Part shown: one piece after another, positions 1-64,000 of the stretch
How positions within the stretch are numbered: position 1 is the stretch's first letter
How the letters are laid out: the number at the start of each line of letters is the position of its first letter
Source of the DNA: an uncultured cyanobacterium
GTDB lineage: Bacteria; Cyanobacteriota; Cyanobacteriia; Cyanobacteriales; Microcystaceae
Direction: 5' to 3'
DNA length: 64,000 nucleotides
NCBI GenBank assembly: GCA_963807635.1
Contig: CAWEDJ010000039.1
Location: forward strand, 22,767-86,766
Made by a program: the position numbers and the translations under genes
Notes under the pieces: generated by a model
Told to the model about the DNA's origin: nothing
Databases searched by the model: none
What the model saw: the letters and a program-made list of their open reading frames with translations, nothing else

Positions 1-258
1 GACCACGAGTAAACGGGAATCGATGGGTTGTTTCGGCTGGAGTTGAACCAAGTGATCATAGACCAGTAATTCTAAAAATTGCAATCGACCCTGTTGTTTC
101 GCCCAGCCAATCACTCCCGTCATCAACACACTAAGGGAGGCAATGACCCACACACTCCGCCAATAGTAATGCTGACCCCAGTTCTGATGTTGTCGAGAAT
201 TTTCCTGACTTGAGGACAATCGAAATTGATCGAGGAGGGAAGAGAATTTTGAAAGCAC
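1..258 (-). CDS. CHASE2-domain sensor protein, N-terminal part (runs off window edge)
   Basis: Manual translation from GTG at 258 gives a hydrophobic segment followed by GRLQFLELLVYDHLVQLQPKQPIDSRLLVV, the typical start of a CHASE2 domain. Divergent from a DUF928 gene. Confidence 0.7.
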   Translation of the reverse strand, partial: MLSKFSSLLDQFRLSSSQENSRQHQNWGQHYYWRSVWVIASLSVLMTGVIGWAKQQGRLQFLELLVYDHLVQLQPKQPIDSRLLVV

Positions 259-529
259 AAATGTTAAAAAATATAAAGAAAAAAACGAGCAGATAGGAGA
301 ATATTGAATGATTTGCTGTGATAGTTCCTAGACAATATTTTGCTGATACGGCTAATATAGAGCAGTAAGGTAATATTTTTTATTTATAAAAACAATTATA
401 GAAGTTTTACAGAGAATCGGAAATTGAGATTCTTTTTCTCAGGGATTAATCTGTCAGACTAATTGCCAAGGGAGTCACATTCAGAGATCTAATTGGCTAT
501 TTGTTTAACAAAACGATAGGAATGAATCT

Positions 530-1285
530 ATGTTTAAATCACTCAAGCGTCATAGTTGGCTACTCGTCTTACTCGGTGTTTCGAGTATGGTCGGCGGTTT
601 CTTACCCCAATGGGTTCACGCCCAAACCTCGGAAGATGCTCCGATCGCACCCGATCGCCGTAAGCCTGGGGGGAGTCGCCCTGGTTCGGATTCCATTGAA
701 GCTCCCATGCGCCGCAAGCCTGGGGGAAGTAGGGATTTATTGAGCAATAATAGTTGTCGATTTGATCCCCAGGAGTTAACGGCTCTGATTCCCGAATCAT
801 TGCAGGGAGCGACAACGTCTGCGTCTCCGACCTTATTTTTTGCCGTTCCCCCTATTTCTGCTAAAACGTCCATAGAGTTTGTTTTGAGGGATGCCAATGA
901 TCAGTTAGTCTACGAAAGAACGGTTTCAGGCTTAGGACAAGCAGGAATTTTGCCGATGACGTTGCCCCCTAATACCTTACGCCCTTCCCAGGATTATCAT
1001 TGGTATCTGTCTGTCATTTGCAATAATCGCGATCGCGCCTACGATTTGGTGGTTGAGGGTTTTGTGCAACGACTGGCTCTTGATCTCAATCAAAAAACAA
1101 ATGCAGATCCAGCAAGCAGAATCAAGTTTTATCAGACTCAAAATCTGTGGCAAGATCAATTGGCTTTTTTAGTAGAACTAAAACGCGATCGCCCCACTGA
1201 TCCAGAAGTCACGAATCTGTGGAAACAAACTCTCAAATCTGTCAATTTAGATGAAGCGATCGCCGCCAATCCTCTGCTCCCGTAG
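530..1285 (+). CDS. DUF928 domain-containing secreted protein
   Basis: Signal peptide (VHA-Q), GGSR motif, LTALIP...PTLFFAVP, YHWYLSVIC and LWQD..AFL motifs. Confidence 0.8.
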   Translation: MFKSLKRHSWLLVLLGVSSMVGGFLPQWVHAQTSEDAPIAPDRRKPGGSRPGSDSIEAPMRRKPGGSRDLLSNNSCRFDPQELTALIPESLQGATTSASPTLFFAVPPISAKTSIEFVLRDANDQLVYERTVSGLGQAGILPMTLPPNTLRPSQDYHWYLSVICNNRDRAYDLVVEGFVQRLALDLNQKTNADPASRIKFYQTQNLWQDQLAFLVELKRDRPTDPEVTNLWKQTLKSVNLDEAIAANPLLP

Positions 1286-1324
1286 ATCAATGGCTAAACG
1301 CGATCAACCTTGGTGAGTCAATCC

Positions 1325-2074
1325 TCAACGTTGTTTTTTTGCTAATTTATCTTGATAAAAAATAGAGCGAAGGACAAATTGGGGTAAGGCCGACATTCTT
1401 CGCCAACGCCAAGGCTCTTGGTAAAGACGGTATAGCCATTCCAAATTATTTTCGCAAAACCATTTTGGCGCTCTAATTTTTTGTCCTGACCAAATATCAA
1501 AACTTCCGCCCACTCCGATCCAAATCGAGTCGGGACAAAGATGGCGATGCTCCCGAATCCAGTATTCCTGGCGAGGAACCCCCAAACCAACCAAAATAAT
1601 ACGAGGCTGTTTTTCTACTAGGGTTTGACACCATTGCTCTTCTTCTTCAGGCGTCAGGAAGCCGTGATTCGTCAAAATTACCAGATCATCATATTTTTTT
1701 TGCCAATTTTCCGATGCTTTGGCTGTTGAGCCAGGCTTACCGCCATAAAAAGCAATTATCTGATGGGAATGTTGCTCCCCCACCCGTCTGATCAGAGACT
1801 CAGCAAGTTCAATGCCAGGGCAACGTTGCTGTTTAATCTTTCTGAGGCGCAAGTAAAGAATCACTCCAGCCCCGTCAGGAATCACTAGATCCGCTTTACG
1901 AATAATGTCCCCAACCGCAGGATTTTCTTCTGCCAATATAGACATTTCCGAATTGAGGGTGACCACATGAGTCCCTAGTCTATTGTTGAGACGTTCCATC
2001 AACAAGCCCGTGTAATCCGCCGATAAATGGACTGGAACCGTAAAAACAGGAAAAATTTCGGCTTTCTTGAGCAT
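1325..2074 (-). CDS. WecB/TagA/CpsF family glycosyltransferase
   Basis: VTLNSE, PDGAG, VGLGVPRQE, GVGGSFD and LEWLYRL..EPWRWRR motifs. Start set at ATG MLKKAE. Confidence 0.9.
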   Translation of the reverse strand: MLKKAEIFPVFTVPVHLSADYTGLLMERLNNRLGTHVVTLNSEMSILAEENPAVGDIIRKADLVIPDGAGVILYLRLRKIKQQRCPGIELAESLIRRVGEQHSHQIIAFYGGKPGSTAKASENWQKKYDDLVILTNHGFLTPEEEEQWCQTLVEKQPRIILVGLGVPRQEYWIREHRHLCPDSIWIGVGGSFDIWSGQKIRAPKWFCENNLEWLYRLYQEPWRWRRMSALPQFVLRSIFYQDKLAKKQR

Positions 2075-2226
2075 AGATGGATTTCGAGAATATTTGTCTA
2101 TCTGCACGGATTGGAACAAATTGGGTTACATAAATCAATTTTAAAACTTTTTTGAACTTTTTTTGATAAAGTTATCAATAAATTTTTCCATCGGTAGCGG
2201 CTTAAAATTGAACAGTAAGATTGAGA

Positions 2227-2330
2227 ATAAACTCTTAATTATCTAAAACACAGACAAGCAAGGGGCTTAAGCGGCTTTTTACAAGACTTTCAACAAAAAG
2301 ATTATACAATCTAAGCTTGTGACAGCTTAG
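2227..2330 (+). repeat. Dispersed ~105-bp intergenic repeat, copy 1 (degenerate palindrome core)
   Basis: Aligns along its length to the reverse complement of 39337-39440. Confidence 0.75.
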
Positions 2331-2741
2331 ACTAGATTAATAGACTTCAGTAACAGTCCTGCCCATCCATAAACTGTGACAGGTTCTACAATCCAATAAC
2401 TAGTTAGACTTCCTTACTGATTGTCGTTCAATTAGATGATATCGGGTAATATTTAGATCAATAATCCCATAAAAAAATCATAAAAAATCATGTTGATCGA
2501 AGGTTTTAAGGAGTTCAAAAAATTTAATCTTTTACCAATAAACAAATGTTTAATCAGTTTTTAATAAGTCGAATTTATCAATCCATTTCATGATCCCAGG
2601 CTGCTTGTCAAATGACCTCTATCCATAGAAACAAATAAATTTATCCTCTCTTTCTTTTTAATCTATCAATAGTTTACAATAAAAGTAATTTCAAACTTAA
2701 TTTTTTCTCTCAAAAGTAAAGCCCAACGATTTTTAAGCTGA

Positions 2742-4963
2742 ATGATGAAACTGGAACGACGCAGATTTTTACAAGGGTTACTGATATTGGGAATCAGCCC
2801 ATCAGCACTCTTGAGGTTGCCCTTATTTCCATCGATTAGCGGCTATCAATCGGCTTTAGCAGCGACGAATTCCCGAAAACTGGCTCTTTTAGTTGGCATT
2901 AATCGATATTCTCCCCTTAATACCCATAATATCGACAGCAATTCTCCCTATCTGGATTTACAGGGGTGTCTGACTGATGTGGAGTTACAACGGGAGTTAT
3001 TAATAGAACGCTACGGTTTTCAGGCTACGGATATTTTGACTTTAACCGATGCCCAGGCAACCCGCGAAAATATTGAAAACGCTTTTATAGAGCATTTGGT
3101 GAACCAGGCTCAGGCGGGGGATGGGGTGGTTTTTCATTTTAGTGGTTATGGAAGTCGGATTAAAATTCCATCTTTGTCTGGGTCAACTGCTTTATCTGCT
3201 TCTTCTGAAGAAATGCTCGGATTTTTGCCCAGTGATGGCCTGACTTCGGAACAGATCCGTAATGACCTGTTGCAAGAAAGTCTCTTTCTATTAGCGCGAT
3301 CGCTGAGGACGGATCAGTTCACAATGGTCTTAGATTGCAGTCATGGTGAGACTAATTCACCGTTTCAAGGAAATTTACGGACTCGTTCCTGTTTGATCCC
3401 CGCAGATTCCCCTTCACCCAGGAAATAGACTTTCAATCCCAAATTGCGACCTTAGCGAAAACCTTGGGCAAAAAAACTAAAGCTGATCCACCAGGGATGA
3501 CGTTAACGGCGACTAGTCCCCAAAAAGTTGCAGTAGAATTTCTGGGAGACGGCTTTAGTGCGGGGTTGTTTTCCTATTGCTTGACTCAATATCTCTGGCA
3601 AATTACCCCTACTCGTCGAGGGATTACCGTGTTTAATCAGGTGGAAGAAGCGATCGCCCCTGACCTGGGAAAATACCAGCAACCCCAGGCTTTTTTGGGT
3701 AAAAATACATCATCACCCATCTATGGAATCCCATCCCCATTTGTCCAGGCATCAGAAGCCGTTATTGAGAAAATCCTCGAACCTGCTAGTTCTAAGTTAG
3801 TAGCTATCAGATTTACTGGTGTTTCTCCCTTGGTATTGGCGCATGGAGTGCTGAATTCCTGTTTTCGGGTGATTACCGATGGAAATGCTGACTCTAGCGG
3901 AGACATTCTTTTGCAGGTGGCCGAACAAACGGGACGTAGGGCTAAGGCATTGGTCTTAAATGCCCAGGTTACTCTCTCAGGGAAAGAACCGCTAGAAGAA
4001 AGTATTCGTTCCATTCCCCGACATTTAGGCTTAATAGTCGCCCTGGATAGTCAATTTGACCGTATTGAACGGGTTGATGCTACCAGTGCTTTTTCGGCGA
4101 TCGCGACGGTGACAGGGGTAATTAATGCGGGAGAACAGTCTGCCGATTGTGTGTTGGGCAAAAAGGCAGGAGGCTATGGATTATTCACTGAAGGCGGGCG
4201 TTTGTTGTTCAGTGCGGGAAAGGGGAATATTGAGGCGATTAAATCGATCATTGGCAAACTCACTCCCAAATTAGAACAGGTCTTAGCTAAAAAATGGTGG
4301 GATTTAACCAATAATGAACATTCATCCCATTTAGGACTACGGGCAACCCTAGCAGTTTTACAAGATTCCAAGGCGATCGCCGTGCTGACAAAAGAAACAG
4401 GTCGCTATGATTTTTCGGCTAATTCTGCCCCTGGGATCCAACCTACACCCATAAAATCCCCTGAAACGCTAGGATTAGTCTCGATCGCGTCAGGGAGTCT
4501 CCTCCAATATCGTTTAGAAAATTATCAGGATCAACCCCTTTATTTTGTGATTTTAGGTATTGATGCCAATGGAAAAGCGATCGCGTGGTACCCAGGGGAG
4601 CAACCCGAAAGCATTCCCCCCCAACAATTCCAGATGATCCCCGATCCTAGTAGCTCGATTAGTTGGCGTGTCCCTAGTAACGGGGGGTTGACTCAAATGC
4701 AAGTGATTGCCTCCCTCCATCCATTTCAGCAGTTTTGGGAAACTCTAGGGGAAAATTTGCCCAATCTAACTTCCCCCGATGTCACCCGCCATCCCGCTCA
4801 AATTCTAGAAATCAAAAATCCCCTTGCGATCGCCCAATCCCTTTTAGAGGATTTACACAGAAATAGTGCGGTTTCTAGTACCATGATTAACAACACTGCC
4901 GACTACTATGCCTTGGAAATGACGACCTGGGCGACCTTAAACTTTATCTATCAGGTCATTTAA
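2742..4963 (+). CDS. Orthocaspase (peptidase C14) with substituted Tyr/Ser dyad and probable C-terminal DUF4384-like domain; frameshift near 3420
   Basis: KLALLVGIN, LQGCLTDV, FHFSGYGS and LDCSHG motifs. Two consecutive ORFs (2742-3428, 3464-4963) join by a single frameshift. Confidence 0.8.
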
Positions 4964-5171
4964 AAACTTTTTAGGATAAAGCAATCAGAATCTGAATATT
5001 AAAACCTGTGGTTGTAAACGTCTGTGGTTGCTAAACTTGAGAGATTCGTTGAGAAGAGTGTTTCTTCTTTTGAGATCCGTTACCTTTTAATCAATTAAGC
5101 TATCGGCTGATTACTTTTTCTGCTTTTTCATTTCCTTTTGGTATTATTGAATTTCTTTTTATTCTTTTTTT

Positions 5172-6791
5172 ATGAACTCCCTTCCCCTTTCGACTCAACA
5201 ACGTCTCAAAAAAATTCCTCAAATTCCGAGTGTTTGGGAAGGCGATCGCCGTCCTCTCAGTGGAATGCAAAAGGGACTTGAAGTCGATGATGATGCTAAG
5301 GGAGATTGTATTCTCTGGGTGGATGGTTCGGAAGGTTTTGTGCGTTCAATGGATATTGTTTCCCCCGAAATGGGACTTGAAGCGGTCGTGCGTACCCTCC
5401 TAAAGGCGATCGAAAATCCCCATAGCCCTGCCAAACCAGCCCGCCCCCAAAAGATTATTGTCCGCAACCGAGAAATTCAATTTTTTTTGCGGGGAGCCTT
5501 ACAAAGCCTAGATATCAATATTGACTATGTTCCCGAATTACCCCTCATTGATGAACTCTTTCGGAGTTTTGAGTCGATGGGGAGCAATAAACCCCCTTCC
5601 GTTCCCAGTTTTTATGAACGCCCCCTCAAACAGACCAGTCATGACCTTTGGATGAGCGCACCTTGGGATTTATTAGCAGACCACGAAATCATTGCCATAG
5701 AACTAGAAGGTTGGGAAACGAGTCCTATTTATGCCTGCGTGATGGGGATGTTAGGGCAGGAATATGGCGTGATCCTCTACCGTTCCCTCGACTCCTTAAA
5801 ACAGTTCCGACTGGCCGTTATTGAGGACTCAGCTCCCCACCAACTCGAAAAAGTCTTTTTGTCCCAGGATTGTTGGTTCCTCAACTACAAGGCGATCAAT
5901 GAAGAAGACTTTGATGAAGAGGATTTGGATTTAGAAGAGCTAGATGCGGATGAAGTAGAGTCTGTTATGGGAAGTATCCATCCCCTGGAAGGCATTCGTC
6001 CCTTTTTAGATGAAGAGGAAGCCAAAACGATCTATTACGCCCTACAAGCCTTAATCCGTTTTGTTAATGAGCATCAGCAGGAACTTTCTCAAGATCCCAT
6101 CGACACGGCCAGTAAACAGTATCAGCTACCCGTTATCGCTAAGTCTCTAAATAAGAGCAAGGAGAAAATTAATGTCAAGGTTTCTACTCTGCCTGAGTTA
6201 GCTCAAGAATTTCTTGATTTGATGGAGGAGGACGATGATGATGACGATGATTTTTCCCTGAGTAATGATCTCATTCCCGACAATTCTTTCCTAAGTTTGG
6301 GAATGATTCCCTGGGATGCGATCGCCACTCTACGGAAACAAAGAAAAACCGAATATCCTTCCCAAGAAGCCGTTGAAAATGGGGATGGATTACCCGTTGT
6401 GGTTGTTCAAACCACCCGTGCCAAGGCGAAAGAAATGATTGACCTACTGCGATCGGAAGGGGGAGTCAAGGGCATTTATTTTAATCCAGGGGAAGATCCC
6501 TGGTCAGAGGATGAATACGAATTGGGAATTTTACAAACCGAAGCTGGGAATCTCCATGTTTTTGGGGAATTTTTGGAGGAAAATACTGCTCACCAAAAAG
6601 CTCGTCAAAAATGGAACTCTCGTTGTAAAGAAACCAAAGGTTATTGCGGTATTTTAATTGCAATGGGTGTAACAGGAAATTCTCGTGGGAACCCGAAGCT
6701 CACGGATATTTTAGCTGTTTTTGAAAGTAAATTTTTGGACGCGAAGGCTTTAAAATTAGGGGTTTTGCAATTGACCTCTCAATTTGAATAG
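5172..6791 (+). CDS. Conserved cyanobacterial hypothetical protein (possibly DUF6930), acidic tracts
   Basis: 539-aa ORF, VWEGDRRP N-terminus, host-like HIP1 content. Confidence 0.65.
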   Translation: MNSLPLSTQQRLKKIPQIPSVWEGDRRPLSGMQKGLEVDDDAKGDCILWVDGSEGFVRSMDIVSPEMGLEAVVRTLLKAIENPHSPAKPARPQKIIVRNREIQFFLRGALQSLDINIDYVPELPLIDELFRSFESMGSNKPPSVPSFYERPLKQTSHDLWMSAPWDLLADHEIIAIELEGWETSPIYACVMGMLGQEYGVILYRSLDSLKQFRLAVIEDSAPHQLEKVFLSQDCWFLNYKAINEEDFDEEDLDLEELDADEVESVMGSIHPLEGIRPFLDEEEAKTIYYALQALIRFVNEHQQELSQDPIDTASKQYQLPVIAKSLNKSKEKINVKVSTLPELAQEFLDLMEEDDDDDDDFSLSNDLIPDNSFLSLGMIPWDAIATLRKQRKTEYPSQEAVENGDGLPVVVVQTTRAKAKEMIDLLRSEGGVKGIYFNPGEDPWSEDEYELGILQTEAGNLHVFGEFLEENTAHQKARQKWNSRCKETKGYCGILIAMGVTGNSRGNPKLTDILAVFESKFLDAKALKLGVLQLTSQFE

Positions 6792-6848
6792 GTCAGAGGA
6801 TTAGCTAAATTCCGTAAAATATAGGCTTTTGCTTCTGGTCTCTATCTA

Positions 6849-8497
6849 GAGCTTGCTGAAAAAAGCTGAAAGCCTTATAAGAAAAGAGATGAGGGGATTT
6901 AGAGAGCAAAAAAAGTGCAAAAAAAAGGTCTAAAATGAGTGAAAAGGCTTGCACCCCTCCCCTTCCAGAGCATTGAACGATGTACCCCAAAAAAGAATCC
7001 GAAAAATCGACTGTTGAAAACTTCAAAATACCAAGTGAGTGGAAGCCAAAAGAAGAAAATCGTTGGGTAATCATGTCAAAAATCATTCCGTGGGAGGAAT
7101 TTGAAGAAGAATATGCAAAACAATTTTCAGAAAATAAAGGAGCGATAGCCAAACCATTTAGGATGGCATTAGGGTCATTAATAATAAAAGAAATATTGAG
7201 AATAAGTGACAGAGAAACAGTAGAACAAATAAAAGAAAACCCTTACTTACAATATTTTATAGGACTAGAAGTATATGAAAATGAGGAGGCATTTGATGCG
7301 TCACTGTTAGTACATTTCCGTCAAAGAATAGGAATGGACTTGGTGAATCAAATAAATAAAGCAATGGTAAAAAAAGAAGAAGAAATATCATCAGAAGTAA
7401 AAGAAAAAAGTGAAGGGGAAAATCAGAATAGAGGAAAGCTATTAATAGATGCAACCTGTGCACCAGCAGACATCAAATATCCAACAGATATAGGAATCTT
7501 GAATGAAGCAAGAGAAAAAACCGAAAAAATAATAGACAACTTGTATAAAAAAACTAAAAAAAAGGAAAAAAACCAAGAACCTATAGAATAAGAGCCAGAA
7601 AAGATTACTTAAAATTGTCAAAAAAACGCCGTCCGTCGAGAAAAGAAAGGAGAAAGGGCATAAAAAAACAAATCCAATATATCAAAAGAAACCTTTCCCA
7701 TATAGAAAAATTAAGAGAAGATAAAGAGGTCGCGAAATTAAGTAAAAAAGACGAAAAGATACTGTCGATAATAGAAAAAGCCTATGAGCAACAAGTAGAA
7801 ATGTATGAAAATAAAGAAAATAAGGTAGAAAATAGAATTGTGAGTTTGACTCAACCTCATGTTCGTCCCATTGTTAGAGGAAAAGCGGGAACGCCAGTAG
7901 AGTTTGGTGCAAAACTATCAGCAAGTTATGTGAATGGATATCTTTATTTATACCGATTAAGTTGGGATAATTATAATGAATCAGGCGACTTCAAAGGACA
8001 AATAGAAGAGTTTAAACGTGAGACAGGCTACTATCCCCAGTCTGTTCATGCTGATGCAATCTATCGCACAAGGGAAAGTCGCGCTTTTTGTAAGGAGAAG
8101 GGAATTCGATTGAGTGGCCCACCCTTGGGAAGACGACCCACAAATATTAGTCCAGAAAAAAAGAAAGAAGCTCTTCAAGATGAAAGAGACCGTAATGCTA
8201 TTGAAGGCAAATTTGGTCAAGCAAAGAGACGATTTAGCCTCAATCGAGTTATGACAAAACTTCCTGATACCTCTGAAACCGCTATTGCTATCACCTTTTT
8301 AGTCATCAATCTTTTTGCCCTGCTTCGGCAGGTTTTACGTTTTTTTTGTCTTTTTCGGAAGAAGAGATTATTTCTCCGTCTTTTTATTAATTCAGCTTAT
8401 GTTTTGTGTTGATAAAATATTCAATACTTATGTTTTACTCTCCTTAGATTCATAAATTAATGCCCTCTCCCTGTTTTTTGACTTTTTCAGCAAGCCC
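6849..8497 (+). mobile_element. IS5-family insertion sequence, copy 1 (transposase frameshifted in an A-run near 7560)
   Basis: Inverted repeats GAGCTTGCTGAAAAA / TTTTTCAGCAAGCCC. ORFs 6980-7591 and 7615-8412 match copy 2. Confidence 0.9.
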
Positions 8498-8580
8498 TAA
8501 ATAAGTACAAGGGAGCCGTCAAAAATCCCATACAGTTGATAATCATTGCTTTCACTACCTGACCTGCGCTCACTTTTTTT

Positions 8581-8941
8581 CTACCTGTAAATAATTAGTT
8601 GATGATTAGGTAAAATGAAGAGAAAACAAAAAAACAGATTGTCTTAAAAAAAGGAGTAAAAAGGATGAAAGTGACGGTAGAATTCGTGATTCGTAACGAA
8701 ATGGGAAATATTCTCAGCCAAAACAGCCCATTTGCAATGGAAATAGGAACCCAAAGCTTACATGACATAGAAGGAGGTGTAGAACAGATGAAACAGAAAG
8801 TATTGCCTGAAATAGAGGCAGCCTTACTGGCGCAGGCACAAAACGAGTTCACGGAAAAAGTAAAAAAAACTAAACTTGTGGTGTAATGGTACGAGAAAAA
8901 TCTGTATAAAAACATTACACGGTCAGTTTGAGTTTTACTTA
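8581..8941 (+). mobile_element. Truncated left end of ISKra4/ISLre2-like element (73-aa ORF 8665-8886)
   Basis: Near-identical to the reverse complement of 27956-28316. Starts with IR CTACCTGTAAATAATTAGTTGATGATTA and is cut by IS5 copy 2. Confidence 0.9.
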
Positions 8942-10591
8942 GAGCTTGCTGAAAAAAGCTGAAAGCCTTATAAGAAAAGAGATGAGGGGATTTAGAGAGC
9001 AAAAAAAGTGCAAAAAAAAGGTCTAAAATGAGTGAAAAGGCTTGCACCCCTCCCCTTCCAGAGCATTGAACGATGTACCCCAAAAAAGAATCCGAAAAAT
9101 CGACTGTTGAAAACTTCAAAATACCAAGTGAGTGGAAGCCAAAAGAAGAAAATCGTTGGGTAATCATGTCAAAAATAATTCCGTGGGAGGAATTTGAAGA
9201 AGAATATGCAAAACAATTTTCAGAAAATAAAGGAGCGACAGCCAAACCATTTAGGATGGCATTAGGGTCATTAATAATAAAAGAAATATTGAGAATAAGT
9301 GACCGAGAAACAGTAGAACAAATAAAAGAAAACCCTTACTTACAATATTTTATAGGACTAGAAGTATATGAAAATGAGGAGGCATTTGATGCGTCACTGT
9401 TAGTACATTTCCGTCAAAGAATAGGAATGGACTTGGTGAATCAAATAAATAAAGCAATGGTAAAAAAAGAAGAAGAAATATTATCAGAAGTAAAAGAAAA
9501 AAGTGAAGGGGAAAATCAGAATAGAGGAAAGCTATTAATAGATGCAACCTGTGCACCAGCAGACATCAAATATCCAACAGATATAGGAATCTTGAATGAG
9601 GCAAGAGAAAAAACCGAAAAAATAATAGACAACTTGTATAAAAAAACTAAAAAAAAAGGAAAAAAACCAAGAACCTATAGAATAAGAGCCAGAAAAGATT
9701 ACTTAAAATTGTCAAAAAAACGCCGTCCGTCGAGAAAAGAAAGGAGAAAGGGCATAAAAAAACAAATCCAATATATCAAAAGAAACCTTTCCCATATAGA
9801 AAAATTAAGAGAAGATAAAGAGGTCGCAAAATTAAGTAAAAAAGACGAAAAGATACTGTCGATAATACAAAAAGCCTATGAGCAACAAGTAGGAATGTAT
9901 GAAAATAAAGAAAATAAGGTAGAAAATAGAATTGTGAGTTTGACTCAACCTCATGTTCGTCCCATTGTTAGAGGAAAAGCGGGAACGCCAGTAGAGTTTG
10001 GTGCAAAACTATCAGCAAGTTATGTGAATGGATATCTTTATTTATACCGATTAAGTTGGGATAATTATAATGAATCAGGCGACTTCAAAGGACAAATAGA
10101 AGAGTTTAAACGTGAGACAGGCTACTATCCCCAGTCTGTTCATGCTGATGCAATCTATCGCACAAGGGAAAATCGCGCTTTTTGTAAGGAGAAGGGAATT
10201 CGATTGAGTGGCCCACCCTTGGGAAGACGACCCACAAATATTAGTCCAGAAAAAAAGAAAGAAGCTCTTCAAGATGAAAGAGACCGTAATGCTATTGAAG
10301 GCAAATTTGGTCAAGCAAAGAGACGATTTAGCCTCAATCGAGTTATGACAAAACTTCCTGATACCTCTGAAACCGCTATTGCTATCACCTTTTTAGTCAT
10401 CAATCTTTTTGCCCTGCTTCGGCAGGTTTTACGTTTTTTTTGTCTTTTTCGGAAGAAGAGCTTATTTTTCTGCCCTCTTATTAGCCCAGCTTATGCTTTG
10501 TGTTGACAATTCATTTAACCCTTATGTTTTACTCGCCTTAAATTCATAAATTAATCCCCTCTTCCTGTTTTTTGACTTTTTCAGCAAGCCC
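8942..10591 (+). mobile_element. IS5-family insertion sequence, copy 2
   Basis: Same inverted repeats as copy 1, with an intact transposase. Confidence 0.92.
9073..10506 (+). CDS. IS5-family transposase (477 aa)
   Basis: IDAT, VEFGAK, ADAIY and RNAIEGKFGQAKR DDE motifs. Confidence 0.92.
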   Translation: MYPKKESEKSTVENFKIPSEWKPKEENRWVIMSKIIPWEEFEEEYAKQFSENKGATAKPFRMALGSLIIKEILRISDRETVEQIKENPYLQYFIGLEVYENEEAFDASLLVHFRQRIGMDLVNQINKAMVKKEEEILSEVKEKSEGENQNRGKLLIDATCAPADIKYPTDIGILNEAREKTEKIIDNLYKKTKKKGKKPRTYRIRARKDYLKLSKKRRPSRKERRKGIKKQIQYIKRNLSHIEKLREDKEVAKLSKKDEKILSIIQKAYEQQVGMYENKENKVENRIVSLTQPHVRPIVRGKAGTPVEFGAKLSASYVNGYLYLYRLSWDNYNESGDFKGQIEEFKRETGYYPQSVHADAIYRTRENRAFCKEKGIRLSGPPLGRRPTNISPEKKKEALQDERDRNAIEGKFGQAKRRFSLNRVMTKLPDTSETAIAITFLVINLFALLRQVLRFFCLFRKKSLFFCPLISPAYALC

Positions 10592-10788
10592 TATCTATAC
10601 CGCTTTGTTCCATCCTCGAAAATTAGACAATGAAAAGATGGCAGGAACCAATCCCGCCAATCCTTTAGGATCTCAATCAAGGTAAGATTTTGTGCAGAAA
10701 AAATGAAAGGAATCAGAATATTTGCCTTGAAATTTTAGCCATCATTCTTAATAGCAAAACAACAAGTGTTTTAGCGGAGTATTCTTAA

Positions 10789-12184
10789 TCAAAATAAGGT
10801 TGTCGAACTACTCTTAGAAAACTCTTCTCCATAGCCCTCTTCTCCATGTTCACTGATATCCATGCCCTGGAGTTCATCACCAGGCTTGATCCGCAGACCC
10901 CAAATTGCATCGACAATTTTCAGGATAATATACGTCCCCAAACAGGCCCATATAATCGTGATTCCAACTCCTCCAATTTGAATCAGTAATTGAAAAGGAT
11001 TGCCTGCGATTAAGCCTTCTTTTCCTGCGCTATTAACGGTTGTTGTGGCAAAAATCCCTGTGAGAATTGCACCCACTGCACCACCCACTCCATGAACGGG
11101 AAATGTATCCAGGCTATCATCAATACCGAGTTGAATTTTGAGGGTAATCGCAAAAAAACAGCAAACTGAGGCGATTATGCCAATCACAAGAGCCGACATC
11201 GGAGTGACAAAACCCGCTCCAGGGGTAACACCGACTAAGCCGACAACGACCCCCGTAGCAGCTCCCACAGTGGTGGGTTTTCCTCTTAAAAATTGTTCTA
11301 ATAAGAGCCAAGTTAACATGGCGGATGCTGCACTAGTATTCGTCGCCACAAAAGCACTGGTTGCTAAGGCTCCAGAAGAAAGTGCGCTACCTGCATTAAA
11401 ACCGAACCAACCATACCAGAGTAATCCTGAGCCTAGCAAAATAAATGGTATGTTATGGGGCGCGGAAATTTGATTCGGGTAGGCCCTACGGGGCAATGAC
11501 GATCGCAGCAACCAGAGCAGAAAAACCTGAAGCAGTATGAACAACTGTTCCACCTGCAAAATCTAGAGTGTTGATACCGCCATTTACCCCTAAGAAACCG
11601 CCTTTTCCCCAAACCATGTGGGCCATAGGACAGTAAACAAAAATTAACCAGAGAACCAGAAATAAACAATAGGATCTGAAGGGAACTCGTTCGACGATCG
11701 CCCCTGAAATCAGGGCAGGGGTAATAATGGCAAACATTGCCTGGTAGATCATGAAAGTTTGATGGGGGATGGTGGGGGCATAGGAGACCATTTCATCAGG
11801 TAAACTTCCCTGGAGATATCCTGTGGTTTCTAGCCCTACTCCATTTAAAAAAGCCCACTGTATGCCGCCAATCACGGGAAATCCAGGAGCAAAAGCTAAA
11901 CTATAACCCACTAAAACCCAAGTGACTGCCACAATTCCCAAGGCAATAAAACTCATCATCAAGGTGTTGAGTACATTTTTCTTGGCAACAAATCCACCAT
12001 AAAAAAAAGCGAGTCCCACTGTCATTAACAAAACGAGTCCACTGGAATTGAGCATAAAACCAGTGTCTGCCGAGATTTGAGCCGTCATAGCGTCTGTTTC
12101 AGCGAATGCCTGTGCCACTGGAAGCGTTAGAAATGCCCCCAGGCTCAGTATGGCGATCGCTAAGTTTTTCCGAAATCCTGACAT
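10789..12184 (-). CDS. amt: Ammonium transporter (frameshift near 11490)
   Basis: YQAMFAIITPALISGA, DFAGGTVVH, LWYGWFGFNAGS and DDSLDTFPVHG motifs across two overlapping ORFs. Confidence 0.9.
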
Positions 12185-12443
12185 TATAAATAACCTCCCC
12201 ACAAAATAAAGGATTGATGCCGTAGTACCATTAAGATTTCATCAAGTTTACTCAGATCTTTTTGTCTTCTAGATCACGAATAGAGCATCAATTCGTTCTA
12301 AATTTTGCAGAACAACAACTATTTTATGAGAGATTTTTTCAAGATCGTTTTTTCGCGAATGAGTCTTTTCATCTCCATTTTCTGACGCAACTGTGGCAAA
12401 ATGGGCATAGATATTAACCCGAAACTGATCTATCATCCTTCCC

Positions 12444-15164
12444 ATGACTGCCAACCTTCCCCCCCAATACGACCCAACTCTTACTGAATCAAAATGGCAA
12501 GCCGCGTGGGAAAAAGAACAGGTTTTCAAAGCCGATCCAGACCACCAGGGAGAACCCTATTGCATCGTTATTCCCCCTCCCAATGTGACGGGAAGCTTGC
12601 ACATGGGTCACGCCTTTGAGAGTGCCTTAATTGATACTCTGATTCGTTACCACCGTATGAAGGGCGACAATACCCTGTGGTTGCCTGGTACCGATCATGC
12701 CAGCATTGCCGTACAAACAATTCTCGAAAAACAACTCAAGGCAGAAGGCAAAAATCGGGATGATTTGGGACGGGAAAAATTTTTAGAACGAGCTTGGCAA
12801 TGGAAAGAAGAATCGGGCGGAACCATTGTTAATCAACTGCGATCGCTGGGTGTATCAGTCGATTGGTCACGGGAACGGTTTACCTTGGATGAGGGGCTTT
12901 CTCATTCAGTAAAAACCGCCTTTATTCAACTCTATGAAGAAGGATTGATTTATCGGGGTAATTATTTAGTCAATTGGTGTCCGTCTTCCCAGTCGGCGGT
13001 GTCGGATTTGGAAATCGAAAATGAAGAAGTGAATGGCCATCTCTGGTATTTGCGCTATCCCTTAACTGATGGTACGGGGGAACTGGTTGTGGCGACGACT
13101 CGACCTGAAACCATGCTAGGCGATACGGGGGTTGCGGTTAATCCGAACGATGAGCGTTATCAGGCTTTTATTGGAAAAACCGTTACTTTACCCATTGTGG
13201 GTCGTGAAATTCCGATTTTTGCTGATGAATTAGTTGATCCCGCCTTTGGAACGGGTTGCGTCAAAGTTACGCCCGCCCATGATCCCAATGATTTCGAGAT
13301 GGGTAAACGTCATCAATTACCTTTTATTAATATTCTCAATAAAGACGGCACAGTAAACGAAAATGGCGGAATTTTCGCAGGACAAGATCGTTTTGATGTG
13401 CGAAAAAATTTGGTTAAAACCCTTGATGACACAGGATTTTTGGTTAAAGTCGAAGATTACAAACATACCGTTCCCTACAGCGATCGCGGAAAAGTTCCCG
13501 TTGAGCCTTTATTGTCAACGCAATGGTTTGTCAAAATTGAACCGTTAGCGAGTAAGGCCTTGCAATGTTTAGATCAAGAAAATTCTCCTCGCTTTGTTCC
13601 CGAACGCTGGTCAAAAGTTTATCGAGATTGGTTAATTAAGCTCAAAGATTGGTGTATTTCCCGTCAATTGTGGTGGGGACATCAAATTCCCGCTTGGTAC
13701 GTGGTCAGTGAAACCGAGGGACAAATTACCGACCACACACCTTTTATTGTGGCGAATAGTGAGTTTGAAGCCTTAGAACAAGCCAAAGCAAAATATGGCG
13801 ATCGCTGTCAATTAGAACAAGATCCTGATGTTTTAGATACCTGGTTTTCGTCGGGACTGTGGCCTTTTTCTACAATGGGTTGGCCTGATGAAACGAAAGA
13901 CTTAGCAACCTATTATCCCAATGCAACCTTGGTAACAGGCTTTGATATTATCTTTTTCTGGGTCGCGCGGATGACCATGATGGCGGGTCATTTTACAGGC
14001 GAGATGCCCTTTAAGGATGTCTATATTCATGGGTTAGTACGGGATGAAAAGGGCAAAAAAATGTCTAAATCGGCTAATAATGGCATTGATCCCCTGATTT
14101 TAATCCGTAAATATGGAACCGATGCCCTGCGTTATACCCTCATTCGGGAAGTGGCGGGAGCGGGTCAGGATATTAGTCTGCAATATAGTCGTAAAACTGA
14201 TGAATCGGAGTCGGTGGAAGCTTCTCGAAATTTTGCCAATAAACTCTGGAATGCTACCCGATTTGTGATGATGAATCTGGAGGAAAAAACGCCTGAGCAG
14301 TTGGGCAGTCCTAATTTAGCAGAATTGGAATTAGGCGATCGCTGGATTTTGTCCCGTTTAAATCAGGTGATTAAACAAACCAGGGAAAATCTGGAAACCT
14401 ATGGATTAGGAGAAGCGGCTAAGGGTTTATACGAATTTATTTGGGGTGATTTTTGTGATTGGTATATCGAGTTAATTAAACCCCGTCTTTGGAAAGAAAG
14501 TGGTGATCTTTCTCGTTTAGTGGCTCAACAAACATTGGCTCAAGTATTAGAAAATATCTTGAAATTACTCCATCCTTTTATGCCCCACATTACCGAAGAA
14601 TTGTGGCAGACTTTAACTCAAAAAGAAGGACAGTTTTTAGCATTACAAACCTATCCCCAGATTAACGCCGAACTGATTGATCCAAGCCTAGAAGAAACTT
14701 TTGTTAATTTAATTGAAACGATTCGCACCATTCGTAATCTGCGAGCCGAAGCGGAAATTAAACCAGGAATTAAAGCTTCCGTTATTCTTCAGAGTGCTAG
14801 TGAAAAAGAACGAGCAATGTTAGCCGCAGGGCAAAGCTATTTAGAAAATTTGGGGAAAGTCGAAGGTTTAACGATTACAGAAACCTTAGATAATGAAAAT
14901 ATTCAATGTATTGCAGGGGTCGTCGGTACAACTCAAGTACTCATTCCCCTATCAGGTTTGATTGATATTGGCACTCTAAAGGCTAAGCTAGAGAAAAAAC
15001 TTGCTAAAATTGAAAAAGAAGCGGAATCTATTTCAAGCCGTTTAAATAATCCTACTTTTGTGGGTAAAGCTCCCGAATCGGTCATTGCAGGAGCTAAAGC
15101 AAATCTCGCCGAAGCCGAAACCCAAGCTGAAATTCTGCGATCGCGACTAAAAAGACTCCAATAA
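12444..15164 (+). CDS. valS: Valine--tRNA ligase
   Basis: [25 protein letters not shown] and KMSKS motifs, C-terminal coiled coil. Confidence 0.98.
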
Positions 15165-15214
15165 TCAAGACAATTTTTTTCATTAAATCATTAGCATTTT
15201 AAAGGTGCTTAGTT

Positions 15215-15628
15215 ATGCTGTACCTTGCACAAGTTACTAAAAATCCCTATTTAAGTGAACTAGAATTGCAATTGATTGTCAAAGAAACCCATGAGCATCT
15301 TTGGCAAAAAACTTCTGGCACTCTTTATATGGAGAATAGGGAAACCTTACAAAGGTTTAATGAGGGAGTATTGGTTTTAGTAGAAGTGGATGAAAACAAA
15401 CAAATTTTGCAGATTAATAGTGCAACAAACTGGATACTAGATATTGTTGAAGAATTTTTAAGTGAACTTAAATTAACACCTGAATTTATTCAACAAGAAG
15501 AAGCACGCATTGAACAAGCTCGTCAGGAAATAACTTCAAAAAATTTAGATTTAACCCGTCGTCAATTGGAAATAGAAACCCAACGAGAACAGATTCAAGC
15601 CGTAGAATCCAGTCTTTCTAGATCTTAA
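15215..15628 (+). CDS. Hypothetical coiled-coil protein (cyanobacterial)
   Basis: 137-aa ORF starting MLYLAQV, C-terminal coiled coil. Confidence 0.7.
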   Translation: MLYLAQVTKNPYLSELELQLIVKETHEHLWQKTSGTLYMENRETLQRFNEGVLVLVEVDENKQILQINSATNWILDIVEEFLSELKLTPEFIQQEEARIEQARQEITSKNLDLTRRQLEIETQREQIQAVESSLSRS

Positions 15629-15635
15629 TCAATAT

Positions 15636-16223
15636 TTATTTCTTCTTAGATTTTGAGATTTTGGAAGATTTTTTAGATTGTTGCGATCGCCCTGCGGCAC
15701 TGCGTGATCGCGTTTTTTGAGTTTGGTTTCGTTTATAGGCTGATCCGATCCAATCACTGATGGAATGACTCATTGCGCCCAATTCCAATCCGATGATCAG
15801 GGCTAATAATGCTTGGGTATCTGTTTGATTCCAAACAGGAAATAGTTTTTGTGAATTAATGACCGATTGAAAATTAACATAACCGAAAAAATAGGCGATC
15901 GCGGCAATCATCCCCGACAAAATCAAAATGATCAAACTGATATAAATTAATCGTAGGATCGTACCAATAAGCAAACCATGAGACAGTTGGGAACGGTGAC
16001 GAATCGCTGAACGATAGGGAATCCAAATCCACCGAAACCAACCCCACCGTTTATATTGCACAGAATAAATATCCAAATCGGGGCCAAACATCAAACCACT
16101 AAACAAAAAACCACCCGTTAGAATTAAAGCTAATTTACCGTTTTGGGTCAAAAAATAGCCAATTCCTGAAACGAGAGGAACCGTCCAAAGGGTTATGCGA
16201 TCGTGGGTTTGACCAGAGGGCAT
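15636..16223 (-). CDS. DUF2227 family putative metal-binding membrane protein
   Basis: MPSGQTHD, FGPDLD, RHRS.LSHG and SHSISD motifs. Confidence 0.85.
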   Translation of the reverse strand: MPSGQTHDRITLWTVPLVSGIGYFLTQNGKLALILTGGFLFSGLMFGPDLDIYSVQYKRWGWFRWIWIPYRSAIRHRSQLSHGLLIGTILRLIYISLIILILSGMIAAIAYFFGYVNFQSVINSQKLFPVWNQTDTQALLALIIGLELGAMSHSISDWIGSAYKRNQTQKTRSRSAAGRSQQSKKSSKISKSKKK

Positions 16224-16298
16224 AGAGTTTAAAAAATAAATTTGCGATCGGGGTGATCTAAGAATTGCATTTATGTTATAGTAAGTTTGCGTTAATTT

Positions 16299-16371
<73 letters not shown>

Positions 16372-16444
16372 TTCTTGATATATTACTGTTGTTCTGCGGA
16401 TAGATATTTGCACGGCAAAAATTATCAAATCTAGTGAGTAAACT

Positions 16445-16669
16445 ATGTGGCGAGTGAATATTCGGTGTGATGAAGCGGCGTGGAAAGCCTTTGGTGCAGA
16501 TTTTAAATCCATGACCGCAACCTATCCCTGTGAATTAATCGGTTCCCAAAAAATGCCCGATGGTTCACGCATTATGGGCTACAAGATTGAGAGCGTGGAC
16601 GAAGCCGAAACCTTTCAGGAAATGTGCGAAAAGTTTGCAGGCTTTACGACGGATTACGAATCTCTCTAG
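16445..16669 (+). CDS. Hypothetical protein
   Basis: 74-aa ORF with ATG start and plausible composition. Confidence 0.6.
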   Translation: MWRVNIRCDEAAWKAFGADFKSMTATYPCELIGSQKMPDGSRIMGYKIESVDEAETFQEMCEKFAGFTTDYESL

Positions 16670-16730
16670 GCAGGGAAAATCGGGACTGATTTTTTGGTAG
16701 GATAGCGACATCCAGAGGGGAAGGTTTCCT

Positions 16731-17710
16731 ATGCCAAAACAACAGCCATCAGCAAAAACTGAGATGATCGAACAACTACAACGCACTATTGAGCAGTTGC
16801 AAACGGTTGTGGAGTCATTACAAACGGACTCAGTGGACAGATTGCCGCCTCAAAATGCTGTTGATAATCTAGTCAGAACCAGCGATCGTTTGCCCTTTCC
16901 CTCTCGCCCGAACTTGCGTCAGATGCAGAAAATATTTCCTCACCCCAAACTAGACCTTTAAGAACTTCAGCCAACGCGCCCTCTGATGATTCCTGGGTAA
17001 CGGAGGAAGAGGAAGAAGACATTGAGGGTTTAGACCGATTATTGCCGACCTTTGGCGGGTTACAAAATTGGTGGGACGGCGTATTGGTCGGGATTCGGAA
17101 ATTTTTACCGCGAAAAGTGAATAATAATCTTTCTGATTGGGGATTAACGAGTTTTCTTGCTATTTTAGTGGTGATAGCTCTGATTAGTTCGGTTTTACTC
17201 TTGCCCATCAATCCCCCTGAATTTCCTAAAGATATTGCCGAAAATTTAATCAATCAATTGGATGACACGGAAGAATTTCCCCCCGATCTTTCCTCACCCG
17301 ATGCGATCGCCAATCCGCCCGAATTAGTTGCCCCTGAACCTGCCCAACCGATTGAACTGAACGAGCCGCCCGCATCGCCTCTGACCCCCGAACAGAGCTT
17401 AATTGGAGCGATTCAACAAGAGGTCAAGGATTTAACTATTCAATATCCCGATGGCTTGATTTTGGCGATCGCACCCAATTTTTTGGCGAGTCAATTAACA
17501 GTTACTTTGAGCAATGATTGGTATGACCTAAGCCCCCAACGACAAGATAATTTTGCTGATACCATTTGGCAACGTTCCCAAAAACTAGCCTTTCGCAAAC
17601 TGAATCTCCTTGGCCCAACGGGAGGCTTGCTGGCTCGTAATCCTGTGGTTGGGGATAAAGTGATTGTCCTGGAGCGACAAGTTCCCAGTCTTGATCGCCC
17701 AACCTTGTAG
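16731..17710 (+). CDS. Hypothetical single-pass membrane protein (frameshift near 16900)
   Basis: ORFs 16731-16961 and 17042-17710. TM helix, Pro-rich linker and C-terminal LLARNPVVG. Confidence 0.6.
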
Positions 17711-17932
17711 AGAGGACTGCGATCGCTTTTTTGTCCATGCCAGAAAAATGAGACAATATTGTTAAATTTTGTAAAAAAATATTGCGGTAGGTTACTGTAT
17801 TCTGGCTTGATTAAAGGAGAGAATTAGTCGTTATTTTGAATTTGAAATAACCGTTGGCTAGATTCGGTCAGTTATCGTCTTTTTCATTCTTGTTATCTAT
17901 TCAAACATTAAAAATCGAGGGAAAACTTGTCC

Positions 17933-18295
17933 ATGTTCAAAAAATTATTTGGTGGGAAGAAAAACGAATTTTTTATAGAGTTAGACGAATCCAAGGCTCC
18001 CAAGGCAGAATCTCCTGCCCCTGCGGAAGTTGCTCCCGCTACTGCGGTGAAAGCTGAACCCGTTGCAGCAACCGAAAAGCCCGCTTCAAAGAAAACTTCG
18101 GTTAAAAGCAAAGGAAAAACAACCCCAAAAGTAGAAGCCGCTCCCGTCAAGGTTGCGCCCGCCCCCGTTAAGGTTGAACCCACTGAGGTCAAATTTGCAA
18201 CCCAAACTTTTGCACCCAGCCTGAGTCGTCGTAATCCTGGCCCTAGTTTGGATAAATTCAAAGCAATGGCTCGTGAGTCCAAAAGTGTTCGATAA
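17933..18295 (+). CDS. Hypothetical Ala/Pro/Lys-rich protein
   Basis: MFKKLFGGKK...RRNPGPSLDKFKAMARE, followed by a terminator. Confidence 0.7.
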   Translation: MFKKLFGGKKNEFFIELDESKAPKAESPAPAEVAPATAVKAEPVAATEKPASKKTSVKSKGKTTPKVEAAPVKVAPAPVKVEPTEVKFATQTFAPSLSRRNPGPSLDKFKAMARESKSVR

Positions 18296-18331
18296 ATTAT
18301 CACTTTTATTAGGTAAGTAAATGATTTTTTG

Positions 18332-18363
18332 ACCCAGGATTCGTTTTCTGGGTTTATTTTTTT
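18332..18363 (+). terminator. Intrinsic terminator
   Basis: ACCCAGGA...TTCTGGGT stem followed by a T-rich tract. Confidence 0.55.
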
Positions 18364-18676
18364 GTCAACTGCTTTTCTCTATTTTTGCTCCTCTGATGCG
18401 ATCCCCGACTTGTTAGGAAGCTGACTTTTACCGTCAAGTCTGAAAACGATGACAAAATAAGGTTTTTAAACTCTCCGATGTTTTCAATAAGCGAGTTTTA
18501 ATGATAATAGTCGACGAGAGAATAAGACTTTGAGATAGAGAGAAATCAAGGATCGCTCAAACAAAAAGATAACGGGAACAGTCAGATTGTTCAATATTTT
18601 ACAAATCATTTTGTGAACAGGAGAACCTAATGACATAAAATATAATTACTTCTACATTATTGCAATTATTCGTACA

Positions 18677-20768
18677 ATGAAAGCCACCGAAGCTAATTTA
18701 CTAGATTTTATTAGAAAATCATCTCAGTTTATTATTCCAATCTACCAACGCACATACTCTTGGACGGACAAAGAGTGTAAACAGTTATGGGATGATATTA
18801 TTCGTACTGGCTTAAATGACGAGATTAAAGCGCACTTTGTTGGTTCGATTGTCTATATTGAAAAAGGAATATATCATGTATCAAGTCAGTCTCAACTGTT
18901 GGTGATTGATGGCCAACAGCGTTTAACGACTATTACATTGCTTATTGCGGCATTGGCTAATGCAATCGGCGATCAAGAAATTGCAGAAGGATTTTCAAGA
19001 AGAAAGTTAAGGAATTATTATTTACTAAATCCTGAAGAAGAAGGAGAAATGCACTTTAAGTTAATTCTCTCACAAACTGATAAAAATTCTTTGATTTCTA
19101 TTCTTAGAAGATCTTGAAAAACCAAAAGATTTTTCTATTCGTATCTTGGAAAATTTTAATTTATTTTAATCTCTAATTAGTAATCGAAAAGATGATTTAA
19201 GAATTATCTGTAAAGGGTTAGCAAAATTACTAGTTGTTGATATTGCATTAAGCCGTGATCAAGATAATCCTCAGCTTATTTTTGAGAGTATGAATTCTAC
19301 AGGTCGTGAACTTAGTCAAGCTGACTTAATTCGTAACTATATTTTGATGGGTCTTGAGCCTCAACTTCAAACAGAACTATATGAAAAATACTGGCGACCA
19401 ATGGAAATAGAATTTGGTCAAGAAGCCTATGGTAGCCAATTTGACGGATTTATGCGCCATTATTTAACGGTAAAAACAGGCACTATTCCTAATTTAGGAC
19501 AAGTCTATGAAGCATTCAAGGAATATGCCAGATATTCTGTTGTTGAGCAAGCTGGAATCGAAAAATTGGTAAGTGATATTCGTACATTTTCTCGTTATTT
19601 TTGTGCAATGGCTATCGGTCTTGAGCCAGAAAATGATCTCAAGTTAGCCTTTCAAGATTTAAGAGAATTAAAAGTCGATGTAGCTTATCCTTTGCTTTTA
19701 GAACTTTATCATGATTATAAAAATCAAATACTTTCTAAAGGAGATTTCTTACAAGCTATTCGATTGGTTGAATCCTATGTATTTCGGCGTGCGGTTTGTG
19801 CAATTCCCACAAATTCGATGAACAAAACATTTAATACATTAACAAAATCTCTTAAGAAAGAGCGTTATCTCGAAAGCATAGGTGCTTATTTGCTTTTGTT
19901 ACCATCCTATCGCCGTTTTCCACGTGATGAAGAGTTTAAAAAGGATTTACAGACAAAAGATCTTTATAAATTTCGTAGCCGTAGCTATTGGATTCGTCGG
20001 TTAGAAAATTACAATAGAAAGGAACGTGTTTCAATTGATGAATATACGATTGAACATATTATGCCTCAAAATGAAAATTTACCTTCAGCTTGGAAATTAG
20101 AATTAGGAGTAGATTGGAAAAGAATTCATGGAACTTATTTACATACGCTCGGAAATTTAACGCTTACAGGCTATAACTCTGAATACAGCGATAAATCCTT
20201 TATCGACAAACGAGATATGAAGAATGGCTTTAAGGATAGTCCTCTTAATCTTAACCAAGGACTTGGGCAGATAGAACAATGGAACGAAGGAAGCATTCGC
20301 CAACGAGCAGATCAACTTTCGAGCTTGGCACTAGATGTCTGGCCTGCACCTCAACTAACAGAAAATATTCTGAATTCTTTTAGGACAACTCCCATATCAG
20401 TCAGTTATTCAATTAATGAACATCCTCATTTACTGTCAGGAAAAATGCGAGAGGTGTTTGAAGCATTCCGAAAAGAAGTTTTAGCTCTTGATTCTTGCAT
20501 TACGGAAGAATTCCTTAAGCTTTATGTTGCCTATAAAGCAGAAACTAATTTTGTGGATGTCGTCCCACAAGCTAAACGATTACGTCTTTCTGTTAATATT
20601 CCTTTTATAGAGATAGATGATCCAAAAAATCTCTGTAAAGATGCTACTAAATTAGGACGTTGGGGGAATGGTGATGTTGAAATTGGATTGTCGTCCCTGG
20701 ATGAATTGCCCTACGTTATGGGAATAGTTCGTCAAGCTCTTGAAAGACAGATGGGTGATATAGAATAA
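18677..20768 (+). pseudogene. GmrSD-like DUF262-DUF1524 nuclease with C-terminal DUF5655-like domain, disrupted
   Basis: IPIYQR, IDGQQRLTT, FESMNSTG, EHIMPQ and GNLTL motifs. +1 frameshift near 19105 and in-frame TAA at 19167. Confidence 0.85.
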
Positions 20769-20935
20769 GAATGATTTGTGATCGCATTTTTGTTTCTAGA
20801 TTTGAAACTGCGATCGCCTACCACTGAATAATTTAGAAAGAAATGTAAAATTGATTAAATTTTTCTCTAGAGATTTGCTATTTTAGAGAATCGAGCGTCA
20901 ATCTTCATTCCTAATTTGTCCCTGCATAAACGCCC

Positions 20936-22738
20936 ATGTCCCTAATTGTCCAAAAATACGGTGGAACCTCAGTCGGAACCGTCGAACGCATCCAAGCGGT
21001 TGCCCAACGAGTTCAGAAAACAGTACGCGATGGTCATTCTGTGGTTGTCGTTGTCTCTGCGATGGGAAAAACCACCGATACCCTCGTCAATTTGGCCCAG
21101 GCGATTTCACCCAATCCCAGTCGTCGGGAAATGGATATGCTAGTTTCGACGGGAGAACAGGTTTCCATTGCTCTTTTAAGTATGGCTCTTCAAGAATTAG
21201 GACAGGCGGCCATTTCCCTCACGGGCGCGCAAGTGGGCATTGTCACGGAAGCAGAACATAGCCGAGCGCGGATTTTAGAAATTAAACCCGATCGCCTCAA
21301 ACACCATCTGGATGAAGGCAAGGTGATTGTGGTGGCAGGTTTTCAGGGAATAAGTAGTATTGATCACCTAGAAATTACCACCCTGGGACGAGGCGGATCG
21401 GATACCTCGGCGGTGGCATTGGCGGCGGCATTAAAAGCGGATTTGTGCGAAATTTATACCGATGTGCCTGGCATTTTGACCACCGATCCCCGTTTAGTTC
21501 CCGAAGCTCAGTTACTCGAAGAAATTACCTGTGATGAAATGCTGGAACTGGCGAGTTTGGGCGCGAATGTGTTGCATCCGAGAGCCGTTGAGATTGCCCG
21601 TAATTTTGGGGTTTTGTTAGTGGTGCGCTCTAGTTGGAGTGATGCCCCAGGTACCAGGGTTGTTGCACCGCCCCCGAAACCGCGATCGCTGGTGGGTTTA
21701 GAAATTACTAAGGCCGTTGATTCCGTTGAATTTGATCATGATCAGGCAAAAGTGGCTTTACTCAGGATTCCCGATCGCCCAGGGATTGCGGCCAAATTAT
21801 TTGGAGAAATTTCCCATCAACGGGTAGATGTGGATCTGATTATTCAGTCAATCCACGAAGGAAATAGTAACGATATCGCCTTTACCGTTGTTAAAAAGAT
21901 GCTGACCAAGGCGGAATCTGTTACCGAAGCGATCGCCCCTGCCCTACGAGAACATCCCAGTAATACCCAGGAAGCCGAAGTCATTGTGGAAAAACAGGTC
22001 GCCAAAGTCGCGATCGCGGGAGCAGGTATTATCGGGCGGCCAGGCATTGCGGCCAAAATGTTCAAAACCCTAGCCGATGCCAAAATTAACATCGAAATGA
22101 TTTCTACCTCCGAAGTCAAGGTGAGTTGTCTGATCGATGAATCTCAGGGAGATTTGGCCATTGAGGCTCTGTGTAAAGCCTTTGGAGTCAATCAAGCTCC
22201 CCCAACCAACGCCAGTCTGTTCGCCCATTTACCGCCCGTTCGCGGTGTTGCTCTAGATTTAAAACGCGCCCAAGTGGGGATTCGTCATATTCCCGATCGC
22301 CCTGGCATGGCTGCACAAATTTTCATGGCTTTAGCAGATCACAATATCAGTGTGGATATGATCATCCAATCCCAACGATGTCGCATTATTGAAGAGGTTC
22401 CTCGACGGGATATTGCCTTTACCATCGCCGAAAATGATATACACACAACTCGAACGGTATTAGAAAAATTAGCAATTAAATTAGGTTTAGGGGAAGTCGT
22501 GATTAATGAAGAGGTCGCCAAAGTGAGCATTGTGGGATCAGGAATGGTCGGTCATCCAGGGGTTGCCGCTAAATTCTTTAACGCCTTAGCTAAGGAAAAA
22601 ATTAATATCGAAATGATTGCAACCTCGGAAATTAAAGTGAGTTGCATTGTGTCTCAAGCAGATGCGGTCAGAGCCTTAAAATGTATCCACGAGACCTTTG
22701 GTTTGGCGGGGAAAGAGGTGGTTAATGTTCCTGCTTAA
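20936..22738 (+). CDS. lysC: Aspartate kinase (cyanobacterial long form with ACT repeats)
   Basis: QKYGGTSV and [12 protein letters not shown] motifs, repeated ACT domains. Confidence 0.96.
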
Positions 22739-22805
22739 TCCATTTCTGTTGAATTTGTTTGACGTGATTTCTGCGATCGCTTTTTTGACCGTTGAGGAGA
22801 ATTAA

Positions 22806-23910
22806 ATGCCTCAATTTAAATTTAAGTATGTCGTTATTTTGGGCTTATTCATTTTCATTCCTTTGTCGATCGCATCGGATTTTTTGCATTGGAATGAGAC
22901 TGCTATTTTTATTTTATCTGCCCTGGCAATTATTCCCCTCTCGATCATTTTAAGTACAGCAACAGAAAAAGTCGCTGTGGTAACAGGGCCTTTCCCTGGG
23001 CGGTTTAATTAATGCGGTTTTCGGCAGTGCAACGGTTTTAATTATTACCCTAGTTGCCCTGAGAGAAGGTTTAGTCGATATCGTAAAAGCCAGTATTACA
23101 GGTAGTATTCTCAGTGATTTATTGCTTTTTTTAGGATTAGCAATGTTTACGGGCGGCATTCGTTATAAAGAACAGGAATTCCAACCGATTCTCGCCAGAG
23201 TCAATGGTTTATCGATGACCCTCGCTGTCATTGCGATCGCTTTACCGACCTTGGTAATTAATACCTCCAATATGATCGATGCCAGTATTGTTAAACAGTT
23301 GTCCATTGTGGTGGCAACGGTTTTAATTATTGTGTATGGATTAACGTTATTATTTTCCCTGAAAACCCATAGCTATCTCTACGATGTAAGTTTAGCCATT
23401 AAACCCGAAGCAACCGAAGAAAAAGAAGCAATTATTAATAATAATTCCTACTATTTAGCCGCCTGGGTCGTAATTTTAATTCTCACAACCATTGCCGTTG
23501 CTTTTGAGTCTGAATTATTTGTGGATGTGGTGGATGTGGTCGTCAAAGGTTACGGATTAACCCCCCTTTTTACAGGGGTCATTTTATTGCCCTTAATTAG
23601 TGATGTTGCTGGGGTTGTAACCGTTATTCAACTCTCTCTTAAAGATAAAATGGATCTGGTGGTCGCCACTGCCACAGGGGATAGTTTATTAATCTCTTTA
23701 TTGGTTGCGCCGATGTTAGTTTTTGCGGGATTAATCATGAATCAAAATATGGATCTTAATTTTAATCCCTTTGAAGTGGTCGCTTTAGCTGTATCGGTTA
23801 CGGTTACTAATTTGATTAGTTTTAGTGGGCGTTCTAATTGGTTAGATGGAACCTTACTGTTAGCAACCTATACGATTTTAGGCGTTGCTTTTTTCTATCA
23901 TCCCGCCTAA
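22806..23910 (+). CDS. Ca2+/H+ antiporter, CAX family (frameshift near 22995)
   Basis: ASITGSILSDLL, FSLKTH, MDLNFNPFE and SNWLDG motifs. Confidence 0.85.
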
Positions 23911-23917
23911 CTTTTCT

Positions 23918-24505
23918 CTAAATTTTTATGGCACTGGGTTCATTCATCGCCGCAATAATCCGATGACAGCCCGAATTCGGTTTCGCCCAATGGTATTGAT
24001 ATTCCTGGGGATTGCCCCGACAGAGTCCCAAAAAAAGTTCCGTTTGCGCCGCGTCAATTTCTGCCCATTCGGTTTCTGCGATTAATTCCAACAAAGAATC
24101 CGCACTAATCGGGCGACGATGATGGGCTGTGAGCCAAAATTCCATGCCCCTTGTCCTTTCTTCCCAAAATGCTAATACCGCAGCTTTGGCATTGATTAAG
24201 ATTTCCTTGTCTCCCTCAACGGGGATCAATTGATTATGCAATTCGGGATAGTGGAGGGAATGGTTTTGAAATCGACATTCTCGCCAAATAATGCCCGATA
24301 CGTTATGCGATCGCTGATATTCATGAATCTGTCGTCGAAAATCCTGATAAGCAAAGACTTTCCCCACTTTCTGCATATCGATCGCCTTAGCCACAACGAC
24401 ATTATCAAGCCGTTCAGCCGAAGATAAGAGAACACGCTTTCCCTGCCAAGTCGCCCGTAGTTCTTGGTCAAGAATGGTAATCAGTTCTTGGGTGGTATAG
24501 GTCAT
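23918..24505 (-). CDS. Hypothetical protein
   Basis: ORF from MTYTTQELI, host-like composition. Confidence 0.7.
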   Translation of the reverse strand: MTYTTQELITILDQELRATWQGKRVLLSSAERLDNVVVAKAIDMQKVGKVFAYQDFRRQIHEYQRSHNVSGIIWRECRFQNHSLHYPELHNQLIPVEGDKEILINAKAAVLAFWEERTRGMEFWLTAHHRRPISADSLLELIAETEWAEIDAAQTELFLGLCRGNPQEYQYHWAKPNSGCHRIIAAMNEPSAIKI

Positions 24506-24665
24506 GTCGTTACCCATCAAAATACACAATCTTAATGACTATGATAAGCTTATCGGTTAGTTCTGATGGGATCATTGATCAAAACCGATTTTCTGAGTTT
24601 TATTATTAACAGAATCATTATGCAATCTAAATTTGTGACAGCTTAGTAATGTTTCTCTACCCAAT

Positions 24666-25203
24666 GATCGCCCCTTTCCCTTTCATGACAAAATGATAAC
24701 CTTCTAGATCACAATAAAAAGCGATCGCCTTTTTTCCATATCACTTTTAATGCGGTTAAAATAGGGGAAGGTATTTCTGGATTAAAATTATGACGCAAAT
24801 TACAGTTGAACTTCCTGATGAATTGGCAATACAGATTCAATCACAAATTGCTCAGGGAGAGTTCAGTAACCTGGGCGAGTATGTTGTGTATCTATTGCAA
24901 AAAGAGCAATCACAGCTTCGTTCTACTCAGTTAGAAAAAATGTTTTTAGAAGGTCTAGATAGTGGAGAATTAATTGAAATAACCGATCAATGGTGGGAAC
25001 AAAAACGCCAAGAGATTTTATCATGAATCACCGAATTTTAAGAATCCTGCGTTATTGAGACTATTTTTTCATAATTAAAGTAGTTTATCTCTTTTAGACA
25101 CAAGTAATACTATTCAATTCAATAATGAGCCTGAGCAGAAGTCCATTTTAACCTAACGAGATCGCCCCTTTCCTCTTCACTTCTTAAAAAGCGATCGCCT
25201 TTT
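24666..25203 (+). repeat. Pair of HIP1-dyad direct repeats (24666-24733 and 25160-25203) flanking a ParD-like gene
   Basis: Both contain GATCGCCCCTTTCC and TAAAAAGCGATCGCCTTTT exactly. Confidence 0.85.
24790..25026 (+). CDS. ParD-like ribbon-helix-helix antitoxin (orphan)
   Basis: ITVELPDEL, GEFSNLGEYV and LEGLDSG motifs. The overlapping ATG at 25023 opens only 11 codons. Confidence 0.75.
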   Translation: MTQITVELPDELAIQIQSQIAQGEFSNLGEYVVYLLQKEQSQLRSTQLEKMFLEGLDSGELIEITDQWWEQKRQEILS

Positions 25204-25375
25204 AACTTTACAAAAAGTTCACAGATTAAGGTGTTCAATTTTTTTAGGGATAGCGTAACACACAAAATTGTATGCTCTTGTAAATAATCAAAAGGTGCAT
25301 GGCATTTCATTAATGTCTTCTACAAGATTTGACCGACAAATAAGCGCATCTTAACAATATTGAAAATCTGATCTA

Positions 25376-26398
25376 TCATTCTTGTTCAGAAGATGTGAAA
25401 AATTGAGACTCAGCAAGGGTATTTTCCTCATACCAATTATTCCATTTTTGTTCTTCTTTTTTGTATAAATCAGAATTAATAATTCGAGGACGTATCAACT
25501 GTATTTTATTATTGATTTCGTTTGAAAAAACAAACCGATGAGCATTTTCGACAATAAATCTTTGGAAATAAATGGCTGTATCTATCGAAATAATAGTCCC
25601 ACGTAATGGAGGTCTATAACCAATCTGAGTGTACATTAAATGTTGAGGACTAAGAGGGATAAAAATTTCGGTTCCCTTACTTCCCCATCCTCCATTAAAA
25701 TCATATTCACATTTTTGATTTTTTCCATAGTAATTAAGACGAGTGACTGGATTGTCACTAGTTAAAAAACTGAAGTTTTTAGGACTTTTAAGAATTGTCC
25801 ATTTTTGTTGATGAAGAGCTGATTTAGTATACGTAAGTAGACGCTGAATCGCAAATAGCCAAGCACTTCTTCCGATCAGAGCTTCATAGTGAACTAAAAC
25901 ATTATCATCCTGATTTTCAGTTTTATTTATGCGAATAGGGATTAATTCTTGATATTTTAAACTTTTATCAGATTCTTTAATTAAGTTTTTTTGAATATCG
26001 TTAGACATTTTTTTTATATTATCAAATGAATCATCTAGAGTTTTCATTAGATCAATACATCTCACTGGTGTTCGGACATCCTGAGCAGCTACAAAATCAA
26101 TTAACTCTATCCAATCAAGCTCAGAAAGATGTTGATCATTAACAGCCTTCGATATTGCTTTCTCTGCTGGAGCTTCAAACTCTGATGCGAACCATTTTTC
26201 AATTTCATCTGACTCTATAGAGTTGATATTTTTAGTATAAAAATTATGATAAATTGGAATTTTTGATATTGCTATTTGTTGCCAAATGGGAACTTTTTTG
26301 TGTGAAACAAGTATCCTATATGTCCATATTTTTTTATGTTGATTACTCCATTTTTTTTAGTACATTTTTGGGACGTAATGATTTTTTCTTTGAAGCAT
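25376..26398 (-). pseudogene. DUF4238 domain protein with premature in-frame TAA at codon 14
   Basis: MLQRKNHYVPKMY*KKW continues in frame into the 229-aa ORF with FLTSDNPV and FIPLSP. Confidence 0.8.
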
Positions 26399-26832
26399 AA
26401 TAACTTTCCAAAATTGTCGATTATAAAGTCTATGCGTCTATTCTAACAAATACTCATAATTAATATAACCAGAAGCAATATTAGCATTTGTAAAAATAAT
26501 AAATACAAGTGAGTAGGATAAAAGCGTGATTTTTTTTCATATTCATATTTCAAAAACTAAACAATCATAAACTAATATTTCCAATACTCTTAACAGAGGA
26601 TGCAATGAATATCAAGAAGAAATTACCTCAACTGATATTAAAAGTATATCCTCATCAAGGCTGATCGCCGATTCTTCTTACTTACCAAAACCTTATTCAT
26701 AGAAATTTTGCCTCTTTTAAAACCTGATCTTTAATAAAACGACTTAACCCCTTCTCTGTAACAATATCAACTTTACAACCTAAAAAATCCTGTAAATCCA
26801 TCAGCAATCCACCAGGAAACTAAGGAGAAATT

Positions 26833-28316
26833 CCACCTGTAAATAATTAGTTGATGATTAACAAGATTGAGCAGGAAACCAAAGAGAAGTCCAGCAATGA
26901 TTAAGTTCAGCTACCTTGAGAAAGCTTAAAGCCTTGCTACCATTCATGCTCCAACTTACACCCTTTTTTTTCTGACGATGACCAACGACCAAATCTACGC
27001 CTTTTTCAATGCGACCACTACCAATACTTTTACCGACTTTTCGCCGACCTTCGTAGTTGATGATTTCTGAGTGATGTTTCTCCAAATAACCAATAAGTTC
27101 CAACAAGACCTTGTTATTGCGAGCAACAACCTGATGTTTTAAGTAGTTGAGGGCAATATCAGTCTGACCATGCCATAATTGTGAGAGTAAAAACTTGACA
27201 TGATTGGATTTTTCTTCTTTGTTGAAAGCAATCATAGACATCAGATTTCGCACTTTTTTGCATAGGTGATACCAGTCTAAAATCACAACAGGTAAAACAC
27301 CAAAGATAGCCAAGAGGCGATGGCGAATGACTTTTGCCCCATCGGTGATAGCAACAATATTCAACGGTTTTGATTCCTTTTGATAGAGGTCGAGAATTCT
27401 CGCTCTAACGACTGTCGCAAGACTTATCGGTTCTTCTACCTCAGTATCAAAAGGAGAAACGAGATATTCAAATCCCCCTTTGGGTGTTTGCAACATTACT
27501 ACATCGGTAATGACGGCGGGAGTCTTATTCTTGGTGGTATCTGGACTTGGAGTATGGGCAGTAGATTCATTACGCGAATTACGCTCAGGCTTTTGTCCTT
27601 TGACTTGAATACCATCGTCAAATAGGAGAATTTCTGACTCCTCTACGTTATAAATCTCTACGCTTTTCTTTATCTGAATCTGCTCAGATGTGGTCGATTC
27701 TAATGATTCTTGTACAGTTTGTCGGATTTGCTGGCTATAGGTTTCGGCTTTCCCTTTCACTATTCCCCAAATGGTCTGGTCACTCAATAAGTTTTCTCCT
27801 GTTACTCGCTCCACTAATCCAGCCAAATTCTCATAACTGAGCCGATTGGCGTAATAACCGCATAATTCCTCTAATCTCTGACTCACAAATCTTTCCTGCA
27901 ATTGCTCCGATAACTGAAAATAGTTAACTTCTTTTTTATTCGTTTGATACTTTTGTAAGTAAAACTCAAACTGACCGTGTAATGTTTTTATACAGATTTT
28001 TCTCGTACCATTACACCACAAGTTTAGTTTTTTTTACTTTTTCCGTGAACTCGTTTTGTGCCTGCGCCAGTAAGGCTGCCTCTATTTCAGGCAATACTTT
28101 CTGTTTCATCTGTTCTACACCTCCTTCTATGTCATGTAAGCTTTGGGTTCCTATTTCCATTGCAAATGGGCTGTTTTGGCTGAGAATATTTCCCATTTCG
28201 TTACGAATCACGAATTCTACCGTCACTTTCATCCTTTTTACTCCTTTTTTTAAGACAATCTGTTTTTTTGCTTTCTCTTCATTTTACCTAATCATCAACT
28301 AATTATTTACAGGTAG
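26833..28316 (-). mobile_element. ISKra4/ISLre2-like insertion sequence
   Basis: 28-bp IRs C(C/T)ACCTGTAAATAATTAGTTGATGATTA and an 8-bp target duplication GAGAAATT (26825-26832, 28317-28324). Confidence 0.9.
26858..28232 (-). CDS. Transposase in two overlapping ORFs (73 aa + 387 aa) meeting near an A8 run
   Basis: DDGI, ITDGA, LDWYHL and IGSGRIEKG motifs. Confidence 0.85.
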
Positions 28317-28482
28317 GAGAAATTTGTTTTAGATCATAATCAATTAAAAAATCAACATCACTAGCTTCAGTTTCTTCTCCCCTCGCTACCGAGCCAAAAA
28401 CTCTTACATTAAAAGCTCCATGCTTGGCCGCGATCGCCAGAATATCCTGACGTTTTTCCTGTAGTAATTGACTCAGTTTCAT

Positions 28483-28692
28483 TTAAGCAACCTCCACATA
28501 TTCACAAAGAGAAACCGACTCAGGAATAGTCATCCCCTCTTCTTGCAATCCTTCTAAGTGAAATAGGATCGCTTCGGAAATTAACTCTTTTATCTCCTCC
28601 AACGATTCGCCAACCGCAACACATCCTGGCAAATCAGGAACATAAGCCCCATAGCTGGTTTCACCTTTTTCAATCACGATCGCATAACGCAT
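28483..28692 (-). CDS. hicB: HicB-family antitoxin
   Basis: YGAYVPDLPGCVAVGES motif. Confidence 0.9.
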   Translation of the reverse strand: MRYAIVIEKGETSYGAYVPDLPGCVAVGESLEEIKELISEAILFHLEGLQEEGMTIPESVSLCEYVEVA

Positions 28693-28694
28693 AA

Positions 28695-28898
28695 TTAAAT
28701 TTCTCCTTGAATTTGAACTTGTTGCCAGATTCTTTTTAGTGTACCGATAGGAATATCAACACTTAATTTGCCTGATACTATCACCGTCCCTGATTTTAAA
28801 GAATGTTTATATTGACGATGACTGCCTCGCGTTCGAGCTAAGTACCAACCATCAGCTTCCAAAGTTTTGATAACCTCTTTTACTTTCGTTTTATTCAA
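28695..28898 (-). CDS. hicA: HicA-family toxin
   Basis: DGWYLARTRGSHRQYKH and DIPIGTL motifs. Confidence 0.9.
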   Translation of the reverse strand: MNKTKVKEVIKTLEADGWYLARTRGSHRQYKHSLKSGTVIVSGKLSVDIPIGTLKRIWQQVQIQGEI

Positions 28899-28960
28899 TA
28901 ATCCAGTTAATTAGTCAAGTTATCATGCAAATTTGAATATCGTCAATACCGAAGATTAAG

Positions 28961-29016
28961 TTAAGAAGAAATAACCTCCACTTCCGCTAAAGGCACATCC
29001 TCCTTAACAGCGATCG
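28961..29016 (-). repeat. Displaced, diverged copy of the 3' end of the first clpB
   Basis: 48/56 ungapped identity to 29745-29800. Encodes IAVKEDVPLAEVEVISS*. Confidence 0.9.
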
Positions 29017-29049
29017 TCTCTCAATTTTAAAAGCGATCACTGAAAAATA

Positions 29050-29379
29050 TCAAGCAATAATTAATATTGAATCAGAATTATTAGAAAAATCCTCAATTCG
29101 TTCTTTATATTTTGTGATTAATCGCAAGAGAATATCACGATTACAATTCCCAATCCGAAGCCAGATTAATTTGGGTGGATGACCGTAAAGTAATGCCCGT
29201 TGATAAAAATCTGAATCTTTAGAAATCACAGTGAAATTATTATTTTTAGCATATTCCCAAATCCTTTCATTAGCAAATCCTTTCATCCCAATATCCCTGA
29301 CGTGAAGACTATTAGGAAATTCATTGATCAGTAAACGCGGCAATTTGGGGGATAAATTTTCATCAAACAGTAATTTCAT
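29050..29379 (-). CDS. DUF5615 PIN-like toxin
   Basis: MKLLFDENLS, ISKDSDF and PPKLIWLRIGN motifs. Confidence 0.88.
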   Translation of the reverse strand: MKLLFDENLSPKLPRLLINEFPNSLHVRDIGMKGFANERIWEYAKNNNFTVISKDSDFYQRALLYGHPPKLIWLRIGNCNRDILLRLITKYKERIEDFSNNSDSILIIA

Positions 29380-29599
29380 CGGGAATAATCATTAAATGGC
29401 GATCGCGGTCAGCAGCAAAAGCGAAACAGGCTTGTATATCTTCTAAAGTTAGATCGGGAAAATCGTCTAAAACGTCCTCAATGGTCATCCCTCCCCCCAA
29501 ATAATCTAAAACATCATTAACGGTAATCCGAGTATTAACAATACAGGGCTTTCCACTACAAATGGAAGGATTAATTGTAATTCGTTGACGATAATTCAT
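29363..29599 (-). CDS. DUF433 antitoxin
   Basis: ICSGKPCIVNTRITV...FPDLTLEDIQAC. Confidence 0.9.
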   Translation of the reverse strand: MNYRQRITINPSICSGKPCIVNTRITVNDVLDYLGGGMTIEDVLDDFPDLTLEDIQACFAFAADRDRHLMIIPDEITV

Positions 29600-29744
29600 C
29601 GTTTTTTCCTCAAGAAATTAACATAGGAAATTAATTTTTGATCGCCCCTCAATTTAAAAAGCGATCACGTTTTTTTCTGCTTACCAAAAACTTATTTATA
29701 GGGATTTCGCCTCTTTTTAATTGTGAGTTACCAATTTTGAGCTA

Positions 29745-32435
29745 TCAAGAAGATAAAACTTCCACTTCCACTAAAGGCACATCATCCTCAACCGCGATCG
29801 CGTCTTCTTGAACTTCCTCCTGCTTACCAAAAACCAAATGATTATCAACACAATCAATTAGAATTCTGTCCCCTGCCATAAACGCATTTTCCAGGATCTT
29901 CGTGGCAATAGGATTTTCTAACTCCCGTTGAATCGCCCGCTTTAACGGTCTGGCTCCATAGACAGGATCGTAACCCGCACTGACAATATGATCCAATGCT
30001 GATGCGGATAAAGATAAGGTGATCTTCTGCTCATCTAGAAGCTGTTCAATGCGTTTAATTTGTAAGACCACAATCCGACATAATTCATCCCGTTTTAAAG
30101 TATGGAAAATAATCAGATCATCAATACGATTTAGAAATTCAGGACGGAAATGTTTGCGGAGAGATTGCATCACTTGTTTCTGCATTTGATCATAATCCGA
30201 ATCATCCCCTGCCATCCCTAAAATATGGTCACTGCCAATATTACTGGTCATCACAATAATCGTATTGCGAAAATCCACCACTCGACCTTGGGAATCCGTA
30301 ATTCTGCCATCATCTAATACTTGCAAGAGAATATTAAACACATCTAAATGGGCTTTTTCCACCTCATCCAATAGCACCACCGAATAGGGACGACGACGCA
30401 CGGCTTCCGATAATTGCCCCCCTTCTTCATAGCCCACATAACCTGGAGGCGCACCAATCAGACGGGAAACCGCGTGTTTTTCCATATATTCGGACATATC
30501 AATCCGCACCATCGCCTCTTCACTGTCAAAGAGAAAAGATGCTAATGCTCTCGCTAATTCCGTTTTGCCTACGCCCGTTGGCCCCATGAACAGAAAAGAA
30601 CCAATGGGACGATTGGGATCTTTCATGCCTGCTCTGGCGCGACGAATGGCGGCGGAAACGGCGATTACGGCTTCCTGTTGACCGATAACCCTTTGATGTA
30701 AATGACCTTCGAGTTGCAGAAGTTTTTGTCGTTCGGAGGCTAGGAGGCGATTAAGGGGAATACCTGTCCAACCTGCCACAATTTCCGCAATATCGGATTC
30801 AGTGACTTGTTCGCGTAAAAGGGTTTTTCCTTCTGCTTGAATTTCTAATAGCTTGGTTTCCTTTTCTTCAATCGCCGTTTGCAGGACTTCGAGCTTACCG
30901 TATTTCAGTTGAGCCGCTTTATTGAGATCATAATCCCGCTCTGCTTTTTCCACTTGACGACGAATTTGTTCTTCTTCTTCTTTGAGAGTATTAATTTCCT
31001 CTAACATTTGTTTTTCCGAAAGCCATTGTCCCGAAAGTTCTTGTTGCTTGGTTTCTAATTCTTCAATTTCTGATTGAATTTTTTCGAGACGTTCCTTAGA
31101 CGATTTATCCGTTCCTAAGCCTGAGCGTTTTTCTTCTCCTTCTAGGGATAATTTCTCCATTTGCAGTTGCATTAGTCGCCGATCAATATCTTCTAATTCA
31201 ACGGGCTTGGAGGTAATTTCCATTTTTAAACGGGCCGCCGCTTCATCGACTAAATCGATCGCCTTATCGGGCAAAAAGCGATCGCTGATATAACGATGGG
31301 ACAAAGTTGCCGCCGCGACTAACGCAGAATCGGTAATTTTTACGCCATGATGGACTTCGTAACGTTCCTTAAGTCCCCGTAAAATAGAGATAGCATCTTC
31401 TACACTGGGTTGTTTGACATAAACTTGCTGAAAACGACGCTCTAGGGCAGGATCTTTCTCAATATTTTTACGATATTCATCTAAAGTGGTTGCACCGATA
31501 CAACGCAATTCACCCCGTGCCAACATCGGTTTCAGCAAATTACCCGCATCCATCGAGCCTTCACGACCACCCGCCCCAACAACGGTATGGACTTCATCAA
31601 TGAATAGAATAATCTGTCCATCGGAATTCGTGACTTCCTTCATCACCGATCGCAGTCTTTCTTCAAATTCCCCCCGATATTTTGCCCCCGCAATCAAACT
31701 GCCCATATCGAGGGAAATTAACTGCCGATTTTTCAAGGATTCAGGCACATCCCCATTAATAATCCTTTGAGCCAATCCTTCCGCGATCGCCGTTTTACCG
31801 ACTCCTGGTTCCCCAATCAAGACAGGATTATTTTTAGAACGACGAGACAACACCTGGATCACCCGCCGAATCTCTTCATCTCTGCCAATCACCGGATCTA
31901 ATTTTCCCTGTCTCGCCTGTTCGGTCAGATCTCGCCCATATTTTTCCAACGCCTCATATTTTTCTTCCTGATTAGGTTCCGTGACTTTTTGACTACCCCG
32001 AATGGCTTTAATCGCCACTTCCAAATCCTGGGGATCGAGATTAAAGGTGAGCAAAAGTTTACGTCCCACCCGCTCATCTTCGGCAAATCCGACCAATATA
32101 TGTTCAACGGAAATGAATTTGTCATCCCAGCTTTCCTTAGCCGCATCCGCGCGATCGAGCATCACATCCAAACTGCGACCCAAATAGAGTTGATCAATAA
32201 AACTCTGTTTCGCCTGACGATTAGTAAATGCCTCTAGTTGTTGCTGAAAACTGGTCACATCAATGGTTGCCTTCTGGAAAATCCGCAAAGCTAACCCCTT
32301 TTCCTGTTCGAGGAGAGCCAGGACAACGTGTTCTACTTCTAGGGTTTGATTTTTGAAACGACGGGCGACTTCTTGGGATTTTACGATCGCGTCCCAGGCT
32401 TGTTCGGTAAATTTGCTTGGATCGGTGGGTTGCAT
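29745..32435 (-). CDS. clpB: ATP-dependent chaperone ClpB (896-aa paralogue)
   Basis: Two Walker A motifs ([16 protein letters not shown]), M-domain coiled coil, GARPL. Confidence 0.97.
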
Positions 32436-32618
32436 TGGGATTGGTCTAAGACTTAGGCGTTAGGTAATCTACTCCTAACATTGTAGAAGGGGTCGGAGTC
32501 ATTTTTCTCGGATCGGGGATTCCTTAGCCGCTATTAAAAAAAGTTTCATGGAGACTTGCTATCGTCCTTAAAAGACGCTACAATGTCCTTGTAGTTAACT
32601 AGGTTATATTCAAGGTCT

Positions 32619-33638
32619 ATGCTGAGTTATATTTTTTGGAATAATAAGGGTGGTACGGGTAAAACAAGTTTGGCATTTCAATCTATTTGTCGATATGCAT
32701 ATAAACACCCTGACAAACGAATACTTGCCATTGATGTGTGTCCTCAAGCCAATCTATCAGAACTTTTTCTAGGTGGATTGACTGGCAATGGTAGTCGAAA
32801 CTTATTGGAACGTCAGGGACATATTACTCGCTGTAGTATTGGCGGTTATTTTCAGTTACGTCTTCCGGCTCCATTTTCTGTGCCAACGTTTTCTGTACGA
32901 GATTTTTTTACAAAACCAGTCATTTACAATGCAAATATTCCAAATAATATAGATTTGTTTGCTGGTGACCCTTTACTTGAGCTACAAGCCAATGCCATTA
33001 ACACTTTGGCCAATACACAGATACCTGGTACTGATACGTGGATTGAAATTATTGATTGGATTAATGATGCACTTGATCAAGTAAGAAATGAGTATGACAC
33101 TGTTTTTATTGATGCAAATCCCAGTTTCTCTATTTACACACAGATTGCAATTTCGACAGCTGATCGTATTATACTTCCCGTAATGGCTGATGATTCTTCT
33201 CGAAGAGCTATTCAAAACGCGTTTTCATTAATATACGGGTTGAAGTTACCCTCAGACATATATTCAAAATATGCGTTTGCAACTAAGTTAAAGTCTGCTA
33301 ATCGCTCACTTCCTCAAGCTCATATTGTTGTCAAAAATCGTATTACTCAATATATGGGCCCTGCCTCTGCGTACTCTGCCGTTTTACGTTCGATAGAACA
33401 AGACGTATCAGATTTAATTCATTCAAATCCAACTATCTTTACCTTTAGTCAGATTAACAAAGGAGTCGTAGAAGTCCGAGATTTTCAAACTACTGGTGTT
33501 GTCGCATTTGCCAGAGGATGTCCTTTCTATAATCAGGTTAGTGGCAAATTAGATATTGGTGGTCATCGGGTTCAAGTTAAAGAAGAGTACCGAATAAATT
33601 GTATTAAATCTGTTGATAATCTCGTTGATAAACTATAA
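32619..33638 (+). CDS. Orphan ParA/Soj-like ATPase
   Basis: NNKGGTGKT deviant Walker A, IDVCPQAN and FIDANP motifs. Confidence 0.85.
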   Translation: MLSYIFWNNKGGTGKTSLAFQSICRYAYKHPDKRILAIDVCPQANLSELFLGGLTGNGSRNLLERQGHITRCSIGGYFQLRLPAPFSVPTFSVRDFFTKPVIYNANIPNNIDLFAGDPLLELQANAINTLANTQIPGTDTWIEIIDWINDALDQVRNEYDTVFIDANPSFSIYTQIAISTADRIILPVMADDSSRRAIQNAFSLIYGLKLPSDIYSKYAFATKLKSANRSLPQAHIVVKNRITQYMGPASAYSAVLRSIEQDVSDLIHSNPTIFTFSQINKGVVEVRDFQTTGVVAFARGCPFYNQVSGKLDIGGHRVQVKEEYRINCIKSVDNLVDKL

Positions 33639-33838
33639 ATTTTATAGCTGATTAGATCGCCTACTTTTAGGTCTGCTCACTTTCGGGTGCGTTAAGCATA
33701 ATCACTTTGGAATAGGTGATCGCGTTGCAAGAGTTGATCTTTTGACGAGCGCGATCGCCTTTATATTGGGATAAAGTGCGATCACTTTCAGTCATCATGT
33801 AAAATAATTACATAACAATCATCTATAAAAAATAAACC

Positions 33839-34060
33839 ATGATTCAATCTGTTGAAGCAATTATTGATCCAGAAGGAAACGTACATTTGCTCGAATCGGT
33901 TAAACTTTCCACATCGAAAAAGGCGATCGTCACCATTCTTGAAGACAATCCGATAATTTCTATCTCCGAAACAGCCCTATTAAGTGAAGCAAGTTTGGCA
34001 GAAGATTGGTTAAGACCTGAAGAGGATGAGGCATGGTCGCACCTACAACTAGCTCAATAA
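33839..34060 (+). CDS. Putative antitoxin of MazF-like toxin
   Basis: SETALLSEASLAEDWLRPEEDEAW, overlaps the toxin gene. Confidence 0.75.
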   Translation: MIQSVEAIIDPEGNVHLLESVKLSTSKKAIVTILEDNPIISISETALLSEASLAEDWLRPEEDEAWSHLQLAQ

Positions 34061-34371
34061 TTTTAATACCCTTTCCTTTTTCTGACCTCTCACAATCTAA
34101 ACTCCGTCCCGCCGTTGTGTTAGCTAATGCAGGAAAAGAAGACTGGATACTCTGTCAAATAACTAGCAAATCCTATGCCGATTTACAATCTATTAAACTA
34201 ACCGATGATGATTTTGCTAATGGTTCTTTAAAATTAGTTAGCTATGCTCGTCCAGGTAAATTATTTACAGCAAACAGTAGCCTAATCGTATCTAAAGTTG
34301 GTGAATTGAAACAAGAAAAATTGCTGGAAATTATTAACACAGTGGTGAGCTTATTGAGAAGATGCTTATAA
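34033..34371 (+). CDS. PemK/MazF-family toxin
   Basis: PFPFSDLSQSKLRPAVVL and LCQITS motifs. Confidence 0.88.
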   Translation: MVAPTTSSIILIPFPFSDLSQSKLRPAVVLANAGKEDWILCQITSKSYADLQSIKLTDDDFANGSLKLVSYARPGKLFTANSSLIVSKVGELKQEKLLEIINTVVSLLRRCL

Positions 34372-34450
34372 AAAAACTCTTATCTCTAAGGCGATCGCGT
34401 TTTAGTCTTATTGTAAAATAGCAATATTAAAAGTATTTTGTAAATCCATC

Positions 34451-34669
34451 ATGACAGAACTAATAGAACAAGCAATTTCAAAGCTCAAAACCCTGCCATC
34501 CGACCAACAAGAAGCGATCGCGTCCATCATTCTAGAAGAAATTGAAGAGGAAAAACGATGGGATCAATCCTTTGCTCGTTCACCTGATTTATTAGCCAAA
34601 CTTGCCGCAGAAGCCATGACTGAATACCGAGAAGGCAAAACTCAAGAACTCGATCCAGAAACCTTGTGA
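34451..34669 (+). CDS. Putative antitoxin
   Basis: 72-aa acidic ORF overlapping the downstream toxin (GTGA). Confidence 0.75.
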   Translation: MTELIEQAISKLKTLPSDQQEAIASIILEEIEEEKRWDQSFARSPDLLAKLAAEAMTEYREGKTQELDPETL

Positions 34670-34935
34670 AATCCCAAACAACTATTCAGTTTCGTAAACA
34701 ATTTGCCGCTCTTCCTAAACAAACTCAAGAGCAAACCCGCAAAGCATATCGGCAATTTAAAAATGCTCCCAATCATCCTAGTTTACGATTTAAAAAAGTC
34801 CATCCTCAATTACCTATTTATTCCGCTCGAATTAACAAAGATTATCGAGTGGTTGGTCAATTAGAGAAAAATACTGTAATCTGGTTTTGGATTGGCTCCC
34901 ATGCTGAATATGATTTACTCTTGAATCAGTTTTAA
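34666..34935 (+). CDS. RelE/ParE-superfamily toxin
   Basis: HPSLRFKKV, YSARINKDYR and WFWIGSHAEYD motifs. Confidence 0.85.
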   Translation: MKSQTTIQFRKQFAALPKQTQEQTRKAYRQFKNAPNHPSLRFKKVHPQLPIYSARINKDYRVVGQLEKNTVIWFWIGSHAEYDLLLNQF

Positions 34936-35184
34936 GGCGATCGCGTTTGTATTGCGTTAAAGTGCGATCGCCGATTTTATGAATCCAATTCACGACCCAT
35001 CACAATGGCTTTAGATTGGAAGACTGGGAGTGAAAATGATAGGGGAGAAGTATAGAAGCGATCGCAATTTTTTCAATTCTTGGACAGATTTATTAAGAAT
35101 CCCAGACGAAAAGTCAGTGAAATCCCCAAAAGCAAGTTACCCTATAGGGGAAATAATCTTGCCAACTAGCCAAATTAGGAATTT

Positions 35185-36612
35185 ATGACAAAACGAACTT
35201 TTGGTGTTATTGGGCTGGCCGTCATGGGAGAAAACCTAGCCCTGAACGTGGAAAGTCGGGGATTTCCCATTGCGGTCTATAATCGCTCTCCTGACAAAAC
35301 CGAAAAATTTATGGCGACCCGCGCCCAGGGCAAAGATGTTAAAGCGGCCTATAGCCTCGAAGAATTTGTCCAAGCTCTAGAGCGTCCCCGCAAAATTTTA
35401 GTCATGGTCAAAGCCGGCGCACCCGTTGATGCCGTTATTGAGCAACTAAAACCCCTCCTCGAAGAAGGAGACATGATTATTGATGGTGGCAACTCTCTCT
35501 ATGAAGATACGGAACGTCGGACAAAATACCTCGAACCCACTGGGCTAGGATTTGTCGGCATGGGAGTGAGCGGCGGAGAAGAGGGTGCGTTAAAAGGGCC
35601 TAGTTTGATGCCTGGAGGTACTAAAAGCGCATATCACGAATTAGAACCCATTTTAGTTAAAATTGCGGCTCAAGTGGATGATGGCTCCTGTGTTACCTAT
35701 GTGGGGCCAGGCGGTGCGGGTCATTACGTCAAAATGGTTCATAACGGTATTGAATACGGCGATATGCAGTTAATTGCAGAAGCCTATGATGTCTTAAAAA
35801 ATGGACTAGGACTCAGTAACGAAAAATTGCATTCTGTTTTTTCTGAGTGGAATAAAACCGATGAGTTAAATTCCTTTTTGATTGAAATTACGGCTGATAT
35901 TTTTGGCTATATTGAACCGGAAACACAACAGCATTTAATTGATCTGATCGTGGATTCTGCGGGGCAAAAAGGAACGGGACGCTGGACAATCATGAGTTCC
36001 CTGGAGTTAGGAGTTCCCATTCCCACCATGTATGCGGCGGTCAATGCCAGGGTGATGTCTTCCTATAAAGAGGAACGGGTTGCGGCTTCTACCCAATTAC
36101 CTGGCCCTTCTACTACCTTTGAGGGAGATGTGGATGCTTTCGTGGATAAAGTACGAGATGCTCTCTATTGCTCTAAAATGTGTTCCTATGCTCAAGGAAT
36201 GGCATTAATCGCTAAGGCATCGGCAGAATATTACAATGGCGAAGTGAGTTTGCCTGAGTCGGCTCGGATCTGGAAAGGCGGCTGTATTATTCGCGCGGGT
36301 TTTCTCGATAAAATCAAAAAAGCCTTTAATGATAATCCTGCTTTACCGAACTTGCTCCTTGCTCCTGAATTTAAACAGAGTATTCTCGACCGTCAAGCGG
36401 CTTGGCGAGAAGTTTTGATGTTGGCCAATGAGTTGGGGATTCCTGTCCCTGCGTTTAGTGCGTCTCTGGATTATTTTGATAGTTATCGTCGGGAAAGTCT
36501 TCCCCAGAATTTAACCCAAGCTCAACGGGATTATTTCGGGGCGCACACCTACGAACGGACGGATAAACCCAGGGGTGAATTTTTCCACACGGAATGGATG
36601 GCTAAGGACTAG
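35185..36612 (+). CDS. gnd: 6-phosphogluconate dehydrogenase (decarboxylating)
   Basis: GLAVMG, KMVHNGIEY and QAQRDYFGAH motifs. Confidence 0.98.
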   Translation: MTKRTFGVIGLAVMGENLALNVESRGFPIAVYNRSPDKTEKFMATRAQGKDVKAAYSLEEFVQALERPRKILVMVKAGAPVDAVIEQLKPLLEEGDMIIDGGNSLYEDTERRTKYLEPTGLGFVGMGVSGGEEGALKGPSLMPGGTKSAYHELEPILVKIAAQVDDGSCVTYVGPGGAGHYVKMVHNGIEYGDMQLIAEAYDVLKNGLGLSNEKLHSVFSEWNKTDELNSFLIEITADIFGYIEPETQQHLIDLIVDSAGQKGTGRWTIMSSLELGVPIPTMYAAVNARVMSSYKEERVAASTQLPGPSTTFEGDVDAFVDKVRDALYCSKMCSYAQGMALIAKASAEYYNGEVSLPESARIWKGGCIIRAGFLDKIKKAFNDNPALPNLLLAPEFKQSILDRQAAWREVLMLANELGIPVPAFSASLDYFDSYRRESLPQNLTQAQRDYFGAHTYERTDKPRGEFFHTEWMAKD

Positions 36613-36641
36613 AATTTAAAAAACTAGACATAAAATAGAAC

Positions 36642-36670
36642 AGGGTTGGGTTTTACTCACCCTTTTTTTT
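36642..36670 (+). terminator. Intrinsic terminator after gnd
   Basis: AGGGT...ACCCT stem followed by a T-run. Confidence 0.6.
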
Positions 36671-36672
36671 GC

Positions 36673-39258
36673 CTAAACCGATTCAATGGGAGGTAAGGGC
36701 TTGTTGGATTGCAGTAGAGAGGCGATCGCATCGGGAGATAGAGGAGAGGAAAAATAATAACCCTGGGCGAGTGAACAATCGAGAGTCATTAAGGTATCAA
36801 TTTGGTCAAGTCTTTCTACCCCTTCGGCGACGACTTCCAGTCCTAAATCCTTGGCTAATCTGAAAATCGCCCTAGCAATTTTTCCCTGGGGAGAATTTTG
36901 ATTAATTTCACGGACAAAGCAAATATCAATTTTTAAAATATCAATGGGGAATTGGTGCAAATAACTAAGACTGGAATAACCCTGCCCAAAATCATCAATA
37001 CAAATTTTAATATGACGAGATTGTAATTGTTTTAACAGTTCATTAATGGAATTTTCATCATTCAAGTAGCAACTTTCAGTAATCTCTAATCGCAAATATT
37101 TTCCGTCTAATCCTGTTTTTTCTAAAATAGTATCTACTTTTTTTAATAAATCAGCAATATTTAATTGTTTTACCGATAAATTAACATTAACTGTTAGATT
37201 TTCATACCGATTAGGGTCTATTTTTTTCCATTCAGATAATTGCCTACAAGCTTCTTCTAAGATCCAGAAACCGATAGGAATAATTAATCCTGTTTCTTCA
37301 GCGATCGCAATAAATTCTCCAGGAGAAATAAATCCTTTTTGGGGATGTTGCCAGCGTAATAATGCTTCAAATCCTAGCAATTCTCTTGTTTCTAAGTGAA
37401 CAATTGGTTGATAATGTAATCTAAATTCCTCATGGGCGATCGCCTGCCGTAAATCTGTTTCCCATTGCAATAAATCAACGGCTTTTTGGTGCATTGTCGG
37501 ATTAAAAATTTGATAACCTCCCTTACTCACATTTTTAGCTTGATAAAGAGCGGTATCCGCATCACGCATTAGATCTTCGACTGTCAGGGCTTCATTGATT
37601 TTTTCATCAATAAATAAAATCCCCATACTAACTCCTGCAAAGACTTGATTTTGTTTGAGTTGAAATGGTGATCGAAAAGACTTTTTAATGCGGTCTGCTA
37701 CCTGGGTCGCCTGCTCTAAGGATTCAATATTCGGTAACAAAATAATAAATTCATCCCCCCCTAAGCGAGCAATCAAATCCTGTTCTCGGAGACAATTCTT
37801 GAGACGTTCGGCGATCGCCATTAATAGTTGATCTCCGACCATGTGACCGAGGCTATCATTGACTAACTTAAAACGGTCTAAATCGAGAAAAAATAAAGCA
37901 AAAGATTGATGATACTGTTTTGCTTCTTGGAGAATTTCTCCCAAATATTCCATAAACATCGCCCGATTCGGTAAGCCCGTCAAAGTATCATAAAAAGCTT
38001 TCCATTGGAGTTCTTCCTTGGCTTGTTTATAGTCACTAATATCTTCAACAGTGCCTTCGTAATAAAGCAATTCTCCTTGCCCATTACGAACGGCTCGTGC
38101 ATTTTCAGAAATCCAAATGACTTTGCCATCTTTACGGTAAATTTGTGATTGAAAATTAGAGACAAAATCATTTTCCTGCAAAAGACGGACAAACTCAGAC
38201 CGACGATAGGGGACAATATACAGTTGATGTTCAATATCCGTCAAGGATTCCATTAATTCCGTCGGTGATTCATAGCCATAAATTTTTGCTAGGGCAAGAT
38301 TTGCACTCAGATAATGACCGTCTGGTGTGGTCTGAAAGATGCCATCTAGAGAATTTTCAAAAATGCTACGATATTTCGCCTCAGAAATTCGTAATGCCTC
38401 TTCTATTCTTTTGAGTTCACTAATCTCGGTAATAAAACCCTCAATTCCTAAAAAATTACCGCCCTCATCAAAGATGCCATGGCCTTTTTCCCAGACCCAT
38501 TTTTCCTGCCCTTGTTTTGTTAAAATACGATACTCTAGGACATAAGAATCGGGTGTATTTCTAACTTTTTGTAAATTCGCTAAAACCTTGGGTAAATCTT
38601 GGGCATGGGTAATATTATTGAATCCATAAAGGGGGTTATTGAGCATTTCATTGCTGGTGTATCCTGTCAGTTGTTCGCATCCTCGACTGATATAGCGCAT
38701 GGGAAATCCTTCTTCATGACTCGTCCGAAAAAAAATCCCAGGAATCGCATTCATGAAACTGTCTAGTTGTCTTTGGCTTTCTTTTGCCGCTAATTCAGTG
38801 GAATGGCGATCGCTGATATCGGTGATAAAACCCTCAATAAACAGTAGCTCTCCTGAACTAGAATAAATCCCTGTTCCCTTCTCCCAAACCCACTTTTGTT
38901 GGCCCTCTGGGGTAATCAATCGATATTCTAGGTCATAGGGCTGAGATTGATTTAAAGCATTTTGTATCTGTTCATTGAGCAAAACTTGATCTTCATGAAA
39001 TACAGATTGATGATAAATCTGACGCGATTTACCGATTAATTCAGATGGGTGACAACCTATTAAGGCAATAGACCCCTCACTCATAAATTCAATCGTCAAT
39101 TGAGCATCACATTTACAGCGATAGGCAATACCAGGCAAACTATTAATTAAGGTAGAAACTTGGTAAATTTCTGATAGCATTTCATTGGGATAGTGTTGCT
39201 CTATCTCTTCTTTTAGTAATCGAATAACAGAGTCTACATCTTGATAGATTGATGCCAT
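36673..39258 (-). CDS. PAS-PAS-PAS-GGDEF-EAL c-di-GMP enzyme
   Basis: Three PAS/PAC repeats, RLGGDEF, FEALLRW and IDDFGQGYSSL. Confidence 0.93.
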   Translation of the reverse strand: MASIYQDVDSVIRLLKEEIEQHYPNEMLSEIYQVSTLINSLPGIAYRCKCDAQLTIEFMSEGSIALIGCHPSELIGKSRQIYHQSVFHEDQVLLNEQIQNALNQSQPYDLEYRLITPEGQQKWVWEKGTGIYSSSGELLFIEGFITDISDRHSTELAAKESQRQLDSFMNAIPGIFFRTSHEEGFPMRYISRGCEQLTGYTSNEMLNNPLYGFNNITHAQDLPKVLANLQKVRNTPDSYVLEYRILTKQGQEKWVWEKGHGIFDEGGNFLGIEGFITEISELKRIEEALRISEAKYRSIFENSLDGIFQTTPDGHYLSANLALAKIYGYESPTELMESLTDIEHQLYIVPYRRSEFVRLLQENDFVSNFQSQIYRKDGKVIWISENARAVRNGQGELLYYEGTVEDISDYKQAKEELQWKAFYDTLTGLPNRAMFMEYLGEILQEAKQYHQSFALFFLDLDRFKLVNDSLGHMVGDQLLMAIAERLKNCLREQDLIARLGGDEFIILLPNIESLEQATQVADRIKKSFRSPFQLKQNQVFAGVSMGILFIDEKINEALTVEDLMRDADTALYQAKNVSKGGYQIFNPTMHQKAVDLLQWETDLRQAIAHEEFRLHYQPIVHLETRELLGFEALLRWQHPQKGFISPGEFIAIAEETGLIIPIGFWILEEACRQLSEWKKIDPNRYENLTVNVNLSVKQLNIADLLKKVDTILEKTGLDGKYLRLEITESCYLNDENSINELLKQLQSRHIKICIDDFGQGYSSLSYLHQFPIDILKIDICFVREINQNSPQGKIARAIFRLAKDLGLEVVAEGVERLDQIDTLMTLDCSLAQGYYFSSPLSPDAIASLLQSNKPLPPIESV

Positions 39259-39336
39259 AATAAAGGGGAAATCTTAGGTACAATATAAATCTTTAAATTT
39301 TTAAAATAACAGCTTTTTTCTATGATCACAAAATTG

Positions 39337-39440
39337 TTAAGCTATTACAAATTTAGATTGCATAACGATTTTGTTGAAAGTTTTGTAACAAGGGGCTTAA
39401 GCCCCTTGCCTGTGTGCGTTTTAGATAATTAACAGCTTAT
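39337..39440 (-). repeat. Dispersed ~105-bp repeat, copy 2, with perfect 20-bp palindrome CAAGGGGCTTAAGCCCCTTG (39389-39408)
   Basis: Matches 2227-2330. The palindrome recurs at 45389-45408. Confidence 0.8.
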
Positions 39441-39806
39441 CCAACTAAATAAACATAGTAAAATAATATTAATTTCCCAGTATTTTAGACTCATCAAGAC
39501 AATATGGATCAATAAAACGCCTATCTTCTCGGATAAATATGAAAAAGTTGTTAGGACTCAAAAAATAACTGTCTATGGAGAAAATAATCTGAAAAACCTC
39601 AAAATACTGTATCTATTTTTGCAATTTTCCCACTTGATCTTGTTGTTGGTCTAACTTAGGTGATAGCCTATCTAAACAATGAGGGGTTAGTCATTGTTCA
39701 GCAAAATATGATGGAAATATTTGAAATCACTTTCTAGCTAAGTTACAAGGGGAAAAAAGGTATATTAAGCCAATAATCTTGTTTTATTCTGATTAAATTT
39801 TTACAG

Positions 39807-40419
39807 ATGTTTCATTACATTTTGTTTTATAAGCCCTATGGGGTGCTTTGCCAATTTACGGATAATAATGGGGAAACACCCCGCAAAACGCTCAAGGATT
39901 ACATTAATCTTCCTGAAATTTATCCCGTTAGCCTGCCTAGATTACGATAGCGAGGGGTTACTGCTGTTAACCAACCATGGCCGTCTCCAACATCGTTTGG
40001 CCCATCGTCAATTTGCCCATCCCCGCACCTATTGGGTACAGGTTGAAGGGATTCCTGATGATGCCGATCTCCAGCCCCTGCGTCGGGGAATTCCGATTCA
40101 GGATTATCAAACTCGTCCCGCGATCGCGAAAAAATTAGAAGCAGAGCCAGAGTTGCCGCCCCGTGATCCCCCCATTCGCTATCGAAAAAATATCCCGACC
40201 TGTTGGCTAGAAATTACCCTCACCGAAGGGCGCAATCGCCAGGTGAGACGGATGACGGCGGCGATTGGATTTCCGACCCTGCGTTTAGTCAGAACCGCGA
40301 TCGCGACAGGAAAAGACAAACACTCTCCTAACCTGAACTTAACGGGACTTGCCCCTGGTCAGTGGCGAGAACTGCAACTGCTAGAACGACAACAGATTGA
40401 AAATTTATTAAAAAATTGA
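39807..40419 (+). CDS. RsuA/RluE-family pseudouridine synthase (frameshift near 39935)
   Basis: [22 protein letters not shown] and [10 protein letters not shown] motifs. Confidence 0.88.
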
Positions 40420-40598
40420 AAAATTATCCAGAAATAAATTCACAAAAATGTTTATTCCAAGGTAATTTCGGGAATACTAAAACCAGATAGCTCTATAGTC
40501 GCCATTAAAGTCTCTAAAACCAGGACAATCTTTCTCTTAATTGCCGTTAGTAATCTAAAGTAATTTAGCTTAGTGATGTCGGCTGGTGTTAACCTAAT

Positions 40599-42208
40599 AT
40601 GCTTAATATTGGAATAAAACGAAGATTTACGATGCATGCACACTCCATTGACCTTGGGATAGGAGACAGTCCGATTGACACGGGTAGCCGTCTCTCCTGT
40701 CGATTAGATGGACTCTCTTCGACGATTCGTGAACAAAACCGAGTCGCCAGTCTGAAAGATCTCGGTTTGTTGGAAATGGACACGATTCCCATTTTTGATG
40801 AAGCAACCCAGATGGCGGCGCGTTTTCTCGAATCTCCCATCTGTATTTTGACTCTTATGGTCTTTGATCAGGTGTGGATTAAATCGGCGATCGGTTTATC
40901 TCGGTTAGGTTTGATGAATCGGTTAGCAACTGACCGTAAACTTGATCGACTAGAAGCTTTTTGTACCTATGTTGTCGATAGTCAGCAACCCCTACTCATT
41001 GAAGACACCTTATCTGAATCCGTTTTTTCCCATAGTGTTTTAACCCAGAATTATGGCATTCGTAGTTATGTGGGTGCGCCTCTAATTACCGCCGCAGGCC
41101 AATGTATTGGGAGCTTAAGTATCCTGGATTTAACGGCTCGGCGTTTCACCAATAGGGAAATAGAATTTTTGTGTGTGACTGCTCGCTGGTGTATGGGCGA
41201 ATTTGAACGGGATTATTTGATCAAAAAACAAGCGGAAGTCGTCGCAAGAATCCTTTGTTCTGCCCAAGACCGTCTTCTCCCTTGGAGGCGATCGCCCCTT
41301 CCCTCCATAATGCTCTAACACCGCCCCCCAAAAATCCGATTTTTCGCGATCGCTGGCCGACCTAAAGCTGAAACTAGTCAATCAACTAGCCCAGGAACTC
41401 CGATCTCCCTTGACGGCAGTAATCGGAATGTCTAGCGTCTTGAAAGGAGAAGTCTTTGGGACATTAACCCAAAAACAAAAAGACTATATAGAAATCATCC
41501 ACCATAGTGGGGAAAATTTGAACGGGCTGGTGGAAGAAATATTGAAAATTGGCTCTATAGAAGAATACCCTACCGAATTAGCCTTAATGCCCGTCAATAT
41601 CGAAATGTTGACTCAAAAATGTCTCAATAGTCTATCCGCCATTGCCAAACAAAAACGTCAAGAGATTCGACTATCCATTGACCCAGGTAAACGAGTGTGG
41701 CTGTTAGATAAAGAAAAAGTTAAACAAGCGGTCTATTACCTCCTCGATCAGCATCATTGAAGCCTCCGAGCCTGGAGGAGAAATTCGCATTCATATTTCC
41801 CATCGGACTCAAACCTTAAATATTTCCCTCTGGATGTATCACCCTTGGATTGGAGATGGTCTGCCCCATGTTCATTTACAGCCTCCTGTGATGAGCGATT
41901 CAGACCATATTTCCCATTCCCAGCCGTCTATCGAACTTCTCAAAGAAAGTCTGGCAACAGAAGACCCCAATGGAATGAGTAGGGATAGCAATCATCAGGC
42001 TTTAACGGTTGCGTCTTTAGAGGAGATTATCCATCAACTAACCCATTCCTCAGACTCAGGGGAAAAAAGACCCCACAATCTTTTGGGGCTATTACTGGGA
42101 TGTTATTTGGCAGATAGTCATCACGGAAAAGTGGTACTTCAGGGGAGTGCCGATTCAGGTTATCGTTATGTGTTGATGCTACCGAAAAGATCAGCCCTTG
42201 AAGCTTGA
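40599..42208 (+). CDS. GAF-domain histidine-kinase-like protein (two frameshifts; Gln at the phospho-His position)
   Basis: GAF motifs (AFC..V, IRSYVGAPL), LAQELRSPL H-box and degenerate HATPase, spread over three ORFs. Confidence 0.75.
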
Positions 42209-42293
42209 TTGGATAATTATCCGTACCGTAGAGATTCCTGTTAATCTTAAAATGAGTTGTTGCCTTCATTGAAAAAACGGTTCTCACCTTTCG

Positions 42294-44168
42294 ATGTCAA
42301 TTTCTAGCCGCCCCTACAAAAGTCGTCTTTTTAATTTCGTCAATCGTCGATCGCTGCAATTCCGCGATCGCATCGGGGAAACCTTTCGTCATCTCAAAGT
42401 CGCGGCGGAGTGGGGAGCGCAACTGTTGATTTCTCCCTTACATTGGATTTTTCAACCGAGGAACTGGACAGGGGAAGTCTTAGGAACAGCCTCTTCTAAC
42501 AAAGCCTTACCCCCAGCCGAAATCTATTTATCCGATCCGCCTGTGGATCAACCCCTCGAAAAAATCTTGACCGCGATCGTCACACGGTTTGAATTGCCCG
42601 ATTCTTCGTCTTTTACGGCAACTTTACACGACCTTAAGCCAGAGAATTTACCCCGAAAAAAAGAAATTGTCCTTTCCTCCCAGTTTTTTCAACAAATCCA
42701 GCAAGACCTAGAAAATCCTGCTCTCTCTCAAAATTTAGCCCTTCCTCCCGCGATCGCACAGCGCCACTTCGTGATCGCGCCCAAGTCTCTAAACTCCCAT
42801 CCTTTGGGAAATCTGGTCAGCCAGATAAAAAATGTCTTTTCTCCCACCAAGGATCTGGTGATTCGGGGGATTTCTTGCGTCATTGAAAATCGTCAATTAG
42901 TTCTGACTACCGCCGACAACGAGATTCTAGATGTCTTGTCCCTAGATCAACAAAATCTTCTGAAGCAATCTATTCGGGCAGAAATGGCTAATTATTGGTA
43001 TGAAAGACGCTTGCAATGGTCAATCTCCCAAAAAATGCTCGGATTTATTCCTTTGGTGAATGAGCAAACGGAAAAAGTGTTGCCCCCTGTCCAATTACTC
43101 TGGCAGACCTTACATTGGTTAGAAAGTCAAAGTTTTCGACCGAAATTACCCCAATTAACTCAATCTGCTTTGGTTCCTGCGACCTCTTTGACCATTGGGG
43201 GCAATGCTCTTATTCAAAAATTAGACCAACGGGTTGCCGCCTTAGAAAGTCAGGAAAATAAATTCGGTCAGCAACTTTTTCAGCAATTTAATCAGGGGTT
43301 ACAGATCGTCCGCCATTCTGCTGTGGTTGAATCTTCCCTCGAAAAAACGGGACAAATTATCCAAAAAATTGATTTTCCTCATCAATTACAGAAATTAAAC
43401 GATTCTCCCCAACTAAGCCAGCTAAAACGCCTCAATGCCGAATTTTTAGAACGCATTTCAGGACAATTAACCCCAACGAATCTCGGTAACGCGCTCACGT
43501 CCTTTAAAAACCCAGAAAATTCATTAGTCACGCCCAACGCCATTGAATCCATTCCCCCCGATCCCTTTCAAATTCAAGTTTTGATTCAAGCCGCGATCGC
43601 CTACTTCTTTGGACAAAAATCGGCTAATGCCCATCTGTCAGGACAAAACGGCCAATCTTTTGTCGGTTCAAGGGATAGCATTGATGATCCCTGGCTCACT
43701 TGGGAAGATCTATTTGTCGAAAGAAGTACGGAAATTAATGTAGTAACTTCACCCGAAACAAGCCCATCGCTTCCTTTAAGAGAGCTACCAAAACGGACTG
43801 CTCTTAAATCCAGTCAATCGAGTAAAAATCAGAAAAAATCTCAGAAAAAATCCAAAATTACTCGTTCAACAACTTCAAAATCTTCTAAACTCTCCTTAAA
43901 AACTTCAACTCTCACCGAGACTTCGGTTTCCTCTCAGTTAGATACAATCCTTGAAGAAGCGATCGAAACAGTTTTAATGACCACCAATTCCCAGGAAACG
44001 GGCTTAGAAGCGGCTCCTGAGTGGATTGAAACAGAAGCCAGGGTAATGGGTTATCACAAGCACCCTTTAGAGCAAATTTTGGAATTGTTAGATATATTCG
44101 TACTTTGGCTGGAAGAAAATCTCAAAAAAATTTGGTCTTGGCTACGGAACCGTTTAGAGAGTATTTGA
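42294..44168 (+). CDS. Hypothetical protein (cyanobacterial)
   Basis: 624-aa HIP1-rich ORF with C-terminal WIETEA..MGYHKHPLEQIL. Confidence 0.75.
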   Translation: MSISSRPYKSRLFNFVNRRSLQFRDRIGETFRHLKVAAEWGAQLLISPLHWIFQPRNWTGEVLGTASSNKALPPAEIYLSDPPVDQPLEKILTAIVTRFELPDSSSFTATLHDLKPENLPRKKEIVLSSQFFQQIQQDLENPALSQNLALPPAIAQRHFVIAPKSLNSHPLGNLVSQIKNVFSPTKDLVIRGISCVIENRQLVLTTADNEILDVLSLDQQNLLKQSIRAEMANYWYERRLQWSISQKMLGFIPLVNEQTEKVLPPVQLLWQTLHWLESQSFRPKLPQLTQSALVPATSLTIGGNALIQKLDQRVAALESQENKFGQQLFQQFNQGLQIVRHSAVVESSLEKTGQIIQKIDFPHQLQKLNDSPQLSQLKRLNAEFLERISGQLTPTNLGNALTSFKNPENSLVTPNAIESIPPDPFQIQVLIQAAIAYFFGQKSANAHLSGQNGQSFVGSRDSIDDPWLTWEDLFVERSTEINVVTSPETSPSLPLRELPKRTALKSSQSSKNQKKSQKKSKITRSTTSKSSKLSLKTSTLTETSVSSQLDTILEEAIETVLMTTNSQETGLEAAPEWIETEARVMGYHKHPLEQILELLDIFVLWLEENLKKIWSWLRNRLESI

Positions 44169-44324
44169 AGAGTCAATCTTAATACTTACAATTTAGAGTC
44201 TTAGGCTTTGAATTTTTTTCATTAAAATCACTGCAATTCCTATTGCTTGAGGCAAAACTTTTCAAACAGCTTCTAAAGTTTCATTAATTAAAATTGTATT
44301 ATCACAAATTTCTAATACTTGTTA

Positions 44325-45385
44325 CAGCAAATTTCGTTCAAACCCGCTACAAGTATGGTAACATGAAAAAAACTTAAAAAAATTAATGAGATATGGCAGC
44401 ATATTCGCTAGATTTACGCCAAAGAATACTAACGGCATGGCAAAACCAAGAAAATACTCAAAGAGGTTTAGCAAAACGATTTAAGGTTAGCTTATCTTTC
44501 GTTCGCGATTTTTTACGTCGGTATCGACAAACAAATGAAATAGCACCCAAACCCCAAGGGGGAGATTGCCGTTCAAAGATAAAGGGTGAAGACGAAGAAT
44601 TATTAAAAAAAATAGTTGCAGAACAAAATGATATATATTTACGAGAAATCCAAGAAAAATTGCAACAAGAGAAAGGAATAGAAGTAAGTATATCGGGGGT
44701 AAGTCGAACTCTTACACGTTTAGAATTAGGGCGTAAAAAAAAAACATTAGTAGCAAGTGAGCAAGGCACAGAAAAGGTTAAAGAATCGCGTTATGAATTT
44801 AGACGTTGGCTAGAGACGATAGATATAAGAAACCTGATATTCATTGATGAGACGGGTCTTAATCTAGCGATGGTAAGACTCTATGCGCGTTGTCTGGGAG
44901 GAGAAAGGGTTTATGATGAGCGTCCAGGAAATAAAGGACAAAACATCACTTTAATTGGGGCGATGAGTGATGAAGGTTTGATTGCCTCAATGACCTTTCC
45001 TGGCAGTCTAAATACCGATAGTTTTTTAGTCTTTATTGAGCAAGTATTATTACCTCAGTTATGGGCAGGGGCAATTGTCGTGATGGATAATTTGTCTGTA
45101 CATTACGCTACCGTCACTACAAATCTGATTGAATCTGTTGGAGCCAAGGTTAAATTTTTACCTTCCTATTCGCCAGATTTATCACCAATTGAGTTGTGTT
45201 GGTCTAAATTAAAAGAAATTATTCGCTCTGCTAAAGCTCGAACAATCGAGGCTCTTGACGAAGCTATTACTAATGCGATCAATACCATTACTGATGAAAA
45301 TGCTCTTGATTGGTTCCAACATTGTGGTCTCTACTTTGAGCCTTTGAGATAGCTTTTTCGTGGTGCGTTTGATCGGAAATTGCTG
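44325..45385 (+). mobile_element. IS630-family element, copy 1 (transposase 44393-45352)
   Basis: TA duplication, imperfect IRs CAGCAAATTTCGTTCAAAC, and AYSLDLR, FIDET, MDN and YSPDLSPIE motifs. Confidence 0.95.
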
Positions 45386-45388
45386 TAA

Positions 45389-45408
45389 CAAGGGGCTTAA
45401 GCCCCTTG
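45389..45408. repeat. Palindrome CAAGGGGCTTAAGCCCCTTG
   Basis: Identical to 39389-39408. Confidence 0.85.
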
Positions 45409-45449
45409 CCCAGATGAATGTTAGATTACAAACACATTATTAACCTTCC

Positions 45450-47039
45450 CTAACTTTTACCACCAATTTCAGGGGCTTTGAAAGCAATCTCCTTCCATTT
45501 AGAAGGTGAAGTGGTATTCGCTAAACTCGGTACTGAATTGCGTAAGAGTGCGGTCAATTTTTCCGTACTCGCATCATAAATCTGAGTTACTAACTTAGGA
45601 TACAAACCAACCCCAATAATGGGAATTAATAAACAAGCGATAATGAAAACTTCACGGGGTTCCGCATCAATTAAGGGATGTTTTTTGGTCAATTCGGTAT
45701 TTTCTTGACCATAGAGGATTTCCCGTAACATCGAGAGTAGATAGATGGGGGTGAGAATAACACCGACTCCCATTAAGACAATGATAATTGAGCGAAATAT
45801 GAGATTGTAAGCATCGCTAGTGGCAAAACCCACAAAAACCATTAATTCTGCCACAAAACCACTCATTCCAGGTAAGGCAAGAGACGCGAAGGAACAGACC
45901 GTCCACATAGCAAAAACTTTTTTCATCTTTTGCCCAATACCCCCCATTTCATCCAACATCAGGGTGTGGGTGCGGTCGTAGGTACAGCCCACCATGAAGA
46001 ACAAACTGGCTCCGATGAGTCCGTGAGAAATCATTTGTAACATCGCGCCACTGGTTCCTAAATCAGTAAAAGACGCTAAACCGATAAGGACAAAGCCCAT
46101 GTGGGAAATAGAAGAGTAGGCGATTTTTCGTTTGAGATTGCGCTGGGCAAAGGAGGTTAACGCGGCATAGATAATATTGACAACCCCTAAAATGACGAGG
46201 ACAGGGGCAAAAATCGCATGGGCATCGGGTAACATTCCTGCATTCATCCGAAAGAGTGCGTATCCTCCCATTTTTAAGAGAATTCCCGCGAGTAACATAT
46301 GGGCAGGGGCGGTGGCTTCTCCGTGAGCATCGGGCAACCAGGTATGCAGGGGGAAAATGGGCAGTTTTACGCCATAGGCTATCAGAAAACCTGCGTATAA
46401 CAGTAATTGCAGATTCACAGGAAAGTTTTTTGCCGCGATCGCAGACATATCAAAGGTGGCTGTATCTCCATAAAAAGCCATCGTCAAGGCTCCAATGAGG
46501 ATAAACAGGGAACCGCCTGCGGTGTAGAGAATAAACTTGGTCGCGGCATAAAGACGACGTTTTCCGCCCCAAATGGAGAGAATTAGGTAAACAGGTACTA
46601 ATTCTAATTCCCAAACGAGGAAGAATAACAGCATATCCTGCACGGCAAACACCGCAATCTGTCCGCCATACATGGCCAACATCAGAAAGTAAAAGAGTTT
46701 GGGTTTGAGGGTGACAGGCCAAGCCGCCATTGTCGCCAGAGTGGTAATAAATCCTGTGAGAATGACGAGGGGCATAGACAGTCCATCGACTCCCACTGAC
46801 CACTTCAGATCAATTTGCGGCAACCAGGTATAGCTCTCAACTAGTTGTAAATCGGGATTGCTCAGATCGTAGTTGGTATAAAAAGCGTAAATCAGAAAAA
46901 CAAAATTGATGAGTCCAACAATCAGGGCGTACCATCTAACGGTTTTACCGTCTTTGTCGGGAATGAGGGGAATAAAGAGGGCGGCGACAATGGGAAAAAG
47001 AATGATGATAGTCAGCCAAGGCAAATTTGTGATGTCCAT
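45450..47039 (-). CDS. ndhD1: NAD(P)H-quinone oxidoreductase subunit 4 (NdhD1)
   Basis: [23 protein letters not shown] and [13 protein letters not shown] motifs. Confidence 0.95.
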
Positions 47040-47535
47040 AGAGTATTTTGTAAGCGTAAATTCAAGTATAAAACGCGATCTACTGGGGGATACAAGTAGT
47101 AATGATGAGAAAGCACCTATACTGAGTCATAACGACGCACGATAAGCGGGGTGATACTTTACAAAAATAATCTAGCAGTCTTTATCAAGAGAAGCCATAG
47201 AGAAAATGTTAATTTTCATGTCAATTAGACATTATAGACTCGAAAATTTTTATTGAAATTTTACATCTAAGCAAAAGATAACTAACGCTGCGATCGCATT
47301 ATCAAGCAATGATTTTTCCTTTTTTTTAAACTCAATTTTAATCATTTTTTCTAAATTTAGTAGGGTCAAGAAATTTTAGAATAAAATATATTATTAAAAA
47401 ACTTGAGTAATCGTCTAAATAAATCATTAAAATAACAACTGATTTTGAACTTAAAATTTAGATTATCATTAAATCTCAGATTCGCTATAATTAAAAAATA
47501 CTAGATTAGTTTCCATAAAGCATCAAAAATAAATT

Positions 47536-48897
47536 ATGTCCGTAACAAAGACTATTTCGGCAATTACTAACGACTGGGAAGAACTCCGTCGGGGATTTTT
47601 CAAGCTTGCCACGATTAATATTCTTTCTAATTTGATGGTTCCCTTGTCAGGGTTTATTAATATTGCTTTTTTGGGGCATTTAACGGAAGTTAATTACCTC
47701 GCGGGTGTAACTCTCGCCACTATTTTATTTAACTATCTTTATCGTACCCTGGGTTTTTTACGCATGAGTACCACAGGGGTTACTGCCCAGGCAGTGGGAC
47801 GCAATGATCCAGAGGCAACGCTTTTAGTCGGCCTACGAAATGGGATTTTTGCTTTATTTTTAGGGTTTATCCTGCTTTTCTTGCAATATCCCCTCCAAAA
47901 TCTCGGATTCGCCCTTCTGAGTGCCACCCCAGAAGTCAAGGCCGCAGGACAAGCCTATTACGATGCCCGCATTTGGGCCTTACCTGCAACCTTAATTAAT
48001 TTTGTGATCGTGGGCTGGTTTTTAGGACGGACTCAAAGTAATAAGGTTTTATGGTTATCGATTATCGGGAATGGGATCAATATTATTTTTGATTACTATT
48101 TCATTATTCGATTAGGTTGGGAAAGTCGAGGGGCTGGTATCGCGACAGCCTTGAGTCAATATTCCATGTTATTGGTAGGAATTATTTTATTAGTTAAAGA
48201 AATTAATTGGAAGGAAGTTAAGGCAGTAGCTAATCAGATTTTTGAATCTTCTGCATTGCTCGAAATATTAACGCTAAATCGTGATATCTTTATTCGGACA
48301 TTAGCCTTTTTAACCACTTTTTCTTTATTTATTAATTTTAGTTCGGCGATCGATACTTCTGTGTTAGCTGAAAATGCTTTGATGTTACAGGTGATTACCT
48401 TAACGGTTTATTTGATTGATGGACTGGCTTTTGCGACGGAAAGTTTAGTCGGTATTTTAAAGGGAAAAGATGCCCAAGAAGAACTTTTAGCGATTCTTAA
48501 AGTGGCAACCCAGACGAGTTTAGCCCTTGGTTTAGGCATCGCAACCGTATTTATGCTTTTCCCCGATCGCCTATTTGGATTGTTAACTAATCATGATGAA
48601 ATTCTAGAGAGTCTGAGATTTTACGTTCCTTGGCTACTGCCTGTCCTGGGATTTGGGGCGATCGCCTTTATGTTAGACGGTTATTTTTTAGGTTTAGCAG
48701 AAGGGGTTATTCTTCGTAATACTGCTTTATTTGCTACGCTGATCGGCTTTTTACCGTTAGGAATCTGGGCTTGGAAATTAGAAAATCCGAGTTTATTGTG
48801 GTTAGCATTAACCCTATTTATGATTATTCGTGTTATTGGTCTAGGCATTCAAGTTCCAAGAACGCTAAGAGAAAATTTTCAAAGTAAAGAAGCTTAA
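47536..48897 (+). CDS. MATE-family (DinF-like) efflux transporter
   Basis: Multi-pass membrane protein with FLRMSTTG.TAQA.G and DIFIRT motifs. Confidence 0.9.
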   Translation: MSVTKTISAITNDWEELRRGFFKLATINILSNLMVPLSGFINIAFLGHLTEVNYLAGVTLATILFNYLYRTLGFLRMSTTGVTAQAVGRNDPEATLLVGLRNGIFALFLGFILLFLQYPLQNLGFALLSATPEVKAAGQAYYDARIWALPATLINFVIVGWFLGRTQSNKVLWLSIIGNGINIIFDYYFIIRLGWESRGAGIATALSQYSMLLVGIILLVKEINWKEVKAVANQIFESSALLEILTLNRDIFIRTLAFLTTFSLFINFSSAIDTSVLAENALMLQVITLTVYLIDGLAFATESLVGILKGKDAQEELLAILKVATQTSLALGLGIATVFMLFPDRLFGLLTNHDEILESLRFYVPWLLPVLGFGAIAFMLDGYFLGLAEGVILRNTALFATLIGFLPLGIWAWKLENPSLLWLALTLFMIIRVIGLGIQVPRTLRENFQSKEA

Positions 48898-49287
48898 ATG
48901 AAATTATAATTTAACTATAAATTTAACCAAAATCTATAATATTCTTCCATTAAATGAGCTACAGGCAAAGAGTTTAAAACTCTCGGTAATAACCCATCCA
49001 AAGTGATTGAATAAAATTTTTGTGAAAAATTTGTAAACTGATAATATTTTGGTCTGTTGTGATAGCCTTCTATCGTCTTTAATTTTCTATTTCTATATTA
49101 GTTAGCTTAATTAGCGATTAGACTTTAACCGTTAGAGATTAGTATTCATAAATTTGAGAACTAATTTACAGAAAATAGTAAGGATATTTTTATAAAAAAC
49201 TTTAAAATTTAACAAACTACCATGCTGATCGAGTATCTTAAGAAAATATAACTCTTGACTTTAATAGCTTTAATCCTAACTTAAACC

Positions 49288-51681
49288 TTGATTCAAACTG
49301 AAACCTTAGCCCTCCTCGAATGGGAACGCCTCTGTCAACATCTCTCTACTTTTGCTGAGACAAAATTGGGTGCGATCGCGGCCAACCAACTTTTGCCCCC
49401 TGATACCCAAGCCGCCAGTCTCGAATTATTGAGTCAAACCCAGGAAATTGAACAAATCGAACAAAGTTTGGATGCGGGTTGGAAATTTACAGGTATTACC
49501 GATATTCGAGAAGGATTAGCCCGTGCCGAATTGGGCGGAATGCTGGCGGGGCAGGAATTGCTCAATCTAGCGACAACCTTGGCGGGAGTCCGACGCTTAC
49601 GGCGGGTGATTGATAGTAAGGAAAATTTGCCCGTTTTGACAGCATTAGTGGCCGATGTCCGCACCTATCCCGAATTAGAGCAGGAAATCCATCATTGTAT
49701 TGATGAAGACGGTAAAGTTGCTGAACGGGCCAGTCCCAAATTAGGAGAAATTCGTCAGCGACTCAAGGAAATTCGCGGGCGCATTTATCAGAAACTACAA
49801 AGTATTTTGCAACGTCAGGGGGGAGCCGTCCAAGAAGCGGTGATTACTCAACGGGGCGATCGCTTTGTAATTCCTGTAAAAACGCCACAAAAAGACCAAA
49901 TTCCTGGCATTATTCACGATAGTTCCAGTAGTGGGGCGACCATTTATGTAGAACCCCAGGCGATCGTCGAATGGGGCAATAAACTTCGCCAGTGTCGTCG
50001 CCAGGAGCAAACCGAAGAAGAAATCATTCTCAGAAGATTAACGGAAAAAGTTGCCGAAGTTCAGGAAGATTTAGCCCATTTATTAACTGTAGCGACTTGT
50101 TTGGATTTGGCAACGGCCAGATTGCGCTATAGTCTCTGGTTAGGGGGAAATCCGCCTAAATTTGTTGATTTTAGTGAAAAAGAGCCGATTATATTGCGGC
50201 AATTGCGTCATCCCCTTTTGGTGTGGCAACAAAAGCAGGAACAGGGCATGGAAGTAGTGCCAATTACGGTACACATTGATCCTAAAATTCGAGTCGTTGC
50301 CATTACGGGGCCAAATACGGGCGGAAAAACTGTTACGCTCAAAACCCTGGGACTCGCGGCACTGATGGCAAAAGTGGGGTTATATGTTCCCGCTAAAGCC
50401 CCTGTTGAAATCCCTTGGTTTGAGCAAATTTTAGCCGATATTGGGGATGAACAGTCTTTAGAGCAAAGCTTATCCACTTTTTCAGGACATATTCGCCGTA
50501 TCACCCGCATTATTGAGGCTTTAAATTCTCCTAACCAATTTTCTAATTCCCTAGTGTTATTAGATGAAGTGGGCGCAGGAACCGATCCCGTTGAAGGAAG
50601 TGCTTTGGCGATCGCGCTTTTAAATTATTTGGCGGATCATGCCCTTTTAACGATGGCAACCACTCACTATGGCGAATTGAAAGCTCTGAAATATCAGGAT
50701 GAACGGTTTGAAAATGCGTCCGTTGAATTCGATGATCAGACCCTATCCCCGACCTATCGACTATTGTGGGGAATTCCTGGTCGTTCCAATGCCTTGACCA
50801 TTGCTCAACGTCTGGGTTTACCGCCAGAGATTGTGGAAACGGCGAAAACTCGTATGGGCGGATTGTCTGAGGATATTAATCAGGTGATTGCGGGATTGGA
50901 GTTGCAACGTCGCGAACAGGAGCGCAAAGCTAAGGAAGCCCAACAATTACTCCAGCAAACCGAGCAATTTTATAATGAAGTGTCGGAAAAAGCTTCTTCT
51001 CTCCACAGCAGGGAACGGGATTTGCGCCAATATCAGGAACAGGAAATCCAAAGGGCGATCGCAGAGGCACGGGCAGAAATTGCTAAGGTGATCCGTGAGT
51101 TGCAACGGGAAAAACCAACAGCCCAACAAGCTCAACACGCGACCGAAATTCTCAAACGGATTCAAGAAAGGGAGTTAGCCAAAAACCCGATTAAAGCGAT
51201 CGCCTATCAACCGCAAATCGGAGAAAAAATTAAAATTCCCAGTTTAGGGCAAACCGCCGAAGTTCTCAATTTTTCGGAATCGGCTGGGGAAGTGACGGTT
51301 AAATTTGGCTTGATGAAAATGACGGTTGCTGTCACAGAAATTGAGTCCCTAGATGGCAAAAAAGTGGAAGTTCCCGTTGCTAAGACCCCTAAAGTTGTGA
51401 CTCCCCCTCCTCTTGAGCCTAAAACCCCTGTGTTGGTCAGGACTTCTAATAATACGATTGATTTAAGGGGCGATCGCGTGGAAGCGGCGGAATCCAAGTT
51501 AGAAAAAGCCATTAATCAAGCGACGGAATCAGGAATGCTCTGGATTATTCATGGCAAGGGAACGGGAAAATTGCGATCGGGTGTTCATGAATTTTTAAGT
51601 TACCATCCCCAGGTTGATCGCTTTGAGTTGGCTCCACAAAACGAAGGGGGTTCGGGAGTGACCTTGGCCTATCTCAAGTAA
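49288..51681 (+). CDS. mutS2: Endonuclease MutS2
   Basis: ITGPNTGGKT, QSLSTFSGH and LLDEVGAGTDP motifs, C-terminal Smr domain (IIHGKGTG). Confidence 0.96.
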   Translation: MIQTETLALLEWERLCQHLSTFAETKLGAIAANQLLPPDTQAASLELLSQTQEIEQIEQSLDAGWKFTGITDIREGLARAELGGMLAGQELLNLATTLAGVRRLRRVIDSKENLPVLTALVADVRTYPELEQEIHHCIDEDGKVAERASPKLGEIRQRLKEIRGRIYQKLQSILQRQGGAVQEAVITQRGDRFVIPVKTPQKDQIPGIIHDSSSSGATIYVEPQAIVEWGNKLRQCRRQEQTEEEIILRRLTEKVAEVQEDLAHLLTVATCLDLATARLRYSLWLGGNPPKFVDFSEKEPIILRQLRHPLLVWQQKQEQGMEVVPITVHIDPKIRVVAITGPNTGGKTVTLKTLGLAALMAKVGLYVPAKAPVEIPWFEQILADIGDEQSLEQSLSTFSGHIRRITRIIEALNSPNQFSNSLVLLDEVGAGTDPVEGSALAIALLNYLADHALLTMATTHYGELKALKYQDERFENASVEFDDQTLSPTYRLLWGIPGRSNALTIAQRLGLPPEIVETAKTRMGGLSEDINQVIAGLELQRREQERKAKEAQQLLQQTEQFYNEVSEKASSLHSRERDLRQYQEQEIQRAIAEARAEIAKVIRELQREKPTAQQAQHATEILKRIQERELAKNPIKAIAYQPQIGEKIKIPSLGQTAEVLNFSESAGEVTVKFGLMKMTVAVTEIESLDGKKVEVPVAKTPKVVTPPPLEPKTPVLVRTSNNTIDLRGDRVEAAESKLEKAINQATESGMLWIIHGKGTGKLRSGVHEFLSYHPQVDRFELAPQNEGGSGVTLAYLK

Positions 51682-51830
51682 ATGCGATCGGGAAAAAGAC
51701 TAAACTAAAAGCATCAACTTAAGGGTTTCTTCTTGCTTGGAGAGATTCATTGTCTATGATCGTCACCTTTAGTTATCTTAAATGCGATCGCTAAGTTAAA
51801 ATAAATTATCTTTTTTTAGGAGAAAAATTA

Positions 51831-52052
51831 ATGAGTTTTAAAGAATTAATTAAAGCAGAATTAGAATTGATTCCAGAACAGGAACTCCAAAAATTTTATG
51901 ACATCATTAAAGATTGGCGTAAAACAAATCAAGATTATCAAGATGACTTAGGCGATTTATTAGCTAAGTGTGAAATGAGTACAGGTATTCCTGATCTTTC
52001 TTATCAGCATGACCATTATCAACACGGCACTCCAAAACGAGAAATAGAGTAA
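51831..52052 (+). CDS. Putative VapB-type antitoxin
   Basis: 73 aa, DLSYQHDHY..G C-terminus, abuts the PIN gene. Confidence 0.7.
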   Translation: MSFKELIKAELELIPEQELQKFYDIIKDWRKTNQDYQDDLGDLLAKCEMSTGIPDLSYQHDHYQHGTPKREIE

Positions 52053-53538
52053 ATGAAAAAAGTCTTTGTTGACACGGCGGCTTGGATTGCCTTGCTTACA
52101 GCAATTTCCGATCAAACGCACCACGAAAAAGCTATCTCAAAGGCTCAAAGTAGAGACCACAATGTTGGAACCAATCAAGAGCATTTTCATTAGTAATGGT
52201 ATTGATCGCATTAGTAATAGCTTCGTCAAGAGCCTCGATTGTTCGAGCTTTAGCAGAGCGAATAATTTCTTTTAATTTAGACCAACACAACTCAATTGGT
52301 GATAAATCTGGCGAATAGGAAGGTAAAAATTTAACCTTGGCTCCAACAGATTCAATCAGATTTGTAGTGACGGTAGCGTAATGTACAGACAAATTATCCA
52401 TCACGACAATTGCCCCTGCCCATAACTGAGGTAATAATACTTGCTCAATAAAGACTAAAAAACTATCGGTATTTAGACTGCCAGGAAAGGTCATTGAGGC
52501 AATCAAACCTTCATCACTCATCGCCCCAATTAAAGTGATGTTTTGTCCTTTATTTCCTGGACGCTCATCATAAACCCTTTCTCCTCCCAGACAACGCGCA
52601 TAGAGTCTTACCATCGCTAGATTAAGACCCGTCTCATCAATGAATATCAGGTTTCTTATATCTATCGTCTCTAGCCAACGTCTAAATTCATAACGCGATT
52701 CTTTAACCTTTTCTGTGCCTTGCTCACTTGCTACTAATGTTTTTTTTTTACGCCCTAATTCTAAACGTGTAAGAGTTCGACTTACCCCCGATATACTTAC
52801 TTCTATTCCTTTCTCTTGTTGCAATTTTTCTTGGATTTCTCGTAAATATATATCATTTTGTTCTGCAACTATTTTTTTTAATAATTCTTCGTCTTCACCC
52901 TTTATCTTTGAACGGCGATCTCCCCCTTGGGGTTTGGGTGCTATTTCATTTGTTTGTCGATACCGACGTAAAAAATCGCGAACGAAAGATAAGCTAACCT
53001 TAAATCGTTTTGCTAAACCTCTTTGAGTATTTTCTTGGTTTTGCCATGCCGTTAGTATTCTTTGGCGTAAATCTAGCGAATATGCTGCCATATCTCATTA
53101 ATTTTTTTAAGTTTTTTTCATGTTACCATACTTGTAGCGGGTTTGAACGAAATTTGCTGTAATATTGATGATCTTTGGCATCAGCAGGCTAAAAAAATAC
53201 GCCTAGAATTGCTCAAAAACAATTATATCTTCATAACGACAGAATTTATTTTGTTGGAAGTAGGAGATGCTTTATGCTCCCAAAATATAAGAAGAAATAC
53301 AGCTAATTTTCTGCATAATATTTATCAATTAAACTCTATTATCGTTATTTCCTTTAGTCAAGATCTATTACAGTCAGGTCTGAGCTTATACGACCAGAGA
53401 TTAGACAAAGACTGGGGATTAACCGATTGCATTAGTTTTATCGTCATGCAAAGAGAAAATATTCAAGAAGCCTTTACTTCAGATAAGCATTTTGAACAAG
53501 CAGGATTCATTCGTTTACTCCAGCGATCGCCTGATTAA
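52053..53538 (+). pseudogene. vapC: VapC PIN-domain toxin interrupted by IS630
   Basis: MKKVFVDTAAWIALL|NIDDLWHQQA...LTDCISF...FTSDKHFEQAGF rejoins in frame when the IS is removed. Confidence 0.9.
52099..53159 (-). mobile_element. IS630-family element, copy 2 (transposase 52132-53091)
   Basis: TA duplication, near-identical to the other copies. Confidence 0.95.
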
Positions 53539-54668
53539 GACGCAGAAGCATAGGAACCAAAGCCTAAAACGGATTCATAATAAGTTACCAACTGTTTGGT
53601 TGCCGCACTCCAGCCCCATTTTTCTGCTTCTTGGCGGGCATTCTGGCGTAATAATTCCCGTTCTTCTGTCGCCGCTAACAATTTTTGAGTGGCAACAACG
53701 GCCCCGCGAGCATCCACTGGATCAAAGAGATAGCCATTGACTCCATCGGTGACAATATCAGGAATCCCGCCCGATCGCGCCGCCACCACAGGACAGCCCG
53801 CCGCCATTGCTTCTAATAACACTAATCCCAGGGTTTCGGTACGAGACGGAAAGATAAACGCATCGGAAGACGCAAAAGCTGCCGCTAATTCCAAGCCATG
53901 AAGATAACCGACAAAATGGGTATTCGTTTCCGCAAAATGGGTTTCCATTGCTTCTCGGTGGGGGCCATCTCCCACGATCGCCAAACGAGCATCGGGAATC
54001 GCTTCTAGAACGGGTTTAATTTCATCGATTTGTTTCTCGGCTGAAACTCGTCCGACATAAAGCAATAATGGCGCATCGGGATTACCCTGGGAAAGACGCG
54101 ATCGCATTTTTGAGCAAACCAAATGGGGCTGAAACATTTCCGTATCCACCCCCCGTTGCCAGAGATCCACCCGTTCGATATCATGATCAATCAAAGTTTC
54201 GACCATTGCCGTCGAAGTACAAAGATTTAATTGGGCTTGATTATGGCCTAATTTCAATAGTTCCCATAACAAACCTTCTAACGCGCCTAAGCCGTAATGC
54301 TGTAAATATTGGGGTAAATGGGTGTGATAGGAAGCAACTAGGGGAATATTAAGAGTTTTCGCGTAATAAATTCCCCCCAATCCTAAAACAGCAGGATTAA
54401 CCACATGAATTAAATCTGGCTTAAACTTTTCTAAAACCAGCTTCAGAGACGGTCGAGGAATGGCTAATTTCAATTCAGGATAAAGGGGCAGAGGAATGCC
54501 CGACACCCCATACACTTTAGCTCCTTTGTATTCCTTGATTCCCCCATCGGGAGAGATGACTAAAACCTGATGTCCCTCCCGTTGTAGATGTTCAACCGTA
54601 TGCTTTAAACGAGTAACAATACCGTCGATCTTCGGTAAAAAAGTTTCAGTAAAAAGAGCAATTCTCAT
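53535..54668 (-). CDS. sqdX: Sulfoquinovosyltransferase (GT4)
   Basis: MRIALFTETFLPKIDGIV and ETLGLVLLEAMA motifs, directly after sqdB. Confidence 0.9.
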   Translation of the reverse strand: MRIALFTETFLPKIDGIVTRLKHTVEHLQREGHQVLVISPDGGIKEYKGAKVYGVSGIPLPLYPELKLAIPRPSLKLVLEKFKPDLIHVVNPAVLGLGGIYYAKTLNIPLVASYHTHLPQYLQHYGLGALEGLLWELLKLGHNQAQLNLCTSTAMVETLIDHDIERVDLWQRGVDTEMFQPHLVCSKMRSRLSQGNPDAPLLLYVGRVSAEKQIDEIKPVLEAIPDARLAIVGDGPHREAMETHFAETNTHFVGYLHGLELAAAFASSDAFIFPSRTETLGLVLLEAMAAGCPVVAARSGGIPDIVTDGVNGYLFDPVDARGAVVATQKLLAATEERELLRQNARQEAEKWGWSAATKQLVTYYESVLGFGSYASAS

Positions 54669-54686
54669 GCGGGTTAATGGGTTAAA

Positions 54687-55859
<1,173 letters not shown>

Positions 55860-56022
55860 TCACTGACATTACAATAATTTATCAGGTCTGGGGACTCTCG
55901 GTAACATTGATGACCATCTTTATTTTGAGACTCGGTTCCATTCGTTGAATTTCGTTAATGAGCCGTTAATGGCTAATTAAGGAGACGTTAAGGCAGAATC
56001 GCGATCGCAATGTGACCCACTG

Positions 56023-56108
56023 CTTAAAGGTTCAGACGACCCATCGACAAAAATAGTGTCATCTTGTTTGTAGTCTTCGTGTGGCATCGATTTCGCGATC
56101 GCCGTCTC
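56023..56108 (-). repeat. Displaced, degenerate copy of the 3' region of the second clpB
   Basis: 62/86 ungapped identity to 60845-60930. Reads ETAIAKSMPHEDYKQDDTIFVD. Confidence 0.85.
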
Positions 56109-56196
56109 AACTCTTATCAAAAAGCGATTGTTTTTTACCATTCAGTCTAAACCAAGATCAATGAGGCTTAGAGTTTTAACAATTGCAATTACAAAC

Positions 56197-56469
56197 TTAC
56201 GGGAAAACTCGATAAATTTCTCGACGGTGGGCTACCCTCTGACAGATAATTTACTAATTTTTAGAATCAAATGTCATGCCAATTCTATAATCGCCAACTC
56301 GAATTTTATATTTGTCATTATATCCTTTCATTTTACTAATATAACCCAGGGCAAAAGGATTGTCTGAGTTGAGTTCTTCAAACACAATAACTTCTACCCG
56401 ACTCTGAATACTTTTAGGTAGTGCGGCTAACTCCTTCAAAAATCGTTTAGTATACTTAATTTCCCACAT
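56197..56469 (-). pseudogene. RelE-family toxin truncated by in-frame TAG TAA
   Basis: KIRVGDYRI...SKN**IICQRVAHRREIYRVFP*. Confidence 0.85.
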
Positions 56470-56668
56470 TTTGTGATTTTAAAGACTGATAATAGGAGTA
56501 AGCAATATCTCCAGAGAGTTGTTCATCATTTTCAACTTCTTCCATCAATTTTGCTAATCCAAAATCTTCTAAAATTTTTTCGATTTGGTTATAAATGGCA
56601 ATAGGAATCTGAACTGCTAAGGGCTTTTGTTCTTCATCTAAAACGTACTGCTTAGGAATTGGAAGCAT
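56456..56668 (-). CDS. RelB-like antitoxin
   Basis: 70-aa acidic ORF overlapping the toxin start. Confidence 0.75.
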   Translation of the reverse strand: MLPIPKQYVLDEEQKPLAVQIPIAIYNQIEKILEDFGLAKLMEEVENDEQLSGDIAYSYYQSLKSQNVGN

Positions 56669-56766
56669 TTGTATAATCTCAACTATTGTTTTAAGTTAAC
56701 TTAAATTATTATTATAAAGCTGTTCAAAATAACTAACTGATTGTAACATATCTCGCTAAAATCTAA

Positions 56767-56802
56767 ATCTAATAAAACATTCGTATCAAATAAGACCTTC
56801 AT
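56767..56802 (-). pseudogene. N-terminal remnant of a PIN toxin
   Basis: MKVLFDTNVLLD overlaps the upstream stop (ATGA), after which PIN similarity is lost. Confidence 0.65.
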
Positions 56803-57023
56803 TCCTTTTGCAAAAGCCTTGCTTCTAAAAGGGATTTAACCTCTTCATCCGTAGGTGCAGGCGCATCAGTCTTCGCAATGCCCACTAAACTTGACGCGAT
56901 ACCTTTATGTTGGATCGCTAATGAAGGTTTTGAGCGCAGGGATTTCATTAAGATATTGATTAATTCCCAACGATCATCTTCCGAAAGCGTTAATACTTGT
57001 TCGTGAAGTTTTTGAAAATTCAT
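56799..57023 (-). CDS. Putative antitoxin (orphaned)
   Basis: 74-aa ORF with GIAKTDAPAPTDEEV, coupled to the PIN remnant. Confidence 0.65.
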   Translation of the reverse strand: MNFQKLHEQVLTLSEDDRWELINILMKSLRSKPSLAIQHKGIASSLVGIAKTDAPAPTDEEVKSLLEARLLQKE

Positions 57024-57344
57024 ACCGTTTAAGCCATAGGATAAACTTACATGGGATTGTAACAAATTGTCTTATGTCACCTCAAGCGATAATGATGATA
57101 TTGCGCTGAAACTTAGCGATCGCAGTTTTGTTATTGATAATTGAAAAGCGATCGCTGAAAGTACGACCATGCAGATCGCCCTCATTGTCGGTTAAGTCGA
57201 GAAATCTGAATGTTATCCGAGTTAGGGTCAATCAATTTTTGTCAAAAGGGATGCTGGTAATGTTTTAGACCTGTGGCTCGTATTTCTGGAAGACAGCTAG
57301 TCTATTCGTTTTGAGGTGTCTTATCCACGGATTCAGGACACTAC

Positions 57345-57537
57345 AAAATAACAATACCCGCATCTATGGCTGTGCGATCCATGTTGACATTATTGGTGAC
57401 AAAATATGGATACAACATGACGGCACCGAAGACGCGATCGCCGATGAGCTTATAGCCAAGGGGTACCTAGTAAAGATGTCATTCTTGCCTACCATTCTCC
57501 ATACCTCCGTCAATATACAGAATTTGCTGTAGGATAA
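57345..57537 (+). pseudogene. xisI: XisI-family fragment (5' truncated, frameshifted)
   Basis: RIYGCAIHVDIIGDKIWIQHDGTED..., then in a shifted frame VILAYHSPYLRQYTEFAVG*. Confidence 0.8.
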
Positions 57538-57542
57538 CAACC

Positions 57543-58865
57543 ATGAGAATCGACCGATTAGAGATAAAAAACTTCAAAAAGTTCTCTAACTATAGCCTTG
57601 ACCTACACCCCCAATTCACCTTGCTAATTGGAGATAATGGTACAGGTAAAACCTCTATTCTCGATGCCCTGGCGATCGCCGCAGGAGTTTGGCTGGTCAA
57701 CTCTCCTGACACTACCCTCAACTATAGCCGACGTAATATTTTACGTTCAGAAATCCGTTTAGAGGCTATCTCTATCGATAGCATTACCCAATTTATCGAA
57801 CGCACACCCACCGAAATTAAAGCGATCGGCACAATCAACGATCAACCTGTGCAATGGTTGCGACAAATTAAAGAGAATAGTTCTCGAACTTCCAATACAG
57901 AAGCAAAAGAATCTCTAGATATCATCTCTAAGTTGTTTAAACAGGTCGCAGCAGGCGATCAAATCTGGCTACCTGTCATGGCTTACTACGGAGCAGGGCG
58001 AGCGGGGCTACCCTCCAATCAACGCGCTGCTATAACCTACACCAGTCCATCTCGCCGTTGGGATGCTTTTTATGATTGTTTTGAAGAACGGATTAGCACC
58101 TCTCGCCTAAATACTTGGTTTCAAAAAGAAGCGATCGCCTCAGTCAAAAAATAGGGACAAATGCGATCAGGTTACAAGGTTGTGAAGTTCGCCATCTTGC
58201 GCTGCATTCCTAACGCTAATGATCTTTGGTTTGATGGCGATCGTGGTGAAATTGCCATTGCGATCAATGGTCAGCCCCAACCCTTTAGCAATCTGAGTGC
58301 AGGACAAAAAATGATGGTAGCGCTAATCGCCGATCTCGCCATCAAGATTGTTACTCAAAATGCTGCTTTTCTGCCCGAAGAAATAGATACAGACAATCAA
58401 GCATTACCGCAAATCTTGCAGCAAACATCGGGATTAGTGATGATTGATGAAATTGATGTGCATCTACATCCCAAATGGCAACGTCAAGTCGTAGACGATC
58501 TCAAAACCACTTTTCCCGCGATCCAGTTTGTCTGTACTACCCATTCACCGATAATTACTAGTGAAGTTGAAGCTAAATCTATTAGATTTCTTGGATATGA
58601 GGCAGAAAATGGTGACATTATTTCTACGATTCCATCAGAGTCTTATGGTCTAGATGCAAATCGAGTCTTAGACGAGCTAATGGGAGCGTCAGAACGAAAC
58701 AAAGAAGTCACACAAAATCTTCATAAAATGTTTCAGCTAATTGATGATGAAGATTTTGATATGGCTCGGCAAGCGATGATTCCACTGATCACAAAAATTG
58801 GCGATCGTGACCCTGAAATTACTCGCGCTCAAACTTTGATCAAATTTTTGGAAGGCAAAGAATGA
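57543..58865 (+). pseudogene. ABC/AAA ATPase, Septu PtuA-like, with in-frame TAG at 58152
   Basis: GDNGTGKT, YYGAGR, LSAGQK, IDEIDVHLHPKWQ and TTHSP motifs. The two ORFs are in the same frame. Confidence 0.82.
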
Positions 58866-60557
58866 GAAATATTCAAAAAACTACAGAGCCGCAATCATTA
58901 CAGCAAATTTCGTTCAAACCCGCTACAAGTATGGTAACATGAAAAAAACTTAAAAAAATTAATGAGATATGGCAGCATATTCGCTAGATTTACGCCAAAG
59001 AATACTAACGGCATGGCAAAACCAAGAAAATACTCAAAGAGGTTTAGCAAAACGATTTAAGGTTAGCTTATCTTTCGTTCGCGATTTTTTACGTCGGTAT
59101 CGACAAACAAATGAAATAGCACCCAAACCCCAAGGGGGAGATCGCCGTTCAAAGATAAAGGGTGAAGACGAAGAATTATTAAAAAAAATAGTTGCAGAAC
59201 AAAATGATATATATTTACGAGAAATCCAAGAAAAATTGCAACAAGAGAAAGGAATAGAAGTAAGTATATCGGGGGTAAGTCGAACTCTTACACGTTTAGA
59301 ATTAGGGCGTAAAAAAAAAACATTAGTAGCAAGTGAGCAAGGCACAGAAAAGGTTAAAGAATCGCGTTATGAATTTAGACGTTGGCTAGAGACGATAGAT
59401 ATAAGAAACCTGATATTCATTGATGAGACGGGTCTTAATCTAGCGATGGTAAGACTCTATGCGCGTTGTCTGGGAGGAGAAAGGGTTTATGATGAGCGTC
59501 CAGGAAATAAAGGACAAAACATCACTTTAATTGGGGCGATGAGTGATGAAGGTTTGATTGCCTCAATGACCTTTCCTGGCAGTCTAAATACCGATAGTTT
59601 TTTAGTCTTTATTGAGCAAGTATTATTACCTCAGTTATGGGCAGGGGCAATTGTCGTGATGGATAATTTGTCTGTACATTACGCTACCGTCACTACAAAT
59701 CTGATTGAATCTGTTGGAGCCAAGGTTAAATTTTTACCTTCCTATTCGCCAGATTTATCACCAATTGAGTTGTGTTGGTCTAAATTAAAAGAAATTATTC
59801 GCTCTGCTAAAGCTCGAACAATCGAGGCTCTTGACGAAGCTATTACTAATGCGATCAATACCATTACTGATGAAAATGCTCTTGATTGGTTCCAACATTG
59901 TGGTCTCTACTTTGAGCCTTTGAGATAGCTTTTTCGTGGTGCGTTTGATCGGAAATTGCTGTAACCCAGCATCGATGCAATACCGATTCTAATTACGAAA
60001 ATTATGCTAAGAAGGATGATCTACGAAAAAGTTTAGTAGCTGAACAACGTGGAATTTGTTGTTACTGTATGCAGAGGATTCGTCCTAATCTAGAAAGTAT
60101 GAAAATCGAGCATTGGCAATGTCAAGATAAATATCCAAAACGACAGTTAGACTATGATAATCTGCTGGGAGCTTGTCCCGGCGGTACAGGAAAATCCAAA
60201 CGTGATCAGCATTGTGACACCAGAAAAGGAAATGATGACATATCATTCAATCCAGCAGATCCATTTCATGATGTTGAAAGCAAATTACAGTTTCTAGGAG
60301 ATGGAACCATTAAATCAAATGATGTGCAATTCGATCAAGAGATTAATGATGTTCTGAACTTAAATGAAAGGTCGTTAAATCGCAACCGTAAAGCAGTATT
60401 AAATGCTCTACAGCAAAGCTTTATGAGAGGCAATCCTTCAAAGATAGCTATAGAAAAAGAACTTCGCAAATGGAATGGTGACAGTGGAGAAGAACTTGAA
60501 CCATTTTGTCAAGTTGTTATTTATTACCTCCGTAAGAAACTCAAGAGAATGTCATGA
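58862..60557 (+). pseudogene. HNH endonuclease, PtuB/TIGR02646-like, interrupted by IS630
   Basis: MRNIQKTTEPQSL|TQHR...EQRGICCYCMQRI...IEHW...LDYDNLLGAC...HCDTRKG. Confidence 0.85.
58901..59961 (+). mobile_element. IS630-family element, copy 3 (transposase 58969-59928)
   Basis: TA duplication and the same IRs as the other copies. Confidence 0.95.
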
Positions 60558-60772
60558 ATAGAACCTCTGAACAAGCCTTTGAAAATGCGATCGCCGATGT
60601 TTTATTAGTGCGATCACCGATCTTATAGGTTAGTTTGATAACAGGAAACCCAACGTTCCAAAGGTAAAAATGAGCGCGATCTATTTGTGATGGAAAAGGA
60701 TGATCGCAGTTTGTTGTTTGTAATTAAAAAGGGCGATCGCCGCTTAATTTTGAGTCAATTTGAAGGAGAAAT

Positions 60773-60797
60773 AAAAAGGGCTTATGGTATTAAGCCC
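60773..60797 (-). terminator. Intrinsic terminator of the second clpB
   Basis: GGGCTTA-N6-TAAGCCC stem followed by T5 on the minus strand. Confidence 0.7.
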
Positions 60798-60807
60798 CTG
60801 CAAAAAT

Positions 60808-63426
60808 TTAAGCAGTCAGTAACTCATTAGAAAGATGCTTGAAACTTAAACGTTCAGCTTCAACATCCACAAAAATTGTGTCGCCCTGTTTATATTGCCC
60901 GCGTAAAATTGATTTCGCGATCGCGGTTTCGAGATAACGTTGAATAGCCCGTTTTAAAGGCCGCGCACCATAGATAGGATCATAACCAATTTCTGCAAGG
61001 AAATCTAAGGCACTTTCTGATAATTTGAGGGATAACTTTTGTTCCGTTAAACGAGATTCCAAACGTTGAACTTGAATTTTAACAATCTCCCGTAATTGCG
61101 TTTTTTGTAACCCATGAAAAATAATCGTTTCATCCACCCGATTGAGGAATTCAGGACGGAAATTTGCCTGCATCACTTCCATGACTCGCGATCGCATTTC
61201 CTCATATTTAGAATCATCCCCCGCCACATCTAAAATGTATTGGGAACCGAGATTACTGGTCATAATAATAATGGTATTTTTGAAATCCACCACATGACCC
61301 TGGGCATCGGTTAAACGCCCATCATCGAGGATTTGCAACATCACATTAAAGACATCTCCGTGAGCTTTTTCAATTTCATCAAAGAGAATAACCGAATAGG
61401 GACGACGACGAATCGCTTCCGTTAATTGCCCGCCTTCTTCATAGCCCACATATCCTGGAGGCGCACCCATTAAGCGAGAAACAGTATGTTTTTCCATGTA
61501 TTCAGACATATCAATGCGGACGATCGCCTCTTCCGTATCAAAGAGATTTTGGGCTAAAGCCTTGGCTAATTCCGTTTTCCCGACCCCCGTTGGGCCTAGG
61601 AAAATAAAACTTGCTGTCGGACGATTTGGATCGGATAAACCCGCCCGCGATCGTTGGATGGCTTCAGCAACGGCGGTAACCGCTTCTTCTTGGCCAATAA
61701 CGCGATCGTGTAATTCATCCTCTAAATGTAAGAGTTTTTCCTTCTCAGATTCCACTAATTTACTAATAGGAATACCCGTCCATTTAGCAATAATTTCGGC
61801 AATATCTGACTCTAGAACTTCTTCTCGTAAAAGAGATTTTCCAGAGGTTTGTTTATCTGCTAATTGGATTTCAAATTCCTTAACTTTTCGTTGGAGATCC
61901 GTTAAAGTTCCATAGCGTAATTCTGCCGCTTTATTGAGGTCATAATCCCGTTCGGCTTGTTGAATTTCTAGATTGACTTGATCGATTTTTTCTTTGACAG
62001 TACGAATTTGATCAATGACTTCTTTTTCCGATTGCCATTGTCCATTCAATTTTGACTGTTCTTCCTTGAGATTCGCTAGTTCTTGTTCAATTTTTTCTAG
62101 CCGTTCCTGAGAAGCCACATCATTATCTTTTTGTAAAGACAAACGCTCCATTTCTAATTGGAGAACTTTACGGTCAACTTCATCCAATTCCTCTGGTTTA
62201 GAGGTGATTTCCATCTTTAATTTAGCCGCAGATTCATCCACTAAATCAATGGCTTTATCGGGCAAAAAGCGATCGCTGATATATCGATTGGATAAAACGG
62301 CAGCCGCCACTAAGGCACTATCGGCAATTTTAACCCCGTGATGAACTTCATAGCGTTCCTTCAACCCCCGCAGGATCGAGATAGTATCAATCACATTGGG
62401 TTCATCCACTAAAACTGGTTGAAAACGCCGTTCTAGGGCCGCATCTTTTTCGATATATTTGCGATATTCATCCAAGGTTGTTGCGCCAATACAATGCAGT
62501 TCTCCCCGCGCTAACATGGGTTTTAATAAATTACCTGCATCCATTGCACCTTCGGCCGCACCCGCCCCCACAACGGTATGAATTTCATCAATAAAGAGAA
62601 TAATATTGCCCTGACTTTCGGTAACTTCTTTAAGGACGGCTTTCAGTCTTTCTTCAAATTCACCGCGATATTTTGCTCCCGCAATTAAAGCTCCCATATC
62701 TAAAGCAATTAGTTTGCGATCGCGTAAAGAATCGGGGACATCACGGTTAATAATTCGTTGGGCTAAACCTTCCACAATCGCAGTTTTACCGACTCCAGGT
62801 TCCCCAATTAAAACAGGATTATTTTTGGTACGGCGAGACAAAATTTGAATAGTACGGCGAATTTCATCATCCCGCCCAATCACGGGATCAACCTTTCCTT
62901 CACGGGCCATTTGGGTTAAGTCCCGCCCATATTTTTCAAGGGATTCATATTTACCTTCGGGATTTTGATCAGTCACTTTTTGACTACCTCTTACTTGTGT
63001 AATAATATTTTTTAATTGAATTTCTGTGAGTCCAAATTCTTGAAATAAATTTTTTCCAAAGTGATCATCTTTAGCATAGGCTAAAATGAGGTGTTCAATG
63101 GAAATAAAATCATCTTTAAACTCTTTACGAAAAGCTTCGGCTCGGTCTAATAGCGTGTCTAAACTACGGCCTAAATAAATCGATTCACTCGGATTCGCGA
63201 TTTTGGGTTGACTGTTGATAAACGCTTCTACGCGATCGCGGAATTTGGGAACACTGACATTGGCTTTATTGAGGATACTAATGGCCAGCCCCTCTTCTTC
63301 TAATAGGGCTTTGAGGAGGTGTTCGCTTTCAATTTGTTGTTGTTTATGTTGTTTCGCAATGTCGGGAGTCCGTACAAGGGCTTCCCAAGCTTTTTCGGTG
63401 AATTGGTTGGGATTGGTGGGTTGCAT
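60808..63426 (-). CDS. clpB: ATP-dependent chaperone ClpB (872-aa paralogue)
   Basis: Start set at [11 protein letters not shown]. Two AAA+ modules and an M-domain. Confidence 0.97.
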
Positions 63427-63546
63427 AGGATTTTCGTATAGGTGACTACAACTCCCATTGTAGGGGTGAAGTTTACAGGGAGGGGATGGGGTTTTCCCGA
63501 TATCATGGTGCGGTTTTCCAGTTTGGAGTGATCGGAGCATGAACTG

Positions 63547-63941
63547 CTAGGTAATTCCAAGAGATTGCTTCATTAAGCTGGAAAGAATTTGAATTAAAAT
63601 ACCAATGGGAACGGCTCCTCCCCCTTTTTCTTCAATTTTTTTCATTGCATTTTTCCAACGACTTTCATCTCTTGAAGCATCTAAAAAATCATGCCCTTCC
63701 ATCGTTAATCGATCAACAACAAATCCTCCGTCTAAATCTCGAACTTTTGCAAGATTTTGATCACCAAGAAGTAATACATGTTCTCGTACCTTATTGAATT
63801 CTTGATCACTGATTTCTCGAGATAGTGATTTCCACCATAAGTTGCTTTATATTTTTCGTTTATAAAAACAACAGGAAGTGCTTCTTCACAGGATTCCACA
63901 TCAATTAAAATAGAACGTAATAAATCCCAATCTCTTTTCAT
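63547..63941 (-). pseudogene. DUF2513 domain protein (frameshifted)
   Basis: MKRDWDLLRSIL N-terminus, then in another frame RLTMEGHDFLDASRDESRW. Confidence 0.75.
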
Positions 63942-64000
63942 ACTTTTGAATCTTTAAAGAAAAACAAGAAAATAAAAATAGCTCAGCGCGTAGGTTGAGT

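Follow-up and report, generated by a model that had tools for sequence, protein, structure and literature searches.

Toxin-antitoxin and defence cassettes behind conserved cyanobacterial genes most likely accumulate by recombination between strains without an integrase, with HIP1 favored but not required

Gene arrays behind clpB1 and clpB2

The window, a stretch of 64,000 nt from an uncultured cyanobacterium of the Microcystaceae, contains two intact clpB genes, each followed by accessory cassettes and displaced copies of its own 3' end. Behind clpB1 lie:

29745..32435, minus: clpB1, intact, 896 aa (TIGR03346 over the NCBIfam cut-off)
29794..29801, no strand: HIP1 about 55-56 nt before the clpB1 stop, start of displaced tail 1
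29677..29720, minus: relic of an earlier joint with the end of MNT, the start of HEPN and 15 nt of clpB1, just behind the clpB1 stop
29640..29670, minus: paired HIP1-like repeat, left edge of the DUF433/DUF5615 cassette
29050..29599, minus: DUF433 plus DUF5615 (PIN-like) toxin-antitoxin cassette (Pfam)
29010..29040, minus: paired HIP1-like repeat, right edge of that cassette, second site fused to the clpB1 HIP1
about 28961..29017, minus: decayed copy of the last 18 clpB1 codons, displaced tail 1 (87% over 54 nt; begins at the clpB1 HIP1)
28483..28898, minus: hicA-hicB (Pfam)
26691..28482, minus: MNT antitoxin split by a 1492-nt ISKra4-like insertion (about 26823-28314)
about 26610..26690, minus: displaced clpB1 tail 2, 69% over 67 nt
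25376..26065, minus: DUF4238 gene, partial (Pfam E 8e-10)
24721..25198, plus: ParD-type antitoxin (24790-25026) between two HIP1-centred direct repeats (P 0.006)

The sequence after tail 1 is that found after intact clpB1 in genome G003 (88.5% over 288 nt), and both parents of the joint carry the HIP1. The pN/pS of tail 1, 1.0, shows decay rather than allelic divergence. Tail 2, which is better kept at locus L140 (82.6% over 92 nt), begins 30 nt upstream of the HIP1, at about 89 nt ahead of the stop. Therefore, not every copy begins at an internal GCGATCGC, as the initial annotation had it; that holds for tail 1 but fails for tail 2. Counted from the stop, the start points of the clpB1 copies are -55, -89 and about -120 to -135. 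The relic behind the stop is a joint seen again at 26690 (83% over 36 nt to this distal joint) and matches L140 at 85% over 67 nt.

The edge repeat of the DUF433/DUF5615 cassette scored 23 (P 0.0015 against random intergenic HIP1 pairs). The cassette occupies other loci in G001 and G002 (91% and 89% matches): the G001 copy has two exact HIP1 sites at its right edge, and the G002 copy lies behind pepP with a non-HIP1 junction. The partner of MNT, which we take to be a HEPN protein from its G004 translation (it has no family match), is cut off after a few codons in the window; sequencing runs X1 and X2 hold the MNT form lacking the IS. The ParE toxin of the ParD antitoxin is lost in the window and present in G001 and G004.

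In all six genomes compared (G001-G005 and G014) the gene directly behind clpB1 differs from that of the window, being hicA in G003 and hicB in G005. Run X2 carries a clpB1-to-MNT allele as well as a contig on which joints at 29016 and 29671 swap out the DUF433/DUF5615 cassette for about 500 nt, a length obtained by subtraction from the record length. The initial annotation had made invariant island content a ground for its own rejection; slot content differs between congeners and lake strains.

The clpB2 array and two further features of the window are as follows:

60808..63540, minus: clpB2, intact, HIP1 at 60917-60924 (TIGR03346 over the NCBIfam cut-off)
60701..60740, minus: paired HIP1(-like) repeat behind clpB2, proximal edge
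57311..60557, plus: decayed Septu-like defence pair (Pfam, PADLOC, NCBIfam), of which an XisI fragment (plus) is the first part
57543-58154 and 58161-58865, plus: PtuA, split into two ORFs
58897-59969: IS630 within the Septu-like stretch
60069-60557: PtuB-like HNH, antisense to clpB2
57116..57155, no strand: paired HIP1 repeat, distal edge of the PtuAB cassette (P 0.0025 with 60733)
56254..57065, minus: 88-aa ORF lacking a family, relB-like antitoxin and truncated relE/parE toxin (Pfam)
56023..56108, minus: displaced clpB2 piece, -122 to -37 from the stop, 72% over 86 nt
54687..55838, minus: UDP-sulfoquinovose synthase-like gene, distal flank (NF041015 E 1e-142, below cut-off)
33751..34971, plus: mazF-like and ParE-like pairs flanked by HIP1 sites, unconnected with clpB (Pfam; outer repeat P 0.0008)
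42750..42778, no strand: SDR5-like insertion of 21 nt that splits a HIP1 site, in frame within ORF 42294-44168

The proximal clpB2 repeat is also present in G003 and G004, where other sequence comes next. Synteny between the window and G004 ends at 57163, at the distal PtuAB edge, and the Septu-like stretch was not found in G001-G005. The G004 counterpart of 56254..57065 is 95% identical with a toxin of 90 aa, and in that genome an extra addiction module precedes the clpB2 piece. The HIP1 of the piece (56095-56102) lies 6 nt inside its edge, and its pN/pS is 0.29. Among 60 other genomes of the family searched with the clpB2 tail, just two, G003 and G004, have the piece, and contig breaks there hide its linkage to clpB2. 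Hence clpB2 is no hotspot, and the piece records a single old event.

The twin layout described by the initial annotation survives in its intact genes, cassettes, displaced copies and paired repeats before tail 1 and the clpB2 piece, although the clpB2 piece ends 37 nt short of the stop codon. As the same copies are present in other genomes and on a contig of an independent run, the layout is not an assembly artefact; it is real, and neither clpB-specific nor HIP1-dependent. Of the "at least five" cassettes said to be bracketed by HIP1, four are clear: among nine hand-picked edge pairs those of the ParD orphan, DUF433/DUF5615, the outer mazEF plus ParE-like pair and PtuAB were more alike than random intergenic HIP1 pairs (P<0.01), but one was marginal (P=0.03) and four were no better than chance. 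Hairpin folds of the paired repeats were discarded as evidence; they follow from the palindrome and prove nothing.

Displaced gene tails across the genome

A genome-wide search for duplicated 3' ends, which the initial annotation had proposed, gave 15 displaced copies behind accessory cassettes in 12 genes. The scan left out genes under 200 codons, and multi-copy genes were filtered beforehand. Of 2178 genes, 23 had a copy of their 3' end downstream; the same end upstream (9), 5' ends (6) and gene middles (5) gave lower figures. Curation reduced the 23 to the 12 genes with 15 junctions. Dropped without detailed inspection were C1 (an IS), C18, C55 and C61 (short matches) and C93 (a paralogue), and on inspection C16, C26, C34, C36, C85 and C89, as tandem paralogues or repeat domains. 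Copies of 5' ends upstream of 12 genes, considered as mirror scars, were mostly pieces of tandem paralogues. The names gatA, carB, ileS, pepP, MarC, SDR, GGDEF, TPR, ABC and HEPN are those that we presume from translations. With ten other genes showing the scar and the clpB2 piece so rare in the family, the idea of clpB as a special anchor is not supported.

The displaced tails are 33-365 nt long. Fourteen tail/gene pairs pooled gave 84 synonymous and 82 non-synonymous differences (pS 0.27, pN 0.075, pN/pS about 0.28, p 1e-15). The differences are thus mostly synonymous, and therefore two working alleles had met: donor and recipient diverged while functional, as seen for the pooled pairs and not for window tail 1 alone. 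This bias bears on the alternative of a tandem copy made locally in one chromosome that then decayed neutrally, with cassettes inserting later. Such an origin agrees with the high ratios of window tail 1, C41 (0.89) and TPR copy 2 (0.71) and is possible for single short tails. The low ratios of gatA (0.15), SDR (0.05), carB (0.13) and G002 pepP (0.14) and the sharing of modules between genera argue against it; the synonymous bias refutes it for most loci, and as a general account it is extremely improbable.

Arrays behind ileS and gatA in relatives

The ileS scar recurs in 11 other genomes, a number that omits a second G127 match 220 kb away and comes from a protein search that undercounts (this genome's own copy was missed). 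These copies start at -44 to -262 with ten or more different start points, and HIP1 is at 3 of the 14 joints of other genomes (P 0.017 with a wide null, 0.25 with a narrow one). Two ileS joints (G003 and G132) start exactly at ATCGC, and a third joint, from our genome, starts at ATCGCC. Genera whose ileS ends match at 82-87% share a module of Uma2 plus tail at 97% identity over 830 nt, and G003 and G004 have their TA and Uma2 modules in opposite order. Uma2 nucleases are found within both the gatA and ileS arrays. The tandem cassettes change in order and content, as in integrons and CALINs, and the proposed integron-like accumulation stands insofar as arrays build up, reshuffle and vary between strains; the analysis turned up no dedicated machine, and "system" is an overstatement. 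Newly gained cargo lies proximally at clpB1 and distally at gatA, so a fixed polarity is not supported. The gatA gain coincides with loss of a 238-nt spacer that G003 and G004 retain.

Regenerated 3' ends are typical of integrative elements, and the arrays could be relics of integrase-driven islands, of integron cassettes (CALIN) or of homing-endonuclease elements that regenerate the target gene end. Six tyrosine-recombinase matches on other contigs (PF00589 only on C28 and C93), the Uma2 nucleases and the C-terminal duplications that flank homing endonucleases in fungal mitochondria, as described in the available text of PMC6279837, would fit. However, twelve unrelated target genes, the 33-365 nt range of tails and the many ileS start points do not, and clpB1 and ileS copies begin at varied points rather than at one fixed att core per gene. 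The 60 window ORFs scanned include DDE transposases (IS630, ISKra4-like and others) but no tyrosine or serine recombinase, as the initial annotation had stated, and no dedicated integrase with a non-HIP1 att core was found, which bears out its view that an integrase is dispensable. No IntI exceeded the cut-off in the 93.7% complete assembly (best TIGR02249 score 48.3 bits versus 265), and our home-made, unvalidated RYYYAAC..GTTRRRY arm scan gave no attC-like sites in the two arrays or genome-wide. Between gene ends, no homing endonuclease lies in the clpB1 array, and the clpB2 array has only the PtuB-like HNH, a defence nuclease antisense to clpB2 and the sole HNH of the window. Such relics are very unlikely and largely refuted for the window.

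HIP1 abundance and use at joints

The hyper-abundance of HIP1 that the initial annotation stated holds here: the window has 81 sites versus 0.47 in shuffles and the genome 4758, or 1.18 per kb. Its function has been open for 30 years (PMC5861425, PMC13756078, in the portions available). Neighboring intergenic sites 26-35 nt apart number 75 versus 17.6 expected, and those 8-19 nt apart 1 versus 24. HIP1 is at the gene-side edge of 5 of the 15 junctions of this genome where 0.32-0.57 would be expected (P 7e-6 to 6e-5), so breakpoints are enriched beyond HIP1 density, the comparison on which the initial annotation had staked its case. Its view of HIP1 as the second junction is upheld as a bias, but not as a rule: over all junctions HIP1 is present at 8 of 32 edges, and 24 have no exact site.

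The 21-nt insertion at 42750 is missing from the G003 orthologue, which has a single HIP1. The element has 24 sites genome-wide (reversed control, 0), its exact bond being ambiguous within GATC in the alignment. It resembles SDR5 of the Nostocaceae (Elhai 2008, as described in PMC4390886, PMC5861425 and PMC13756078) in length and target, the two features on which we liken them; SDR5 reportedly enters HIP1 between its third and fourth bases (PMC4390886, available text). The host here lies outside the Nostocaceae, beyond which the accessible part of PMC5861425 found no SDR5, and the element is separate from the cassettes.

These data raise the question of whether the join starts with a nick or cut made in HIP1, between GCG and ATCGC, by an enzyme of the host, which would make HIP1 the true recombination site, the arrays an integrase-free integron analogue and non-HIP1 joints background. 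The split HIP1, the joints starting at ATCGC and ATCGCC, the X2 cassette swap with both of its ends at HIP1-like sites and the strongly non-random short-range spacing speak for this, as do, in the texts available, HIP1-linked site-specific recombination (PMC4390886) and increased integration by methylated HIP1 (bioRxiv 2024.09.10.611283). Against it are the 24 joints lacking exact HIP1, several of which bypass a site just 11-33 nt away, and a scar in G175 (813 HIP1 in 4.4 Mb) with none at its joint. Moreover, no candidate enzyme was identified and a gel shift cited in PMC13756078 detected no HIP1-binding complex. We consider this reading unlikely. Only slightly less doubtful is a host-encoded HIP1-directed cut-and-join activity that also drops 21-24-nt mini-elements into GCG^ATCGC, with HIP1 and the 30-nt paired-HIP1 sites as a phylum-wide attachment site. 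If true, it would give HIP1 a function, and TA and defence cassettes would be captured, stacked behind housekeeping genes and traded between genera integrase-free.

A model for array growth

We think it probable that incoming DNA is joined through homology at one end and through microhomology, often HIP1, at the other, and that the tail repeats then drive pop-out and reshuffling. Most likely, TA and defence cassettes pile up by recombination between strains without an integrase, HIP1 being favored and not required. In this view the 3' end of a conserved gene marks a variable slot whose small cassettes differ from strain to strain. DNA with another slot allele would be taken up and recombine by homology at one side only, which could be the conserved gene itself or the conserved flank beyond the slot; its opposite end would be joined at a short microhomology. 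Where the end of one allele's cassette joins 30-365 nt inside the gene end of the other, both cassettes would be kept, the gene would stay intact and one tail would be stranded between the cassettes. Several properties would make HIP1 the most frequent single microhomology: it is a GC-rich palindrome that occurs about once per kb and is concentrated at cassette edges. Even so, three of four joins use other sequence. In a second step, whose pattern is seen in the genomes, tail copies and the roughly 30-nt paired-HIP1 repeats would act as portable homology by which modules pop out, swap, reorder and move between species, the cargo afterwards decaying through IS insertions and lost toxins.

The copies sit behind their own genes, where congeners are 80-97% identical, which provides long one-sided homology. 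Microhomology is seen where both parents are visible, at the HIP1 of clpB1 tail 1 and in an ATCGCT deletion; exact parents of most joints were not found among the genomes compared, so microhomology was demonstrated for few. The gatA gain with loss of the spacer is as expected of anchor-plus-illegitimate joins, and which side anchors varies between loci (clpB1 versus gatA). We infer transformation as the route, RecA dependence and the donor side; the genome has an open ComEC-family gene. Classical homology-facilitated illegitimate recombination (HFIR) deletes recipient DNA and does not duplicate it, which counts against this model: a tail is duplicated only if the join lands within the homologous gene. 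The model does not account for the preference for 3' over 5' ends, promoter-side duplications lying outside the scan, nor does it supply the two non-homologous joins required for a cassette to reach a new gene for the first time.

Alternatively, circles of tail plus cassette, excised between repeats, could be the main vehicle and insert by single crossover (Campbell-type insertion-duplication). The TA and Uma2 modules of G003 and G004 are circularly permuted, units are always tail then cargo, and four of nine edge pairs are extended direct repeats. However, making a circle requires a prior illegitimate join, tails of only 33-57 nt are poor substrates, transformation takes up linear DNA, and a clean single crossover would have kept the gatA spacer. 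No circle joint was seen in four runs (X1, X2, X6 and X7) compared as contigs with rare forms dropped, each containing under a quarter of the words. Circles are quite unlikely as the main vehicle and likely a real second-stage process rather than the origin.

Relation to known systems

Our preferred model of one-sided homology plus a microhomology join shares with HFIR, which uses 3-10 nt segments and is RecA-dependent (PMC6382021, available text), one homologous side, one short microhomology join, the lack of a dedicated recombinase and a competent host. It differs in that the gene end is duplicated and repeated into arrays, one motif gives a quarter of the joins and the arrays come from genomes rather than transformants. 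Earlier HIP1-linked recombination, the 352-bp smtB excision flanked by HIP1 (Gupta 1993, as cited in PMC13756078) and plasmid recombination (Akiyama 1998, as cited there and in PMC4390886), likewise joins otherwise unrelated DNA inside GCGATCGC. Those cases, as cited, are a single deletion or a plasmid cointegrate, whereas here TA and defence cassettes are gained and swapped in natural genomes and the share of joints was measured.

Integrons and CALINs (Cury 2016, PMC4889954, available text) are likewise tandem series of small, promoter-poor cassettes in which TA and defence genes abound, the order differs between strains and the oldest members usually lie distally, but our scans gave no IntI and no attC-like sites, and the separators here are host-gene tails and paired HIP1. 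Fungal mitochondrial homing-endonuclease ORFs (PMC6279837, available text) share the intact gene, inserted ORFs and displaced C-terminal copy; here the cargo is mostly freely varying non-nuclease TA pairs, and the clpB arrays lack a homing endonuclease. Neither tail-punctuated arrays nor a HIP1 bias of cassette joints was described in the literature searched (few subscription papers, main texts only).

New defence genes are easily located through the scar. Displaced tails are natural, base-resolved records of recombination joints, and counting them measures HIP1 use directly (a third of joints in this genome, a quarter over all) and reduces the HIP1 question to a simple transformation assay. 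The arrays would also illustrate how defence and TA genes build up and pass from genus to genus independently of mobile-element machinery.

Two minor observations were made. Septu-like, PD-T4-2, DUF262 and DAC-domain cargo surfaced unprompted near scars. Sliding identity of clpB1 to G004 was 96.5-99.5% in the last 600 nt and 93.5-97.9% before, which may be a weak hint of recent tail exchange and was kept out of the evidence.

Variation behind the two clpB genes

Both clpB genes were intact, and copies of their own 3' ends (tails, or scars) lay beyond accessory cassettes in the variable region, or slot, behind each gene.

29745-32435, minus strand: clpB1
60808-63540, minus strand: clpB2
clpB1 tail 1: last 54-57 nt of the gene, 87% identity, beginning at the HIP1 palindrome of clpB1
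clpB1 tail 2: 69% identity, beginning 89 nt before the stop codon
displaced clpB2 piece: 86 nt, 72% identity, with HIP1 6 nt inside its edge

The order downstream of clpB1 was DUF433/DUF5615, tail 1, hicA-hicB, an MNT gene split by an insertion sequence (IS), tail 2, DUF4238 and an orphan ParD. The proposal of the initial annotation that duplicated clpB ends begin at HIP1 thus held for tail 1 but not for tail 2. Its expectation that slot content differs between strains was borne out, as the clpB1 neighbor was unlike that of the window in all six cyanobacterial genomes compared at the sequence level: hicA in G003, hicB in G005, MNT in G004 and other genes in G001, G002 and G014. In G003 intact clpB1 precedes sequence matching the stretch that follows tail 1 in the window (88.5% over 288 nt), which shows that tail 1 is a former gene end and that DUF433/DUF5615 is the newer module, on the proximal side. 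The G001 copy of this cassette has an exact paired-HIP1 repeat on either side; the G002 copy lies behind pepP together with a displaced pepP tail of 165-178 nt that does not start at HIP1. Hence, the tail belongs to the target rather than to the cassette. Five metagenome contigs carried the clpB1 slot, followed by MNT (three), hicB (one) or the G014-type gene (one), and two of the five had their own tail copies. Among the four sequencing runs examined, the clpB1-MNT join was found in X1, X2 and X7 and the clpB1-hicB join also in X7. An X2 contig kept the outer frame of the window with different sequence at 29016-29671, both of these coordinates being HIP1-like edges. The clpB1 slots of loci L003 (G014) and L141 encode a 597-residue DACNG/DACNH/DAC protein, likely a defense cargo.

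Behind clpB2 we found a decayed PtuA/PtuB pair with an IS630, a XisI fragment, an unnamed ORF, relB-relE and the clpB2 piece. The distal part (ORF, relBE, clpB2 piece and a sqdB-like gene) was 93-95% identical to G004, with synteny ending at a paired HIP1 (57163). G003 and G004 have an extra addiction module absent from the window, where the gap ends in a common ATCGCT, and PtuAB was not found in G001-G005. The clpB2 piece, also shared with G003, occurred in only 2 of 60 other family genomes (G003 and G004) and is one old event.

Displaced 3' ends across the genome

The genome-wide search for duplicated gene ends proposed in the initial annotation was done on the 4.03 Mb assembly holding the window (G000; 107 contigs, 4758 HIP1 sites) by asking, for 2178 ORFs of at least 200 codons, whether the last 250 nt had a same-strand non-genic copy within 15 kb. 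Such copies lay downstream of 23 genes and upstream of 9, the control values being 6 and 12 for 5' ends and 5 and 3 for gene middles. Curation removed 11 of the 23 (IS, short hits and tandem paralogues), leaving 12 genes, including those read as gatA, carB and ileS, with 15 junctions. The scar is real, general and quantifiable. Cargo of these arrays includes yefM-yoeB, DUF29, hicAB, Uma2 and PD-T4-2. A TPR-like gene at locus L068 (G000:C105:56300-61800) has three tails (88, 88 and 78%) behind it, along with some nine short ORFs that are TA-like.

Fourteen pooled tail/gene pairs gave 84 synonymous versus 82 non-synonymous differences (pS 0.27, pN 0.075, p 1e-15). This synonymous excess shows that most tails diverged as working alleles, and thus implies recombination between lineages. 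The pN/pS ratio was neutral for clpB1 tail 1 (1.02) and 0.29 for the clpB2 piece.

The ileS and gatA arrays

A search with the last 45 residues of IleS, a method that undercounts, found extra copies in 6/70 other family genomes and in 6/110 genomes of the order, five of the latter behind the gene. Arrays of about four tails were present in G003, G004 and G014 (L102, L103, L113 and L116), with modules (pentapeptide, YoeB-type TA, Uma2, PD-T4-2-like and DUF29) 94-97% identical across genera. The Uma2-plus-tail module of G004 matched that of G014, a different genus, at 97% over 830 nt, their ileS ends being 82-87% identical. These arrays are a better model locus than clpB. The most diverged tail was usually the most distal, in an order that was not monotonic, and the TA and Uma2 modules were reversed between G003 and G004. 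Circles may account for reshuffling; as the main vehicle they seem quite improbable.

The gatA slot of G003 and G004 contains Uma2, a 238-nt spacer and then the next gene; in G000 a 365-nt tail and two genes replace the spacer. As gatA-Uma2 is shared with G001 and the extra G000 pieces follow Uma2, gain at gatA was distal.

HIP1 at the junctions

A junction was scored when an exact HIP1 started -3 to +6 nt from the gene-side edge. This was so for 5 of the 15 G000 junctions, against 0.32-0.57 expected gene by gene (P 7e-6 to 6e-5) and a rate of 1.2% for random edges. Two more were one mismatch off HIP1, and another had a HIP1 at its cargo edge. For the remaining ileS junctions the count was 3/14 (P 0.017 with a wide null, 0.25 with a narrow one) and three further junctions none. 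HIP1 was in excess at G000 junctions, but the idea that it provides the second junction in general is not supported: the overall share was 8/32 and the scar was also present in G175, which has six-fold fewer HIP1. HIP1 is a favored joint and not a requirement. HIP1 flanked both sides of 17/213 small gene pairs versus 35/1293 long genes, and paired-HIP1 flanks were seen for 28/213 versus 59/1293, a rough contrast because flanks of long genes hold more coding sequence. Nine cassette-edge pairs picked by eye were compared with random intergenic HIP1 pairs: four had extended repeats at P<0.01 and one at 0.03, whereas four did not, so that of the at least five HIP1-bracketed cassettes claimed, four are clear and a fifth is marginal.

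The strongest rival, an enzyme acting at HIP1 that drives the joins, is unlikely in our view, yet several observations favor it. A 21-nt SDR5-like insertion that splits HIP1 at 42750-42778 is absent in G003; G000 has 24 related sites, in frame in several ORFs, and 4/70 family genomes have relatives; the element is also present in G001, G003, G004 and G014. The insertion point of SDR5, directly after base 3 of HIP1 (PMC4390886), is also that of two ileS joints. Moreover, HIP1 neighbors almost never lie 8-19 nt apart, their distances peaking at 26-35 nt with a trough at 44-55 and a second rise near 56-70. This rule holds inside genes and in pooled loci of other genomes; the passages of PMC5861425 consulted treat kb-scale periodicity only and do not describe it. 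A second element of the 21-nt type lies at 15683, and at L139 a 24-nt insert lies within the HIP1-like site of hicB.

Mechanism and relation to known systems

The statement of the initial annotation that the window lacks a recombinase agrees with the absence of the tyrosine and serine types from the 60 ORFs scanned. Integrase models fail because IntI had no match at the cut-off, a rough scan found no attC-like sites, start points vary within a gene and the targets are unrelated. The arrays work in the manner of integrons, but by the features tested belong to neither integrons nor CALIN. They also work like homology-facilitated illegitimate recombination (HFIR), which is described as using 3-10 nt segments and depending on RecA (PMC6382021). 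We favor as the probable route one-sided homologous integration plus a microhomology join, followed by tail-repeat recombination. Two alleles of one slot would meet, one side integrating by homology and the other joining at a microhomology; the tail repeats would afterwards recombine. G000 has an open ComEC-family gene.

Published work already describes excision linked to HIP1 and an increase in transformation when HIP1 is methylated (PMC13756078; bioRxiv 2024.09.10.611283). We found no account of tail-punctuated arrays in the literature searched, largely the main texts of open-access articles. The scar reflects known recombination chemistry in a new form, not a dedicated system, and at such natural recombination joints the role of HIP1 becomes measurable and testable.

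Other features

At 6847-10506 a DUF772/DDE transposase lies in a tandem 2.1-kb duplication (98-99%), one copy being split. Of three identical IS630 elements (44322, 52091 and 58897), one interrupts a PIN-like gene after mutS2. At 18677-20768 a GmrSD/DUF262 gene that is split and ends in DUF5655 matched the PADLOC Orf5/HEC-06 models. A tyrosine recombinase cluster at G000:C28:87800-112000, whose proteins and one adjoining ORF look foreign to G000, is possibly a mobile element or binning contamination. Finally, a dispersed repeat, about 100 nt long and palindromic at its center, occurs at 39338-39440, 2227-2331, 24608-24653 and 45360-45440, and is an insertion in the parD gene of G004 relative to the window.
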